Shown piece after piece: positions 1 to 62,706 of a DNA stretch of 62,706 nt. Below the pieces are notes generated by a model. The model was given only the letters and a program-made list of their open reading frames with translations. It searched no databases and was not told where the DNA came from. Position numbers and translations under genes: made by a program. How positions within the stretch are numbered: the first letter of the stretch is position 1; every line of letters starts with the position of its first letter. Source of the DNA: Rhizaria sp. SCN 62-66 (Eukaryota); NCBI GenBank assembly GCA_001724265.1, contig MEDY01000067.1, positions 62,001 to 124,706 of the forward strand, read 5' to 3'.

Positions 1-3000
1 TCGGCACTTGGGTGTGGAGACAATGATGTACCCCACCCCAGAAGTCGTGGGCACGGCGTGGAGCTGGTTCAAAGTGACCAAGATCCCGCACACGGTGGTG
101 CGGCGCATGCTCGAGAACTACCAGGCAGCCGTGTCCAACGGACTGCCGCGGTCGTTCCTGCTCTTCTCGTCGCTGCCCTTCACGGACCGCATTGACGCGG
201 TGCACTATCACGGCGCGGAGGCGCAGCTCTCGGTACGCAACGCAACATGAAATAACTTGCAACTATACACATATTACTCCTGTGGTGAACTCCGTGTGCT
301 ATTCAAGTTGCTCACATCGTTGTTATCGTGTATCTTACCTTATTCGCTCAGTCGCGCCGCGCGTTCCTGGGCCAAAGTCGTGTCGTCACGCGCGGTACGC
401 GTCTCGAGCAGCAAAGCACGCTTGTTATTGAGAACACCATCACAGACGCAACCACTTTCTCGGTCGACGTGGGTTTCGCTGAAGAAGCACAAATAATGTA
501 CGTTGATGCTGCTACGCGCATGATAACCTACAGACGTATGACTTGTTGTCACAAAAGAAATATCAATCGCATATCAAACGCAATAGCCAAACTTTCACAT
601 TATTTTTCGATTCGCCATCTCCTATTTTTCAGAATCGACAACGTTCCTGGTGTTATCCTCCCCGACATCATCGTTCCGGTCCCGCCTGTGGTTCCAAGCG
701 AGCAAGGTGAGCTGCCCACGCTTGTCGACACTGTCGCGGAGAAACAAGAGGCGCAATCGGTCGCATTAGAGGAGCTCAAAAGTCCTTATGCACACCCACT
801 TGGCACACTTGATCATGACGATACTCACAACGCCATCAACGATGAAAATGACTCTGCTGATAAAAATGACCGCAGCAAGTTCGATGATAACGGTATTCGC
901 CGCGCACGCCGGCGCGGCAACAAAGACAGTGCGAATGACTATGGCAGTGACCCAAACAGCAACAGCAAAAACAGCGCTGCTCGTAGCGGCGGCGCAAAGC
1001 CCACCCCGATTGCAAGCACGTTTAAGCGCGCACCAGCCGTTTTTGCTGCGGAGCGCACGCGCCAGGCAATGGCGGTGCTGGAGCACAAGCAGGAAGAAAG
1101 ACGCGAACGTGCCCAGCGCAAACAGTAGCAACGCAGCGCGCGGGGGCGCGGACGCAGGCGCGGAGGTGGACGGGGACGTGGCGGACGACGAGGACGCAGT
1201 GGGGGTGGAAAGACAACAGAGCCCAGCAACGTAGAGAATGCTGTTTCCGATAACGCATCTCCGTTGGACATCTCTCCCACATCCCTATTACGCCTTGCCA
1301 ACAAACTTTCGACGCTATCCGACTTAGCCCCAACTACAGACAAAAACTCAAACTCCCTAGATGTTCCCGCAGATAGCGTCGTCGCGCACAACACAGGTGT
1401 TACTGGTGCAACTGACGACGATGAAACGGCACCCGTGCTGCCAAGCAGCTGGACGCGACGTGGACTGAGTCCTGCTGCTCTTGATGCACTTGCTGCAGTT
1501 GGCGTTCACGGCGACGCGATTGCGCGCACAAATGTCCGTACAATCGGCAGCGAGCATCGCCACATTGTAGTGGCAAAGGACTCAAGTGTGCGCCGTGCGC
1601 CAACTGTGGGCGCTGGACGCAGCGGCGTGCGCGGCACCCTTGGCGTAACTAAGGCATCCGCAATTGCTGCAATCAGCAAACGTGTGAGCACTTTGTCTGT
1701 TGGCAACAGCGATGGTATCGACAGCGATGATGACGATAACAATGACGACGATGTAAGCTCTGATGACAACGATATCGACAACGTTGTATTTACTTCGCCG
1801 CTTCTCTCGAAGACGTTAATGCAACCGCAACCACGTTTTGCTCCGCTCTCGGTGACCGGCATCCCACTGACTAAGACTACAGGAAAGCCCGGCAGCAGTG
1901 ACTCCAACAAAGTGACTGTTGCGCCAGCGCCCGCGCCGCTGGTGTGGAGCGAGCGCAACGATATCGAGTTCACAGGCGGCGTTAACACTCCGGAGGCGCG
2001 TCAATACCGCGACAGCATCTTTGCTAGTGCTAGTGAGCAGTCGCAAGCCAAGAAAGTCACCACACTGCACATCTCTGATGAGCATGACCCTGAGTCGTCC
2101 GAGGAGTTACAGGCGGACGCAGAGATGCTTGATACATTGGCTGCTATTGCTGCAGGCAGACCGCTGCCAAACACGGATGGCGCCGGCACTGGCGCCGGTG
2201 CGATGCTAGCACGCGCGGTGTCTGTGGCTGCAGCTGCGGCAACCACTGTGGCCGCAACCCTGAGTCAGGCAGTGACAAATGCTGTGACGAGCAATAGTTG
2301 GGGCTCAATGGTTGCTGCCGCGGTGGGTGCAATGACCGCGAATAACTCTGGCGATAAGAAGAGTCACTCGATTCCAGACGCAAACGCCGACGAGTTTAGT
2401 GACAATGACGATGAGTATGACGGTGATGATGATCATATGGACGACAATGACAGCAGCGGCCTTGCTGCCAACGACGGTGAACTCAGTGGCAGCGGTGGCC
2501 ATCGCGCGTCAACACTTGCTACACAATTGCATAGCGATACTAGCAGCGCTGAAAGCAGCACTGCGCTCTCACGACTTGGTAGCGCGCGCGGCGGGCTCGC
2601 AACTCAGCGCAGCAGCAATGCGCTAAGCTTCGGCAACAAAGACCCGTCTTCAGCCGTGTCACCCGCAATGGCGCGCGAACATGGGCGCAAGATGAAGACC
2701 ATGCAGACGCAGATTCTTCCCTTGATTGATTTGATTGGGCTTGCAGAGTCTTTTTACGTCACGTTTGGACTCACATTCCTGTATCAGACCGTCATCGGCT
2801 TTGGTGTACGTCTAATTTCCACAAAAAAGCATTGAAATCTAATCCCACGTGTTACACTCGGTTCCTATTGTTCGATTTATTGTCTGTTTATCTCTATCTA
2901 TAATCAGCTGTAATTTTTCTCTTGCCTATTGTCGCGCAGGGAGAGTACTCGTTGGTCGTGCCGCCTAACACGGCCCACGTGGGCCACATCGTCCACCACC

Positions 3001-3980
3001 TGGGCTACTCACACGTGCCCTTCAGCGTCGACCTGGTGCGGCAAGAGACGTACTGGCCCGCGCAGTGGATTGCGGACATGCATCTCCCCGCGGACCCGGT
3101 CAGTACGGTCGACGCAAACAGGTTTTCGCTGCTCGCAATGCGCGGACCGAAGATACACCGGCCCACCGTCACAGCATCAGCAATAGCGGCGGCAGCAGCA
3201 GCGCGCAACGACAGTTGCGAGACTGCTCAACGTGCGGCGAGTGCACTGTTGACCTGTGCGGAACCTGTGGGTACGAAGCGCGAGAGTGCAGAAAGTGTGG
3301 ATACGGAACATGTGGGACCCGTGGGTGCGGTGCACAGAGTGCGCACGGAGAGTGTGGGTGGCGGCACTATGAGTACACTTGACCGCAAAGGTACCGGCCG
3401 CGCGCCCCTTAACATCAACGCTAAGCACAACGCTGCTGTAACAGCAGCGGCAAGTGGTGATGCAACCAATGCGCAAGTGAAGCCGCAGACGCTGTTCAGC
3501 AGCGGTGACGACAATGCCGGCTCAAGTTCAAGCAAGAGCGCTGAAAAGACTAACAGCGCCGCGGACAATGCCGCATCTAGTGGCAGCAATGCGGCGACAA
3601 ACGCAGCTTTATCCTTAACTGCTGGGAGTACTGATGTAAATGCTGGTGTAAGTGCTGGTGTAAGTGCTGCCGCGCTGGCGGACTTGCGTCGCGTGCTCGC
3701 GCGCGAGTCCTCCGCCACTTCAAAACGTGAGTCGAGCTTTCGCACAATGCAGACGTCCTCGACAGGGTTCCTGACCGACTTTTGCGTGAACCCGTTCCTC
3801 GAGTCAGACCCCGTGCCATTCACAGTGCGCGGCGCGTCGGTTGAGATGGACCTGTACTCACTGGTGAACCCCCTGGGTCTGGAGCACCCGGCGTACGAGC
3901 TGCACCATTTCGCCATTAGCGGGACGTACTCGGCTACCAACACGTTCTTTGTTGAGTTCGTAATTGAGCGCACGTCATGA
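1..3980 (+). CDS. 5'-truncated multi-exon gene with one in-frame TAG; unknown protein, possibly an aerolysin/natterin-like beta-pore-forming fold with long low-complexity inserts
   Basis: Exons <1-232, 352-497, 633-2805, 2940-3980. Donors GTACGC/GTACGT at 233, 498, 2806; acceptor AG ends at 351, 632, 2939; splicing keeps the frame. ORFs 328..1128 and 1264..2835 share a frame and are separated only by TAG 1126-1128 (RKQ*QRSARGRGRRRGGGRG...). Ends TGA 3978-3980. The fold guess rests on recalled motifs only. Confidence 0.7.
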
Positions 3981-4697
3981 GAGTGTGATGGGGCGACGAT
4001 GGGTGCCGTGACTATAATTGAGCTTAGCAACGCTGGCGTGATTGTCAGAGTGTTTAGAAGGACTAACTATGTTATTGTACAGCAGTTATTGTTATATTTT
4101 GTGAATGTGATGTATGTTATGACTAATACAGATTTTGATTGAATGATGTTTGTGTTGACTTGAAGTATTTCTGGCGCAACGAGATATCCGTTGAATTGCG
4201 ATAAAACCAGCATTTGTGGTGGGACCGATGAGCGGGAGAGGGGTGGACTCGAGACTCTTCTTTGGTATCGAAGTAACATGAATCAGAATCCGTTGTCCTT
4301 AGTTTCACTTGTATTTTCCGAAACAATCATAGATGAATTATTTGCTTTTCAAATTAAGTACCTAGAAAATATCATTAAGAACGCAGAATTGATCTCGAAA
4401 CTCATCACACTCTGCTTTGTAACGTCCGTAATCCCTAACCCAGCCCTTCTTCTCTCAGCCCACCGCACTGTATCAACCAAAAGATCCCGCGGGCATTGAA
4501 TATATTTTCTCCATGGGTAACCTTATTGCCCCCGTGGCGACTAAGCCCGTTCTTATCAACGGAGACTGGGTCGAGGCCACGTACGTCCACACTCTTCTCA
4601 TCGCTATATTCGCGAACTAATTGCTTTTTCTCTCGGCGTATTGCTCAAAGGCACATTTTAACCCTCTCTCAATCCTTTTTGTAGCATTGAACCCGGC

Positions 4698-6137
4698 ATG
4701 AATGAGACGTTTTCCTTCTCCATCCCCGACCTGGCCTACTTCCTGTCCTGCGCTGACCCCGACAACGCCGACGCCGCCGCTGCTGCTGCCGACGTTACCC
4801 TGAGCAACGCGGAGCTGAGCCTGCTGGTTCAGGTCGAGGTGCTCTCGGGCGCCATCGAAGGTCTGTATGTGGCCGAGCAGGCGACGATGCCCAGCGCGTC
4901 CCGCTGTGTGCTGCAGCAGCACCGCCTCGCCTTCTGTCCCTACCCGCACTGCGACCGCAACGGCGGACGCGCATTCAACACGTACGTCCAACACACGATG
5001 AGCATGATCCTGATCATATCTATCACCTGAAAGTCACCTTGCGTGATAAAGCAACTCCTCTCTTACGGTGGTATCATTACTATCAGCTCCTCATCTTTGC
5101 TGCTCAATTTCTCATCTGTTTCTTCTACAACCTGATCTGGTTCACATCAAACCCCTGTTTGTCTATCGTTATCCCGCAACAGCTCCGGCGGCGCGTGCCC
5201 GCACTGCATGCTGCCCTCGTCGACCTTTACTGCCGTCTCACCGCAGCGCGACTCGACCGCGATGACCTCGGACTGGGCCTCGCTGCCGCGCGTGCGTGCG
5301 CGCGCGCTGACCGCCGCCGAGGAAGACGGACTCGAGGTCCCCGCAGACGCGACGCTGCGCGCGCAGCCCGCCGACGCGTACGCGCAGGCCGGCGGCGCGC
5401 TCACCGTGCGCCTGTTGCTCACCCCGCACTTGTCCTAGCTCCCCAAGACCTCTGCCTCCGCCTCCACCGCGGCGTCAACGTCGACGTCAGCGTCGGAGTC
5501 CGGTGAGACCGCTCCCGGCACCGGCCTCGCTGGCACGAGCGTGACGGCGGCGGCGCTGGCCAACGCGATCGACCTGCAGCCGCGCTCGCCGGCGTGCGGC
5601 GCGGCCTCGTGCGCGCCCGCAGGCGCCGCGCCGCGCGCCTTTCACGCCGTCGTGCGCGGCTGCGCGCTGAAAAAGCGCGACGTCGTCGACAAGGCCAAGG
5701 GCAAGACGGCAACGGGCGCGGCGGCGTGGGCGCTGCTGGGCGCCGTCCCCGCGCGCGTGCGCGTGCGCGTGGCTACGGCGCGGCTCCCGCGGCCCGCGGC
5801 GCTGCGCACTGGCGGCGTCGCGGCCCGCAAGCGCGCGCTGGCAAGCGAGGGCGGCGACGACGCCAACAGTAACAGCGCGAGCGCCGGCGACGGGGAGGAG
5901 AGGCCCGAGGACGAGCCCGCGGCCGTGGCCGCCGCCCACGCCGGCTGGGCCGCGGCCTGGGCGCAGCGGCGTGAGCGCGAGAGGACTCGCAAGCAAGCGA
6001 AGCAACAAAAAGGCCCTGCTGCCGCTGCTGCTCCTGTTGCTGCGCCTGCGAATACCGATGCGGCTGAGACGAATGAGGTGGCTGAGACCGAGGCAGCCGC
6101 GGGCGATGAGAGCAAGAGTGCTGAGGCGGCTGCCTAA
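4698..6137 (+). CDS. Two-exon gene (about 412 aa) with one in-frame TAG; C4 zinc-ribbon protein of unknown function
   Basis: Exons 4698-4981 and 5183-6137 (intron GTACGT...CAG, 4982-5182). Splicing joins CPYPHC...AFNT|SGGACPHC into a two-pair Cys ribbon. ORFs 5208..5438 and 5541..6137 share a frame, joined across TAG 5436-5438 (PHLS*LPKTSAS). Ends TAA. Confidence 0.7.
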
Positions 6138-6774
6138 GCTTATGTTTAAACATTTGCTCCTGACGACGCCCCCTTGCGGTCGGGGTGATCGTCTTGAGAT
6201 CTAGAAAGTGAAGAATCAATCATGCGATCCGTTCTGATGATTCGCGAAGTTTGTTGCTGTTCCTTTAGCAGCATTAGATGTTGCTATATATCCTCGTTTC
6301 CTTATTTGTGTCTTAATTCGTGCTTGTTTCAGTTAATTTTTAAAATAATCCTGTTGGACCTCGCCTTAATTTTCCGGAGGCGTCTCGATTGCAATCAATA
6401 CATGTGTGGCTGTGTTGTATTGTTGCTTCGACACACTGGCTTATATTATTTTTAAAATGTATTGCACACAAACTGTGCGCCGTCACAGTTAGAGGATTTA
6501 AGCTAGCAATGCTATAATGCGATTAAACACTACACACACTGCAAGCGATATAACAAGTTCTAGATAACATGTCATCGTTTAGGGTAGCATCAGCTAAACA
6601 ATAATGTAAGTAATTGGAGTAAATCAAATCAGTTCCTCCGGCCCCAGCGCCTGTACATAACAATCGGGGACAGTGCAACTCAGTGCAGCGGAGTTACATA
6701 CAGTGGATCAAAAAAGGGGCCTAAATATACCCCCTTTTTTCTCAAGTGTTGTTTGTCACTGTCACCTCGCCACA

Positions 6775-9387
6775 TCACTGGCCCCAACCCCAGCGCGCGC
6801 CTGCCGCGTCGGCCGCCGCCGCGCGCTCGCGCTGCTGCCGCGCCGCCGCCTCGGCCGCCGCCGCCGCCGCGCGCTGTCCGCCGCGGCTCGCGCCCCGGCT
6901 GCTGCCGACGTCGCCGGCCGCAGCCGCGGTCTGCGGCCGACTGCTGACATTATCACCGTTGTTGGCGGTGGTGTTGCCGCTGAGAGGATCGCCGATGCTC
7001 TTGACGATGCGGGCCACCGCGCGCTGCAGCGACGCCGCTGCCGCGGCCTCAGCGGCCGACGGATGCGAGTGGTGCTGCTCAGGCTGCTCCTTGGCCGGGG
7101 CGGCGGCGTCGCCCTGCTGCCCTTGCTGCCTCTGCTGCTGATGCTGAGACTGCGCCTGCTGAGGCTGTGCGAGCTGCTGCGGCTGCGCGGCGCGGGCACC
7201 GGCGGGCGCAGCGGGCGACGGAGCCGCCGAGCCACGCACTAACGCTGACACTGACGCTGACGCCGACGCCGACGCAGAGGTGGAGGTGGAGGCAGAGGCG
7301 CTGAAGGCTGCGCCGCCACTGTAGCTGTCGCGCCTGCCGAGCCCGGGGCCCGGCGTCGCCCCACGCACTCTCGCACCGCCACTGCCGCTGCCGCTATTGG
7401 GGTTCGTAGCAGCAGCAGCAGCAGCGGCAGCGCTGGCATTGGCGTTGGCGCTGGCGGTCTGGCGGCGACGAATGCGCTCGCCAGCCTCGCGCTGCCTGCG
7501 CGCACGGTCAGACTCGGGGAAACCCTGCGGCAGCGCGTACGAGTTGGGCGCCGGCGCGCAGTTGGAGTCGACGACGCAGCGCTTGACGTCACTGGCGGCC
7601 GCGGTGCCCGGCAGCGGCACGGTCATGACGCCCGTCGTGCTATCATACCCGCGCGTGCGCACGTTACGCGCAGTCAACCAGCCCGAGCGGTCCAGCGGCG
7701 CGGGCGCGCGCACGGCCGCCAGCGCCGCCGCCGTCGCCGTCGCCGGGCGCGCGCTCTCGGCGCCGCTGCCGGCGCTCGTCGCCGGGCGCGCCGTGGCGTT
7801 GGGCGTGAATGGGCGCACGGGCGGGGAGGACAGCGGACGCACGGTCTCCGCGATGGTCCCGTTGAGCGGGAGGTACTTGGGCCCGGGGCCTTGCGTGCCG
7901 AGCCGCGCGGCGCGCGAGTGCTTGTACGAGATGAACGGCTGCGCCTCGACGGGAGGGAAGCGCGCCGAGAGGCCCGTGCGCGCGGTGAAGTGCAGTGACG
8001 CGGCGGCCTCCTCGCGCGCCACGCGCAGCCGCGTCTGCTGCGCGGCGTCGCCCTCTTCCTCGTCGCCCGCGCCGCCGCCGTAGCCCACGGAGCGGTAGCC
8101 GCGACCGCGCGAGGCGGCGCGCGCGGCCGCGGCCTCGGCGGCCTCGTTCTGCTGCTGGTGCGACACGCCACTCGCGCCCGCGCCGGTGCCAGAGCCAGAG
8201 CCAGCGCCAGAGCCAGCGCCAGAGGCAGCTGCGCCCGCGCCAGAGCCGGAGCCGCCGCTCTGCGCCGCGGAGCCGGAGCCCAAGGCGGCGGCGCTGGCGT
8301 TGGCGGTGGCGGCGGCCGCGTTGGCGGCGGCAGCGGCGAGCGCTGCGGAGACCGGCGGCGCGCCCGTGGCAGCCCGGCGCAGCGCGCGCTTGCGCTCTGG
8401 CGCCGAGACAAACCCGGGGCCCAGCGAGGTGCGGGGGGCGCCACCGTCGACGCGCGCCCAGTCGGAGCCGAAGTCAGCGTGGTCGTAGCTGCCGGGGCCC
8501 GTGAGCGACAGGGAGCGGATGCGGCGGTCCTCGGCGATCTTGCGCGCCAAATCGTCCTTGAAGTGAGGCTTGAACGACGGGTGCGGCGCCGTGCGGTGCT
8601 TGTCAACCGTGGTGCTGGGCAGCGCGTACTTGGGGCCGGGCCCCGCGGCGCCGGGCGTGTGCTTGAGCTGCTCCTCGGAGATGAAGAAGCCGGTGAAGCG
8701 GCGCTCGGAGCCGAACTGGTGCTGCGGCGCGCGCGGCTCAGTCTGCGTGAAGCGCAGCGAGTAGGCGCCCGGCTCGGGCTGCACTGTGCGCGACGTCGTC
8801 AGCACGGGGCCCGGCTCCTCGGACGGCTTCAGCCACAGCCACGCTGCGCGCGTGGACGGGTCCGACACGTCGGTCGGCGCCGCAGCCAGCGTGGAGCTGC
8901 CACCGAAGCCGCCGCGGTCGCCGCCGGACGTCCCGGGGCGCGTTCCCGCGCCCGCCGCGACTGCGGAGGACGAGGACGAGCGCGCAGTGCCGCGCCGGGT
9001 GTGCGGGCGCGAAGAGGAGCGGGCGCCCGAGCGCCTGGAGCTGTTGTTCGCGTTGGCGGCGTTTGCAGCAGCGGCGGCGGCGGCGAGGCGGAGGCGGCGC
9101 GACTCGGCCAGCGAGCGCGGGGGCGCGCCGTGCCCGGCCGCGCCCGAGTCGTCAAAGCCGTCGTACATGGGCTCATTCGCGCCCGACGCGGCGGCCGCGG
9201 CCTCTTGGCGGCGCGTGGTGGCGCCCTGTGCGATGGCGCGGCGCATCGTGGTGGAGGAGAGAGGGAGGTCGCGGCCATCGAGCGTGGGGCGGCCCGTGCT
9301 GAGCGTGGACGCGATTGAGTACGCGCCGGGACCGGGGCCCGGATCCGCCACAACGTCAATGCGGCGGGAAAGGCCAAAGGTCGCCAT
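6775..9387 (-). CDS. SHIPPO/sperm-tail PG-rich repeat protein (ODF3/STPG-like axonemal protein)
   Basis: 870-aa ORF with repeated PGPGAY-type motifs (PGPGPGAYSI, PEPGAYSL, GPGPKYALP, TGPGSYDH, GPGPKYLP, PAPNSYALP) and linked F-G/S-x-x-R motifs (ATFGLSRR, QFGSERRF). Ends TGA. The frame stays open upstream to a pyrimidine-rich CAG acceptor near 9450, so a 5' exon may exist. Confidence 0.75.
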   Translation of the reverse strand: MATFGLSRRIDVVADPGPGPGAYSIASTLSTGRPTLDGRDLPLSSTTMRRAIAQGATTRRQEAAAAASGANEPMYDGFDDSGAAGHGAPPRSLAESRRLRLAAAAAAANAANANNSSRRSGARSSSRPHTRRGTARSSSSSAVAAGAGTRPGTSGGDRGGFGGSSTLAAAPTDVSDPSTRAAWLWLKPSEEPGPVLTTSRTVQPEPGAYSLRFTQTEPRAPQHQFGSERRFTGFFISEEQLKHTPGAAGPGPKYALPSTTVDKHRTAPHPSFKPHFKDDLARKIAEDRRIRSLSLTGPGSYDHADFGSDWARVDGGAPRTSLGPGFVSAPERKRALRRAATGAPPVSAALAAAAANAAAATANASAAALGSGSAAQSGGSGSGAGAAASGAGSGAGSGSGTGAGASGVSHQQQNEAAEAAAARAASRGRGYRSVGYGGGAGDEEEGDAAQQTRLRVAREEAAASLHFTARTGLSARFPPVEAQPFISYKHSRAARLGTQGPGPKYLPLNGTIAETVRPLSSPPVRPFTPNATARPATSAGSGAESARPATATAAALAAVRAPAPLDRSGWLTARNVRTRGYDSTTGVMTVPLPGTAAASDVKRCVVDSNCAPAPNSYALPQGFPESDRARRQREAGERIRRRQTASANANASAAAAAAAATNPNSGSGSGGARVRGATPGPGLGRRDSYSGGAAFSASASTSTSASASASASVSALVRGSAAPSPAAPAGARAAQPQQLAQPQQAQSQHQQQRQQGQQGDAAAPAKEQPEQHHSHPSAAEAAAAASLQRAVARIVKSIGDPLSGNTTANNGDNVSSRPQTAAAAGDVGSSRGASRGGQRAAAAAAEAAARQQRERAAAADAAGARWGWGQ

Positions 9388-9926
9388 GGGGGCTCGAGTG
9401 TCAAAGGCACAAACCTCAGGAAGGGTGGTGGCAAGAGAAACAGGTCGACCTGGGAAAGAACGGGAAAGAAGACTGTGTACCGAGGTATGTGTAGCGGTGT
9501 TGTAAGGAAAATAAGTTTAAATATGCATGATTCATATGGTCACATAGCTTATCATACATATTATAAAAGCACTGCACGATGATGAAAAGAAGAAGCATGA
9601 TGTAACGGAAACGAAATGGAGGCAGCAGCAAGAGCCTTGCCGCCGTGGCCCGGTTCGCAAAAAAGCCCGGGAGGCGGACAAAACCAAACCAACTCTGCGC
9701 TCTTTTCAAGGGCAAACAACACGTCTGATACTCGTTGTTTTACAACACGGATAGTGTCTATAGTGTTACCATGTAGTATTCTTTTCTTGCATTTACAGTC
9801 GCATTTATCACGAACCCACCTTAGGCGCCATCGGCCGCGCCCAACAACCCCCACCCGCATCGCACCCAGTCTCATCATCGCCCACCTCTTTCCGCCTCAA
9901 CTGCTTCTCTTTCGCTAATAGAGACA

Positions 9927-10564
9927 ATGTCTAGTCACGGCCACGACGACGGGCACAACGCTCACCCCCACTTCCCCCCCAAGGGTACGTCTCTCTCTTC
10001 CTGCCTCTACTGCGTCCCTTCCTAACTCGCGCTCCAACCAATGCCGATCATCTTCGCCACCCGCTCACCACTTTTGCTTTTCTCTCTTGCTCTGATGACA
10101 ACACCGTTCCGCGTGTGCAGAGGTTCACACCACCACCAAGGAGCTTGACGCCATGAACGTGCCTCTGCAGTTCCGCACCCAGTGCGTCGACATCTTCATC
10201 CCTCTCTGGCGCGTACGTCAATCAATCGCCACTATTTACTACATTTTGCGTTTTCTAGCGTCGAGTTCGTTGTAATCGCTTACTCTTTAAATGGTTTTGC
10301 GTTCAGTTGTATATCTCATTAACTGCATTATATGTTTATTCTCTTTTCTGTCGTGCCCTGTATTTTTCCTATCTCCGACGACAACAAAACCCTTCCCGTT
10401 TCTCCCATCACTGCTATCGACACCCTCACGCACAGTGCTGGAACAAGCAGCACGGCTTCGGCTGCGACCACTACAAGCATGAGTGGGAGCGCTGCAACGA
10501 CCAGCTGCTTGAGGAGCTCAAGGCCAAGAAGCTCGCCGCCCTTGCCGCCAAGAAGCAGCAGTAA
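9927..10564 (+). CDS. NDUFB7: Mitochondrial complex I accessory subunit NDUFB7 (B18), 92 aa
   Basis: Exons 9927-9984, 10121-10212, 10436-10564 (GTACGT donors, CAG acceptors; 279 nt total). Protein MSSHGHDDGHNAHPHFPPKEVHTTTKELDAMNVPLQFRTQCVDIFIPLWRCWNKQHGFGCDHYKHEWERCNDQLLEELKAKK...; twin CX9C and the E-x-D-A-x-x-V-P-L-x-x-R-x-x-C signature. Ends TAA. Confidence 0.85.
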
Positions 10565-11430
10565 GCAGTCTGCCGTCAGTAAGTCTCGACCATATCGTTT
10601 ACACAGTATAGAGTTAGTTTAACGCAAGCAAGCGCACCCGCATGCCTAAGAGCGTGTGATCACGCTTGCTATTGCGTTTAACCCACTCAAAACCCTTACA
10701 AAACAAAACAAAACACGTGCTTTGCATGAACAAACGCAACAAATTCTCACAACACAAATGCGGCATAACACGCAACTCAGCGACTCGAGGACGTTGGTAC
10801 GTCCGGCATCGTCGTCTGGGAGGGGCAGTTTCTCTCGGCTCGAGCAGGCTGGTGGTATATTTAAGTTAAGCCTGAGCAACTGTCCCTCTCTGTGTCTGCG
10901 CTGTAATCCAGTCACACGTTCGCTCTCAGTAAGCGTATGACTTTCTGTGGACCTGTCTGTGCTGTATTCGTTGCTGATGTTGTTGCATAGCACTGATGAA
11001 TTGAGTGTGCGGGCAGCGTGGGCGGCGAGTGCTCCGTTTGAGCGCGCGCCGTCCGCCTTTACACAACACGCGCTGTGTGCATGTATTATGCTGCACGCGC
11101 GGGTCTTTTATTTTGCCAAAGCCAAAGCTGTGACGCAGACGCGCACTCGCAAGCATTATTTTAATAAAATCCTACATTGTCTTCGATTTTGTGACCGAAA
11201 AATTGCTATCACAACTACAATGATCACGTCAGTTGCTCACGTCGCGTCCAAGAGTGCGTGCTTTCATTCTAGCATAGTGATGTGAGCCAGTGGGCATCGA
11301 AAGAAAATAGGCTATGTATCAATTGTAGGTTTTAAAATCAAAATCTCCGAGTCCGTCGTCATTTACTTCAGACCTTTGCTGTTCAGGAGACCTGTCACTG
11401 CTCACTTGTTGTCACTTGTTGACAGTCACT

Positions 11431-12459
11431 TCAAACCTCTGACCGCAGCTCAAGCCTGCCGGGCCGCAGCAGCGCCGAGTCGAGCCTGGCCTCTACGGCG
11501 CCGCCCGCGCTGCCGCAGCCGTGCATAATCCCGATCACCACCAGCGCGCCCGCGCTCGCGTTCCCGGCGCTCTCACCGCTGCTCTCGTCCCTGTGAGTGC
11601 CGTTAGAGCGCGCAATGGTGGCGTTACGCGCGCGGTCGCCGACGGCGGTGACGTCGCCAGCAGCGGGCCCGTCCAGCGCAGTCAACAGATAGCCCACGAC
11701 AGCGTCGCCCGCACGATACACCTCGCGCTTGCTATTGCTGTTACCGTTGCTGTTGTTGGTAGACTGTGACTGTGAAGCCGGGGGGCCGCGAACGTGGCCG
11801 ATTGCGTCGATATTGTCGAGAATGACGACCTTGGGGGCAGAGTACGAGAACTGACACGGCTGCTCTGTCACAGCTGCGCTTTCGATGCGCTCAGCGGAGT
11901 CGGGCTTCGCAGCAGTGGCGTCAGCAGCAACAGAGGGCTCACCTGCAGTCCTACTGCTCATATCCGCCTTGTTGCTGTCTGCAGTAGCGTTCGTGACCGT
12001 GAGTAAAGGGGCCAGTGTGGCAATGATCTCCTTCTCGATCTCCTCCTGAAGCAGCGCCTCACGGTCCTCCGGCCTGACTTCCCCGCCGCGCGCCGCCAGC
12101 GCCTCCCTGGCGCGCTCCGCGGCTGCGCGACACAGCCTGTCGCAGTCCGCGACCACGACATCAGCGGCGTGCAGCTGGCCGGCGACGTGCCGCGCGAGCG
12201 CAGAGCGCGCCACGAGGGCCGGCGGGGCGGTCGATACGCCGTGAATAAGCAGGCCACAGGCGTCGCGGAGGCCTAGCGCGGCGCGCGCGGCGGGTGGCAG
12301 CTGGCGCGGCATGACGAGGCGGCGCATAAGGGCCGGCACGGCGGCAGAAGCGGGCAGGTTCGGCGGCAGCGGCGGTGCGGGGGCCGCTCCGGGGGCGCCG
12401 GGGGCGCCGGGGGCAGATGATGGCGGGGTGAGGCCCATCATGGCGAAGAGAGAATCCAT
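11431..12459 (-). CDS. NSF/Sec18 D1-like AAA+ domain protein with degenerate Walker motifs (probable pseudo-ATPase)
   Basis: RRLVMPRQLPPAARAALGLRDACGLLIHG, VVILDNIDAIG..R, DAVVGYLLTALDG, LVVIGI, RLDSALLRPGRLE follow the motif order of NSF D1. First ATG at 12459; the frame is open to 12564, and a possible acceptor near 12543 makes the start uncertain. Ends TGA. Confidence 0.7.
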   Translation of the reverse strand: MDSLFAMMGLTPPSSAPGAPGAPGAAPAPPLPPNLPASAAVPALMRRLVMPRQLPPAARAALGLRDACGLLIHGVSTAPPALVARSALARHVAGQLHAADVVVADCDRLCRAAAERAREALAARGGEVRPEDREALLQEEIEKEIIATLAPLLTVTNATADSNKADMSSRTAGEPSVAADATAAKPDSAERIESAAVTEQPCQFSYSAPKVVILDNIDAIGHVRGPPASQSQSTNNSNGNSNSKREVYRAGDAVVGYLLTALDGPAAGDVTAVGDRARNATIARSNGTHRDESSGESAGNASAGALVVIGIMHGCGSAGGAVEARLDSALLRPGRLELRSEV

Positions 12460-13127
12460 GGGGCGTTCGTGGGCAGCGGGGTAGCGCACGGGAAAGTGGG
12501 CGGGGAACGAAGGCTCAACAGGGGCAAGGTAGGATTTGGTCGCTAAGTGGGGGAATAAAGGCAATTGATGGTATTAAACCACAATTTTTCAAATAAAGTC
12601 GCATAAGTTAATAGATAGACCTTAGATTTAAGTCTGATAGTCGACGGTGTAGTGAAGGAGGTTCAGGGATGATAGAGGTAGTGGCATCGCAAAGGATCGC
12701 AACGAAAGGGACTTGATCAAGGTCAACAAAACAGTGTGAATCAAGCACTAGCGTCCGTCTGTGGATGACGCAATCTACTTCCAAATATTCCATACTGATT
12801 TAAATAAAATCTTTAAATTATGCATCTCGAACTTTCGTCTGTGGCTCTACACACTTCATCTGCTAACCGCCAACTTTGAATCTTGCCACCCTTTCCCGCC
12901 CACACTCATCTGCACTACATCGCATTCTTGCTCCTCGCAGCGAACCTTTTCGTCTACATAAACCTGTGTGCTGGCTTGGATCGCTATACTTAACGACTTT
13001 GGTGTGGGTATATTCCTAAAGCACCTGCAGCTTTTTTCTGCACAATCACCTTGAATCAAGGCAGGACGCGCGAACACACACAACAGCTCTCTGTGATCGC
13101 ACGGCACAGCAACCGCACGCGCCCCCA

Positions 13128-15849
13128 ATGTCCGGTTCCCTGCGCCGCCCCGATCCGATGCGCTCGGAGGCCGCGCTGCACCGCGCGTTTCCGCCGTCCG
13201 TGTTCTCGCAGATCGTGTACTTCGAGCAGGCTGTGCTGGCCGACTCAGCCTCGTTCAAGCACATCGGCTACCGCACCTTCGTCGTGACCCAGGACGCCTT
13301 CTACGTGCTCGACCTGGAGAAGCCCGGCACCCGGCCCGACCACGCCGTCGCCTTTACTGATGTTGCGCTGGTGGACGTGCTCGAGGACGCTGCGCAGTTC
13401 TTCCCCGAGGACCTCGCGGCGCTCACCACGCACATCCGCCTCCACCTCTCGGCCGCCGCGCCGCTCACCTCGCTCGCCGCCTTCGCCGGCCCGCACGCGC
13501 AGACTGACGGCGCGCTGGCCGGGCCCTGGCCCGGCAGCAGCGCCGGCGTCGCCACGACGGTGCAGCGCGCGCCCGCGCCCTCGGCGTCCGCGCTCGGCGG
13601 TGAAGGGGCGGCCTCGGTGACGGACACGACGCCGCTGCTGGCGACCGGCGGCGCGCAGAGCGTGCCCACGGCCGGCGTCGCCACGGTGTCAGCGAGCAAC
13701 GGCAGCGGACTGATTGACTTCTACTCGATCTATGAGGACTCGCAGCTGCTGTACTACCTGCAGAGGACCTGGATGCACGCCAAAACGGTACGTTTGCGCC
13801 GCAAATCTACATGCGCGTTCACATTTCACCTACGCGGGCCTAGAGTTAACACTAAATACTTTATTAATGTGTTACCTTTTCAAAAATAAGTTGTTTCACT
13901 GCACATTTCTGACTCTTGACTGGAACCTCGCACTAACCTCGCACTCTTCACACTTTGCTTTGTATAGCGCGAGTCCCTGCCACTGCTGTACATAACGCGC
14001 CCCACCGCGGGCTCCTTGCTCTCGCAGCTGCCCTCGGCCTCGGCCGTCGGCGCCGTGTTCGCCGAGCTTAAGCGCCTCTATTTTGCCTGCGCCCCCGGGC
14101 TCCCGTCCCTCACAAACCCCAACAGCACCAGCAACAGCAACAGCAACAGTGCTGGCGCGAGTTCAGTGGTGGCGTCGTACGGCGCGGCCCCCGCGTCGCA
14201 CGCGCCGACACTGACGGCGCTCTCGGCCGCGCTGACGCCTGTGCCGCTGCCCGCGCTGTCTCCTGCAGCCGTGGAGGCGCGCGTGGCGCTCACGGTCACC
14301 AAGCTGCGCGCGCTGGAGATGCTGGTGCTGCTGCTGTGCGGGCCTCTCGCCCTTCGCGCGCAGCGGCTGCTGCTGGCCGACGCCGCGCTGGTTGAGGCGT
14401 TGCTGGGCGAGGCGGCGGCGTATCTCCCGGACGTGGTGCCGTACTTGGCGGGGCAGGCGGCGGCCATGGCGGAGCAGCCGCTGGAGGACCCCGCCGAGGC
14501 CGAGGCGCAGATGCGCGTCGCTAAGGCCGCCGCTGCCGAGGCCGCCGCGCTCGCCGCCAACAGCAAGGACTCGGTTGCGATCAACGGCGGCATTGTGCCG
14601 ATGATGAAAACCGCGCCGGGCGCTAAACCTGGCGCTGGCGGTGAGAACGCGCGTGAGGAGACTGTGGCCGTGTCGGTCGAGGACGGCCGCGGGTGGGAAA
14701 GCGAGGCCGCCGTGTACGAATCTCGGCCCGGACACGCCGTGGAGGAGCTGGCCAAGGTCGACTACCTCATCACCATTCTCACCGTGCTGCACAGGACTTT
14801 CGACGGCGCGCACGCGCTGGGACCCGCACGCGTGCACTTGGGTACGTTAAGCTTCGTGTCGACCGTCCACTTCCGAGTGTCGTGATGACTAATTTTCATA
14901 TGTGTTGACATGAAATGCAAATTAATCAGAATTTGATATGAAATATACGCTCAATAATATTTTTTTGTTTGATTTTTTTGTTTTGTGCAACTCCATAGTG
15001 ACGCAAGGCTCGTCGTCGCGGCTGCACGCCAAGCTGCTGACGATGCTGTTGGCGGACCCAGCCCGTACGCGCGCCGCCGGCACGGCCCACGCGCGCCTCG
15101 CGGCGGCGCGGCGGCGCGCGCAGGGCCGCGCCCGCGTGCGCGCCGAGGCGCAGCGCTGGGCGCGGGAGCGTGAGGACGCGATGCGCGGTGCGGGCGCCGG
15201 ACTGGCCGCGGTCGATGCCGCGGTCGCGGAGGAGGAGCGGACCGCGCAGGACGTGTTCGCGAAGCTCAAGCTGAAGCTCTTCGAGCTCGACAACCACGCG
15301 GGGTGTCTGCTGTCGGTGCTCTTCGACACGTTCGACCACGCGCGCGTGCTGACGGCGCCCTCGACCGCGCCCTCCACGGCCGGCGCGGCCTCGGCCGCCT
15401 CGCGCCGCGCCGCGCTCACGGCTGCGGGGCCCGGTGCGGGCACGGGGCTGGTGTCGATCAACGCATCGGTCCCCGCGGGCGCGCTGGCGGCGATGGTGTC
15501 GGTGGACACGCTCGCGCAGTTCCTGCTCACGGTCCCGGGGTTCGAGGCCGAGCGTGCGCCCGCGCTACTGCGGCGCGCGGCGGCGCTGCTGGGGCAGAAG
15601 CAGGCGCCGCACATGGGCTACTTCGCGTGCTGCGCACTTGACTGCGTGGTCAAGACGGCGGCGCGCGGGGAGACGCTGCGCGCGAGGCTGGCGCGCGATT
15701 GCGCTGAGCTGCTGCGGCACGAGCTGGGCAGCAAGGACGTCGCAGAGAGGTGCGCGGGCAGCCAGTACTTCTACTACAGGCGTGCGGGGGAGCTTGTCAA
15801 GAGTCTGCTCCGAATGGTGGGTCGAGACGGGGAGCGCATCATGGTCTAA
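13128..15849 (+). CDS. C12orf56 / DUF4551-like protein (about 794 aa, three exons)
   Basis: Exons 13128-13787, 13968-14841, 14999-15849 (GTACGT donors, TAG acceptors; 2385 nt, in frame). N-terminus (LHRAFPPSVFSQIVYFEQAVL...AVAFTDVALVDVLEDAAQFFPEDLAALTTHIRL; IDFYSIYEDSQLLYYLQRTW) resembles C12orf56 as recalled. Ends TAA. Confidence 0.7.
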
Positions 15850-16442
15850 GCGTCGCGGCCGCGCACGAATGCGCCCGATGTGAGTGTTACATAGAACTTG
15901 CTAGGTTATATTGACTTAATTATAGCTTCATTGTGGTGAATAAACTTGAATTATGATGTATTCTAGTCGTATAATATACATGTGTTGATCCCATCGAGTG
16001 CTCGACATTTCTTACGTACGAATACTCGAGAACAGGAGTATTTTGATGTCGCGGCTGTGACAAAGACGCTCGTTGGAGTTTCTGGCGTGGCAGTGGCTGA
16101 TACCTGGCGAGCCCAGAACACAAGTCTCAATATATCGCAATTTTCGTCGTCATATTTGAAATTGGCGTTGAAATCAAATAATATTTTGTACATTGGATAT
16201 TAATATTTAATTAAATCTGACGAGTACGTGATGATAGTACTACCTAAGCAATTTAGCTCAGCCATCTCCTCCTCACCTTTCCCATCAATATCGCATCAGG
16301 CATCACTCTCGCGTGCGAGGTTGATACCTGACGCAACAATCCCCCGAGCTTGGCGCGACACAGTCACATGTCTTAGAACGACGCCCCACAAGTAGCGTCT
16401 TCCTTCGATCACTCTGTATTGCACACAGCCTTCAACACAGGC

Positions 16443-16808
16443 ATGGCCGACGATCCTGCTGCAGCTGCTCGAGCAGCTGCCGCCGAGGCCGCCGCGTTCA
16501 CCTCATCGATAACTGCTGGGCCCGGCACTCACAACCTGTCTGCAACCGCGCATGTGCCATTAGCAGCGCCGATGCCGGCTTCCTTAGCGTCTCCTTTCGA
16601 GCACGCACTTCAATCAACGCAGCAGCGCCAACAATCGTTGGCATCCTCTGCTTCAGCATTCGTGCCGCAGCCGCAGCCACGTCCGCAGACGGGCTACGTC
16701 AGCGCGCCCATGATTGACACAGACAGCAGCAGCAGTCCTGCTGGCTCCAGCGACGCTAGCTTTGCCCCATCTGCGACTGCTGCGGCAGCTGCTGCGACAG
16801 CTGCTGCC

Positions 16809-16845
<37 letters not shown>

Positions 16846-19800
16846 GTGTTTCAGTTGCTGACGACACTGACTTTTAGTTGGGCGACGACGATGTCGTTGT
16901 CACACATGCAGTCACCGGCAAACGTTTTATCTCTGTGAAACAGGAGCCTGGCTTGGAGAAAACGTCCTCCCAAACGCACGCCAAATCCCACTCCGGTGCG
17001 AGAGCAAGCGCGAGTGCGGGTGACAACGCCCGTCAGAACGCCAGCTCGAGCGCGGGTCCGCATGCCAAGCGCGCCCGCTTCAGCTCGAACTTCCACGCCG
17101 GGGACGCAGACGAAGTGACTCTTCTTGACGACGACGATGACGATGATGACGACGGCGACGACAATGCTGGCGGCGGCATCCCAGGCAGCAGTGATTGCCA
17201 CGACGGCGACTACGGCGCGGACGAGTTGATGCTGAGCTACTGCAGCGTGTGCCACTTTAACGCGACGCTCGACGGCGACACCACGGTGCTTGTGTGCGAC
17301 TTCTGCGGCACGCACGTGCACCGGCTCTGCTACGGCGCGCTCGAGCCCGCGGGCGAGCTCGAGTGGCTTTGTGACCCGTGCCAAGATGCAGTGCTCTGCG
17401 CCACGCTCGTTGCGGCGCGCGCGGGCGGCAAAGACCCCGCCGCGCTGCTCGACGCCCACGGCGCGGGGCTTGCGCCGCCGCCCGGTCCCGGCGCGCGCGA
17501 TGACCCCAGCGCCGCCGCCACGGCCGCAAACAGCGGCGCCGCAAACAGAGGCACCTCGACTTCGAAGAGGAGGCTGCGGCGCGTGGGCGAAGGGCTGATC
17601 GTGCGGTCCGCGCCCGCACCCTTCGCGCCGTCCCGTGCGCTCGCGCTGTCAGAGGCGACGGCGGCCGCGGTGGCGCACGCGTGCGCGGCCATGGACCCCT
17701 CAGTCGTCGCCGCCGTCGCCGAGCGCGCCGTCGCCGAGATCGCCGCCGCGCGGGGCCCGCACGCCGCCGCCGCACGTACCGTGGGGCCCGCACTGTGGCG
17801 CGCCGCGGGGGGCGCCGACCCGCGCCGGGCGCTGCCCACGGCGAGCGGCGCGCTGCGGGCCGCGGCGACCGAGGCGGCGGCGCGCGCGGCCGAAGCGCCA
17901 GGGCCCGGACTGGTATCCTACGCGGCGGCCCCGCGGTGCCCGCTGCGGGAGCGGCGCGCGCTGGCGCGGCTGCACCGCGAGGCGCAGATCGTTCAGTACG
18001 CAATCGCGGTCGCAGGCGATGCCGCCGACTCGGACGCGGACGACGGCGACGGCAGCGGGATGCAGAGCGAGCACATCAGCCTCGGCGCGAGCAGCGGCGC
18101 CATCCGACATAACAACAGCGGCAGCGCCATCCACCTCAGCAGCGACGACGACGGCAGAGCCGCGCGCGTGGCGACCCTCGGGTCCGGCGCCGGCGGGGCC
18201 GGAGTATCTAGTCGCCCCACGCTCTCCTCGTCGCCGCTGGATTTCAGCGGGTCGCGTGCGTTCCAAGAGCTGTTGCATGCCGACAGCGACGACGACATCG
18301 GCTCGGTCAGCGCAGTGCTCAAGCTCGGCCACACCAACAGCAACAGCGGCGCCGCCGGCCTCAATGCGGCGGCGGCTGCAGCGGCAGCGCAGTTGCCGGG
18401 CTGCGGCCGCAGTGGCAGCGGGCGTCGCGGGGCCGCGGGGCGGGGCGGCGCGGCGGCCACGTACGCGCTGCCGCTGCTGCCCGCGACAGTGACGGCTCTG
18501 GAACGCGGTGCCGCCCCGGCGCTTGACGCGCTCGCTGAGGAGGTCGACGCGCGCCGCCAGCGCAACCAGCAGTCTCGCCAGCAACTGCAGCAGCAGCAGG
18601 AACAGCAGCCGCCGAGGGGGCAGCGCGCGGCAGGGTTCCTGTCGTTCCCGCCCGCGGTGGCTGCGGCGACGCTGCCGGCGTGCGCGGACCTCTCGCTGGC
18701 GGCGCCAGACCCCCTGCTGCGCCTGGGCTCGCATCTCTCGCGACGTGCGCTCATGACGGCGCTGCCGCAGCCGGCGTCGCTGGTGTCGTTCCCGGCGCCC
18801 GCGGACCGGTCGACGGCCGCGCAGAAAGCCCCGCGCAGCGCCGCGTTCCAGCAGCGGATGTCGGCGTGCTGCGAGCTGTGCGGCATGTCCACGCGCCAGA
18901 CGCTTGCCGCCGCGGGGTCGCGCGCGCCCGCCGCCGCGCAGCAGGTCGCGCTGAACACCAAGTTCCCGCACGGCATCGCCACCATGGCGCTCAAGCGGCT
19001 GCCCCCGCACGCCGCGGAGCCCGCGCTCGACGCCGTCATCGCCGCGCTGCTTGCGGTGCGGCCGCCGGAGCTCTTGGGCGACCGCGCCGCGCTCGCGGCC
19101 GCGCAGCGCGCCTCAGAGGCCGCCGACGCCGCGGCCGCCGCGGCCGCCTACGCTGCTGCTGCCACTACTGCTGGTGGTGGTGGCGCGAGCGCGAGCGCGA
19201 GTCCTGGTGCGTCGGCGGAAGAGGCGGCTGTGGAGGCTGCGCGGCGCAAGGAGCGCTCGCGCGCGGCGGCGGCGCTGGCGTCTGTGGTCGACAACTGGCA
19301 GTGGGCGCAGGCAGTGGCGCTGACGGAGCTGCACGCGGCGGCTAAGCGCGCGCCGCTGGTGACGACTGTGCCAGTGGGCCCCAACCGGCCGCGCATCCCG
19401 GGGCCCGTTGACCTCGACGCTCACAGCGATGCCAGCACCAACAACAGCGGTGCTGATAAGTATAAGGATAACAACAAGGACAATGCTGCCGGAGATGGCA
19501 ACGCAGTGATCGCTCAGGACAGCGATGCAGAGCGCGGTCGCGGCAAACAACAGCTGCGCACAGTGGCGCGCGAGCGCGTACGTCGGCGCGTGCGCGCGGC
19601 GCTCGAAGCCGCGTCGCAGCGCCGCCTCTCTGCGCTCGAGGTCTACACGCCCGCGGAGGCCGACGCTGTGCGCGCCGCCGCGCTCCGCCAGCATCTCCAG
19701 TCCCTGTCGCTCGCGGGCGGCATGTCGCGAGACGGAGCGGCCGCGACGGACGCGCTGCCTGCGGCGGACGCGTTGCTGGCGGCGCCTGCACGGTACGTGC

Positions 19801-22703
19801 ACGGCGCGTGCCTGCTGTTCGCGCACCCGCGCGCATACAGCCAGTGGCAGCAGGCGCTGGCGTCGCAGCTCGCGCTGCCGGAGCCGCTGCTCGCGCCGCT
19901 GCTGCCGCCGCCGCGCTTCACCGTTCCATCTGCGCCCGCGCCCGTGCCCGCGCGTGGTGCCGGTGGCAGAGATGCGGACCGGTTGCGGAACAGAAACAAG
20001 GCCAGGGATAAGGCCAACGGCGGCCCTGCGATGGCGCCCGAGCTGACGCTGTCGCTGTCGCCGCTGAACTTCGCGTTCCTGCCCCCCGACTCTGCGCTGA
20101 GCGACGGCGACGGCGAGGCCGACATGCGCGAGCATCGATGCGCCGACTGCCGCGGTCCGGGCGCGCGCGTGCACTGCGACGCGAGCGACGCGTGCCGCCA
20201 CACACAACACGTGACGTGCTCGAAACAGTTTCTCGAGGCGCGGTTCGTCTTCGCCGACGCACGCGTGCTCGCCGAGACGCCCGAGGCGCGCAGCGCGCCC
20301 GCGGCGGCGCTCGCAGCCCACGAGGCCGCGGTGCGCGAGCGAGAATGCGAGTTGCTCAAGGCCAAGAGGGAGGCTAGGGCTGCGAAAGCCGTCAAGGCCG
20401 GCAAGGCGGCCAAGGCGGCTGCCAAAGACGCTCCATCTGCGGCTGCGAAGGGGAAAGGCAAGGACAGCAAGTCTGCGAGTCGCGTTCAAGACGACGATGA
20501 CGTGGACGACAGCGCGCTGACCTCCGACGCCGAGGCCGACGCGAACATGGCCGCGGACGAGTGGCTGGGCGGCAGCGACGACGACGGCGACGACGGCGGC
20601 GGCACAGGCTTTCGCGCGGCGCGGCCGCTGGGCGAGGCGGTGCACGTCGAGGGTGAGCGCGCGCCGCGGTGGCACCTGCGGTACGTGCGCATGACGGGCT
20701 GCCCCGCGCACGTGGTCGAGGGCGCGCGATACAAGGAGCTTGCCACGGCGGCGCAGGCCGCGGCGGAGGCCGTGTTCCGCGCGCGCAGCGGCGGGCCTGC
20801 GCCCTCCGTGCCTGTGACGGCGCTGCATTCGCACTGGAGAGCGCCGTCGCTCGCACCCGCAGCCCCCTTGGCGTCAGCCTCCGCGCTGGCGGCACCTGCG
20901 GCGCGCGCCTCTCATGTGGCTTCTGCTGTAAAGGAGAGCGCGGTCACAATCGCGCTGACAGCGGCGGCAGCGGCAACGCAGCCAGCTGAATTAGGGCAAG
21001 GCCTGGGGCCCATCCGTCAGAAGATGAAATATTTTATCAACGCATCGCGCCAGAAAGAGCACAAACGTGGGGAGGTGCATTCTGCCAATAATGCTGACTG
21101 TGCCTCTAATTCTAACATGAACAGCGATACTATTCTTGATTCTGGCTCGCCGGACATTCAGACTATTACCACTGGCTTAAGTGGAAGCGTGATTCCATCG
21201 TCTCTTGGCAATGTGCCTGTTGGGCATGCAGCGAAACCAAGGCGTGCTTCGCGATTTAACGAGGAGCCTGTCCCCGTTTTCGACGATGACGACGATGACA
21301 GCACTGTCGGAGGGAATGCTTCTGCTGCTGCTGGTTATGACATCAGTGCATCTGCCGAAGTTATTGATTTAGACTCCGATGTTTCTACGGTTTGTGACGA
21401 TGATGATAGCAACGACGATGACGGTTTCAAGATTGTCGGTGTTAAGATCCCGTCGCAGACGCAGCAGCTACGCGACCGTACGCAACGTCGCCAGCTCGCG
21501 CTGCAGCAGAAGCTCCAGTCCCGCCCGCAACCGGGGACGGATTCGGACAGTGAGGGTGACCATGCAAAGGTCGCGAGGCCCGTGGGCGCAGCGGTGGTGG
21601 TGGCCATCCGCGACGCGTAGCAAGCGCGTGGCGCGGCCATGTTGCAACTGCCCGAGCTCTTCAAGACTCAATCGCACGCTGATGTAACTTCGTCAGCCTC
21701 CGAAATGGACTCCACCCTGCTGCCACGGGCACCCCTGGGCATTTCTGCATCGGCCTCGCTGCCAGCGAAACTGTCACACGCGCAGGCGCGGACACAGGCC
21801 CATACGCAGGCGCCGACTCTGTCTCCCAATTGCGGCGCTGCTGCGACGTCGTCGTCGGCGGCGCCGTCGGCGTTAGCAAGTGTGCGCCCGGCTCAGCCCC
21901 GCTCGCAGACGCCGCCTAAGGGGGTGCAAACTGCTCCGGGCCGGTTTCAGCTGCAGCAACAGCATCAGCAGCAGCAGCGACAGCAACAGTGGCAGCAAAA
22001 CCCGCACAACGTTTCGTCGCACCGGTCGGCGTCAGCGTCGCTGCCTCCGTCGTCGGGTCGACCGCAGCCACAGCTTCAGGGCGCGAAGCCTGTGGCGTAC
22101 AGCTCTATTCCCACTCCTCAGCAGCAGCACGATCGTATGGCGGCGCAACAGAAACAACAGCCGACACTGGCGTTTAAGAACAAGATAGCTCCCGTCGTCG
22201 CTAGCATTGCGCCGAATCAGTTTTCGCGCCAACACGCTCACAAAAACCCGGCCTCGGGCTCTAACAGCGTGCTCTCGAACGCGAACAACAAGCAACACTG
22301 GCCCCAGGCTTCGTGGCCAATGCGGCCCGCACTGCAGAGCAGCGACCGTAGCGAACGCGCGCCCACTGCGTCTGCGAGCGCGGGCAGCGCGGGCGCAAGC
22401 GCGGGCGCGGGCGCGGGCGCTGGCGCGGGCGCGGGCGCTGGCGCTGGTGTTGATGTGGCTGTGGCTGCGGCTGCGAGCGCGAGCCCCGTCGTTGGCAATA
22501 GTACCGGTGAGAAAGAGCTTGACGCAGAGCGTGCGCAACGACGGAATGAAATCCGCGCGCAACTTGCCAAGCGAAACAAGCCGGTTGTGTCTTATGCGCT
22601 ACCTGCGGGGACCCTGAGTGCCAACACAGTCACCAGTCCCCGCAGCGACAGCAGCGGTCGGAGTGCGACTTCAGATAGCAGTGCAAGTGGTGCCGCACAG
22701 TAA
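16443..22703 (+). CDS. PHD finger plus extended PHD (PZP-type; BRPF/JADE/AF10/PHF14-like) chromatin reader, about 2086 aa, with two in-frame TAGs
   Basis: ORFs 16419..16877, 16878..21620 and 21639..22703 are one frame separated only by TAG 16875-16877 and TAG 21618-21620. ATG 16443, final TAA. PHD1: CSVC...VLVCDFCGTHVHRLCYG...WLCDPC (about 17241-17381). Extended-PHD ligands: CELC (18870), ALKR, YVHGAC, CADC..G..VHC....C...QHVTC, GCPAH (about 20700). Confidence 0.8.
16775..16845 (+). repeat. Imperfect (GCT)n microsatellite encoding poly-Ala
   Basis: gctgctgcgacagctgctgccgctgctgctgctgttgctgctgctgctgctgctgct, in frame in the PHD gene. Confidence 0.9.
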
Positions 22704-23069
22704 ACGATGCCGATGATCCCTATACATGATAGTTGTAGACGTACGAATATATTTAGCTTAATACTACATAAGAAGAAACAGTGGATTTCGTTTGATTTCA
22801 AAATAACAACTATGTATTGAGGTCACAGCGCGCGCAATTGCAGGACTTTCATTGCTTCCATTTATAGAAACAGTATGCTATTTGACTGCGATTTTCGTTC
22901 GCGCGTTCGACTAACAAGGCCACATTAACATTAAATCAATGCAACCCTCGACTGGAATTGTGCGATGCGAGAACAGTGGGTACCGGATGGGTGGTGCGTT
23001 ACGCGTGCTTTTTCTTTGCGAAGAGCAAAGCGACTAACGGCATTGAGGTGCTTGTTAGGCGTCGAGTGC

Positions 23070-23693
23070 TTACTGGGGGTTGCGGAGAACGATAATGACG
23101 TTGTCACCGCGAAGGAACATCTTAGAAATAAAGCTGTAGGTGGAGAGTAGAGCGATGTGTGAAACAAAATGGAGAAGTGAGCATAGTGTGCGACACGAGG
23201 AGAGAAGTGCGCCGAGAGTGTGATAGTGAATTGGAAGACAAGCAAATGTTATGCAGAGCATATAGATATCGTGTGGTAGGTTGCGCGCGTGACTTACCGG
23301 TCCTTCATAGTGGGCTCTGCCTTCTTCTGTCCCTTGCCCTTCTTGGGGTACTCAGTCCAGATCTCCTGGACGTTCTCGAGGATCATGTTGAAGTGGCGGT
23401 CGAAGGCCTTGACGCGGCCCACCAGCTTCTTATTGTTGCGGCAGTTGATCATCACGGGGGACTTCTGCTTCACGGCCTCAGTCAGCATCGATAGAGGCCC
23501 AGTGCGCAGGGCCTCCATCTGGGCCTGCATCTCCTCGGAAAGCGGCTCACTGTAGGTTGGCAGAGAAAGTTGGCGATCAGAGTGTGGTGAGCGGGTTAGC
23601 GTACAAACAAAGTGACTATGAGGGCGATAGAAAGAGAATCAAGGTAGATAAAGAAAATTATGTGCTGAAAAAAAGAATATAAACGCACCTCAT
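23070..23693 (-). CDS. SNRPD2: Small nuclear ribonucleoprotein Sm D2, 106 aa
   Basis: Exons 23693-23689 (ATGAG micro-exon), 23549-23298, 23133-23070 (321 nt). Signature [51 protein letters not shown]...[22 protein letters not shown]. Ends TAA. Confidence 0.95.
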
Positions 23694-24367
23694 TTGTTTC
23701 GACGCTAATTGACAGTTTCCTGGCAAGACAAGAAGAGTTCAAAGTTAAGCTCAGATCGTGATTCCCAAGCCAGTCGCTGGGCCAGAGTAAGAGAAGACAG
23801 TAAGAATTGCATCCGCAAGTATAAAAATTTACATAACTCAACCATATAATCTTTGATTGGTGTATACACTTGATATTTTATTTCTCCGTAGATTTCTTGT
23901 AAAGAGCAGTCAGTAATAGAAAACCCGAGCATTTAGTAAATCATAGGGCGCCTTGATTTTACATCAGAAAGTTCTTTTATCATCAGGGAGTTACTAGCAA
24001 CTGTCACGCAGTCGCTGTCTCTGCACCTCGCGCGCAGCTATCTGTGCGAAACCAGACTCGCTGCCTTGGCAAGAAGTGTACTCAAACATAAACAACATCA
24101 AAAAGAGATGTAAGAGCCTTAAAACTGTTTGCTGCTGTTCCCCTCGATCCTTTTCACTACAAGTCTATGAATTCATTCAAGTTGGTCAAAAATCGTATCT
24201 TTGTTTTATCCGTTAAAATTCGAAGGAATACATTACTAGTTAAGCTTACACGTTAATTTTTTGTCACTCCGCGCGCACCGCGCTGTATACGCGCACATCA
24301 CACGTCACGCTCGTTTTAAAATGTTATCTCGACAGTGAAAGCTGCAAGCATGTCGGCAGCCACAGAC

Positions 24368-25966
24368 TTAGTCCTTGGCGTCCATGACACCGCCCTCCGC
24401 AAGGCAGTAAATGGCCTCGGCCTCCGGCAGACAAGGCGAGTCGTAGATCTTGCAGATGCGCTGGTCGCCGCGGCCTTTGCGCAGCATGAGACGCGTAGTG
24501 GACGCGTGCGCCATGACGTGTCCACCGATGGGCTTCTTGACGTCGGCGACGAACATGGCCGCGCCGCCGGGGTCCGCCACAACCTGGTTCGTGATCAGCA
24601 CGGCGACGTTGAACTCCTCGGCCAGCTTGGTGAGCTTGGAAAGGAACTGGCCCAGCTTCTGCTGGCGCTCCGCGAGCTGGCCGCGGCCGGAAAAATCGAC
24701 GCGGAAGAGCGCCGTGGCCGAATCCACGATCAGCAGCGCGTAGTGGTCCTCGATCATACGCGCCGCAGCCCCAGTCAGAAGGTCCATCTGGTGCTCGTGC
24801 TGTGCAGGGCAAAAGGAAACAAGATCCAGTCAATGAGTGGGATAGTGCTAGTTTGATGTAAGTGCAAGTCATCAGTGAAGTTAAATATAATTATCAAGTT
24901 CAGTTTGGTGATAACGCAGGAGATATTGCCAGTGAATAATGTCAATGCGCGCAGAGGGAAAGAAAATCAACAATCGTGTGACGTACGGTGAATGCACGCG
25001 CGACGCAAATGTTGTCTAGCACCGCGTCACCGTCGACGCCGAAGCGCGCCGAGATTTCTGCAATGCGCTCGGGGCGAAACGTGCCCTCGGTGTCAATGTA
25101 CATCACCTTGCCGTTGCCGCCGCCGGACGCAGTCGGCAGCTGCGCGGTCACGCACAGCGTGTGGCACAGTCTGAAAGAGGCAAATGTGCAGAGATGTTCG
25201 AGTCATCGTGTGAGCAAGCATGATATTGAGTGTGGACGCGTAGATACCGTGAGGAATATTATGATATAACGTTGCGCATACAGACTGCCATGCAACGCGG
25301 GCAGCGTCGACAAGGGAGGAACAAGCCCGAATCAAATTTAAGTCATTCTAGATAGCGTTCACGGCAAAGTGGGACTGACGTACTGTGTCTTTCCGGTGCG
25401 GAACTCTCCGAAGACCTCGGTGATGGACATAGACTCGATGCCGCCGCGAAGCAGCTCATCCAGCGCGGTCGAACCCGTGCTGATGTTGAGCACAGTCTTG
25501 CGCTTCTCGCGCATCGCGCGCGCGTTGATGAAGCCGAAAGAGTTGACCTAAGCGGATAAGAGTGGGGGACCGGGGGTACGTGAGTCAAAGAGGGTACGAG
25601 AGTGGATATAGCAAGAATTACGTCTATAACAACAAAACGACCACCGGTGGTAGCGGTGAGCGTGTGAACAAAACTTGAAGAGGAGCGAGATGACCTACTG
25701 CAACGTACCTTCTTGACGCACTCGATGAGCTTCTGGACCTTAACCTCGGAGAGGCCCTTGATGGAGGTGAGATAGGCGGTGGTAGCCATCATGACCGAGG
25801 CCATGGTATAAAGCCCGGCTGCCTTGAGCTTCTTAATGTCGGCGACGTTGATGCCCATGGACTCGAGCTTGTCGATCTCCTGTATACCAGTCTCTTCGAG
25901 CAGCGAGGGGTCGATCTCGATGTTCTCCTCGATCGCGTCGTCGCGAACTTCAAGCTCCATATCCAT
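24368..25966 (-). CDS. DMC1: Meiosis-specific recombinase DMC1, 345 aa
   Basis: Exons 25966-25709, 25547-25384, 25170-24987, 24799-24368 (1038 nt; three GTACGT donors). [41 protein letters not shown] and [14 protein letters not shown] are DMC1-type rather than RAD51-type (RTDYSGRGELSARQ, GGNI). Ends TAA. Confidence 0.9.
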
Positions 25967-26580
25967 TTTTAGCGGACTGTAAGGCGATCAAAAGGTCAAG
26001 AAGCAAGAACAAAGGGGTGCAAGGTGGGCGGGCGAACAGGTAGCGTAAGTGGGTGTCATGGGAAATAAGCAAAACATTAACAGTGAGGCGAACGATAAAA
26101 GGCACAGAGAGAACTTAGGTCGAAAAGAAGAAATGAGTCAAAGGAATAAGACTTAAAGGGGAAATATCACGCAAAACTCTGTTTCCTTTGAGCTTGCTCA
26201 GCGCTTAAAGCTCTCTTTGGAGCCCGAACCTGCATGTTGAAAATTAATACGTGACCAGTCTGCACAGCCTTGTTGCAACATGAAAAACAATTCGAACCAC
26301 AATATGCACGGATACCGCTCCACCATTATCGTAACAATAACAATAGCTTTAGTATTTAGATTGTGTTAAATAGGTCAAACATAATCTCATCTTCAAAGTG
26401 TGTTAAATATTGCTTAACCCGAGATATCGATCGGTCTTTGGACAGGTCCAATGGCCACAGCTAGTAAGGCGAGGAGATGAAACCAATCGTGACATGAAAA
26501 AAATTGAAAGATGAAGTGTATTTAAAATGACTTGATGAGTACAGATATGTAACCTTATAAACTATGTAGTGAACTAAAAT

Positions 26581-29500
26581 TTAAACCGCAGCCATGTAAT
26601 TTGCTGTGTTGCTGGTCTCACTGAGGCTCGAGCCAGTGCCCGTGCCAGTGATCGTGCTCGTTGTGCTGCCACGGAGTAGCGACGTCGCCTCCTCCTCCGC
26701 TGCAGCGGCCTCGCGTCTCGCGCGCAGCAGGCCCGCGGCGCCCCACACGCGCGGCGCAACCTCACCGGCCGAGCGCGCGGCCCAGTGCACCGCGGGCAGC
26801 GCGGCCGCGGCCACGGCGGCGATGACGACCACGAGCGTCACGAGCACCACGATTGCGTTGCGCGCGTCGTTATCGTCGCTGTCGTCGCCGCCGTCGAACT
26901 CGCCGCCGCCACCGGACGCGGGTGCGCTGTCGAAGCCGGCGTTGGCGCTCGCCGTCTTGCCAGAGGTGGCGACGCGCGCCGCGGGGGACTGTGCGCGGGC
27001 CGCCGGAGCAGCAGCGCTGGCGGGCTTGGTGCTGTCTCCATCGCTGCTCACAGGCGCAGGCACAGGCGCAGTCGCAGGCGCTGTCGCAGGCGCGGCGGCG
27101 CTGCTGCCCGTGCTGTTCGTAACAGTAGCATTCGCAGCAGCAGCGCTCGAGCTCGCAGCCTGAGTGTTGTTGCTCTGACCTCTGATAATGCTGCTGTTGC
27201 TGCTGTTGCTGTTAGCGAGATGAGGCAGCCCGTCCCAGGCCTTGACGCGGCTCTGCCACTCCGCACGCTCGCGCTCCTGCGCAGGGCTCGCCTGCGCACC
27301 GGACACACCGCCGCCTGCGCTCGCGCCGCCCTCAACGCCCGTACCAGTCACGGTCCCAGTCCCAGCCACAGCATCATCAGCAGCGCCAGCAGCAGCGGGC
27401 GTGCCCGCGCTCGCGCTGCTCGGGGTGACGGCGGTGGCGGCGGCCGCGGCGTGGTTCGAGGCCTGCGAGTGGCCCGCCAGCGACTGCGGCACGCGCGGCG
27501 CCTTGGACGGCTTGACCAGCGCAGTCGCCGTGGGCGCAGTCGCCGTGGACGGGGCCGCCGTGGACGGTGCCGCCGTCGCGGGCGCTGTGGCCGCCGTCGC
27601 GGGCGGCGTCGCTGCGGGAGTGGGCGGCGTCGCTGCGGGTGACTGCTGAGCGTCAGCGGCAGCGCCCACAGCTGCGTGCGCGTCAGTTGTGGCATCAGCG
27701 CCAGCGCCCGCGACCGTGCCGCTGTCGTCCTCCTCGACGGCCGAGACCCAGGAGCGCAAGCGGGCCAGCAAACCATGATCAGCGGGGTCACCGTTCGCGT
27801 TCCCGCCAGCGACCGCGTGTTCCGAGGAGTGCACCTGGGCGGCCGTGAGCGCGGCGTGCGCGTTGCTCGCGCTGGCCGCACCTGCAGCGGAGGCCGCGTT
27901 GGCGGGCGCCGCGTTGGCGGAGGTGGGGGGCGTCACATGGGTGCGCGGCACCAGACCCCCGCGCCCCGACTTGCTCGGGCCTGGCGCGGTCTTGGAGCCG
28001 GAGGCGGCGGCAGCGGCAGTGGCGTTGGCGGCAGCAGCCGCAGAGGCAGCGGCAGCGGCAGCAGAAGTAGCGGCGGCGGCAGCCTGCTGCATCGTGGAGT
28101 AGGGGAAGTCGGGCGGCAACAACCCCAGCTTGACCGCAGCGGCGGCGTCCTCGGCCGCGAGTTGCGACGCCAGGAGCCCGGCCTCGGTCAACAGCGGCGT
28201 CCGCGTCCGCACCTGCGACTGCGCCTGCAACTGTGACGGGGACGGAGACGGGGACTGAGCGACGGCAGTGTTCGTGTCGGCATTGCTGGCCGAGAGCGCG
28301 TCGAGCGCGTCGAGTGCGTCGCTCTCGGCGCCGTCACACCCGGCGATGGGCGCGAACCCGACGCGCTCGCCGCCCACATCGAACACGGTGTAGTACCGCT
28401 CCAGCACGGCCTGGCCGATGATGTTGACCGTGGCGAAAGAAGTGAGGAGACAAAAGTTGCCGCCGTAGTGCGCCGATGCGTCGAGCAGCGCGGCCTGCCG
28501 CCGCGACGACGGCTGCCACAGCGGCGCCGCGCGCGGGGACATGCCGGGGCCGCTGCCGCCGGTGCGCGCGCTGACGTTGGCGTTGGGCGTGTTGTAGGGG
28601 GTCGGCGCGTCGAGCAGCGCGGCGAGACGGCGGCGCGCGGAGCCCGATCCCAGCCCTCCAGTCGCAGCCTCACTCGAGCTAGAGCTGGAGCTGGAGCTAG
28701 CGCCGGAGCCAGAGCCAGAGCGTGAGCTCGCGAGCACTTGATGCGCCGCGTCAGCGCCGCTGTCCGCCGTGGCCGTGGCCGTGGCCGAGGTTGTGGACAC
28801 TGCGGTGCGGGTTGCGGGCTTGGGCAGCAGCGGCATGGGCTTGACGTGCCTGCGCAGCGCCGCCTCGGCGGCCACGTCACCGAAGAGCGGGTTCATGTTA
28901 AGCCGCGAGGGGCACTGCGCGGCGGGCGTGTAGGGCATGTAGCGCTCGGGCGGCACCACGAGGTCGATGTACGGCAGCTCGCTCAGCAAGTCCCCGTCGT
29001 CGTCGTCGCCGTCCTCGTCGCCGAGACCATCCGCGTCGCTGATGCTGCTCTTGCCGTGCTTGCGCGCCTTGCCGCCGCGACTCGCTTTGCCGTCGCCGCT
29101 GCCGCTGCCGCTGGCGGCGCGCGAAAAGCGACGGTAGCGCGCGCGCGCGCGGTCGAGCGCGCACTGCGCCACGGCGGCGTCGACGCGGCGCCACACGCGC
29201 GGGTGCGCGCGGAGGTAGCGCATAAGGTCGAACTCGGCAAACACGTCGCTGTCGCCGTGGCTCTCGCTGTCGCCGGCAACTGCGCCCGCGCCCGTGGGGC
29301 CGTGGCCGTGGCCGTGCGTCGCGGCGGCCGCGCCGGCGGCGGACAGCGCGGCCGTCAGCGCGGCGGACTCCGCGGGCGAGTGCGCGTGAGTGTACAGCTC
29401 GGCGGTGGCGGCTCGCTCGCACAACTCGAGGTCCGCGTCCGAGGGCTCGCGCAGCAGACGCAGCTTGAGGCTTGGCCAGCGCGGCAGCGACGACGCGTAG

Positions 29501-32378
29501 CGCCCGTTGACGCCAACCGTGGAGCTGCGGACGTTGTTCATGGCGCGCGAGACGCTGACGTCGCCGTCGCGCCCATCGTCACCGTCGTTCACGTCGCCGT
29601 CGCCGTCGCCGTCGCCGCCGCTGTTTGTGGTGGCCGGGGGGGAAGGCGCCCACGCGGCGACGGGCACACAGGCCTGGCCGAGCCAGAAGGCGAGCGGCAG
29701 GTGCGCGCCCGCGAGCCGCTGCACGGTCACGACCGTGAGCGCAAAGAGCGGCGGAAGCAGCGCCAGCGGGCCCGTGCCCGTGTCGACGATCGCGGGCAGC
29801 GCGGACAGCGGCCGCAGAGGCGCGCGCACGGCGGGCGCTGCGGCGGCGGCGGGCTTAGACTGGGACGGCGACTGCGATGGGGTTGGGACGGGGTATGAAG
29901 AGGGAGATGACTGCTTGGACGAGGGGGAGGACGACAGGTACATCAGATTGCTGCGGGCAGGAAGCGCAAAGCCAGCGCCTGAGCCCTGCCTCTGGTTCTG
30001 ACTCTCATCGCCATCGTTGTCATCGTTCTCCGACTCTTGTGACTGTGAGCCGAATTGAGACTGAGACTGTGGCAAGTAGTACGGGGTCGCAAACGTCTCG
30101 CCCGCACTCGCACTCGCGCTCACGGTCACGCCACCGTTGCCGCTGTCTTCATCGAGACTGTGTTCGCTCGCGCCCACAGTCGCAGGCGCAGGCGCGTGCG
30201 AACGTGACCGAGACCGCGACTGCGCAGTGTGAGCAGACTGTGCGTTGGCGCCGTCGCCGAGAGAGACGGCGACGATGTTACGGTTGATGCGGTGCGGCCC
30301 CGAAGTCGCGTAGCCCGCACCGTCTAAGGGGGTACCTACACCGCCAGAGCGAGACGGCTTTGCGAAGGGCGAGCGCACGTGCGATGAACGCTGCTGCTCG
30401 GCGAACTTGGTCTGCGTCTGCTGCTGTTGCTGCCGCTGCTGCTTCCGTGACTGCGTGTGCTGCTGCGACGCGTGCCGCAGCAGCGCGGAGAACAAGCTGT
30501 CCACGCCCGCGCCATCACTGCCGCTGTCGACCGCAGAAGCGGCAGCATTCGCGCTCTCGGCAGCATTCACAGTCGCGGAAGCACCGGCGCTCTTGCCCTT
30601 GCCCGTAGACTTGTCCGACTTAAACTGCCGTGTAAGGGCCTTGTCCACGCCCACGTCGGCGATCAGCGCGTCCCACACCGAGGGGGGCACGTCCTTTGAC
30701 AAACGCGGCGCTGCGGCACTGGCGTTGCTCTTCGCGTTCTTAGCGTTCTTGCTCTTGCGCTTGCTGCTGCGCTTGTTGCTGTTCTTGCTAATTGCGGCGC
30801 TCGAAGTTAATCCGGCGACAAAGCGCGAAGTCAAGCCGTCCGTGCCGAACGCGTCCTCCCACATGTCCCCGTCCTTGGCGTTGCTGACGATTTCACGGTC
30901 ACCCGCGGAGTCGAACTCCTTGGCGCTCACAGCCGCCCTGTGCGAGTCGACCTCGGTCTCGGCGTCGGAGGCCTCTGCGGCAGCGGCGGCGGCGGCGGCG
31001 GCGCGGTGCTGCGAGACGCGCGTGTGCAGCTCAACGATGCTCACTGTCACGCCAGAGGACTGTGAGCGCAGACGGGCCTGTGCGTCGCTGCTGACGCGGT
31101 CGCTGCCGGTTGAAGTATCAGCATCAGCGTCGGCATCGGCGTTATCCGCGGTGTCCGTGTCAGGGTCGGTGTAAGTACCCTCGTCGGCGTGTAAGTGCAC
31201 GAGCACGTCGAGCAGCGGCACCTCGTAGAAGCGCGCGCGCGACACGGGCACATACCGCAGCCGCGAGCTGTAGCGCTGGCGCACGTCGCCTCCATCGACA
31301 CCGGCGCCGGCGTCGCTGAAGGGCGCGCTGTCGCCGGCGGCTTTCTTTTTGTCGCCGCCGTTAGTGCCGCTGTTGACTGCACCTTTCCTCGCATTACGGG
31401 TACTCGTGGCAGAACTAACGCCAGAACTCGTGGTGGAACCCGTGGGGGCACTGGTGCGGTACGCGTGGACGACGCCGCCCAGGTCGAGCGCGCCGACGCT
31501 CATGCCGGCCGTGAGCAGCGTGGGCAGCGCGGGCGCGGCGCCGGGCTCGCGTGCGCCCGCGGCCCGCAGCGCAGCGCCCGCGCCCGTCACGGCCGCTCGC
31601 ACGCGCCGCTCCGCCGACACCGGGTCCCAGGGGCACGTGTACGACGCGAAGACCGGCAGCAGCGGCGCCGCGGGGGCCACGGCCACTGCGGCGCGCTGTA
31701 GGCCCCCGGCGGCGGCGGCGGCAGAAGCGGATGCCGCGGCGGCGGAGGCTGCGGAGGCGATGAGCGATGGGAAGAACGAGTCCAGCAGCGTGGGTGCGGG
31801 CGCCGCGAGCGCGGGCGCGGCGAGCGCGGCGGCGGCCTGCGCGCCGCGCGGCGTGGGGTTAGCAGAATATACGGCCGCGGCCATCGCCGATGACGCCGCG
31901 GCCGCGCGCCGTTGCCACTGCGCCAGCGCGGCGACCGCGCTCACACCGGAAGACTCTGACGCGGACTCGGACTCGGACTCGGATTCGCTCTGGCTGTCGG
32001 CGCTGGCGGCCGCGTTCGAGCCCGCGGCGGTCCCGCTGGCGCCGACTGGCGGCGCGATGGGCACGGGCACAGGGTCCGGGTCGCGGCGCAGCAGCGCGGG
32101 GAAGGCGAACCCGGCGATGCCGGTCTGCAGGCGCTGGCGCGACGACAGCGCGTGGGGCAGCGTGAGCGCCGCCGCGCGCGCCGCCGCCAGCACGGCCGCC
32201 GCGTCGCCCGACTGCGCGGCAGGCAGCGCGGGCGTCGCGTGCAGCCGCTCGCGGGACAGCGCGGTCAGCGCCGCCAGAGACGACGGCAGGCGCGGCGCGG
32301 GCGCGGCGGCGGCCCTGCTGCCTGTGATGTCGCTCGGGCTGCCGTGAATGCCGTGAATGCCGTGAATGCCGCTCATAC

Positions 32379-32418
<40 letters not shown>

Positions 32419-34011
32419 AGTGGTGGTGGTGATGGGCGCAGTTGTAGGAGCAACGGCCACAGAGCCAGAGCCAGATCCGGAGCCAGCGCTAACGGGGGCG
32501 GCAGCGAGCAGGGCGGCGGCGAGCATGTCCTTGGCGCTGACCGCGCTCTTCCCGGCCTCAGCACCACCGGTGGCGGCGGCGGCGGTCTTGGCAGACTGCT
32601 GCGGAAGAAGATTTGCGTTGGCGGCGTCCAGACTGCTGTTTTCGGCGAGAGTGCCGTTGCCAGCGGCGCCCTGTTTGCGGTGGCGCCAGAGCGCCTCGAC
32701 GGCGGGCGCGACGGTGGCGGCGCACTGCAGCATGTGGCGCTGCTGCGAGATGCCCGCGAAGCGGAACCCGCCCGGGTGCGGCGACAGCAGCGACGCCGCG
32801 GACGACACCGCGGCCGCGGCCGCAGCCGCAGCCGCGGCCGCAGCAGCGTTGGCGTTTGCAGTAGGGTTCACGTAGGGGGTCTGGCCGGTGTAGAGCACGC
32901 GCCTGTCAGCCGGCTGCGGCTGCGGCTGTGAGCTCGGTGACGGTGCGCTCGGTGACTGTGCATCATCGCCGCCGTCGCCGCCGATCTCGGCCATGCTGTG
33001 AGCGACCGCGGTGACGGCAATGCCCTGCGGCGCGGCGGGCGCGCACACCTCGCCGTGCCACGAACCCGAACCGTAGTTCATGGTAAAGCCGCCCTTGGCT
33101 GCGCAGCGCGCGGCGTGGTATGGGTAGCCAGGATGCGGGCACGACGACGCCGCCGCGGTCGCCGCGGAGAGTCGCGCCAGCGCCGCGGGCGCGTGCAGCG
33201 CCGGCGCCGCCACGGGGGCCGGGAACGGCGGCCAAGACGACGACAATGACACCGGTGACTGCAGTTGCGACTGCGACTTGGCGTCCGCACGGGCGCTAGT
33301 GTTGATATCAAAGTCTGAGTCGGAGGCGGAAGCGGAGTCCGGCGCGAGCGCGATTGCGAGCGTGGAGGAGCCTGTGTCGAAGATGACGTGGAACGGCACG
33401 CCGTCGACCGAAAGCGGGAACGTATAGTCCGTCCACACGGAGCCAGTCAGCGGGATGGACACAGGCGCCTGCGCCGCCGCGGGCTCCCACGACGCCGACG
33501 CACCACGTGCGCCGCCACTGCTGCCACTGCCGCCGCTGTTGCCGCTGTTGCCGTTGGAATCGCGCGCGGGGGACGTGGGGGAGGCCGAGTCGGCGGGCGG
33601 GAGAGGCATGTGGAGCGGGGGCGCGTAGTAGCTGAAGTGGGGCCCGCTGGCCGCGTAGCCGTGCAGGACGGTGGCGGGCGACGGCGCTGAGGCTGCGGCG
33701 TGGGCTGAGGCCGATGCTGAGGCTGCTGATAAACTCGAGTGGGACGAGGAAGCGGAGGCGGGGTCAGCCGCGGAGACGAGTGTGGCGCATGTCGTGGCAA
33801 GCAGAGCAAGGAACATATGCATCAATCGCGGGTGAGATCCTCCGCGGGCCGGGGCGGTGGAGGAAGACTTGGGAGTTGGCTCTGCAGCAGCTGCAGGAGA
33901 GCAAGCGCGAGAGGAATTCGAAGTCGATGAAGGGGTGGACGAGGCTGTTTCGGCAAGCCCACGTGCACAAAACCCGGCAGGGGGCTGCGGGCCAAAAGCA
34001 CCGGGAGGCAT
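26581..34011 (-). CDS. Pepsin-family (A1) aspartic protease with C-terminal TM anchor (BACE/plasmepsin V-like topology), about 2400 aa because of low-complexity inserts
   Basis: Intronless ORF with VIFDTGSS (Asp codon 33376-33378), flap-like FTMNYGSG, GIAGFAF, RFYEVPL, AIVDTGTG (Asp 29782-29784), NIIGQAVLERYYTVFDVGGERVGFAP, and TM IVVLVTLVVVIAAVAAAAL. Signal-like MHMFLALLATTCATLVSA from ATG 33822 may be the real start. Ends TAA. Confidence 0.85.
32341..32420 (-). repeat. (AGC)n poly-Ser tract next to a 9-nt x3 repeat (GIH GIH GIH) in the protease gene
   Basis: Plus strand gccgtgaat x3 at 32341-32367, followed by an uninterrupted (gct)n run from 32380 to about 32418. Confidence 0.9.
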
Positions 34012-35622
34012 AAAAGCTAAGCAGGCGACCAGACGAAACGCTCGTGAATGCTGTGACGGTGTGGAAAAGCGAGTTTGGGTCTGGACGGCAGAACGCTCTG
34101 GAGGGGTGTAATATCAACATATTGACAGATTATTTAAAGTTAGCATTATTTAAGGAGAGAAAATAACAAACATTAATCTAAATATCACCTTAATGACGTG
34201 TATAACGCAGGATTATCCTCGCAAGATCTCGACTCCAAGACGAAATAGCTCAAGCTGGACCACAGCAGACCAATACCACCGCAGCATGACAAGTGCATAA
34301 TCATGGCATAGTCATGCGCCACTCAAACGCGTACTTAAGCGGGTCTCCTCAAAATTGAGGTTGCGTGCAAATGTAACCAATGAGTATAACAAGGCGAATA
34401 TAGTTGGTCGAAGACAAAAAGATAATGTATTTGCAGAACATCGAAAACTACAAGTATCGACTGAATCTGAAAATGATACTCAACCGGTAGAGTAGCACTT
34501 GTGGTTGAGTGCGCATATCGATATTGTTGCAATAAATCAGAGACAATAGAGAACATACAATTCTAAATAGAAATATAAAGCTAGAAATTTTGACAAAAAC
34601 AAGGTCGAGGCGCAGCATAGAGATAATTTCGCACGCTGCTTTTGACACTGAGTCAACGATATTTGTGTGTGAATAGATGACAAAAGGATCCTGCATGACC
34701 CAGAAACTGGTAGCATCATCATCGTACACCACAAAACAGTGCAGCATGCGCATTTGTAAACATAAGATGTACAATTACCCGTATGCAAACGCGTCGAAAG
34801 AAAAAGTTAAGATCGTCTTAACAACGTGAAAAAGAAAGTTGAACCCAAACCAAGAACTAGTAGGTCGATTTGAGACAACTTTAGTTTGACCGTACGACTT
34901 GAACAATAGATACTATTATGAGTCGTACAAATAAAACGAAGAAATGACTAATCAAACGAAACTTCATAACAACGACTAATAAGTGAACTATTCGTTCCTA
35001 GGCAACAAAAACATAGCAAACAATCAAAATAGTGAAAATACATCTTGAAAAAAACATGCGGAAAAGACACGCTCACAAAAGCGACAAAGAAAGTGGCGCA
35101 AAAAGACCGGAAACATGAAAGGATTGTGTGTCATTATCACAAGACAGTGGGTGCGGTGTGGTGTGGTGTGTTGCAGGATTTGGTTTAGAAAGAATGCATG
35201 AACTTGAGTGGCGCAAGCTTTAGACTCAAAAAGATCAACACACAGATTATGACACACATGTCATGTGCACTTATTGAAGCTTCGATGATCAAACAATTCT
35301 TAAACAGACAATAAAATTTCCAACAATGATCACAATGATACTCATTGTGGGGGCTCATACGTGCTAACAACTTATTTAGTCGTACAAACAAGAAACACAA
35401 AGGTTATCTACCTCATAGAACATTCCCAAAAGACACTTAAACAACAAATGCAAGACATACGATGTCACCAACTATGGTCAAGCGATACACTGAACGTGTG
35501 TAGCATCACAGTGAATGGAGAAAGAAGAAAAAAAAGGACAACAGTCTACGTGTGCAAATTGGGTGTAGTAACGCAGCTACAACAGCAAGCAATCACAACC
35601 AAAGATCAGTATGGGTTTTTCT

Positions 35623-38600
35623 TTAGTCTAAGGACTTAGACGGCGCTGTGAGATCCACAACAACCATTGGGTCATCAGTCACCTCACGCTCACGCCGCCT
35701 CGCCTCTACCCCCGCGATCGCGTCCTCGGCCGCGGTGCCAGCGTCGTTGGCGCCAAGCTCACGGCCATCGCCCGAGGCGCTGTTTGCAGCTGCAGCCGCT
35801 GCAGCCATCATTGCCTCACGCCGGTGCATGCCCGTTGCGACATCAGTACTTGCGGCCTCGTCGCGGACGAGATCGAACGTGCGAGACCAGGCTGGTGTAG
35901 CGCTAGAGCCCAACACGAGCACTTCATCATGGCTGCGGCGCTCACCAGCTCCAACCTTCTCACCTACAGCATCAGCACCGAGCTTGCCGCTCGCAGTAGT
36001 AGTGTGAGACTTGTTGAAACGCTTGCTGTCGGCAAGGGTCTTCCTGTCATCGCGCATCTTGTGCTCGCGGATCTTGTTTTGGCGCCACTTGCGCATGACA
36101 AGCTGGATGTCGTGGCCGAGAATGTAAGCCTCGCGTAGCTGACGACGGAGTGGCGCAAGCTGCATCTCTTCGCGTTGCAGCACCACAAACGCAGCAACAA
36201 CAACAGCAAAGAAGAAAATAACAAGCACGCAGATGAGAATGGTGGCGACAACCTTGGCCGTGTGCGACACTGTATCGATAAAGAGGAAGTTCGCAAGAAA
36301 GAAAATCATAAATGATGTGCCAAGCGATAAGAATTCCACAGCGCCCGGAATGCGATTCTCAAACGGCTTGGCAAAAATCTGCGCAAGAATGCACGCAAAG
36401 ATGAGCAGTGAGGCCATCATAAGCTGTGTGTGTAGCGCACCAGGGAAGAACACAGCAATAGCAACGAGCGCAGCCTTCCGGAACATTTCAAGAAGGAACC
36501 AGTAGTAGCGTGTGGGCTTGTAACCGCGGTACAGGAACGCCATCTGAGACTCAAAAACCTTCTTTTGTGAGCGTGTAATGTCAGACGCGCCCGTTGCCGG
36601 GGTTTGAATCAACGCGCGGTTGCGATACAAAATGGCCCACGCAAACAGCGGAATGCCGATCACCCAGAAAATAAGCATAGGGACGCCCAAGACAAGGATA
36701 AATAACATGTGCTGCGCCGAGTAGCAGGGCTCGCTGAGATCGCCGAGCATGAAGCTGGCTCCGGGGTCCGCTGCGCCACCAATACTCTTGCAGGAAAGCA
36801 CCATGAAGAATTGGCGAGTGATGTTGGGGTGGATCATGAACATGACGACGGTAATTGCAGTAATAACGTAGCCCGCGAACTCGGAAAAAACGTTGTTTAG
36901 TGCATGTTCTGCAGCATAAAGCTGCTTACGCATTTCAGCGCGCGTAAGCCGGGGTTTCACTGCCTTTGCGCGCTGCTCACGCGCAGCCTCGTACATTCCC
37001 TTGCCCTTGTCCTCACCATATGTAGTGACATACCACATGAGCTGCTTGTGTGCCCGCACGCGCTCAATCGCACGCTCGCGGCGGATGTTTAAATCGCGCA
37101 AAACTTCAGCCTCGTACAACGTCTCGGCAGGCTCGCACGAAACAGCAAACGCGTTTTCCATATCAGCTGCGTCTTGGAGCACGTTTGCGATCTCATAGCT
37201 TGACTCGGTCGAAGCAACGCGCTTTTCAGCATCTGCCTTAATGAGAGCGTCGTCAAAGTCGCCCTGGCTAGTGCGGTAACGGTTAAAGAGAGCAATCCAT
37301 TCTGCACGCACAGTCAGCTCTTGCGCCTTCGTGCGTGTCGAGGCTGCAAGCTCAGCTGCGTAAGCTCCCTCTGCAGCGTCGGCGTTGTCAAGGCGGGCTC
37401 GCATGTCCATGGCAAAGTCATCAAGAATGAGACTGAAATCGCGCGATGCCTGCGGTGCATACTCGCGCAAGTCCACCGCCACGCCGTCCTCGTCTACAAA
37501 CACTGCGTCATCAGCCAGCAACGCGGAGGCTGCGGTCAGGCTCGAGACAGAACCAGATCGTGATAGATCGAATGAAACGCCGGTGTTAGAAGTCTCGGCA
37601 CTATCGAGTAATGTTGCCACTTTGGTGCTGTCGGTATTTGTGGAAGAAACACTCTCGGAGAGAGACGTGCAAGAGTTTTTGCTTGCTGTAAAATCATTGG
37701 CCTTGCGGAGACTCCTGCGCTTACCAATCCGAACAGACTTAGCCGTATTACTGTACGTAAGGCGCAGAGTATCTTGGTGTTCGGTGTCGACATCACCGTC
37801 AGTGAGTGTGTGTGACTGCGAAACGACTCCGCTAAGATCGTCTTTATGATCATCGTCTTCAACAGCATCGGTGAAATCGTTATGCCTGAACTCAAGCTCA
37901 GACGCTGTAAACTCCGCAGGTGCCACGGCGTCTGCACTAGCAACAAGAGTGTCAACAATGCGCTCGATAAAACCATTATTGTCAGTGTTAGTAATGTTTG
38001 AAACGGAAGAAGCTGTTAAGTGCGGAAAAGCGCGCACCGCGCGCTCGCTACGCCACGCCACCTCGTCATTTGCGGCAAATGCGTTCGTGTTGCCGCCAAC
38101 GTTACGAACACCCGATAGAGAGCTCTGTCGGTGCAGATGTGTGAGCGAAAATGATCCAAGCTGAGATGCAGATGGTGAACGGTCACGTTGCGGCTGCGCT
38201 AAAGGACTATCGTTATTGGCCGCAGAACGAAGAAGTGAAAATGAACCAACGCGCGACAGCTGCCCAGTGCGGCTTGCACGCGCCCCGTATGCAACAGTCT
38301 GCGCACCTATGTGTGGACTGTTTTTGTGGTCGTTGCGACTGTTGATGGCAGCATCCGGCACGGAGGTGAATGCGGGGGACATCGCAGGACTGTTTCTCGA
38401 TCCAAATTCAGCGTTGCCACGCGTGATGCCGGTGATGGTTGTCGTTACTGTGGGGACACGGAGGCTGGGGCGCATGAACGGTGAGTTCGCTGCTGCTACA
38501 AGCATTGCCTGGCGCTGACCGTCACGGTCTAAAGCGAATGACGTGCTTTCACCGGTGATTGTAACAGCTCCAAAAACTGGCGACGCGCGGGCGCTGTAAA

Positions 38601-41600
38601 GACCAGTAGATCCTAAGCCGAGTTTGGGGCTGCGATTAATCGCTGCGTCACTCGCTGTGGTAGAAACAGCAGTACTCATGTGGGGCGCGTTGGCGATGAG
38701 TGCAGGTGAAACCTCAAACTCACCAAGAGCGTCATCCTGTTCCTCATTTGCTGCATCGTTGTCTGCACGGCTGTGCGCAGGTGGGCGCACAGGTGGGGGC
38801 AGCGGGGCCCTTACGACATCGCCCGCAGAGTTGGTCATGCGCGACTTTGGAATCATACGGCGCTTCTTGCCAGTACTGGCAAGAGCTGCGCCACCATGGC
38901 CGGCGCCGTTGCCGTTATCACTTGTGCAAACAACGTTGCTTATACTGCCGCGCTGCTGGTTAACACCAGCACCTGGAGAAGACACTTTACTTCCAAAGCT
39001 ACCGCGGCGCAACGAGCTTGCTGTACTAGGCATTGAGGCTGTATCGGGATGGGTCTTCATATGCGAGCTTGCACCATGTACAACTGCCTTCCCAGTGACG
39101 GGATCGGTACCAACAAAGCTTTCGACAGCAATGCCGTCCTTGTCGTCAATGAGATCCCACACAAGTGTGTTTTCGTTTGCCATCTGCTCACGGCGTTGCT
39201 GCAACTGCTCACCACGGTCATGCTTTTCACGGTTCTTGAGCTCAACAATGACTTCGGCCGACAAGGCGCGCTCCTCGACAGCGCGTTTCATCAGCTCCTT
39301 GCGGTACCGGCGACGCGTGCTAAAGTACATTGGTACAAAGACCATAGTGGGGAGTAGAACACCTGCCAGCGGCAGCAGCATAATGCTGATTGTGGTCACC
39401 CAGAAAGGCTGCACCGCAGGGTTTTCCTCTAAGAAACAATCAAGAGACAAAAACGCAGTACCGACTCCGCCCGCAGTGTCAGTAGTATCAAAGACGTCAG
39501 CAAGGAAGCCAGGCCACTGAAGGTCGTAGCGTGCGGCAATAGACATCACCTGCAAACCGGAAGTGGCGACCTTGAGCAGCAGCGGTACAGCGGGCGCGGG
39601 TAGCTCATTCATGGACTGCTTACCGTCAATAATCTGTTTCCACACCAGCACAGTGCAGACCGCAATTGCACCAATAATTGCCAGCACAAGGAGGAAGGTA
39701 CGTAAAGCGGGTCCATTACAGCGCGCACATTCAAAAGATGAGCTCTTGCCATATCCTGGGAGGCAGATCGCGCATAGGTTGCCGGTGTGGCCTTCAAGGC
39801 ACACATCATGTCCCCGGCAGGCGCTATTAATACACAGCTCAAACGATGGCGTTGCAAACCGTTCGAAGTTCGCTTTACGCAATAATCCGTCACCTGTTAA
39901 CACAGGTGACCCGTCCTTCGACAATAACATCGCTGAATTTGTCGTAAGTTGCTCAACCACGCGCTGATACAGCGCTTCGCTTGAGTTCTCGAGTGAGTAC
40001 GCACCAGATGCGCTGGGATACACATCGATGTCAACAACTGCAACCAAAGCATATGCATCGCGCAAAGAAACTGATGTGTCTCCGCCATTATTACGTTTCG
40101 CAAGCTCTATATTAGAAATAAATTCGTTGCTCTTGTTGCCAGTCTTATTGGCTGCACCATTTTTAGCGGCCTCCTCAGCAGAAAGCTTCGCATCCCTAAG
40201 CTCACCTTCGGTTAAAAACTCAAGTCCTACAAGCACGATACGGTCCAGTGGCAAGTCTGAGTTGTCGTAGAGGAGCTTTGTAACTGTGGCACGAGCTGCC
40301 TTGCGTGCTTCCTCTGTTGAACTAACTGCGGGCACATACAGCCGTATGCGAACCACACTATCACGCTCATGACGAATCACAGAAGGCGCGTAGCCTGTCA
40401 GGGACTGAATGTTGAAGATTGTTGTTCCAGGCGAAGTACAATCGCCGCCAAGCATGCATTTTGTGCACACGCCGTCGGCATTCAAGTACGTGCCAACCGT
40501 ACAACGGCAGAACGTGTAGTCCTCGTTGCTCTCTGCTGCAAGTGGACACGCCTCACAGGCCGAAGAGCCCTCAAACTGAGCAAACGTGCCAGGCGGGCAC
40601 TGTGTGCATGCACCGGAGCGCTCACCTGAAAAGGTACCACGCGGGCATACGCCACATGACTGCGATCCAAGATCAGAATAATGGCCGGCGGGACAGACGG
40701 TGCAGCTGGTTGCGCCAGTGGTGTTGGAATAGAGACCGGGCGAGCACTGGCGGCACGCGGTCTGCGACCACATATCATTAAAGTAACCCGTCTCGCATGG
40801 AAGGCACATAACGTCAACGCCGTACTGGCCAGGCGAACATTGCACATACGACAGTAAGATGTTTTCAAGAGACATTGTGCCGTAGCGCTGAAGCAGTGTA
40901 ACTGTACGCTCACTAGCAGAGCCAGTAGGTGTGATGCAGGTCACGCGCTCATGCGGCCGCGTGGTGTCGTGAGTAACGTTAAGGCAGTTTTGTCCACCGA
41001 CCATAATAGTTGATGCTGTTGCACCAAAATTGTGACCTGTGAGCTCAATTGTGTTGCCACCTAAACGGTTACATTCGCGGATATATACATCAGACACACG
41101 GTCGCAGCCGCGAATGCCAGAAATCGTGGGACTTGCGTATGACAGGCGGTTGCGCGACTCGGTACGCTGCGAGCCAGCCTTTACTGTGACGGACAACGAC
41201 TCACCGGCGCCAACAGGCAGTGAGCATGTAAAGTACGTGTTGTTTGCGCGTTCAAGAGAAGTGCACTGACGACCGCTAATAATAAGCGACAACGGCTCAA
41301 GGAAGCCAGTGCCAGTAACCGCCAGCCGAACATCACCACCATCGGTGGGGCAGCCCGTGGTGCGACCGTTGAGGATGTCATCTGTTACGCAGCCGTAGAC
41401 AGACGTGACCTCGGGAATTTGCGGGTACGAATATCTGTCACTAGACACTGTACAGCGACCTGCAATGCAAAGTCGGAAGCGCAAGTCAATTAGGTTCACG
41501 CGGTCTTGAGTATGACACGCAATAACCATCGTGTATCCGCTGTACAACTCTGACATAAGGTGATTAAAGTCGCATATGTACGGGAAATCAGTCTCTGTTA

Positions 41601-44600
41601 GCGCCTCGCCATAACGCATTGTAATTAGCTGCGGCCGCTCGAGATAAAAGTTGCTTACGGCCAGAATAATATCCTCGCCAAGTGAAGTTTGACTAACGTA
41701 TTCGTCGGTCATTTGCGTCAGACCGCTGATTGTCACGCTTTGCAGAGTCCTTGGAATAAACGCTGACATGGGGTAGGTCACACGCACACGCTCATTAATA
41801 GGTATTTGCTCCATATCAATTGTGCCGCGTGTGCCTTGCCAGTCCCAGTTCCAGCGCGTGCAGTCTGGCTCGCTGCGGCCGTACACGGTCACGCAGTATT
41901 GAAGCGATACATAAAGTCCCTCACCTTGTCCCGGAGACAGCTCACACGAAACGTCGTAAAAATTGAAGCCTGCTGCCGCACGCGCAGCTTCAGTTGCCGC
42001 AGTCACCTCAACATTTGTGCACTCATACTGCAGCATTGCGGGGTCGTCATAAAGCGCCTTGTCAGGGTTGAGATAGCGCACACGACTAAAGTATGGCTCT
42101 ACAAGACCTGCACCAGCGCGTACGGCGAACTTAATGCGCTGGCCACCAGCTGTGCTACTCGGCTTAAAGATGTTCTCAACAGAGTCAAAGAGCGCATTAC
42201 CAGAGGTCGCGTAAGGAAGATATGGCACAGTGGTAACGAGCGGAACACAAATATAACTACCAAACGTGTTCACACACTGTGACTGAGTACCGTGCAGCGC
42301 TGTGCAATTAACAAAGTAGCGGCCATTAAAGACTGTCGCGTCGCATTCATTAATATCGGAGCATGTGGGCTCAGCGGGCGTCCACTGGCGTGTCGAACTA
42401 CACGTGCGAATAAAAGTATTGTTACCGCTGCTAACAGAAAATCCGGGCTTGCAATTGTAAGTAGCCGTAGCGGCAAGGCGTGTGGGGCCCTTAGATGTAA
42501 GAGCGTCCCATGTATACTCGATTGGTAGCGCATTATCAATTTCAATCCGTGAAATGGCACCACAGTCAATCGGGAGACAACGTGGCGGGTCAATTGGCAG
42601 CCAGCCTTGGTCGCGTGACCCACAAATGCGGGTGTTGGCAACAAGGATATCGTTATTGTCGCGTGTCTCGTAACCTGGTCCACAGGTGTACGTTGCTACA
42701 GTACCATACTGTGGCGTTGCGGCGCCATTAATGTTGAAATACGTAATTGAAGCGACGTTACTTGTGCCTGTCAATGTGCTACATTCGTTGATAATGCACT
42801 GCGGTAGCGTGACAGGTAACCAACCGTTTGGCGTGCATTCGCGACGGCCCACCTCGATTGTGGCACCGGCAACAGTTGTAGTAGGCAAGTAATACTTGGT
42901 GTCGATGTCAACGCCGGGGTACATCAGATTAAAGCCAGAATTACAGCGATACTCAATGATGGAGTTGTTGGAAAATGCGCCGTTGACACCAGTTGTGATC
43001 TCCTGTACCTGTCCGCTGGGAAACACAGCTGGAGAAGTACATTGGTATGGCTGGCAAGTGCGAGGCGCTCCAGACCAATTGCCGTTGGCCATACATGAAA
43101 TGCTGTTGCCCTGGGGTGTAACTGTTGCGCCGTACGCGCATGTATAGGTTGCAGTAACGCCGTATAAATTCAACAGCTCCGCAGGCTCCTGCTTGATTGA
43201 TCCGTAAAAAATTGACTCAAGCGACGGACACGGCACTGGCTGGCAGCGCGGTGCAAGTACTGGGAGCCATCCCTCATCGTACACGCACGTCCGCGTGCGC
43301 GAGCCATTCGGGTCAACCCAGCTGTAACCGTCAGCACAGCTATACTCGGCGACCGTATCCACAAAGAAGAACCCGGTAGTCTTATCAGCCGTTGTGACCT
43401 TCCCGTTAAGCGAAAAAACGATCGGCTTCTGAGTTGACGTGTCATGTGAGATCTGTAAACACATGTTAGTGCGACACACCGGCGGAGTGCCACTCCATGT
43501 GCGGTCTGCACGGCACGTAAGAGTGAGACTGCCCGAGCCAAGAGTGTGGCCTGGCAAGCACTCATAAGTTGCTGTAGAAAGATAACGACGCATACCGTTA
43601 GGTGTCGGGCTATAGATTGGCTGGAGTGTGTTGGCACCCACAGTTAATGCCGGACAAGTAACAGCCATGCACGTGGGTGCAGTGGTTTGCGACCAACCTG
43701 AGGGCGTGCAGCGCAACGATGCTGAGGTGCCCGAGGATTCGTAACCTTCAGCGCATCCGTATGCAAGCACAGCACCATACGTTGTTGCACCACCGTCGTC
43801 GCCAGTGACCGAGACCGTCGGCCCAGTCACGGTCTTATTGTCCGCAGCTGGCGCCACGCCACAGTTGTGAATTACGCAGGACGGCTGTGCCTCACTCCAG
43901 CCAGCAGCTTGGCACGTGGCACTCCAGCTGCACGGTAGTGTCGCACATGTCACCACACTGCCAGCACTTGTCACGAGGTCGTATCCCGTCTCACAAGACG
44001 CAGTAGCGCGGGAAAGATATGCCATCGCACCAAAGCCGTTGTTGTCGTAGATTGTGTTGCCATGAGTAAGCTTTGGCATTGCACCGCAGTCAATGAACAT
44101 TACGCTGATTTCGCTACTCGTGACAGGAAGGAACTCAATTTCGCTGGAGTACTCAAACCTAAACCGCGGCTTTACCGCGCCTTCCACAGGAACACCGGCA
44201 CCGTTAACCGTCTGCTGCCAGCAGCGCACCCAGAGTGAGATTGCATTGACCGCACTGATTGTAATAAGGAATGAAGCAGTCTCGTTAACAGCTGTCCATG
44301 ACGTCTCTGCGGGCACTGTTGAGCTTGAACCGGATTGGCGCGCAACGGAACAATTGGCAAATGCCGAGTTGGTTGACACGCGCACCACAGTCAACTGGCC
44401 AACACCCGCGATTGCGCCCAAGGGCAGCACGCCCAGCTCTATAAGCGCGGCCTCGCGTGCATGCAGTGTTGATGGTAGGTTGCGCAGCTCGAAGCGATTT
44501 CGCGCTGAAAATACGCCCGTGATGTGCGTACTTGCAAATATCGTGCTCGAATCACGAGGACCCAGTGCCACTGCAATGTAATGTGTGACCGTGCTGCAGA

Positions 44601-47600
44601 GTAAGAAGGCGTAGACTGTGTCCGTGTCAGCCGGGACAGTAACATCAACGTTCGGAGAAACTGCGACGCCGTCAGTCGAAACAGTGCCAGTCCCGTCTAA
44701 AAATGTGAGCCCAACGCCACAGGCTGTGACGTTCACGGACAACTTCATATCAGCGGCCTGGGGCCAAGTCGGCACAACACGGACACGAAGTACGTGGGGC
44801 ACTGCGACAGCGACGTTGACATAAGATGATGCGGTGCCAGGGAACTGAGTGTACGCTGGCAAGGCGGCATCTTCCGTCCAAACGGCGCCGCGCACGCGGA
44901 AAGGTGCGGATGAGAACGAATCGTAAAGCTCCTCATTGTTATACGCTTGAATAAAGGCACTGCTTTCAAGTGAAACATCACAAATCATTGCAACTCCAAC
45001 CATAACCATGGTTGGAGTGAAAATTAGTGTGTTTTCGCGCGTGTCATCCGCAATATCTGCGTCAGTCTCACCATAAAAGCGACAACTTGGCACAATCACT
45101 TTGTTCGGGCCTGTGACTACGGCAAATGTCAAAGTGACGGACTCCGCCGGCAACGGGTTGAGCACAAACCGCATAACCCAGCGGCGTAGTGAAAATATCT
45201 CGCCTGTAAAAGCAGAAGTGGCGGCGACACCGGACGTTGTCATAGACACCGAGCCACGCAGTTGCATTGGCATTGACACAAGTGGCACATATGGACTACC
45301 CGAAGCAATCTCGGCAACAATAGAAAAGCTCTCGTTCTTTGGTAGCTCACAAGAAATCAACACATCGTGTTCAGTTTCGCCCAGCACGGCGGAGACCTGC
45401 GCATTGCTACCCAATAATTCGGAGCCACCACCCGCCTTAGTAATGGAAAACTGGCAGCCTGACATTGCAGAGGTCATCCTCAGGTTGATTAAAGTAAGTG
45501 CCACCACGGCGGGCTGCATGCGGATGCGGAATGTTGTCATATTTGTTAGTGGCGCGCGAAGATAATATGGTTTGGTCAACGTGGGCTGGGATCCAACGGG
45601 TTTGCTAGACAGTTGGACACGTGCTGCCATGTCAGTCACATCCAGAGAACTTCCTACGATACCGGTTGGTAACCGGAACTCGAGAGACATGCGGCCGTAT
45701 GTAACCGTTGGACCCAGGTTAAATGGCATGTAAGCGGCGGTCTCAAGTGCAATAAGCGATCCAACTGAATGAGGACGACTGCAAATGAGTCCGAACACAA
45801 GTTCGTCGGCAAGATCCGTGTGCTGCCACTGAATTGTGCGCTGCATCCGTGATGTGTCGCCCGTCAGGCTAAACAGACAACTGGCCATTGTCGTTGATTG
45901 TAGCACCCGCACAAGAACAGGTTCCTCTGGCAGCGGATCAAAAGTCACACGCACACGGTAGTAGTCACCTGCCAAGTAGTAGGGTTGATTGTTATCAGCG
46001 AGATCCAATTGCTCCACAACCAGGTTACCCTTGGTTTGCAGCGGTGCGGAGACCACTGTCACAAACGAGTAAAGTCCTTCACTCCGCACGACCACAGACG
46101 GTGGAGTTTGAGCTGGTGCATCGCACGAAAGTATCATCTTACATTGTCCATGTGCGTCTGTTACGCAGTTGTTGGCGCCGATAAAAGTGCATTTGCCGCT
46201 CTGAATAGGGATTTCAGCGATGACAGCGACTCCAGCTGTTAAAGGAGCAGTCGTAATAACAAGCGCATGTGGCACGTACAGCGGGACTGAGACTTCAGCG
46301 ACGGCCTTCGGTCCAGCAATAAAAGTGACAGCGGCGCTGTTATCGGCCTGCAACGTCAGAATAAAATCACCACTAACGTGGAACGGGCCAGTCAAATTCT
46401 GAACAGATGTGACGTTATCACTTGCCAAACGTGACACAATCAAAGAAACGTTTGCTCGAGGCTCCAAGCACTCAAACAGCACAGTGTTAGTACCCGTCAG
46501 ATTTGTGATCACAAAATCAAACTCGTTGCCCAGTGTCTCTCCACTGCTGCTACTAAATGCACACGCATCACGGTTATCAGATGTAACGTGCAGCAGTGTG
46601 TTGACAGCCTTATAAAATGCGTATTCAACGCGCAACGCCTGCGGTTGTGTCTTGAAATTTACGTTGTCAATCAGAACATCGCCCGCAGGCTGAACCAGCG
46701 AGCGCACCTGCATGCGGTTGCCTACAATAAGCTCAAAGACACCGGTGTTAATAGAGGAACCACGCAGTGGTGTGCCCTTAAGAACTGTGTAGCGCACATG
46801 CACTGTAAAAAGAACGGCACTAACATCACACAACGCGTAGACATTAATGGTGGTCGCGCCAATCTGTGTCTCACTTACGTACCGATTAAGACTAATGCCG
46901 TTACTGATATCGCCTGCATCAAAAGCCGCTTGTGAACCAGTCATGTGGTCGAGAGCGGTCTTATCTACAGAAAGGGCGCACCTCACGTCTTCATTTAGCA
47001 CCTCGTAGAGTAGTAACGTCTTGTGTGACAGCGGACGCGCGGGCAATAACGACAAACGTGCCGTAGTGAGCGTGGCAACCAGACCTCCTTCGGGCCATAC
47101 ATTCTGCGTAACTCCGATGTACGCCGTGATCACGTTACCGTTTAGCACGTCATAGCCACTGCCTGCGGCGTCAGGGGCGGAGATCTGAAGCTCGACAAGT
47201 TCCTCGTGAGCGACAGGGCGTGAGCACTTAATCTTTAGCAATTGCTGGTCCGATAGCAGAAGTGAGAGTGAAGAAACATTACTTGGCACAATGTGACACG
47301 CCATCTGCGGCAGCGGAATGCCATAACGCGTCATAGTTAAGTCCACATTAAGCGCAATAGTTGGTGTTGGACTCGCGATAAGTGTGACTTCATACTCATT
47401 GTTAGCAGAGAACACAAATGGTTCGTTGCTTGAGCTTCCTTGCAGGAAAAGCGTGCCAATAACAGGTCGCATTATTGAGCTTACAACGATCATTGCGGCA
47501 GTAGCGCGGGGGTGTAACACTGCCGCTGCAAGTGCTACACCCGCAGGGTTCGGTGTTGCACAAGTCATACCTGTAAGGTCAAGACTCAGCAGATAACTGC

Positions 47601-50600
47601 TGAACTGTGTTGGAGCAATTATGATGCTACTCCCAGTTGAAAACACACAGTCAGTGCTACTCACATCCAAAACGACTGTGATATTTTCAGCTGGCGGCAC
47701 ATCCCAAGAGGACTGAACCACAACTGCAACATTTGCAGGCACTGTAGGTGGGTCGATGGTCACTGTAGAGCCCTGTGCAACGCGGAGAGCTATGGTGATT
47801 GTGGGTGCAACGGCAAATGCGGCTGACTGCCACTTTGAATCGATGTCGGTGAATAGAGTGCGGATAATAAACATATTGCTTCCTGCCGACTCGGACGCCG
47901 TTGTGCAGCGGATTGTCAGGGGGTCAGACAGGACAAAACCGGCTTTGACAACAAACCCTGTTACATGGCGTGAGCGCACAGATGTAAAGAGACATGGAGC
48001 TACGTAGTCGTCGGGATCGCTGCCTGGGCCATCTCCATCGCCCACGCGACCGATACTAAGACTAACGGTGGTTGTTGGCAGCGTTTGCGAAAGCGGTTTG
48101 ATGCAAATCTTGTAGTCGACAAGAGCTAAAAGCACGGTGGGCATGGCCATACCCGTGTTGCAGTCGACGAGCAACACGTTAACCTCTTTGCGAACCACAG
48201 GCATACGCGGCGAATAGAACATAGGCAGTGCCCTGTTCCAGACTTCGAGCGAGACTGGAGATGGCTGCGCCTCAGAGGAAACGCGGAACTCAGCATACAG
48301 AGCAGTCTCACCAACCATGGAGGCACTACCTGATGTGACATTGCTGATTGTGACCTTAAGGGGTTTTGTCGTATTAACACAGTCAGGTTGGAAAGAAGAG
48401 TAAACAATGTTTCCAGCAATTAAGACTGGGTCGACGCAAGAGTTAACACCCGAGTCAATCATCATCGTGGTCGAATCACGAATCAAAGTTGATTGAGGAA
48501 AAGTAACCGCATAAAATACGGCAGCATAAATGTTCAATGGAGGCGGTTGAAGTGTAAACGTCGCAGGACCTTCAATGCCTGCGACCGTAGGCATCGCTGC
48601 CGGGGTGACAACGGGTGCAATTGTTGCTACTGGAATCGAAGACAGGCTCGCCTTGCTGTCACTGGCGCTGAACAGCAGTAAGTGCGATCCAAGATGAGAA
48701 TAAGCGATAGATTTAAGTCCACTCATTGCGTAGTTAGCCCAAATACGTGCTGGGCTATTGTTGAATGATAGCTCACTAAGTGTCCCAGTCACTGGATCCA
48801 CAGAAAATGAGGCGACACGCGCGTCGCTGCACGCAAATGTCAGCAGCGTCTGTACTGGATGCAGTGCAAGTGAATTTACGTGGCAACCCGCGTGGACAGC
48901 CGACTTGGTAACACCCAGCAGGCCTGGCCCCGCGGCACTGGGCGTGAGGATGTAGAACTCACCATCAGCTGTCGACACGTACGCCACAGCGTTGCCACGG
49001 AGCGACACGACAGCAGTGATCTCAGAGTTCGGCGATACTAACACAGCGTCCTGGCACTGTAGCAACGTTTGTAAATTGGTCGCAGCAACAACGTCGATGC
49101 TAGCTCTTGGGCCAGCGCAGAGACGCACGTAACCGCTACTAAATGCGAAAACCAAAATAGCGGTGGTGTCAGCGGGGAAGACGCGATTATTTCCGGACTC
49201 CGTAAAGTCGACTACCCCGGCAAGCTGACGCCCAGTCTCTGCTGTTGTCACGATGACAGCTTGCAAATCCTCGCTGAAGACATCAGTGACACCATACGAT
49301 GCAAGAAACGCGCCTGTAAGGGAGTCAAGGCCTGTGACAGTCTGTGCGCTTATGTCTTCAGTGTTTGCACGACGAACGCCAAGAAGATTGAGATTCTTTC
49401 CAAAAAAGAAAACGATGTTTGATTTGCTGAACAACGAGGATGTGATGTGTACAAGTTCGAGCAGCGCCAGGTCCGCCACAGGGTCTGAGTGATAGTGCGA
49501 GTACAGAGGTGGGTAGCTGGGATCGGTCAGACCAGTTACCTCCGAGAAACTGCTTGATACGTAATATGGCAGTGAGTCACCAGCAAAAATGACCGCAGTG
49601 TCCGAAGAAGTCGAAATAAGCAAGTTGTTGAAGGGACGTGATGGACCATAAATGATGTCGTTATAATCGAAATATGAGCTATCTGCAGCTAACGAATTCT
49701 CGTATACGTAAAAGCAATGCATATATTTGTCGAACACAACGCAACTTGTAGAGTACGATTGCATCCAATTGACTGAGCTAAATACCCCAATATCGGTCGA
49801 GCTCGCAACGGGTGTCGTTGTCAAAGCACTTGACGTGGCTACTGGTAGGGCAGGTAAAGGCAATGGCCAAAGGTCGTATACTATGTGCGCAGCGGTGGCC
49901 ACACACGAAGAACCAACACCACATGTAGGATTTGTGAGCTCGGCTCTTAAAGTCACGAAGGAACTGCCGCCAAAAGTGTCTGAAAGTGACTTTACGTTTG
50001 CAGCAATCTCAAGGCGGTAAGCATCATCCCGCACAAACTGTGCCTGAGTCGTGCTGAATGCACACTTCCTATCAAAAACGACGCAGATATACGTAAAGCT
50101 CACACCACCTATTGTTGTTCCACTACCAGTGCTCTCTACGGACAAATCAAACGGCCCTTCAAAAATAAGTGTGAAGGTCTTGGTTGCAACAACACCAAGA
50201 TCAGCGGTGAACGCAACGTCGAGCTGCGTACTTGTCCCTGATGCGCGCGACCTCAGCGATAGACGCTGGAATGTCAGTGACAAAAACGATGAGGATGTGT
50301 CCGGAAGCCCAAACAGCGCAGAAACAGTGGATTTGGTCGGGTGTGATGAATGGAATTTCACACGCAATGCAGACAAACCATTCAGATTTGCGTCAATGTG
50401 CGTTGTTAGAGGATTCATCACGTTTGGCGCCCAAACAAGTGGGTGGATTGTTGCGTTAAACGCAATGTGTGTTTTGTTTGCGGTGAAAAGTGGAACGACC
50501 TCATACTCCAAGAAATGGTTAGAATCAGAGATAATGACAACCCGACTGGCCGAGCCAAGATCCCAGTCAATTTTGCCACGCACGACAGAAGAGTCTTTCA

Positions 50601-53600
50601 CAACATCGTACAGGCGCGGCAACGCCGATACGTGCAGTAAACTGCAGTCTGGTGCAACTTGAAAGAATGTCGTGCGCGTTGCGTCAAAATGGACTTTAAC
50701 ATCGCTTGCGTCGATGACGCTTGAAAGCGACGAATGTGTAATTTCTGCCGTCTGCCGCCCGTAACGACCTGCGCTGTCAAGGCGTGTCAGCACTCGGAAA
50801 AACAACTTATTATCTGCAGACACGCTATAGATTACAATCTGTGATTGATAGCCCGTGACTCCAAGGGCTGCAATAGAATGCGAGTCGAGCACTGCCGCAA
50901 GCACAGTCGCCACAGGCGAAACAATGTTTGAGTTAAGGGAAACACGGAAGATGTACTGAGACGTTGTTGCACCCAACGCCTTCATCGGCCCTGTGCTATC
51001 GGTGGCAGCGACAAAGAGGCACTGGTCTGAAAGTTGGCTAAGCGTGTTGATGTTGGACTGAGGGCAGAAAGTCACAGCTGTGGGCAACAAATCCTTTTGT
51101 GTAGTCACCGTCTTACGGAAAAGTAAAGTTGGCGAGCTGTCTGCAATGCTAATAATATCGCACAAGATAACTTTGCTGCTGTCAAGGCTCGGTCCGCACA
51201 AAGCAATGGTTTCGGACATCGAGTCACCTGTAATTGCAGTAACGCGCACATTAGACGCGATGTTTGTCAGAGGACCAAGACTGAGTGTACCATCAGTACT
51301 TATCAAGATTTGACGCAGAGATGACGACAGCGTAACAATGTACAGTGATGCAGATGCAGCAGTCTGCCATTGACTAAAGAAAATTTTAGCGGTATACGGT
51401 TTGTCGTTGGCGCCTGGATATTGAGTCCGCGGTGCCCCATCAATAGGCAAAAGTAGAAAACCGGTGACCGAGAGTCCACCATCGCCAAACCGCTCGACAA
51501 GCACAACACGGTTATTGTTAGTATTAATGGCAATGTGCCTGCCGTCAGCAGCAACAGCAATTGAGCACTGCACAACAGTGCTATCTATTGTAGGCAGCAA
51601 TGTAGCAAATCGTGAAGATGACGAAACCCAATTACCCCACGGGGTGTTGCCGGAGCTGTTTGCTGGATTCTGTTGCACGCCGCTGGCAACAAGAAGGCCG
51701 TGTCTCATCATAGTGTACGTTACTAATGCAACGGGGTCAACCACAGAGCACACGGGCTTGCTATCACTGGGCTTATTTGGCATTATAATGATGCCAGGAT
51801 TGGACGTGACCTGGAAGTCGGCGCCAAACTCCCAGTTGCGCTCCACACCAGGTGAGCCAATGTGCAACGGGTTGTCGATAACGTTAAGTGCAGCGTTAGC
51901 ATAAGCTACGGTTGCAAAGTAGCCCCGTGCAGAAGCAAGCAGGGTGACGTTCATCAAGCGCTCAAGCCCAGAAAACGTGACGTCACTGTACTATGACGCA
52001 ACTGAAGTCGCAGTGATCTCATACATTATGCAAGACGTTTTTAGTGTAGAAGCGCAAGTGCTCCCACGAATCGATGTGTCGCTTCCGTGACTGCAGACAA
52101 GGGTAATTACTGCGGCTGTGCACACGTTGGAAGTTGTCGCTACAGCATTTGAATTACTAAACTCTGTGAAGGTCTCAATTGAAGTCGTACTTGCACCATA
52201 AGCAAGCTCAGGAGGCAAAACAACGATCAAGTAACCAGTTGTGCTCAGCTTAACGCGCATACGCCAACTCAGATTAGTAACACCATCGGAGCCGTGCTGA
52301 TCAATTGGCGTGTCCAAGGCAAGCGAACTCGCGCGGCCTAAGAAATGCACACGAGACAGCACGCCATCCGCTGATGAAACGCGGACAGGAACTACCTTTG
52401 AAGAATACCTTGGCAGTGCAGGTGCAGTAGCAGGAAATGTGGAAGTAAACTTAGCGACATTGCGAACAGTATCGGTCGGAAACTTAATTGTCACGCCGAA
52501 TGTCACAGCCTTACCGTAGATCTCCGGTAAGGGGTTTAAGTACGTGAGCTGGTATGTAAATGTGAAATTGCCGGCGGTCACAAAAGACGCAGGTCCACCA
52601 ATACTTGTGGAAAAGTGCATGTCTAATCCGTACGCAAGACCAAGCACAGGATCAAGTTGCCGCGATACAAATGAGCTGACAAGGGTTGACGCTCCAATTG
52701 TAAGTCCCACTGCGTCACCGGTGTAACTTAGTGTCAGTTTAACGTTATCAGTGATAAAATAAGATGATAACACAACTGTAGACATCATAACACGCACAGT
52801 CGTATTAATTTGGCCACTCTTGTCAATAGGACGCACGCCTTGCCCACGAACAGCAAATGTGACAATCGGCGCACGGTTCGAGGCAGAATGTGAGATGTCT
52901 GACGCCGCCACCTCAAGGTTCACGTACGAGCTCGTTAAAGGCCGCACGGGCGTGCTAGGTAGCACCATAACGCGTGGATCCGTGTACACAAGGAAATAAT
53001 ACGGAGTTGCGGCACTTGCATCAGTAAACATCGATGTTGGCAGAGTTGCGTTTTTCACGAATACATGAATGGTCGTATAAGGCTCAACAACCTTCGTGAT
53101 AGTGTTAAAAGCAATTGTAAAACTGCAACTAGTCCCGGCTGTGGCAGTAGCACCTGCAAACAGCTTAAGCTCACCGGTTAGCACGCTTGCACCACCAGTG
53201 CACTGCGTAATCGAGCCACCAGTAAGTGTGATGACACTGTTCTTGGTTATTGGCACAGGTAATGTCACAGCGATTAGCAAGTGCATTATAGCCGACATCT
53301 GCCCTCCCCGAAATCCAACAGAAGACCCAGTCGGAAGGCCAGCAACCTCGAGCTCGTAGGTACCACGCACAAACGCGTTAACGTAGTCACTGTTGGTTGT
53401 TGTTTGTGTCGTATAGACAATATCATCACCGACATCCTTTGTTACAGGATCAAGAAGGCGCATTGTAACCTGCTTGTTTGGCGCGCAGTAAAGTCCATAG
53501 ATACTCATTACCTCAGTAATTGAAGTGTTAAAAAGGTCAAATGTCATATAAATCAGCGGAGGTCCAGTCGCGGTAACCACAGGATCCAAAGACAACCAAC

Positions 53601-56600
53601 CAGTGGTCGTTCCTGGTAATGATGTCACAAGAGAATTTCGTCCCAATGTTGGAGAATAGATACATGCTGCGCTTATGTCAAGCTCCACAATATTTGGTGC
53701 CAGCTGTGCGTCATAGTTGTAGCTAACTGAGAAGCTCAATTTAGGGACGTAGATGTTATTGACGGGAGCGAAAGGCGTATAGGCCGAAACGATTATGTTC
53801 GTGTCGTACAACACTGAACTACTCGAGACAGTGCCAAAGAACTCAGCTTTCACTCCGTTTGGTGACAGTAGCTGCACGGTGATTGTGCCGGAAGATACGC
53901 GCGAGGGCAATCGCAGCGTAATTTCACCGCCTTGTGTGCTGTCGCAAACTAACGCAGAGGTATAAGTTGAAGAAAGTTCAAAATATCCAGTATTGTAGCC
54001 TCCGGAGACAGGCTGTAGAGACTTGACACCCAATACGGAGTCACGCAGCGTAACATCAACCGCACTATTCGCCGGCATAAAGCTTGACAGAGGCGTTGAG
54101 TGAGTGACACGCACTTTGTCGACACGTTGCATTGTAAACGGCTGCTTGCATTGTGAGGGAAGTACGGCTCCAACATACGTTTTGCTACTTCCAGTACCAC
54201 TGGTCGTCCATGTGCCGACGTCAACCAAAAGCTTGCTCGCAACACTTTTAAGTTTAGCTTGGCCACGCCACAGCGCGCGATCATTGGGAACACTGACGGT
54301 GAGCGTCAGCGCTGGCGACTTAGCGCGATCCGTGTCATACTTGACGCAGGATTTAAGGGTGATTACAGTAGGCAAGGATATGGTGGGAGTGGTTGCAGAT
54401 AGACATGCAGCCGTCAGCATTGAAACAGTGCATGTGAGCCGCTCAACTGGCGCGCTTTCGGTCGCCGAGGAAAACGAGCACTTTGGAAGCGCGCAGGCAG
54501 GACCAATTGCGCCTGAACTTAACCAGGTAACAGAACCTGCGTCGTTTGCGCAGTCAGCTAGTGTGGCATCCGTGTTGGAAAGCTCAAAAGACAAATCAAG
54601 ACTGGTTCCCATCCTTGCTGTTGGCGCAAAGCCAAGACCCGCAGTGATGCTCATCGCAATGCTGTCAGCACTTGGCACGGTCAGGGGGGCAATCGTTAAA
54701 TCCTGAGGAGCTTGAGGCGTCTTAAGCGTAAAGCGAGCAAACTTTTCGCCGCTAATGAAAACGTCAATCCACACGGGCAGCACAGGAAACTGTGTGTGTG
54801 TGGTGGCAATCTGCAGTTTAAGAATGGTGTCGGCAGCAATAGTTGAGCACGCTCCCAGGGACGCAACGTTGGCAGCGACGGTAGCTGTACAGTTTGAGCC
54901 GTCTGTCTTGACAACAGCCACAGCCGTCAACGCAACAGTTCCGCCAGCAAGAAAATGTGGAGACTCTGTTGATAACATTACCTGGAAGCTTGAGCTGGGT
55001 TGAATCAAGATACGTGTGTACGCTAGCGTAGCGTATGACCTAAACACAAAGTTGTTATCAGTGCCAGATACAGTGATGGTTGACGGAGCTTCTAAGGGCC
55101 CAGGGAGACTACCCAAGTATGAGTTTAGAGCTTGTACGCTATTATACGAAATAAGCCTATCGAACGGCTCGTAACCTTCAATTGCTCGCGTCTCTGGAGT
55201 CGTATATCCTGAAATCGACAGGGGAACGCTGCTAGGATTTTTCACCATGTCATAAATGGCAATTGAACTACGCAGAAGTGCGTAAGGGGCAGTTGAGCCA
55301 ACAATGGTGGATACTGAAACATTGAAAAAAGTTGCCCCAGTGGCATTGCCGGTACAAACATTAACAACGCAACTCAGGGAGTTAAATCCAGATTGAGTAA
55401 TCGTAATCGCTGTCGGGTAGACCAAAGTGCTAGGGAGCACGATAATATGCTTGCTTAGCGCCTTAGCTACATTAACAGTGTAGGTCAGTTCAAGTACAAT
55501 ACCAGCAGCACCGGAGCCGGCGGGCTTAACCGAGAGAGACGAGCTTGGTACACCAGCCGAAGGACGCTGCACCGCAAGCGGCAGCCGGCGTACAGGCACA
55601 AGACCAGCAAACTTAATATCCTGTGTTGAGCGCTTGTCCCAGACATGGGTGTAGTCAAATAAAACATCCGTGCGCGTGTACACGGCAGTTGACACAGTGC
55701 CATGAGGCGTCATCGCGCAGCCGCCGTTTAGCGAAAATGGCGTCTGTACATTGCATAGTGCATCCGCTGAAGGCTGCACAGACAGAGATAATGCGCTCCC
55801 AGTTACAGCAACTGCAGACATAGTTGTAAGAGTAGTGTTGTCAAGTGCAGTCATCAAATTTGCCGCCGCGTTAGCTGGAATAAAGCGGCTCTTGGGGAAA
55901 TCAAGCACAAACACGCGCTGGCTGCTACTTGGAAGTTGTACTTTGCCCAGTAACATAGCCATTGAGGTGGTGGTACTGTTATTGACTCCGTCATCAAAGA
56001 CGGTCGATTGGTGCATGCTCAGCAGTGACGGCAGGACAAAGCTGCCTGTCATTCTGCGAGTGTCCTCATCGGAGAACCCGGCGGTCTTGCGCTCTATTGA
56101 GACGGAAAAACATGCGCCGCCAATCCGACTCAGGTAAAGACTGCCTTCACGCAAAACCGTAAGCCCGCTAACTGTAAACATGATGTCACCGTGTGTTATG
56201 GGGCTGTAAGTGCCGTTACACGTAACACCAACACTGTTGGCAACCCCTGTTACTGCTTTTGCGCAGCCAGTGTAGGGTGACGTTCCGCGAAGAGTGGTAA
56301 CGCTGATTGTCGCTGCTGTTGAGCTAAACGAAACAGTGGAGGGCTCCAAAGGGCACGCAGTATAATCATACTCAATGAAAACGGTAATGCTTGTTGTTAG
56401 GGCATAGCGCGGGGAAATTAAAAGCCGAAAGTTATACGTTGATTTTAACGTGTCATGTGACTCAGCGCTAACACCGGCCGGAATGGCGTAGAACAGAGGC
56501 AACAACGGGCCGGAAGTTGGGAACGGGCCGACACGACTTGTTGGAGACAGACCAGGGTTGTACGACCCAACAGTGGCAACAAAGCACATGTACGGGAGCC

Positions 56601-59600
56601 CAGTTGTCCAATAACTTGCATAGGCATCGCGATTAAGATAGGCAGCGTTAGTGCCAAAAAACTGCGAATAGTCTCCAAGAGTATTCCCCGTCGTAATGTT
56701 AAAGTTGTTTGCACTTATCGAGACTGCTCCAACGTTAGGCGAAGGACGGGTCGCGCTAATTGTCACGGAGCTATCGCCAATCATGGCACTGCTGCAAGCA
56801 GAAGAGAAGTTGATAATATATGTTGTTGCCTGAACGTAATCAGGGTGCAGCACTGAAATGGTGACGTACGGCGTAAACCGGATTGACTTATAAAGTGCAA
56901 CGGGGAGATCGCCAGTCACTTCATAACCAAAGTACTCGCCATAATACTCACTGCCTGTTGCGTACCATTGCTGCATCTTTGATTGATAGTTGATGGCATT
57001 GCCGAACGTGTTAATTAAGGCCGTGATAGCACCAGAACCAAAAAGATTGTAGCTGTTGGAAACTGTTCCCTGAATGCCATCGACCACAAATGTGTTGACA
57101 GCGTCCTTACTTGTCAACTGCGTGCATGAGCTTTTGTTCGAGGCAGAGATCATAGTACAGTGCTTCATCATCTCCGCAGATGTTGCTTTTGGTGCAGAAA
57201 TCAAAAATGAACTTGAAGTAATCTCAAAATTGAACGCATCTTGAGGCAATGTGATCATATACAAAACAAACTCCAACGTTTGAGTCACAAGAGTATTTAA
57301 GCCCGTTGCCATGGAAACGCCTGTTACAAAAGCGCGTTGCGTATACCGCGCAGCAATAAAAACTTCTGTTCCAATATTAAAAAAGTCTGTTAAAGGTGCC
57401 ACTGCAGTCTACCCAGCAAAAGAAAACGAAACTGATGCGTGGACATTGCCGGGGACGCACCTGTGGATATCCTCCGCGGTAAACGCAGTCGGGCAGACTA
57501 AGTTCACTGAGAACCAACGATACTCAGGGACTCCCGCATTGCAACGCAGAACAATAGATTTGCCCGAGGTTGTGACTGTCCAGTCGGTTGCCACCTCTGG
57601 CTGAATCTGCCCAGCAGATGGCGCGGTAGACGTTTTTAGCTTTGCGCCAGAAGGTTTGGGGCAGAAGCAGTCGTTGGTATCGGTGAACACAAGCTCGTTG
57701 CTCGATGTGAGAAATTTGGGAAGAATCATGTTAAGCTCATATGTCAACAAGAACAGACTGGCAGCAGCGTTATCATTTGAGAGCGTGCTCAAGGTTGTAT
57801 CAACAAGGCCTACTGAAAACGCTGTCACGTACGAGACGGGCAGAGCGGTAGTTTGTGGGATTGCAGTTAGGACTGTTCCATAGACTGTTGAAACAATTTT
57901 GAAACATGAAGAAAACGCATATGATGTCGCCGCCATAGACGGACTAATTTTAACTCTGAAGGTCGCCACCACGGCTAAGTCAAGAACGGTGAAGTCCATG
58001 TTGAAGTTAAGCGAAGACACTGAGGAACCAGCTGCGTCTTGTAGCTGCAGTGCGGAACACGTGCTAGAGAGTGCGAAAGATTTGCTTGTGCGGCCGGCAA
58101 AGTTGACACCAAAAATATTGATTGGGTCTGACTGGTAATCACTGCTGTAGCGTCCTGTGTAATACGAGCCTGACGTCATTCGCAGAGCTGTTGCAGGTAC
58201 GGGCGTCACGTCGCTGACAAACGTATACATCGGAAGGTCAATAACTGATTGATAGAGATTGACATCACTACTGGCAAGAGAGGGAGGTCCTACTGGGCTT
58301 CCTGAGAGGATGAGTTGTAAGGAAAAACACGATGAGCCAAGAGACTGTGGCCAGTTAACCGATCCTGCTGCCGTGGTCACAGTTACACCAGAGATCACAG
58401 CGTTACATGCGCTGCCCTTCGTACATACAGCAGGTACATTAAAAGTAATCGACGGGCTATTCGCGGAATTTAACGTGAGTGAACCAGATTGCACAATGGC
58501 GCCTGCAAAGTTCACATTGCATCCTGAAGAAGTCAAAATAAGATTGACACCATTACCTCCATTACCACCAATGACTGTGGCAAAGGTAAATGTTAAAGAG
58601 CGAACACGGGTCGTGGCGATGCTTGTCGCGGCCACAGATGTCGTTGTGAGAGTGAACGTTGTCGCCTCGTACGCCAGCTCATACGGCCCGATCTGGGTGT
58701 TGCTAGTTGAAGTAAAAGTATATGATCCAACTGTCATACGGAAGAAACTAGGGCCAAACCCAGCTGGATTATTTGTAGACACTGCGGAGGTTGTGGAAAA
58801 AACATTAGCTCCACTCACGGTAACATAATAGCCAAATGTTGACATAGAACCCATTGAAATCGTCAAGGTCGAAGTGCTTGATATCACAGCCGTCACTGAT
58901 GCGGCCCCGAGTGAGGATGAGCAACTAAGCGGCACTCCGGACGCAATTGAAGGTCCTGTCGTTAAGAAAGACATAGACGATAGACCGGCCTGAGAAGATA
59001 GAGGCAAAATGATGATGGTGATACTGTCCAGGAAATTGATTCCGAGATTTTCATAACCTGTGCTGTAGATATAGTAGGCCAGCTTAACCTCACTCAAATC
59101 GTTCATAACAATTACCATGACTGGGTCTGATACATACGATAAAGCGACGGAAATCATGGATGTCGAAGGACTCTGTAGAAGTCCAGAGGGCTCATGAATG
59201 TTCTTTAGAACAAAAGTAGCGAGGCCGTTTATACCAGCAGTAACAACACGTGCTGCCATTGCATCACACGAAAATTCACCTTGACCGGCGACAGTGCACT
59301 TGGTGCCCGTTCCTGCCTCCGTCGTGGAGTCAGAACCGTAGGAGAGTCGAGAGTCCTGTAGCTTAAAAACAAGATTGAATGGTGAGCCCGGAAGGAGAAC
59401 GACGTGCATGTAGATTGTAATAGTCACGAGCGTCGGTGTTGCCATCACAGAAGCAGGATTGATGACATTATTGACAAGAGTGCGTGAGCTTAAAACAGAA
59501 CCAAAAAACACGCCAAACTTTGGTTTCAGCTGCACATTGTCAAAGGGCTTAAGGATTTCCTCTGAGCCGTCAGAACGGACGAAAGAAAGCCGAAGATTTG

Positions 59601-62112
59601 CTATCTGTGACTCTGTAAAACATGTGTCCATCTGCGACTCAGTAAATCCAAATGTGCAAGTGACAATAATCCTGGACCACGTCAGCTTTGACATCACAGG
59701 TAAGCAGGTAAACTATAGCTTTGTCGAGGAAGCCGATGAAAATGAACAGGTCAAGCTTGTAGTGTAGGGCGCTGCCCCGGGCGTTTCAAATCCGTACTGT
59801 GCACTCGGACACAGGCAGCTATCTGCAGTTGAGAGGGCGAATGTACCACCAACCTGACTGGCGAGACTTGGCATAACAGAAATCTCGCGAGTAACCGTGT
59901 ACGAATAAGATGTGGCCGGGCTAGCCGTTGCATTAGGCAGGGCATTGGTGATGTGATAGTTCATCGCGCTCGGCGCTACGTTGGGGGATAGAGACATTGC
60001 TTCGCTCGCTGGATACATTGTGTAGCCACTGCTGGTAATAAGGAAGCAACTGAGAGGAACAGGCATCAAAGCATTTCCTGGGCGGACGTATAAAGTGATT
60101 GCAGGAAATTGGAACATTGTTATTGTGGGGATTGTAAAACTTTTTGTTGTAAGCCGTTCGCTGTAGCCAAGTTGTCCAAAGGTGTAGATACCAGCACATG
60201 AGCCTGTAATGGTGATGGTTATCGCACCAGCCACGGGCAGCGCCTCAGTGAGGCGCATACCACGGAATTGAATATCGCTTGACCAGACACGGTCAAAACG
60301 GTTCTCAAAATCATCTGATGCCACGAGCTGGTTTTGCCCAGCATACGAGGTAGGATTATAGTCGTATCCGAACGCTGGAGTACTATGTGCGACAAGGTTG
60401 AGATTGTAAGAAGTGTAAACATTTGCGCTTACAACTGTTACGGTGCCACTTTTCTCAGTGAAGTATACGCATCCGTAAGACACAGCATACTAAAGGTCTG
60501 ATGTGGATGAAGCAGTGACTATTACACCTTCAATTAACATATCATAATAATAGCCTGCTGTCGTCGCTCCTAACGAAAACTGGTAAGACGTGCTAGAATA
60601 TGAAACTCGCGAGATCCCAAATGCATTGCTGAAAGACAACGTGGTTCCACAGCTACCTGTTGAAGTAACCAGAACATTTGTGTTTGCTCGTGTTGCAGAA
60701 ACGTAAACACCAATCATGAGCGAAATGATACGAGTACGAGAAGATATACTTTTGACAATACAATCATAGACACTCCAATACACTCCAAACATATACTGTT
60801 CTGGATAAGTGGTATCACATGGATCTATCTGTTCGTAAATAAGCGTCTGAAAATCACTCCTCTGTTCAGCAGTCGTGTGCGTGTGATTGTGACTACCAGT
60901 ATTGCTGCTTACTGGAGCAAGGTTCTCGAGCTCCCCAGCAACTGATTCAATTGCGCAAATGGGTGTCTACGCAATCAACGGCTTCATAGTTTGGCGGCGC
61001 ATAAGATTCAAGCCAACACCAGTGCCAATGCGCAAACCTGAGCGAGAAGGGAGCAGCGCCTGCGTTTTCATGTCACTAGTTCTCGCTGACTAACTCGTGA
61101 CTTCAACTGCTGCATTCGGCTCGCCGCTGCTTTGATGTGAGGGATCAAGTACGGTTACCGTTCGTGACCAGCCATTAAAAGCTAACCGAAGACTCCTAGC
61201 AAGACTGCGATCACGGACATTCTCAGGGGGGTTCGAGACAATAACAGGAGAAATGTAAAAACTGAGTTTGCCTGCAGGGAGACCGATGCAGCGTAGCTCG
61301 ATACTGCGTGCACCAGGAATGCGGTTAGTCGCGCATCGCGTCCTTGCAAGGGCCTCGTTGTCACCGCTGTCAGTGATCAGCACCTTCGTCGCGGCCATGT
61401 CGTAGGTCAGCCGGCCGTTGCCGGGGAGCGTAACCGAGAGCACAGTGAGGCCCTCAGTGCGCATTGTCATGAGGCCACTCAAATCAAGCGCAGCGATGGT
61501 GTTGCCAATAACGCTCGCGCTCTCAGCAGGGCCGTCAGACGCGTTGTCATCGTGAAGCAGAGTGGCAGTGGGCTCAGTCAGCGGGGGCACAAGCAGCAGC
61601 GCGTCGGCAACCGAGGCGGTGGCGGGGGTCGCAGCGCCGTTGGCCGTGAGCCTGAGACATTCAGACAGCACGCTCGTCGGTTGCCTAAAGCCCCCAAAGG
61701 CGGTGAGATAAATGCGGACATCAGAAACTGTGAAGGCGGCCGTAGCGGTGCGAAGGCAGCGGACAGTATTAGGCGTTGTAAAGTCGACAATGCAGCCCTT
61801 GGAGGGGGACGTGAGCGAAATGGCGGTCAGGTTGAGCTGCTACAAAGATGGACAGGACCAATCAAGGGTCAGCGCAGTGTCGACAGTCGCGTCAAGGCCA
61901 AAAACATCGACTCCAAGCGCCACGGACGTGTAACCGAGAGTCGGATAGCAGACTGTGGAGGAGGAGGTGAGTGTGGCATTAAACGTCAGAACACCTCTAG
62001 CGACAGAAGCCGTTGCGAAAGAAGAGCCTGTTACACCAGTAGTCTGACCTAAGATAGCCATCGTAAGCCATAAAACAACGGCCCATAGAGACATGAGCCA
62101 ATATCGGATCAT
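35623..62112 (-). CDS. Giant intronless cell-surface polytopic membrane protein, 8829 aa, with 7 in-frame TAG codons
   Basis: ORFs 61840..62280, 61090..61671, 60490..60792, 59713..60483, 57409..59697, 51991..57402 and 35623..51957 are all in one frame. Every gap was read codon by codon; the only interruptions are TAG at 61840, 61090, 60967, 60490, 59713, 57409, 51991 (lowest coordinate of each codon). ATG 62112 gives a signal peptide MIRYWLMSLWAVVLWLTMAILG. Final stop TAA 35623-35625. Confidence 0.85.
36185..39705 (-). other. Multi-pass membrane region (about 9 TM) of the giant protein, split by a loop of about 800 aa
   Basis: Three hydrophobic helices at about 39700-39325, a long polar loop, then six more with HPNITRQFFMVLSC and FLYRGYKPTRYYWFLLEMFRK, motifs typical of protist Cys-rich polytopic surface proteins. 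Confidence 0.75.
40420..42357 (-). other. Ca-binding EGF, IPT/TIG-like and Cys-rich (ephrin-receptor-like/GCC2-GCC3) repeats of the giant protein
   Basis: DINECD...CVNTFGSYIC (about 42357-42247); PEVTSVYGC...GGDVRLAVTGTGF and PTISGIRGC...GGNTIELTGHNFG (IPT/TIG); CSPGQY, CETGYF, CSPGLYS, CPAGHYS, CPRGTFS, CPPGTFA repeats. Confidence 0.8.
42361..44088 (-). repeat. Eight tandem sushi/CCP domains within the giant protein
   Basis: Eight units of C...(A/I)xYxC.xG(Y/F/H)...C...W...PxC, e.g. ATYECLPGHTLGSGSLTLTCRADRTWSGTPPVC and ATYNCKPGFSV...RTCSSTRQWTPAEPTC. Confidence 0.85.
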
Positions 62113-62706
62113 TGCAAGCCGTGAAACGAATTGCTGTGGGGTAGAGGACACAAGACAGAATCCAAAAGGAGACGCAGGTCTGCGCGCGCGAGGGGCGGAA
62201 AGTGATCTGTTAGAGCACCTATCGACGGTAACCCGGTGGAAATGAGGACAAAAAGAATTAGAATTGTGTAAAAAATGCATATGAAAAACTGTTTGAAATC
62301 TGAACCATTAAATCCTCATATTATCGCATGAAATATGGCTTAACATCTCGAGCTCGGGTCCTCCTTTATCCGTCCATGAAGGAAGATAAAAGCTTGACTT
62401 TTATACGATAGATTGAGTTTTTAAGAGCTGAAAGACGTATACGCGAATGGATAAGGAAGGGGTTTCAATAATAACATAAGGGAGTTAACGGTGCACGAAG
62501 AATTAGCTCAAGAAGAGGTGTTTCATACTCGTCATCGTCGGAGGGGGCTGAGGCAACGCCTAGCTCGCAGTGATATTTTGAGAACCCCAACGGAAGGGAC
62601 GGGGCATGTGGTGTCGAAGAGTGCGCAACTACAATGTGAGATTGCTAACCATTTGCGCACAAACACGACGGCGATATTGTGTGATAATAGTGTTTATGAA
62701 TGAAGT

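Follow-up and report, generated by a model that had tools for sequence, protein, structure and literature searches.

Reading frames and in-frame stop codons

[quoted passage not shown] The original prediction, made for the window (the whole stretch of DNA analysed, 62,706 nt), listed 11 in-frame TAGs splitting four reading frames. A direct check of the window confirmed TAG at all 11 positions in the frames given, and the joining of the frames by TAG alone was reproduced (Table 1). With TAG as sense, a minus-strand frame of 8,894 codons (35623-62307, seven TAGs inside) and a plus-strand frame of 2,123 codons (16332-22703) were open, and the frames 289-2835 and 5136-6137 held one TAG apiece; with TAA or TGA as sense, an ORF comparison joined none of the TAG-split frames. 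The stop-free in-frame flanks of the TAGs were 40 to 5,455 codons each.

Across eight confident coding frames (15,902 codons), 11 TAG, 0 TAA and 0 TGA triplets were found in frame, so that TAG is a rare codon (0.07%; 11/15,902). As UAA and UGA also close every fixable ORF end, the claim that both remain stops was upheld, and internal TAA and TGA were not as frequent as TAG within these frames. The two off-frames of the giant minus-strand gene contained 256 TAA, 153 TAG and 491 TGA (TAG share 17%), and from these off-frame shares the chance that 11 of 11 in-frame stops would be TAG is about 0.17^11 = 3e-9. Ten ORF ends could be fixed (TAA 7, TGA 3, TAG 0), the DMC1 end being the only one checked against homologues. 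The prediction had counted 11 ends (eight TAA, three TGA); the absence of TAG held, the number did not. If UAG closed 20% of genes, 0 TAG ends in this small sample of 10 would have P of about 0.11. Two further in-frame TAGs in the ORF scan, at 16374 and 13965, are best read as intron acceptor or 5' UTR and not as sense codons. Downstream of TAG 1126 in gene A, the next in-frame Met lies about 250 codons away, and 232 codons without Met follow TAG 5436 in gene B.

Table 1. Coordinates of the genes, introns and in-frame TAGs of the window.
Feature	Position	Strand	Details
Giant intronless CDS	35623..62112	-	8,829 codons + TAA stop; seven in-frame TAGs
TAG, codon 91	61840..61842	-	in X3 record 16 and L001, no differences; homologues S, S, Q or L, D, D
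TAG, codon 341	61090..61092	-	poorly aligned column: N, G, S, S
TAG, codon 382	60967..60969	-	P0152 ORF stops one residue short of column
TAG, codon 541	60490..60492	-	homologues S, S, N
TAG, codon 800	59713..59715	-	in X3 record 16; homologues L, V, V
TAG, codon 1568	57409..57411	-	X3 record 14, 0 differences; RNA contig X8 record 29 across
TAG, codon 3374	51991..51993	-	CAG in X4 strain (A>G at + strand 51993)
PHD-finger, low-complexity protein CDS	16443..22703	+	2,086 codons + TAA; two in-frame TAGs
TAG, PHD-finger gene	16875..16877	+	open codons: 166 upstream, 1,580 downstream
TAG, PHD-finger gene	21618..21620	+	open codons: 1,580 upstream, 360 downstream
Gene A, no assigned function	634..3980	+	exon to 2805, exon 2946-3980, TGA end; one TAG; start codon unfixed
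Gene A intron	2806-2945	+	GTACGT...CAG
TAG, gene A	1126..1128	+	open codons: 279 upstream, 568 downstream
Gene B	4662..6137	+	exon in frame 4662-4981, exon 5183-6137, TAA end; one TAG; joined frames fit
Gene B intron	4982-5182	+	GTACGT...CAG, 201 nt
TAG, gene B	5436..5438	+	GC3 0.91 upstream, 0.89 downstream
DMC1 gene	24368..25966	-	four exons, TAA end; reference for splice signals and organism placement

The giant gene and its seven TAGs

In the giant protein, a signal peptide is accompanied by Sushi repeats and by TIG, Ephrin_rec_like and DUF7630 domains, and the C-terminus is a multi-pass membrane segment. The N-terminal signal-like sequence is conserved in the homologue P0152. Since the signal peptide precedes all seven TAGs and the membrane domain lies at the opposite, C-terminal end, function needs the whole frame. 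No frameshift was found across its 26.5 kb. All seven TAGs fall within the first 3,374 of the 8,829 codons (P = 0.0012 under uniform placement), the N-terminal 38% of the protein, where conservation is weak.

The TAGs were compared with other contigs, all of them assembled sequences and not raw reads. Contigs X3, from a different study, cover six of the seven giant-gene TAGs with no differences at those codons; over the whole stretch they differ from the window by one G>C, a change that cannot hit a CTA triplet. In the JGI contig L001, 2,124 nt match the window at 100% identity, four giant-gene TAGs included. An assembly error in place of a raw CAG, raised with the original prediction as a way in which it could fail, is excluded by these contigs. 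In the databases, ORF fragments from this organism stop one residue ahead of the TAGs at codons 91, 341, 382, 541 and 800, and its fragment P0169 fits, by length arithmetic, an ORF broken at TAG 51991. The N-terminal 4,435 residues, scanned against metagenomes, matched a single contig, from the same organism and 100% identical, and gave no DNA of relatives.

Of the 129 differences between the window and strain X4, the 40 listed all come from the portion of the giant gene that holds the TAGs, and comprise the TAG>CAG change, 21 synonymous and 18 non-synonymous differences. With an expected synonymous share of 0.308, the other 39 give P = 0.0023 and dN/dS of about 0.38, showing purifying selection on this portion between the two strains. 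The four genes with internal UAG are real, selected coding genes, of which the giant one is transcribed, and their products require read-through of every UAG. In the host, probably a rhizarian, UAG is very likely an ordinary sense codon, with UAA and UGA remaining stops.

Alternative explanations

Under the standard code, the four genes would be pseudogenes or nonsense alleles that carry TAG alone by chance, and the CAG found in another strain in place of TAG 51991 resembles the state before a recent nonsense mutation. This is scarcely credible given the probability of about 3e-9 for 11 of 11 TAGs, the 26.5 kb without a frameshift, the sharing of six of the seven giant-gene TAGs with X3 and four with the JGI contig, and the dN/dS of about 0.38 in the TAG-bearing region, on which the pseudogene objection fails. 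Removal of the TAGs before translation, by short in-frame introns or RNA editing, is no more probable. TAG can act as an acceptor, as 13965 and 16374 resemble real intron ends, and GT...TAG stretches exist, one of 33 nt ending at 16877 and one of 147 nt (GTGCGT...TAG) ending at 5438. However, the six introns read (three in DMC1, two in gene A and one in gene B) all have GTACGT donors, span 135-201 nt and are GC-poorer, and both candidate mini-introns (16845-16877 and 5292-5438) were rejected for a wrong donor; the longer one also looks as GC-rich as exon sequence by eye. For none of the 11 TAGs do the 400 nt upstream contain a GTAHGT donor. Moreover, a contig of the poly(A) metatranscriptome (X8 record 29, 57305-57568) spans TAG 57409 without a joint; it has two mismatches, one of them located, and supports colinearity rather than the exact base at the TAG. 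RNA crossing the TAGs unspliced, a check proposed with the original prediction, was thus obtained at this one TAG, the others not being bridged; the parts of the stretch uncovered by X8 are uninformative either way. X10 record 5, which begins only 8 nt before TAG 57409, was not counted as a bridge.

It is also conceivable, if unlikely, that UAG has a dual meaning, being read through efficiently in long genes yet ending some genes or yielding truncated isoforms. Its rarity (0.07% of codons) and the placement of all seven giant-gene TAGs no later than codon 3,374 of 8,829 (P = 0.0012) would fit this, as would the CAA or CAG directly after three of the 11 TAGs, a context after stop codons known to favour readthrough, and the P0152 ORF that ends one residue ahead of the TAG 382 column. 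That context is missing at the other eight TAGs, however, and the end of P0152 would coincide by chance in about 6% of cases (a rough hand estimate). Furthermore, TAG stands at 0 of 10 ORF ends in the window, and the seven TAGs in one frame would each need near-complete readthrough for a full-length product. Translation of UAG as an ordinary sense codon remains the preferred reading, and its rarity and confinement to the N-terminal 38% suggest a young or inefficiently decoded codon.

Placement of the host

The contig probably belongs to an uncultured GC-rich rhizarian of bioreactors and wastewater. In the DMC1 tree, the window grouped with Rhizaria and Carpediemonas fell outside this group; DMC1 showed no alveolate grouping among the matches listed. 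A GC-rich multi-gene contig with GTACGT introns of 135-201 nt is unlike ciliate macronuclear DNA. The exclusion of a fornicate host stands through the DMC1 tree, not through NDUFB7 as had been argued: the small Cys-rich ORF given that name (10259-10564) matched neither a Pfam family (E up to 1) nor a complex I entry of the PDB, and the argument from complex I falls with it. Among the other gene names proposed, Pfam supported DMC1/Rad51 and an LSM (SmD2-like) domain; it gave weak matches for DUF4551 (24.1 bits, cutoff 27), a 30-residue Asp-protease and AAA (E = 0.07), and none for SHIPPO at E up to 0.01. The GC content of the window in 2-kb bins runs from 44% to 74%, against 37.7% in Rosculus vilicus, the only sainouroid genome reported according to an excerpt of PMC10770858.

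Candidate amino acids for UAG

Gln had been named as the probable meaning of UAG, with Leu as the main alternative. The CAG of strain X4 in place of TAG 51991-51993 fits Gln. Homologue columns pointed elsewhere: of nine usable observations, four are Ser (columns 91 and 541), one or two Leu, and 0 or 1 Gln, according to where the gap falls at column 91. By empirical likelihood, Ser was best in two of three observation sets and second by 0.05 in the third, while Gln lay at lnL -1.5 to -3.5 and Leu at -4.8 to -9.6 (sets A and B) relative to the best-scoring residue; Leu was thus the worst of the three and loses its place as main alternative. The Ser columns are few, non-independent and in a fast-evolving protein. 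The Gln codons after three of the 11 TAGs had been taken as a further sign of Gln. The Gln-neighbour likelihood ratio of Gln to Ser was 9-11 when pooled, but gene by gene (lnL: Gln -6.11, Ser -6.54, Leu -5.83) there was no discrimination, and the argument has no force. Gln is favoured somewhat short of an even chance, Ser is a serious candidate below it, Leu is improbable, and any other residue is at least as improbable.

Searches for further comparisons were negative. A self-comparison of the giant protein gave no internal repeats usable as paralogous columns, and a word-index protein search around TAG 3374 found only the window's own fragment among the 7,999 candidates sharing most words. 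Profile A1 and a 50-nt exact pattern against genome contigs, and A1 against viral contigs, gave no match.

Relation to known UAG-only codes

Reassignment of UAG alone is a rare kind of code change that is already known elsewhere. The excerpts of PMC5304391 and PMC11687900 name few nuclear codes that split UAG from UAA: those of a single fornicate and a single rhizarian, of one genus of green algae and of a handful of ciliates. Our literature search on UAG-only codes found no wastewater case and no further rhizarian case. As these excerpts describe it, Iotanema spirale (Fornicata) reads UAG as Gln and keeps UAA and UGA as stops, which is the pattern seen here, with Gln a leading candidate from the TAG/CAG strain difference; in contrast, the window groups with Rhizaria by DMC1 and its homologue columns do not show Gln. 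The rhizarian exLh (Sainouroidea, from Lygus hesperus) shares the UAG-only reassignment and probably the supergroup; in the excerpt of PMC5304391 it has UAG as Leu, with 384 UAG in 71 genes at conserved Leu positions, whereas here UAG makes up 0.07% of codons and Leu scores worst. An independent origin relative to exLh is plausible, one window being unable to place exLh against this organism. Scotinosphaera, a green alga in which UAG is Ser and UAA stays a stop (PMC11687900, in part), shares the UAG-only change, and Ser is the residue best supported by the homologue columns here; it is an unrelated lineage, and Ser in the window comes from few, non-independent columns. Phyllopharyngean ciliates and Protocruzia, in the same excerpt, read UAG as Gln or Leu through repeated independent origins with UAA as the main stop. 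They share the reassignment of UAG alone with UAA retained, but the window carries several genes on one contig, its exons are GC-rich (up to 74% in 2-kb bins) and its introns begin with GTACGT.

Codes without a dedicated stop, of the Condylostoma, Blastocrithidia and Amoebophrya type, do not match the 0 in-frame TAA or TGA in 15,902 codons. A code like table 16 (UAG = Leu) is at odds with Leu in one or two of nine observations, its lnL of -4.8 to -9.6 and the 0.07% usage of TAG. For a code like NCBI table 15 (UAG = Gln), the columns give Gln 0 or 1 of nine and the strain CAG fits. By analogy with characterised UAG-only codes, a dedicated tRNA with anticodon CUA would decode UAG but not UAA, and eRF1 may have weakened recognition of UAG; in the 62,706-nt window, ARAGORN found 0 tRNAs and Rfam 0 families.

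A tentative, rather doubtful extension is that UAG means Ser throughout a clade of uncultured, GC-rich rhizarians from wastewater, at an early stage of reassignment in which UAG is rare, excluded from conserved regions and perhaps inefficiently decoded. In standard-code gene calls, the relatives' copies of the giant gene (P0152, P0154, P0159 and P0167) end mid-alignment on long contigs; if the Ser reading of the clade were true, copies broken in frame would date the trait to before this species, and UAG = Ser would be a code unreported for Rhizaria. Another lineage with UAG still at low frequency would be a useful natural example of stop-codon capture, and material should be obtainable, since the organism recurs in bioreactor and wastewater samples of several studies. 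Standard-code gene calling cuts its proteins at each TAG, as seen in the database fragments, so that public metagenome protein sets carry wrong annotations of its genes.

Reading Frames Continuous Through UAG

All 11 in-frame TAGs of the original prediction were found at their coordinates and frames, namely at 1126 in gene A, at 5436 in gene B, at 16875 and 21618 in the PHD-finger gene (all plus strand), and at seven codons of the giant gene on the minus strand. Read with the standard code, the minus strand has ORFs of 5,455, 1,805, and 767 codons as its longest, and these lie end to end in one frame. When TAG was translated as sense, one minus-strand frame of 8,894 codons (35623-62307) with seven TAGs was obtained, and a plus-strand frame (16332-22703) was merged to 2,123 codons; translating TAA or TGA as sense merged none of these ORFs. 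The 15,902 codons of the eight frames confidently read as coding contain 11 TAGs and, as had also been predicted, no TAA or TGA. In the other two reading frames of the giant gene, 256 TAA, 153 TAG, and 491 TGA were counted; TAG, at 17%, is compositionally the least frequent stop triplet but the sole one in frame (chance ∼3e-9). Each TAG is flanked on either side by 40 to 5,455 stop-free codons, and where the genes are GC-rich, GC by codon position keeps its pattern through the TAG (for TAG 5436, GC3 0.91 before and 0.89 after). The observation was confirmed; the core reading, with UAG alone as sense and UAA and UGA as stops, is well supported and very likely correct. The base after TAG is T in five cases, C in four, A in two, and G in none.

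Removal of the TAGs by splicing was weighed against the introns of the window. The DMC1 gene was reconstructed from four exons as a clean 345-residue protein, with its TAA end at the same place as in homologs, and its three introns, of ∼160-210 nt, start with GTACGT, have lower GC than the exons, and close with a pyrimidine tract followed by YAG. Similar introns were read in genes A and B (Table). For none of the 11 TAGs did the upstream 400 nt contain a GTAHGT. Two GT...TAG stretches with lengths divisible by three were considered as introns and rejected, given that they lack a GTACGT donor; the longer one also reads as GC-rich as its flanking exon. Two further in-frame TAGs were rejected as sense codons: TAG 13965 terminates a pyrimidine-rich intron, and TAG 16374 precedes the first ATG (16443) and lies 3′ of the GTACGT donor at 16224. 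Every 5′ splice site so far identified reads exactly GTACGT, which makes the donor consensus unusually rigid.

Where gene A starts is ambiguous. Its frame is open from 289 (+), and the only in-frame ATGs before TAG 1126 are at 496, which overlaps the donor at 498, at 520 and 538, which fall within the likely in-frame 135-nt intron, and at 1069, 19 codons 5′ of the TAG. The gene may use a start codon other than ATG, have a further exon upstream, or be trans-spliced.

Table. Features of the window, homolog columns of the giant gene, and residue likelihoods (lnL relative to the best residue).
Feature	Position	Strand	Observation
Gene A introns	498-632; 2806-2945	+	read from sequence
Gene B intron	4982-5182	+	read from sequence
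5′ splice sites	498, 2806, 4982, 13788, 14842, 16224	+	GTACGT
5′ splice sites	24986, 25383, 25708	-	GTACGT
Giant-gene TAG	codon 91	-	aligned S, S, Q or L, D, D; flanks conserved; Q/L depends on gap placement
Giant-gene TAG	codon 341	-	aligned N, G, S, S; poor alignment
Giant-gene TAG	codon 382	-	no usable aligned residue
Giant-gene TAG	codon 541	-	aligned S, S, N
Giant-gene TAG	codon 800	-	aligned L, V, V; with the cysteines aligned, one V reads T (by eye)
Giant-gene TAG	codon 1568	-	aligned S; weak second alignment
ORF end of P0152	codon 381	-	
ORF end of P0154	codon 1513	-	
ORF end of P0159	codon ∼1222	-	
ORF end of P0167	codon 525	-	
Database fragments ending before TAGs	residues 7-90, 215-340, 348-381, 441-540, 545-799	-	
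lnL set A			columns 91, 541, 800; 9 observations; best Ser; Ser 0, Gln -1.53, Leu -4.75
lnL set B			set A and relatives' ORF ends; 13 observations; best Ser; Ser 0, Gln -3.39, Leu -9.63
lnL set C			closest homolog only; 4 observations; best Asn; Ser -0.05, Gln -3.47, Leu -3.02

Recurrence of the TAGs in Other Samples and RNA

The window, a eukaryotic contig of 62.7 kb with genes on both strands, is present in bioreactor, wastewater, and activated-sludge runs of several studies. One of the DNA runs X1 to X4 has contigs of up to 192,873 nt. Run X1 may be the source of the window; 0.94 of the sampled window words were found in X2, of the same study as X1, 0.94 in X3, of a different study, and 0.75 in X4, of a third. 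Contigs of X3, a study differing from the probable source, cover six of the seven giant-gene TAGs with no other letter in records 14 and 16, and the sole X3 difference from the window in the compared stretch is one G>C. Over 59823-61946, four TAGs included, the JGI metagenome contig L001 matches the window with 100% identity. Standard-code gene calls of the same organism in the protein database stop one residue before five TAGs (Table), and the window's own fragment P0169 (1,773 residues, on four contigs) would, by arithmetic on its length, fit an ORF that begins at the next Met downstream of TAG 1568 and runs to residue 3373, before TAG 3374. In X8, a poly(A) metatranscriptome of the same study as X4, the RNA contig of record 29 (57305-57568) spans TAG 57409 without a joint, with two mismatches, one at 57484 and the other at a position not displayed. 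No joints with intron-like ends were reported anywhere in the giant gene.

Between X4 and the window, 126 differences were found across a compared stretch of 19.9 kb (∼0.6%). The 40 that were listed all fall in the giant gene, in its N-terminal part with the TAGs, and, leaving out the TAG codon, comprise 21 synonymous and 18 non-synonymous changes, against an expected synonymous share of 0.308 for the observed mutation spectrum (P = 0.0023, dN/dS ∼0.38). The N-terminus of the protein is signal-like and conserved in the homolog P0152, and the C-terminal part, with Sushi, TIG, and Ephrin_rec_like domains and then a conserved multi-pass membrane domain, has 13 metagenomic homologs (49-65% identity). 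A product with both ends requires readthrough of all seven TAGs.

The giant gene runs for 8,829 codons without an intron, in a genome with introns of 135-201 nt in other genes. From its signal peptide, the protein continues through ∼5,000 residues without a Pfam domain, Sushi repeats, an EGF-like stretch (a reading of the translation, without a Pfam match), TIG, Ephrin_rec_like, and DUF7630 to the membrane domain; some homologs match the TRP family PF06011. All seven TAGs lie within the first 3,374 codons (51991-61842), and the remaining 5,455 (35626-51990) have none (P = 0.0012 if uniform); GC is nearly equal in the two parts (0.492 and 0.524). Either only the weakly conserved part tolerates TAG, or location in the mRNA matters.

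Candidate Residues for UAG

No Pfam domain covers any TAG. Gln, the predicted residue, is favored by a strain difference: TAG 51991-51993 is CAG in X4 (A>G at plus-strand position 51993), which by a rough estimate from synonymous and non-synonymous rates, made without a tool, favors Gln over another residue ∼4-fold. As to the predicted argument from Gln codons following TAG, CAA or CAG directly follows three of the 11 TAGs (1126 and 21618 on the plus strand, 61840 on the minus strand), and a calculation made separately for each gene did not tell the candidate residues apart.

Homologs pointed in another direction. Residues 1-1,200 of the giant protein, searched exhaustively with HMMER, gave eight true homologs (28-53% identity), to which a cluster look-up added longer members; for codon 3374, a word-index protein search that scored 7,999 candidates gave no homolog column. 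The ORFs of four relatives stop mid-alignment despite longest contigs of 8.7-29 kb, opposite window residues A (adjoining TAG 382), T, T, and D. Such stops, and possibly the code as well, may be common to a clade. The P0152 ORF stops one residue short of the TAG 382 column. An empirical likelihood derived from these alignments put Ser first in sets A and B and second, just behind Asn, in set C (Table). In a control with actual alignment columns, 59% of resamples ranked Ser first if Ser was true and 1% did so if Gln was true; this control is optimistic because it shares its alignments with the matrix. The columns are few, non-independent observations from a fast-evolving, Ser/Thr-rich protein, and a further caveat is that a codon both new and rare may be found mostly where conservation is low. 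Gln was given somewhat less than an even chance and Ser a substantial but smaller one; Leu, predicted as the main alternative, scored below both in sets A and B and is unlikely.

Affinities of the Organism and Its Code

The best named DMC1 matches include the chlorarachniophytes Amorphochlora and Bigelowiella. In a FastTree phylogeny of 113 sequences (the window, matches of at least 300 residues, and the database entry P0135), the window fell in a clade with support of 0.83-0.98, the named members of which are all Rhizaria (Paulinella micropora, Spongospora subterranea, Amorphochlora, and Bigelowiella), and every named amoebozoan, excavate, and fungus in the tree, Carpediemonas included, lay outside it. 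The organism would thus group with Rhizaria, provisionally, because the placement comes from one gene. The giant-protein homologs are all metagenomic and none is named; a sequenced relative seems not to exist.

The window fits among known UAG-only reassignments. Passages of PMC11687900 and PMC5304391 describe UAG as Gln in Iotanema spirale, as Leu in the sainouroid rhizarian exLh (384 UAG in 71 genes), as Ser in Scotinosphaera, and as Gln or Leu in Protocruzia and several phyllopharyngean ciliates, and one oligohymenophorean ciliate with different residues for UAA and UAG. As exLh is described in PMC5304391, its UAGs are numerous and encode Leu, whereas in the window UAG is rare and Leu is the worst fit of the three candidates. 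The sole sainouroid genome reported has 37.7% GC (passages of PMC10770858), whereas 2-kb bins of the window range from 44% to 74%, with GC-rich exons and GC-poorer introns and spacers. A literature search within a single library listed no wastewater protist and no further rhizarian with a UAG-only code; more such taxa may be on record. Follow-up is worthwhile because the organism recurs in accessible samples.

GC differs sharply between adjoining genes, from 0.51 (GC3 0.51) in the giant gene 35623-62112 (-) to 0.69-0.75 (GC3 0.76-0.85) in its neighbors 5184-9516, 16443-22700, and 26584-34113. The gene at 10153-10564 (+), predicted as NDUFB7, gave no Pfam or PDB match, and that identity was not upheld; it is a small two-exon gene with a TAA end, encoding a Cys-rich protein with Cys-x7/8/9-Cys spacings.

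Follow-up and report, generated by a model that had tools for sequence, protein, structure and literature searches.

The window, i.e., the whole stretch of 62,706 nucleotides analyzed here, carries on its minus strand (62112..35623) a single frame of 8,829 sense codons closed by a TAA stop, with a predicted product of 8,829 aa and ca. 941 kDa. Seven in-frame stops lie between the upstream TAA (62310) and the terminal one, and all seven are TAG; TGA and internal TAA are absent from this frame, whereas the remaining five frames across the gene contain 242–587 stops each. Read with the standard code, the region falls into eight pieces of 90, 249, 40, 158, 258, 767, 1805 and 5455 aa, as the preliminary description had noticed. 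Its argument for one protein also held in the hydropathy analysis, where the sole N-terminal hydrophobic leader (residues 4–22) was confined to the first piece and the strong transmembrane (TM) peaks (7472–8643) to the eighth. The frame and its TAG codons are as follows:

35623..62112, minus strand: whole coding sequence, 26.5 kb without intron, 8,829 codons plus TAA, ~941 kDa
61840..61842, minus strand: TAG at residue 91, homologues S, S, D, D; retained in contig L001
61090..61092, minus strand: TAG at residue 341, N in homologue P0005; retained in L001
60967..60969, minus strand: TAG at residue 382, Q in P0014, N in P0007, S in P0008; retained in L001
60490..60492, minus strand: TAG at residue 541, S in P0008; retained in L001
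59713..59715, minus strand: TAG at residue 800, opposite L, V and T (realigned on the following Cys)
57409..57411, minus strand: TAG at residue 1568, bridged by an X7 contig (57305–57568), codon change not listed
51991..51993, minus strand: TAG at residue 3374, CAG (Gln) in the related strain of run X4

Public gene calls fragment the region, and seven proteins found in public searches (P0003, P0004, P0006, P0010, P0011, P0016 and P0056) match portions of the frame at 100%. Such fragmentation would suit a standard code, with the locus being a decaying pseudogene, eight separate genes or a mis-assembly, which we consider hardly credible. Apart from the restriction of all seven stops to one codon and the placement of leader and helices in the two outermost pieces, the homologue alignments run through the TAGs and are gap-free over those at residues 91, 341, 382, 541 and 800. 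Three DNA runs from two studies contain 0.93–1.00 of the words of a 10-kb query (51501–61500), the contigs of run X4 tile 42707–62570 except for 61037–61197, and the independent JGI contig L001 (2124 nt) shows no difference from the window, retaining four of the TAGs. The strain in run X4 differs from the window at 33 listed positions of the coding sequence (residues 22–3400), 20 of them synonymous and 13 non-synonymous. Residues 1600–3766 are spanned by no relative, so continuity there is carried by the open frame and this synonymous excess. In the polyA RNA library X7, four of the eight listed contig pieces map to the part upstream of 51991, and the TAG at 57411 is spanned by one, these being metatranscriptome contigs in which DNA carry-over is possible, with no clean silent control stretch. 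Overall, 62112..35623 is a real, intronless, single protein-coding gene whose source is an uncultured eukaryote found in wastewater/bioreactor samples, and the hidden 26.5-kb gene for 8,829 aa proposed beforehand was found as a frame unbroken except for seven TAGs. Relatives of its product came from metagenomes only, apart from one distant chlorarachniophyte protein.

UAG is translated in the source organism, as follows from the homologues aligning through the TAGs, the CAG at codon 3374, the synonymous excess and the presence of in-frame TAG in two further long ORFs of the window. UAA is a terminator: the homology-anchored gene ends in the window (DMC1 and SmD2) are both TAA, the same as in the giant gene, and UGA is probably a terminator as well. 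The clustering of all seven TAGs within the first 3374 codons, the remaining 5455 being free of them (Fisher p = 5e-4), and the termination of P0005 one residue ahead of the TAG382 position might point to a leaky stop, i.e., programmed read-through giving chiefly short secreted N-terminal products and little full-length receptor. We regard this as quite improbable, given that the frame past every TAG remains free of TAA and TGA, that synonymous changes outnumber non-synonymous ones, that TAG occurs inside the two other ORFs but at none of the three checked gene ends (homology-anchored or well-defined, all TAA), and that seven leaky stops in series would leave almost no full-length product. The residue inserted at UAG is most likely, albeit not proven to be, Gln. 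The T>C change producing the CAG allele of X4 is synonymous solely if TAG means Gln, P0014 has Q opposite TAG382, and small or polar residues (S, D, N, Q) make up nine of the 12 facing TAG sites (S, S, D, D, N, Q, N, S, S, L, V, T). Moreover, the codon directly after TAG is a Gln codon in four of 11 cases, once in the context K-Q-[TAG]-Q-R. A different sense meaning, Leu or another residue, would leave the gene model the same and change seven residues; it is unlikely, although the residues facing TAG800 are L, V and T in our realignment, and the DMC1 of the window groups in its tree with the only two named Rhizaria (FastTree SH-like 97, IQ-TREE SH-aLRT 85), exLh being described as the one rhizarian known with sense UAG, read as Leu (PMC5304391). 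The UAG frequency of about 1 per 1000 codons, i.e., rare, recalls instead Iotanema spirale, for which the same source describes UAG as Gln and scarce, and differs from exLh. In phyllopharyngean ciliates, UAG is reported as Leu or Gln (PMC11687900). As far as these two sources describe them, Iotanema, exLh and the phyllopharyngean ciliates share with the window organism a sense UAG next to a UAA that remains a stop; unlike Iotanema and the ciliates, the window DMC1 groups weakly with Rhizaria rather than with Fornicata or ciliates.

The predicted protein is arranged as follows:

62047..62112, minus strand: signal-peptide-like leader, residues 1–22 (hydropathy, homologue alignment)
47791..62046, minus strand: family-less Ser/Thr/Val-rich ectodomain, residues 23–4774 (profile scans, homologue alignment)
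48553..49572, minus strand: stretch earlier named propeller-like, residues 4181–4520 (WD40-type E 0.14–0.21, non-significant)
44098..47790, minus strand: ~10 tandem units of ~120 aa with a Cys pair each, residues 4775–6005, modeled as Ig-like beta-sandwiches
42361..44088, minus strand: Sushi/CCP array, residues 6009–6584 (seven stretches by Pfam, eight by Cys/Trp spacing)
42241..42357, minus strand: cbEGF-like motif, residues 6586–6624 (Pfam E 0.011)
40882..41352, minus strand: IPT/TIG domains, residues 6921–6992 and 7012–7077 (Pfam; one extra stretch reported)
40438..40839, minus strand: Cys-rich growth-factor-receptor-type repeats, residues 7092–7225 (Ephrin_rec_like, TNFR_ELAPOR1)
39718..39834, minus strand: DUF7630, juxtamembrane Cys-rich, residues 7427–7465 (Pfam)
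39334..39699, minus strand: TM cluster 1, residues 7472–7593 (hydropathy with two strong peaks and one weaker; family-conserved)
36889..39333, minus strand: low-complexity loop, presumed cytoplasmic, residues 7594–8408 (hydropathy, alignment)
36184..36888, minus strand: TM cluster 2 of ~6 helices, residues 8409–8643 (weak PF06011 TRP match at 8445–8644)
35626..36183, minus strand: basic/acidic C-terminal tail of 186 aa, residues 8644–8829, presumed cytoplasmic from the deduced orientation

This order of signal peptide, orphan ectodomain, Sushi, TIG, Cys-rich repeats, ~9 TM helices and tail agrees with the preliminary description and is supported by Pfam and hydropathy. The signal peptide gains support from four homologues (P0005, P0007, P0008 and P0015) that start at the aligned Met and have a hydrophobic stretch there. 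Pfam placed no family in the first 5800 aa scanned. The earlier view that the N-terminal 6000 aa belong to no recognizable family stands for the first ~4750 aa, where no family match was obtained with Pfam, the PDB profile search, hhalign against the downstream unit or Atlas, but not for residues 4775–6005, which were modeled as Ig-like beta-sandwiches. This orphan ectodomain is fast-evolving, with 28–53% identity to relatives in the distal part compared to 74–91% in the TM region among close relatives. It includes a conserved N-terminal domain (residues 23–300), an M-x-T-Q motif that is invariant and precedes A/S-L/S (residues 348–353, 61054–61071) and a weak internal repeat (764–973 resembling 1480–1681). 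The stretches earlier named propeller-like gained no significant support, and the structure model had a pLDDT of 29.8.

The model of residues 4761–5960 was all-beta, with a mean pLDDT of 50.5 and best blocks of 70–76. With it, Foldseek returned multi-Ig/MG arrays as top matches, mastigoneme chains standing at ranks 9, 20 and 24, and VIA-align matched single Ig-like domains at Z 7.2–10, a range that the tool terms "common arrangement". The model, which has moderate confidence, shows residues 4775–6005 as tandem Ig-like beta-sandwiches. The families confirmed by Pfam (Sushi, TIG, Ephrin_rec_like and DUF7630) all lie in the last third of the protein. A Sushi array is present (E 1.7e-40), and the eight copies claimed for it agree with the Cys/Trp spacing but not with the Pfam count of seven; the TIG (two to three stretches) and Cys-rich repeats were recovered as proposed, whereas the EGF-Ca domain was not, its EGF_CA match staying sub-threshold (16.4 bits, cut-off 27). 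Among solved structures, the Cys-rich module has its best relative in Chlamydomonas Mst1 (8tx1_A, E 8.2e-25).

The signal peptide, the odd-then-even numbers of TM segments and the basic flanks suggest that the N-terminus faces outward and that the loop and the tail are cytoplasmic. About nine TM helices agree with the membrane anchor proposed earlier, yet a plain anchor is at odds with the weak PF06011 likeness and with the ~800-aa non-conserved loop that splits the domain; from roughly 7670 to 8050, nothing in the relatives aligns with this loop. Conservation within the protein is highest in TM cluster 2, where 22 columns are invariant among 25 sequences; this cluster weakly resembles the TRP-like PF06011 domain of fungal Pkd2/Flc proteins. 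The window sequence itself matched at E 0.0016 and 17.8 bits, below the Pfam cut-off of 28.5, over profile positions 228–404, and 11 of the 25 aligned family members matched at E <= 0.01 (best 2.3e-6); precomputed annotation gave PF06011 in six of 38 hits. The Pfam scans found no TRP match in TM cluster 1 and no other channel family, and the TM-family profile searched against solved structures yielded no relative below E 0.0095, the matches returned being unrelated proteins.

The comparison included the Chlamydomonas mastigoneme proteins MST1 (Mst1, PDB 8tx1/8wa2/9b4h) and MST3 with PKD2/SIP, and the fungal PF06011 proteins S. pombe Pkd2 and S. cerevisiae Flc1-3. MST1 is described as combining nine Ig-like domains with a Cys-rich one, and MST3 as having a PKD2-like TM domain that bears a large extracellular region and forms a channel with PKD2 (PMC11015965). 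Mst1 is the top solved-structure sequence match of the window protein (Cys-rich residues 7104–7191 and neighbors), and in both, tandem Ig-like domains, modeled in the window protein, lie N-terminal of the Cys-rich module; the likeness to MST3, as described there, is a very large extracellular region coupled to a TRP-polycystin-like TM domain. Unlike the mastigoneme system, the window protein carries all parts in a single polypeptide, adds Sushi, TIG and ~4750 aa of orphan sequence, shows no hydroxyproline-rich PPII region in its translation, and in the Pfam scans matches only PF06011, and that weakly, among channel families. S. pombe Pkd2 is described with a signal peptide, an extracellular domain, a TRP-like TM domain and a cytoplasmic tail (PMC6727746), the layout also seen here with a polytopic TRP-like domain, and the PF06011 match recurs through the family. 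In contrast to Pkd2/Flc, the match is weak and covers the last ~6 helices only, the TM domain is split by the loop, the ectodomain measures ~7400 aa versus a small ML-like domain, and the protein is non-fungal. The animal PKD1, PKD1-like and fibrocystin-type receptors likewise join a giant ectodomain of Ig-like and TIG-type beta-sandwich arrays to a C-terminus that is polytopic and channel-related, with a proposed role in mechanosensing or adhesion as for the window protein (background; PMC11015965, as far as it treats them). Since the whole-protein Pfam scan found no PKD, REJ, GPS/GAIN, PLAT or PKD_channel domain at E <= 0.01, this likeness is one of analogy rather than membership.

The labels adhesin, sensor and mechanoreceptor are inferred ones, the nearest documented analogy being mastigoneme/PKD2 or polycystin-1. 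The same gene and protein could act as a passive structure, i.e., an adhesin, cell-coat component or filament anchor whose C-terminus is an anchor or trafficking module and no channel. This is possible, if on the unlikely side: the ectodomain has adhesion-type modules (Ig-like arrays, Sushi, TIG and the Mst1-like Cys-rich module, a type described as mediating filament formation in mastigonemes; PMC11015965), its distal part evolves fast, and the TRP match is sub-threshold, but the conservation of TM cluster 2 implies constraint beyond the needs of a mere anchor, and the PF06011 match is recurrent. To the reading as a whole, a single UAG-decoding gene for a tether/sensor fused to a putative TRP-like channel domain, we give about an even chance. 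The protein would then be a long extracellular tether or sensor joined directly to a TRP-like cation-channel subunit, in which contact or shear upon the ectodomain may be turned into an ion signal. Such a conversion is proposed for the mastigoneme MST3–PKD2 of Chlamydomonas and for polycystin-1/PKD2; if the tether/channel reading is true, all of it would here be united in one polypeptide.

On the minus strand between 62112 and 35623, the standard code yields contiguous open reading frames that all lie in one frame. A direct scan of this frame, delimited by TAA codons at 62310 (upstream) and 35625 (terminal), found seven stops in between, every one of them a TAG. TGA and internal TAA were both absent, while the remaining five frames of the region carry 242, 334, 335, 566 and 587 stops, so chance cannot account for the open frame. 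With TAG read as a residue, translation from the ATG at 62112 gives 8829 codons and a computed mass of 941 kDa. As the preliminary description had proposed, the gene falls under the standard code into eight pieces (90, 249, 40, 158, 258, 767, 1805 and 5455 aa), and its central claim of a single intronless gene of 26.5 kb encoding 8829 aa was borne out by the scan; its gene model and domain order are confirmed, with refinements. Public protein searches returned seven sequences (P0003, P0004, P0006, P0010, P0011, P0016 and P0056) matching portions of the frame at 100%, which means that the public record holds this gene in pieces only. Since introns occur in the genome, in the DMC1 and SmD2-like genes, an intronless open reading frame of 26.5 kb is notable there. 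Its GC3 is 0.51, against 0.75–0.87 for these two genes and the open reading frames at 6775–9516, 16332–22703 and 26581–34113.

Genes and open reading frames in the window
289–2835, plus strand: open reading frame with one in-frame TAG, at 1126–1128
6775–9516, minus strand: GC-rich open reading frame of 913 codons with repeated G-P-G-P-x-Y motifs
16332–22703, plus strand: PHD-finger open reading frame with three in-frame TAGs, at 16374–16376, 16875–16877 and 21618–21620
23070–23638, minus strand: SmD2-like small nuclear ribonucleoprotein gene (assigned by eye from its translation), at least two exons, at least one intron, TAA end
24368–25966, minus strand: gene for the meiotic recombinase DMC1, three introns, TAA end
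26581–34113, minus strand: open reading frame of 2510 codons without TAG, extremely Ala/Ser-rich
35623–62112, minus strand: giant gene

The reading of TAG as sense was upheld by homologue alignment, by the excess of synonymous changes against a related strain and by in-frame TAGs in two other open reading frames. Among 1.84 billion representative proteins, residues 1–1200 had 14 matches, namely six fragments of the protein itself and eight relatives with 28–53% identity. The relatives span the TAGs at residues 91, 341, 382, 541 and 800 without gaps and with flanking residues conserved on both sides (for example, DWSCPSL-[TAG]-QLNLTAISL against DWSCPSL-S-QLNLTAISL in a relative), so TAG stands for one residue and not for a portion of an intron. 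Contigs from sequencing run X4, which contains a related strain, cover 42707–62570 with a gap at 61037–61197. Among the 33 coding-sequence differences listed (91 more are unlisted), which are scattered over residues 22–3400, 20 were synonymous and 13 non-synonymous, so the giant frame upstream of its last TAG is under purifying selection. Moreover, an independent JGI contig (L001, 2124 nt) has the window sequence over residues 57–763 with four TAGs kept, and a scan of metagenome DNA with residues 1–5000 found one locus, identical to the window. The preliminary description had made the single gene depend on expression upstream of 51991. In the polyA RNA library X7, four of the eight listed contigs along the gene (of 11) lie there, as assembled metatranscriptome contigs in which DNA carry-over is possible and which do not give strand or transcript ends. 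The contig at 57305–57568 crosses the TAG at 57411 with no listed change in the codon; the X7 contigs cover the gene in part, and the uncovered parts carry no meaning.

Outside the giant gene, in-frame TAGs occur in the open reading frames at 289–2835 and 16332–22703, where the one at 16374, two codons past the first ATG, may lie in the 5' UTR. TAA closes the giant gene as well as DMC1 and the SmD2-like gene, whose ends are anchored by homology; UGA closes four long open reading frames at ends that have no homology anchor. No tRNA genes or Rfam families were found in the window. Overall, UAG is translated in this organism, and the window likely brings a new lineage into the very small set of eukaryotes that combine UAG as sense with UAA as stop. 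All seven TAGs of the giant gene lie within its first 3374 codons (51991–61842, the first 38%), where they make up 7 of 85 Gln-type codons against 0 of 161 beyond (Fisher p = 5e-4). This TAG-bearing part is also the least conserved part of the gene.

The residue inserted at UAG is probably glutamine; such a code, with UAA and UGA as stops, would be of the NCBI table 15 type. The observations counted in its favor are the CAG found in place of TAG3374 in the X4 strain (among the 33 differences listed), a Q opposite TAG382 in the relative P0014, and the predominance of small or polar residues at positions facing the other TAGs (S, S, D and D at 91; N at 341; N and S at 382; S at 541). Counted likewise were the Gln codons that directly follow TAG in 4 of its 11 occurrences, one of them in K-Q-[TAG]-Q-R, and the rarity of TAG, about one per 1000 codons. 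UAG is described as a rare codon meaning glutamine in Iotanema spirale (PMC5304391). Against certainty stand L, V and T, found opposite TAG800 after realignment on the following Cys. The known rhizarian UAG case is exLh, where the codon is described as meaning leucine and, unlike in the window organism, as not rare (PMC5304391); because DMC1 groups with Rhizaria, this lowers the certainty of glutamine. No second rhizarian with UAG as a sense codon was found in the literature on UAG sense codons and Cercozoa. The closest N-terminal relative, P0005 (380 aa, 50–53% identity), stops one residue short of the TAG382 position and may have a TAG near that site.

The organism belongs to a poorly sampled protist lineage, possibly a rhizarian one. 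The best named matches of DMC1 come from Amorphochlora (78%) and Balamuthia (78%), and the gene clusters with Amorphochlora and Spongospora, the sole two named Rhizaria in the set (SH-like 97 with FastTree on 109 rows; SH-aLRT 85 with a quick IQ-TREE run on 40 rows). The best named match of the giant protein's transmembrane (TM) domain is also from a chlorarachniophyte, Amorphochlora amoebiformis (29%). A 10-kb query stretch of the window was found in bioreactor and wastewater metagenomes, with 0.93–1.00 of its words in three DNA runs from two studies, a statement of habitat that leaves aside runs X5–X14 with their small word shares; X4 contains 0.75 of the words. The 6775–9516 open reading frame has no Pfam match, and its motifs resemble the sperm-tail PG-rich repeats of flagellar proteins, which hints at a flagellated organism. 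The 26581–34113 open reading frame has a single C-terminal match to eukaryotic aspartyl proteases (E 7.5e-5) and a hydrophobic segment close to its end. The last approximately 136 bases of the window (62571–62706) are a high-copy element, where the X4 depth is 119 in the final bin and as much as 636 at individual positions, compared with about 8 across the giant gene; several contigs break at 62570/62571.

The giant protein begins with MIRYWLMSLWAVVLWLTMAILG, by hydropathy a typical leader. Four homologues begin at a Met aligned with the ATG at 62112 and give no support to the alternative in-frame ATG at 62280, 56 codons upstream. From residue 23 to 4774 the chain is 20–30% Ser plus Thr with sparse Cys, and scans of residues 1–3000 and 2801–5800 gave no Pfam family at E ≤ 0.01. 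The N-terminal approximately 300 aa form a domain conserved across five relatives. An M-x-T-Q motif at residues 348–353 (61054–61071, minus strand) does not vary among the six N-terminal sequences aligned, although its flanks are poorly conserved, and is followed by A/S-L/S in homologues; it may serve in processing or sorting. Repeats found by self-BLAST were confined to the Sushi array, residues 5306–5399 with 5562–5659, and a weak pair at 764–973 and 1480–1681 (E 8e-4) with C-[FL]-C-P in both copies. Beta-propellers had been suspected in this region; at residues 4181–4520 the best matches were WD40 (E 0.14), WD40_Prp19 (E 0.16) and Beta-prop_RIG_2nd (E 0.21), and residues 3481–3860 matched no Pfam family even at E ≤ 10. 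The predicted structure of residues 3451–4640, built on a three-row alignment, had a mean pLDDT of 29.8, too low to use. Atlas neighbors, which serve as leads only, were unannotated clusters for residues 1569–3373 and scored 0.75–0.86 for the C-terminal part.

Residues 4775–6005 consist of about ten units of approximately 120 aa, each with a Cys pair. The AlphaFold2 model of residues 4761–5960 (seven-row alignment) is all-beta, with a mean pLDDT of 50.5 and blocks up to 76. Its top Foldseek ranks were multi-Ig/MG arrays (central-apparatus proteins, mastigonemes and alpha-2-macroglobulins) at very low TM-scores of 0.08–0.14, as expected of a flexible array. VIA-align matched model segments 710–858 and 859–984 to Ig-like domains of intimin, integrin alpha, MSP/ASH and HAP2 D3 at Z 7.2–10, values which, as the tool warns, may mean a common arrangement only. 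The units may, with moderate confidence, be taken as Ig-like beta-sandwiches. Their profile had no match below E 0.33 among PDB sequences, and hhalign against alignments of residues 451–1200 and 3451–4640 found no further copies in the window's own sequence. The earlier statement that the N-terminal 6000 aa match no family thus stands for residues 23–4774, whereas residues 4775–6005 are now read as Ig-like.

Recognized domains and topology of the giant protein (bits against Pfam cut-off)
6009–6584: Sushi/CCP (PF00084), 137.7 against 20.7, E 1.7e-40, seven stretches
6586–6624: cbEGF-like motif, PF07645 16.4 against 27, profile positions 1–29 of 43 only
6921–6992: IPT/TIG (PF01833), separate stretch, 27.9 against 20.9
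7012–7077 and one further stretch: IPT/TIG (PF01833), 50.0 against 20.9, two stretches
7092–7225: Cys-rich growth-factor-receptor-type repeats, Ephrin_rec_like (PF07699) 41.8 against 23.1, three stretches; TNFR_ELAPOR1
7427–7465: DUF7630 (PF24633), 27.3 against 27 on a 251-aa piece, a small margin
7472–7593: TM cluster 1, hydropathy peaks at 7472–7490 and 7575–7593, weaker conserved segment near 7510–7530
7594–8408: low-complexity loop
8409–8643: TM cluster 2, hydropathy peaks at 8409–8427, 8469–8487, 8559–8581, 8594–8612 and 8625–8643, weaker near 8525–8545
Last TM segment to 8829: charged tail

Most of the domains named in the preliminary description were recovered. The IPT/TIG domains and the Cys-rich repeats both score above the Pfam gathering level, the latter also with homology to a solved member, and the roughly nine TM segments appear in hydropathy as three and then six. 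The Sushi array is firm, and its count of eight depends on the measure: Pfam sees seven stretches, while Cys/Trp spacing gives eight (six by the C..C..C..W..C pattern and two more by Cys spacing judged by eye). The calcium-binding EGF domain did not hold, as PF07645 stays below its gathering score (16.4 against 27 bits) and the segment has four Cys, not six; with D-I-N-E-C and G-S-Y-I-C present, it would be EGF-like at most. DUF7630, for which no literature was found, is matched in 7 of 25 relatives. The loop and the tail are expected to be cytoplasmic, given the signal peptide, the three and then six TM segments and the basic residues that follow 7593 and 8643.

A search for related proteins with residues 8380–8700 found 38 (23–91% identity). 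Apart from one Amorphochlora protein and one EukProt entry, they are metagenome sequences. Precomputed matches of the long members include Sushi, TIG, Ephrin_rec_like and DUF7630, and 6 of the 38 carry PF06011. Relatives are colinear with the giant protein in two stretches, residues 4392 to about 7666 and about 8050 to 8760; nothing in them aligns with the central part of the loop. Conservation climbs from the N- to the C-terminus: 28–53% identity in residues 1–1500, 57% in 3767–5805 (relative P0055) and 74–91% in TM cluster 2 of the closest relatives; a search with residues 3200–4600 retrieved P0055, the window's own fragment and nothing else. In the literature on Ephrin_rec_like in protists, no account of the family was found. 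The giant proteins form a family that is limited to a poorly sampled lineage and whose distal ectodomain evolves fast.

TM cluster 2 resembles PF06011, the TRP-like channel family of fungi, at 17.8 bits against a cut-off of 28.5 (E 0.0016, profile positions 228–404 of 426), and 11 of 25 aligned family members match it at E ≤ 0.01 (best 2.3e-6). With its own score below the cut-off, membership of TM cluster 2 in PF06011 is plausible, though unproven. TM cluster 1 has no PF06011 match, and the TM-family profile gave chance-level matches only against PDB. Among solved structures, residues 6921–7471 are closest in sequence to Mst1, a mastigoneme protein of Chlamydomonas (E 8.2e-25), and next to ELAPOR1 (E 3.9e-9). 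MST1 is described as having nine Ig-like domains and, after them, a Cys-rich domain of the growth-factor-receptor type, and MST3 as a protein whose large extracellular part sits on a PKD2-like TM domain and which forms with PKD2 and SIP a channel, tethering the mastigoneme filament; the authors liken MST3 to human PKD1 and mention seven more proteins of algae in which a partial PKD domain bears a large ectodomain (PMC11015965). S. pombe Pkd2, discussed as a putative force-sensing channel, is described as a signal peptide, an extracellular domain, a TRP-like TM domain and a cytoplasmic coiled coil (PMC6727746). Membership in the polycystin-1 family itself was ruled against, PKD repeats, REJ, GAIN/GPS, PLAT and PKD_channel being absent at E ≤ 0.01 in a Pfam scan of all 8829 aa.

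The giant protein unites the themes of the mastigoneme and Pkd2 systems in one chain. On grounds of architecture, this favors a putative TRP-like channel subunit linked to a tether or sensor over the main rival, a purely structural protein. A far more specific version of the tether-plus-channel reading seems quite unlikely to us: an undescribed class of single-chain receptors in which a fast-evolving ectodomain of approximately 7400 aa, about 4750 of them of uncatalogued types, would directly gate a split PF06011-type pore, and in which the clustering of UAG in the 5' part would serve a function, such as metering ribosomes for the 941-kDa product by slow or leaky decoding.

No new principle is involved, as algae and animals are known to have surface receptors that are giant, modular and built on channel-like domains. 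The most interesting features of the giant gene are its unusual code and the approximately 4750 uncatalogued residues, from which new folds of extracellular domains can readily be drawn. The gene exemplifies how a rare stop-codon reassignment can hide very large genes. Its product combines modules of the mastigoneme-PKD2 and polycystin-type receptors with a fungal-type TRP-like domain, behind those unmatched residues, and offers a test case for how surface contact is turned into ion signaling in unicellular eukaryotes.
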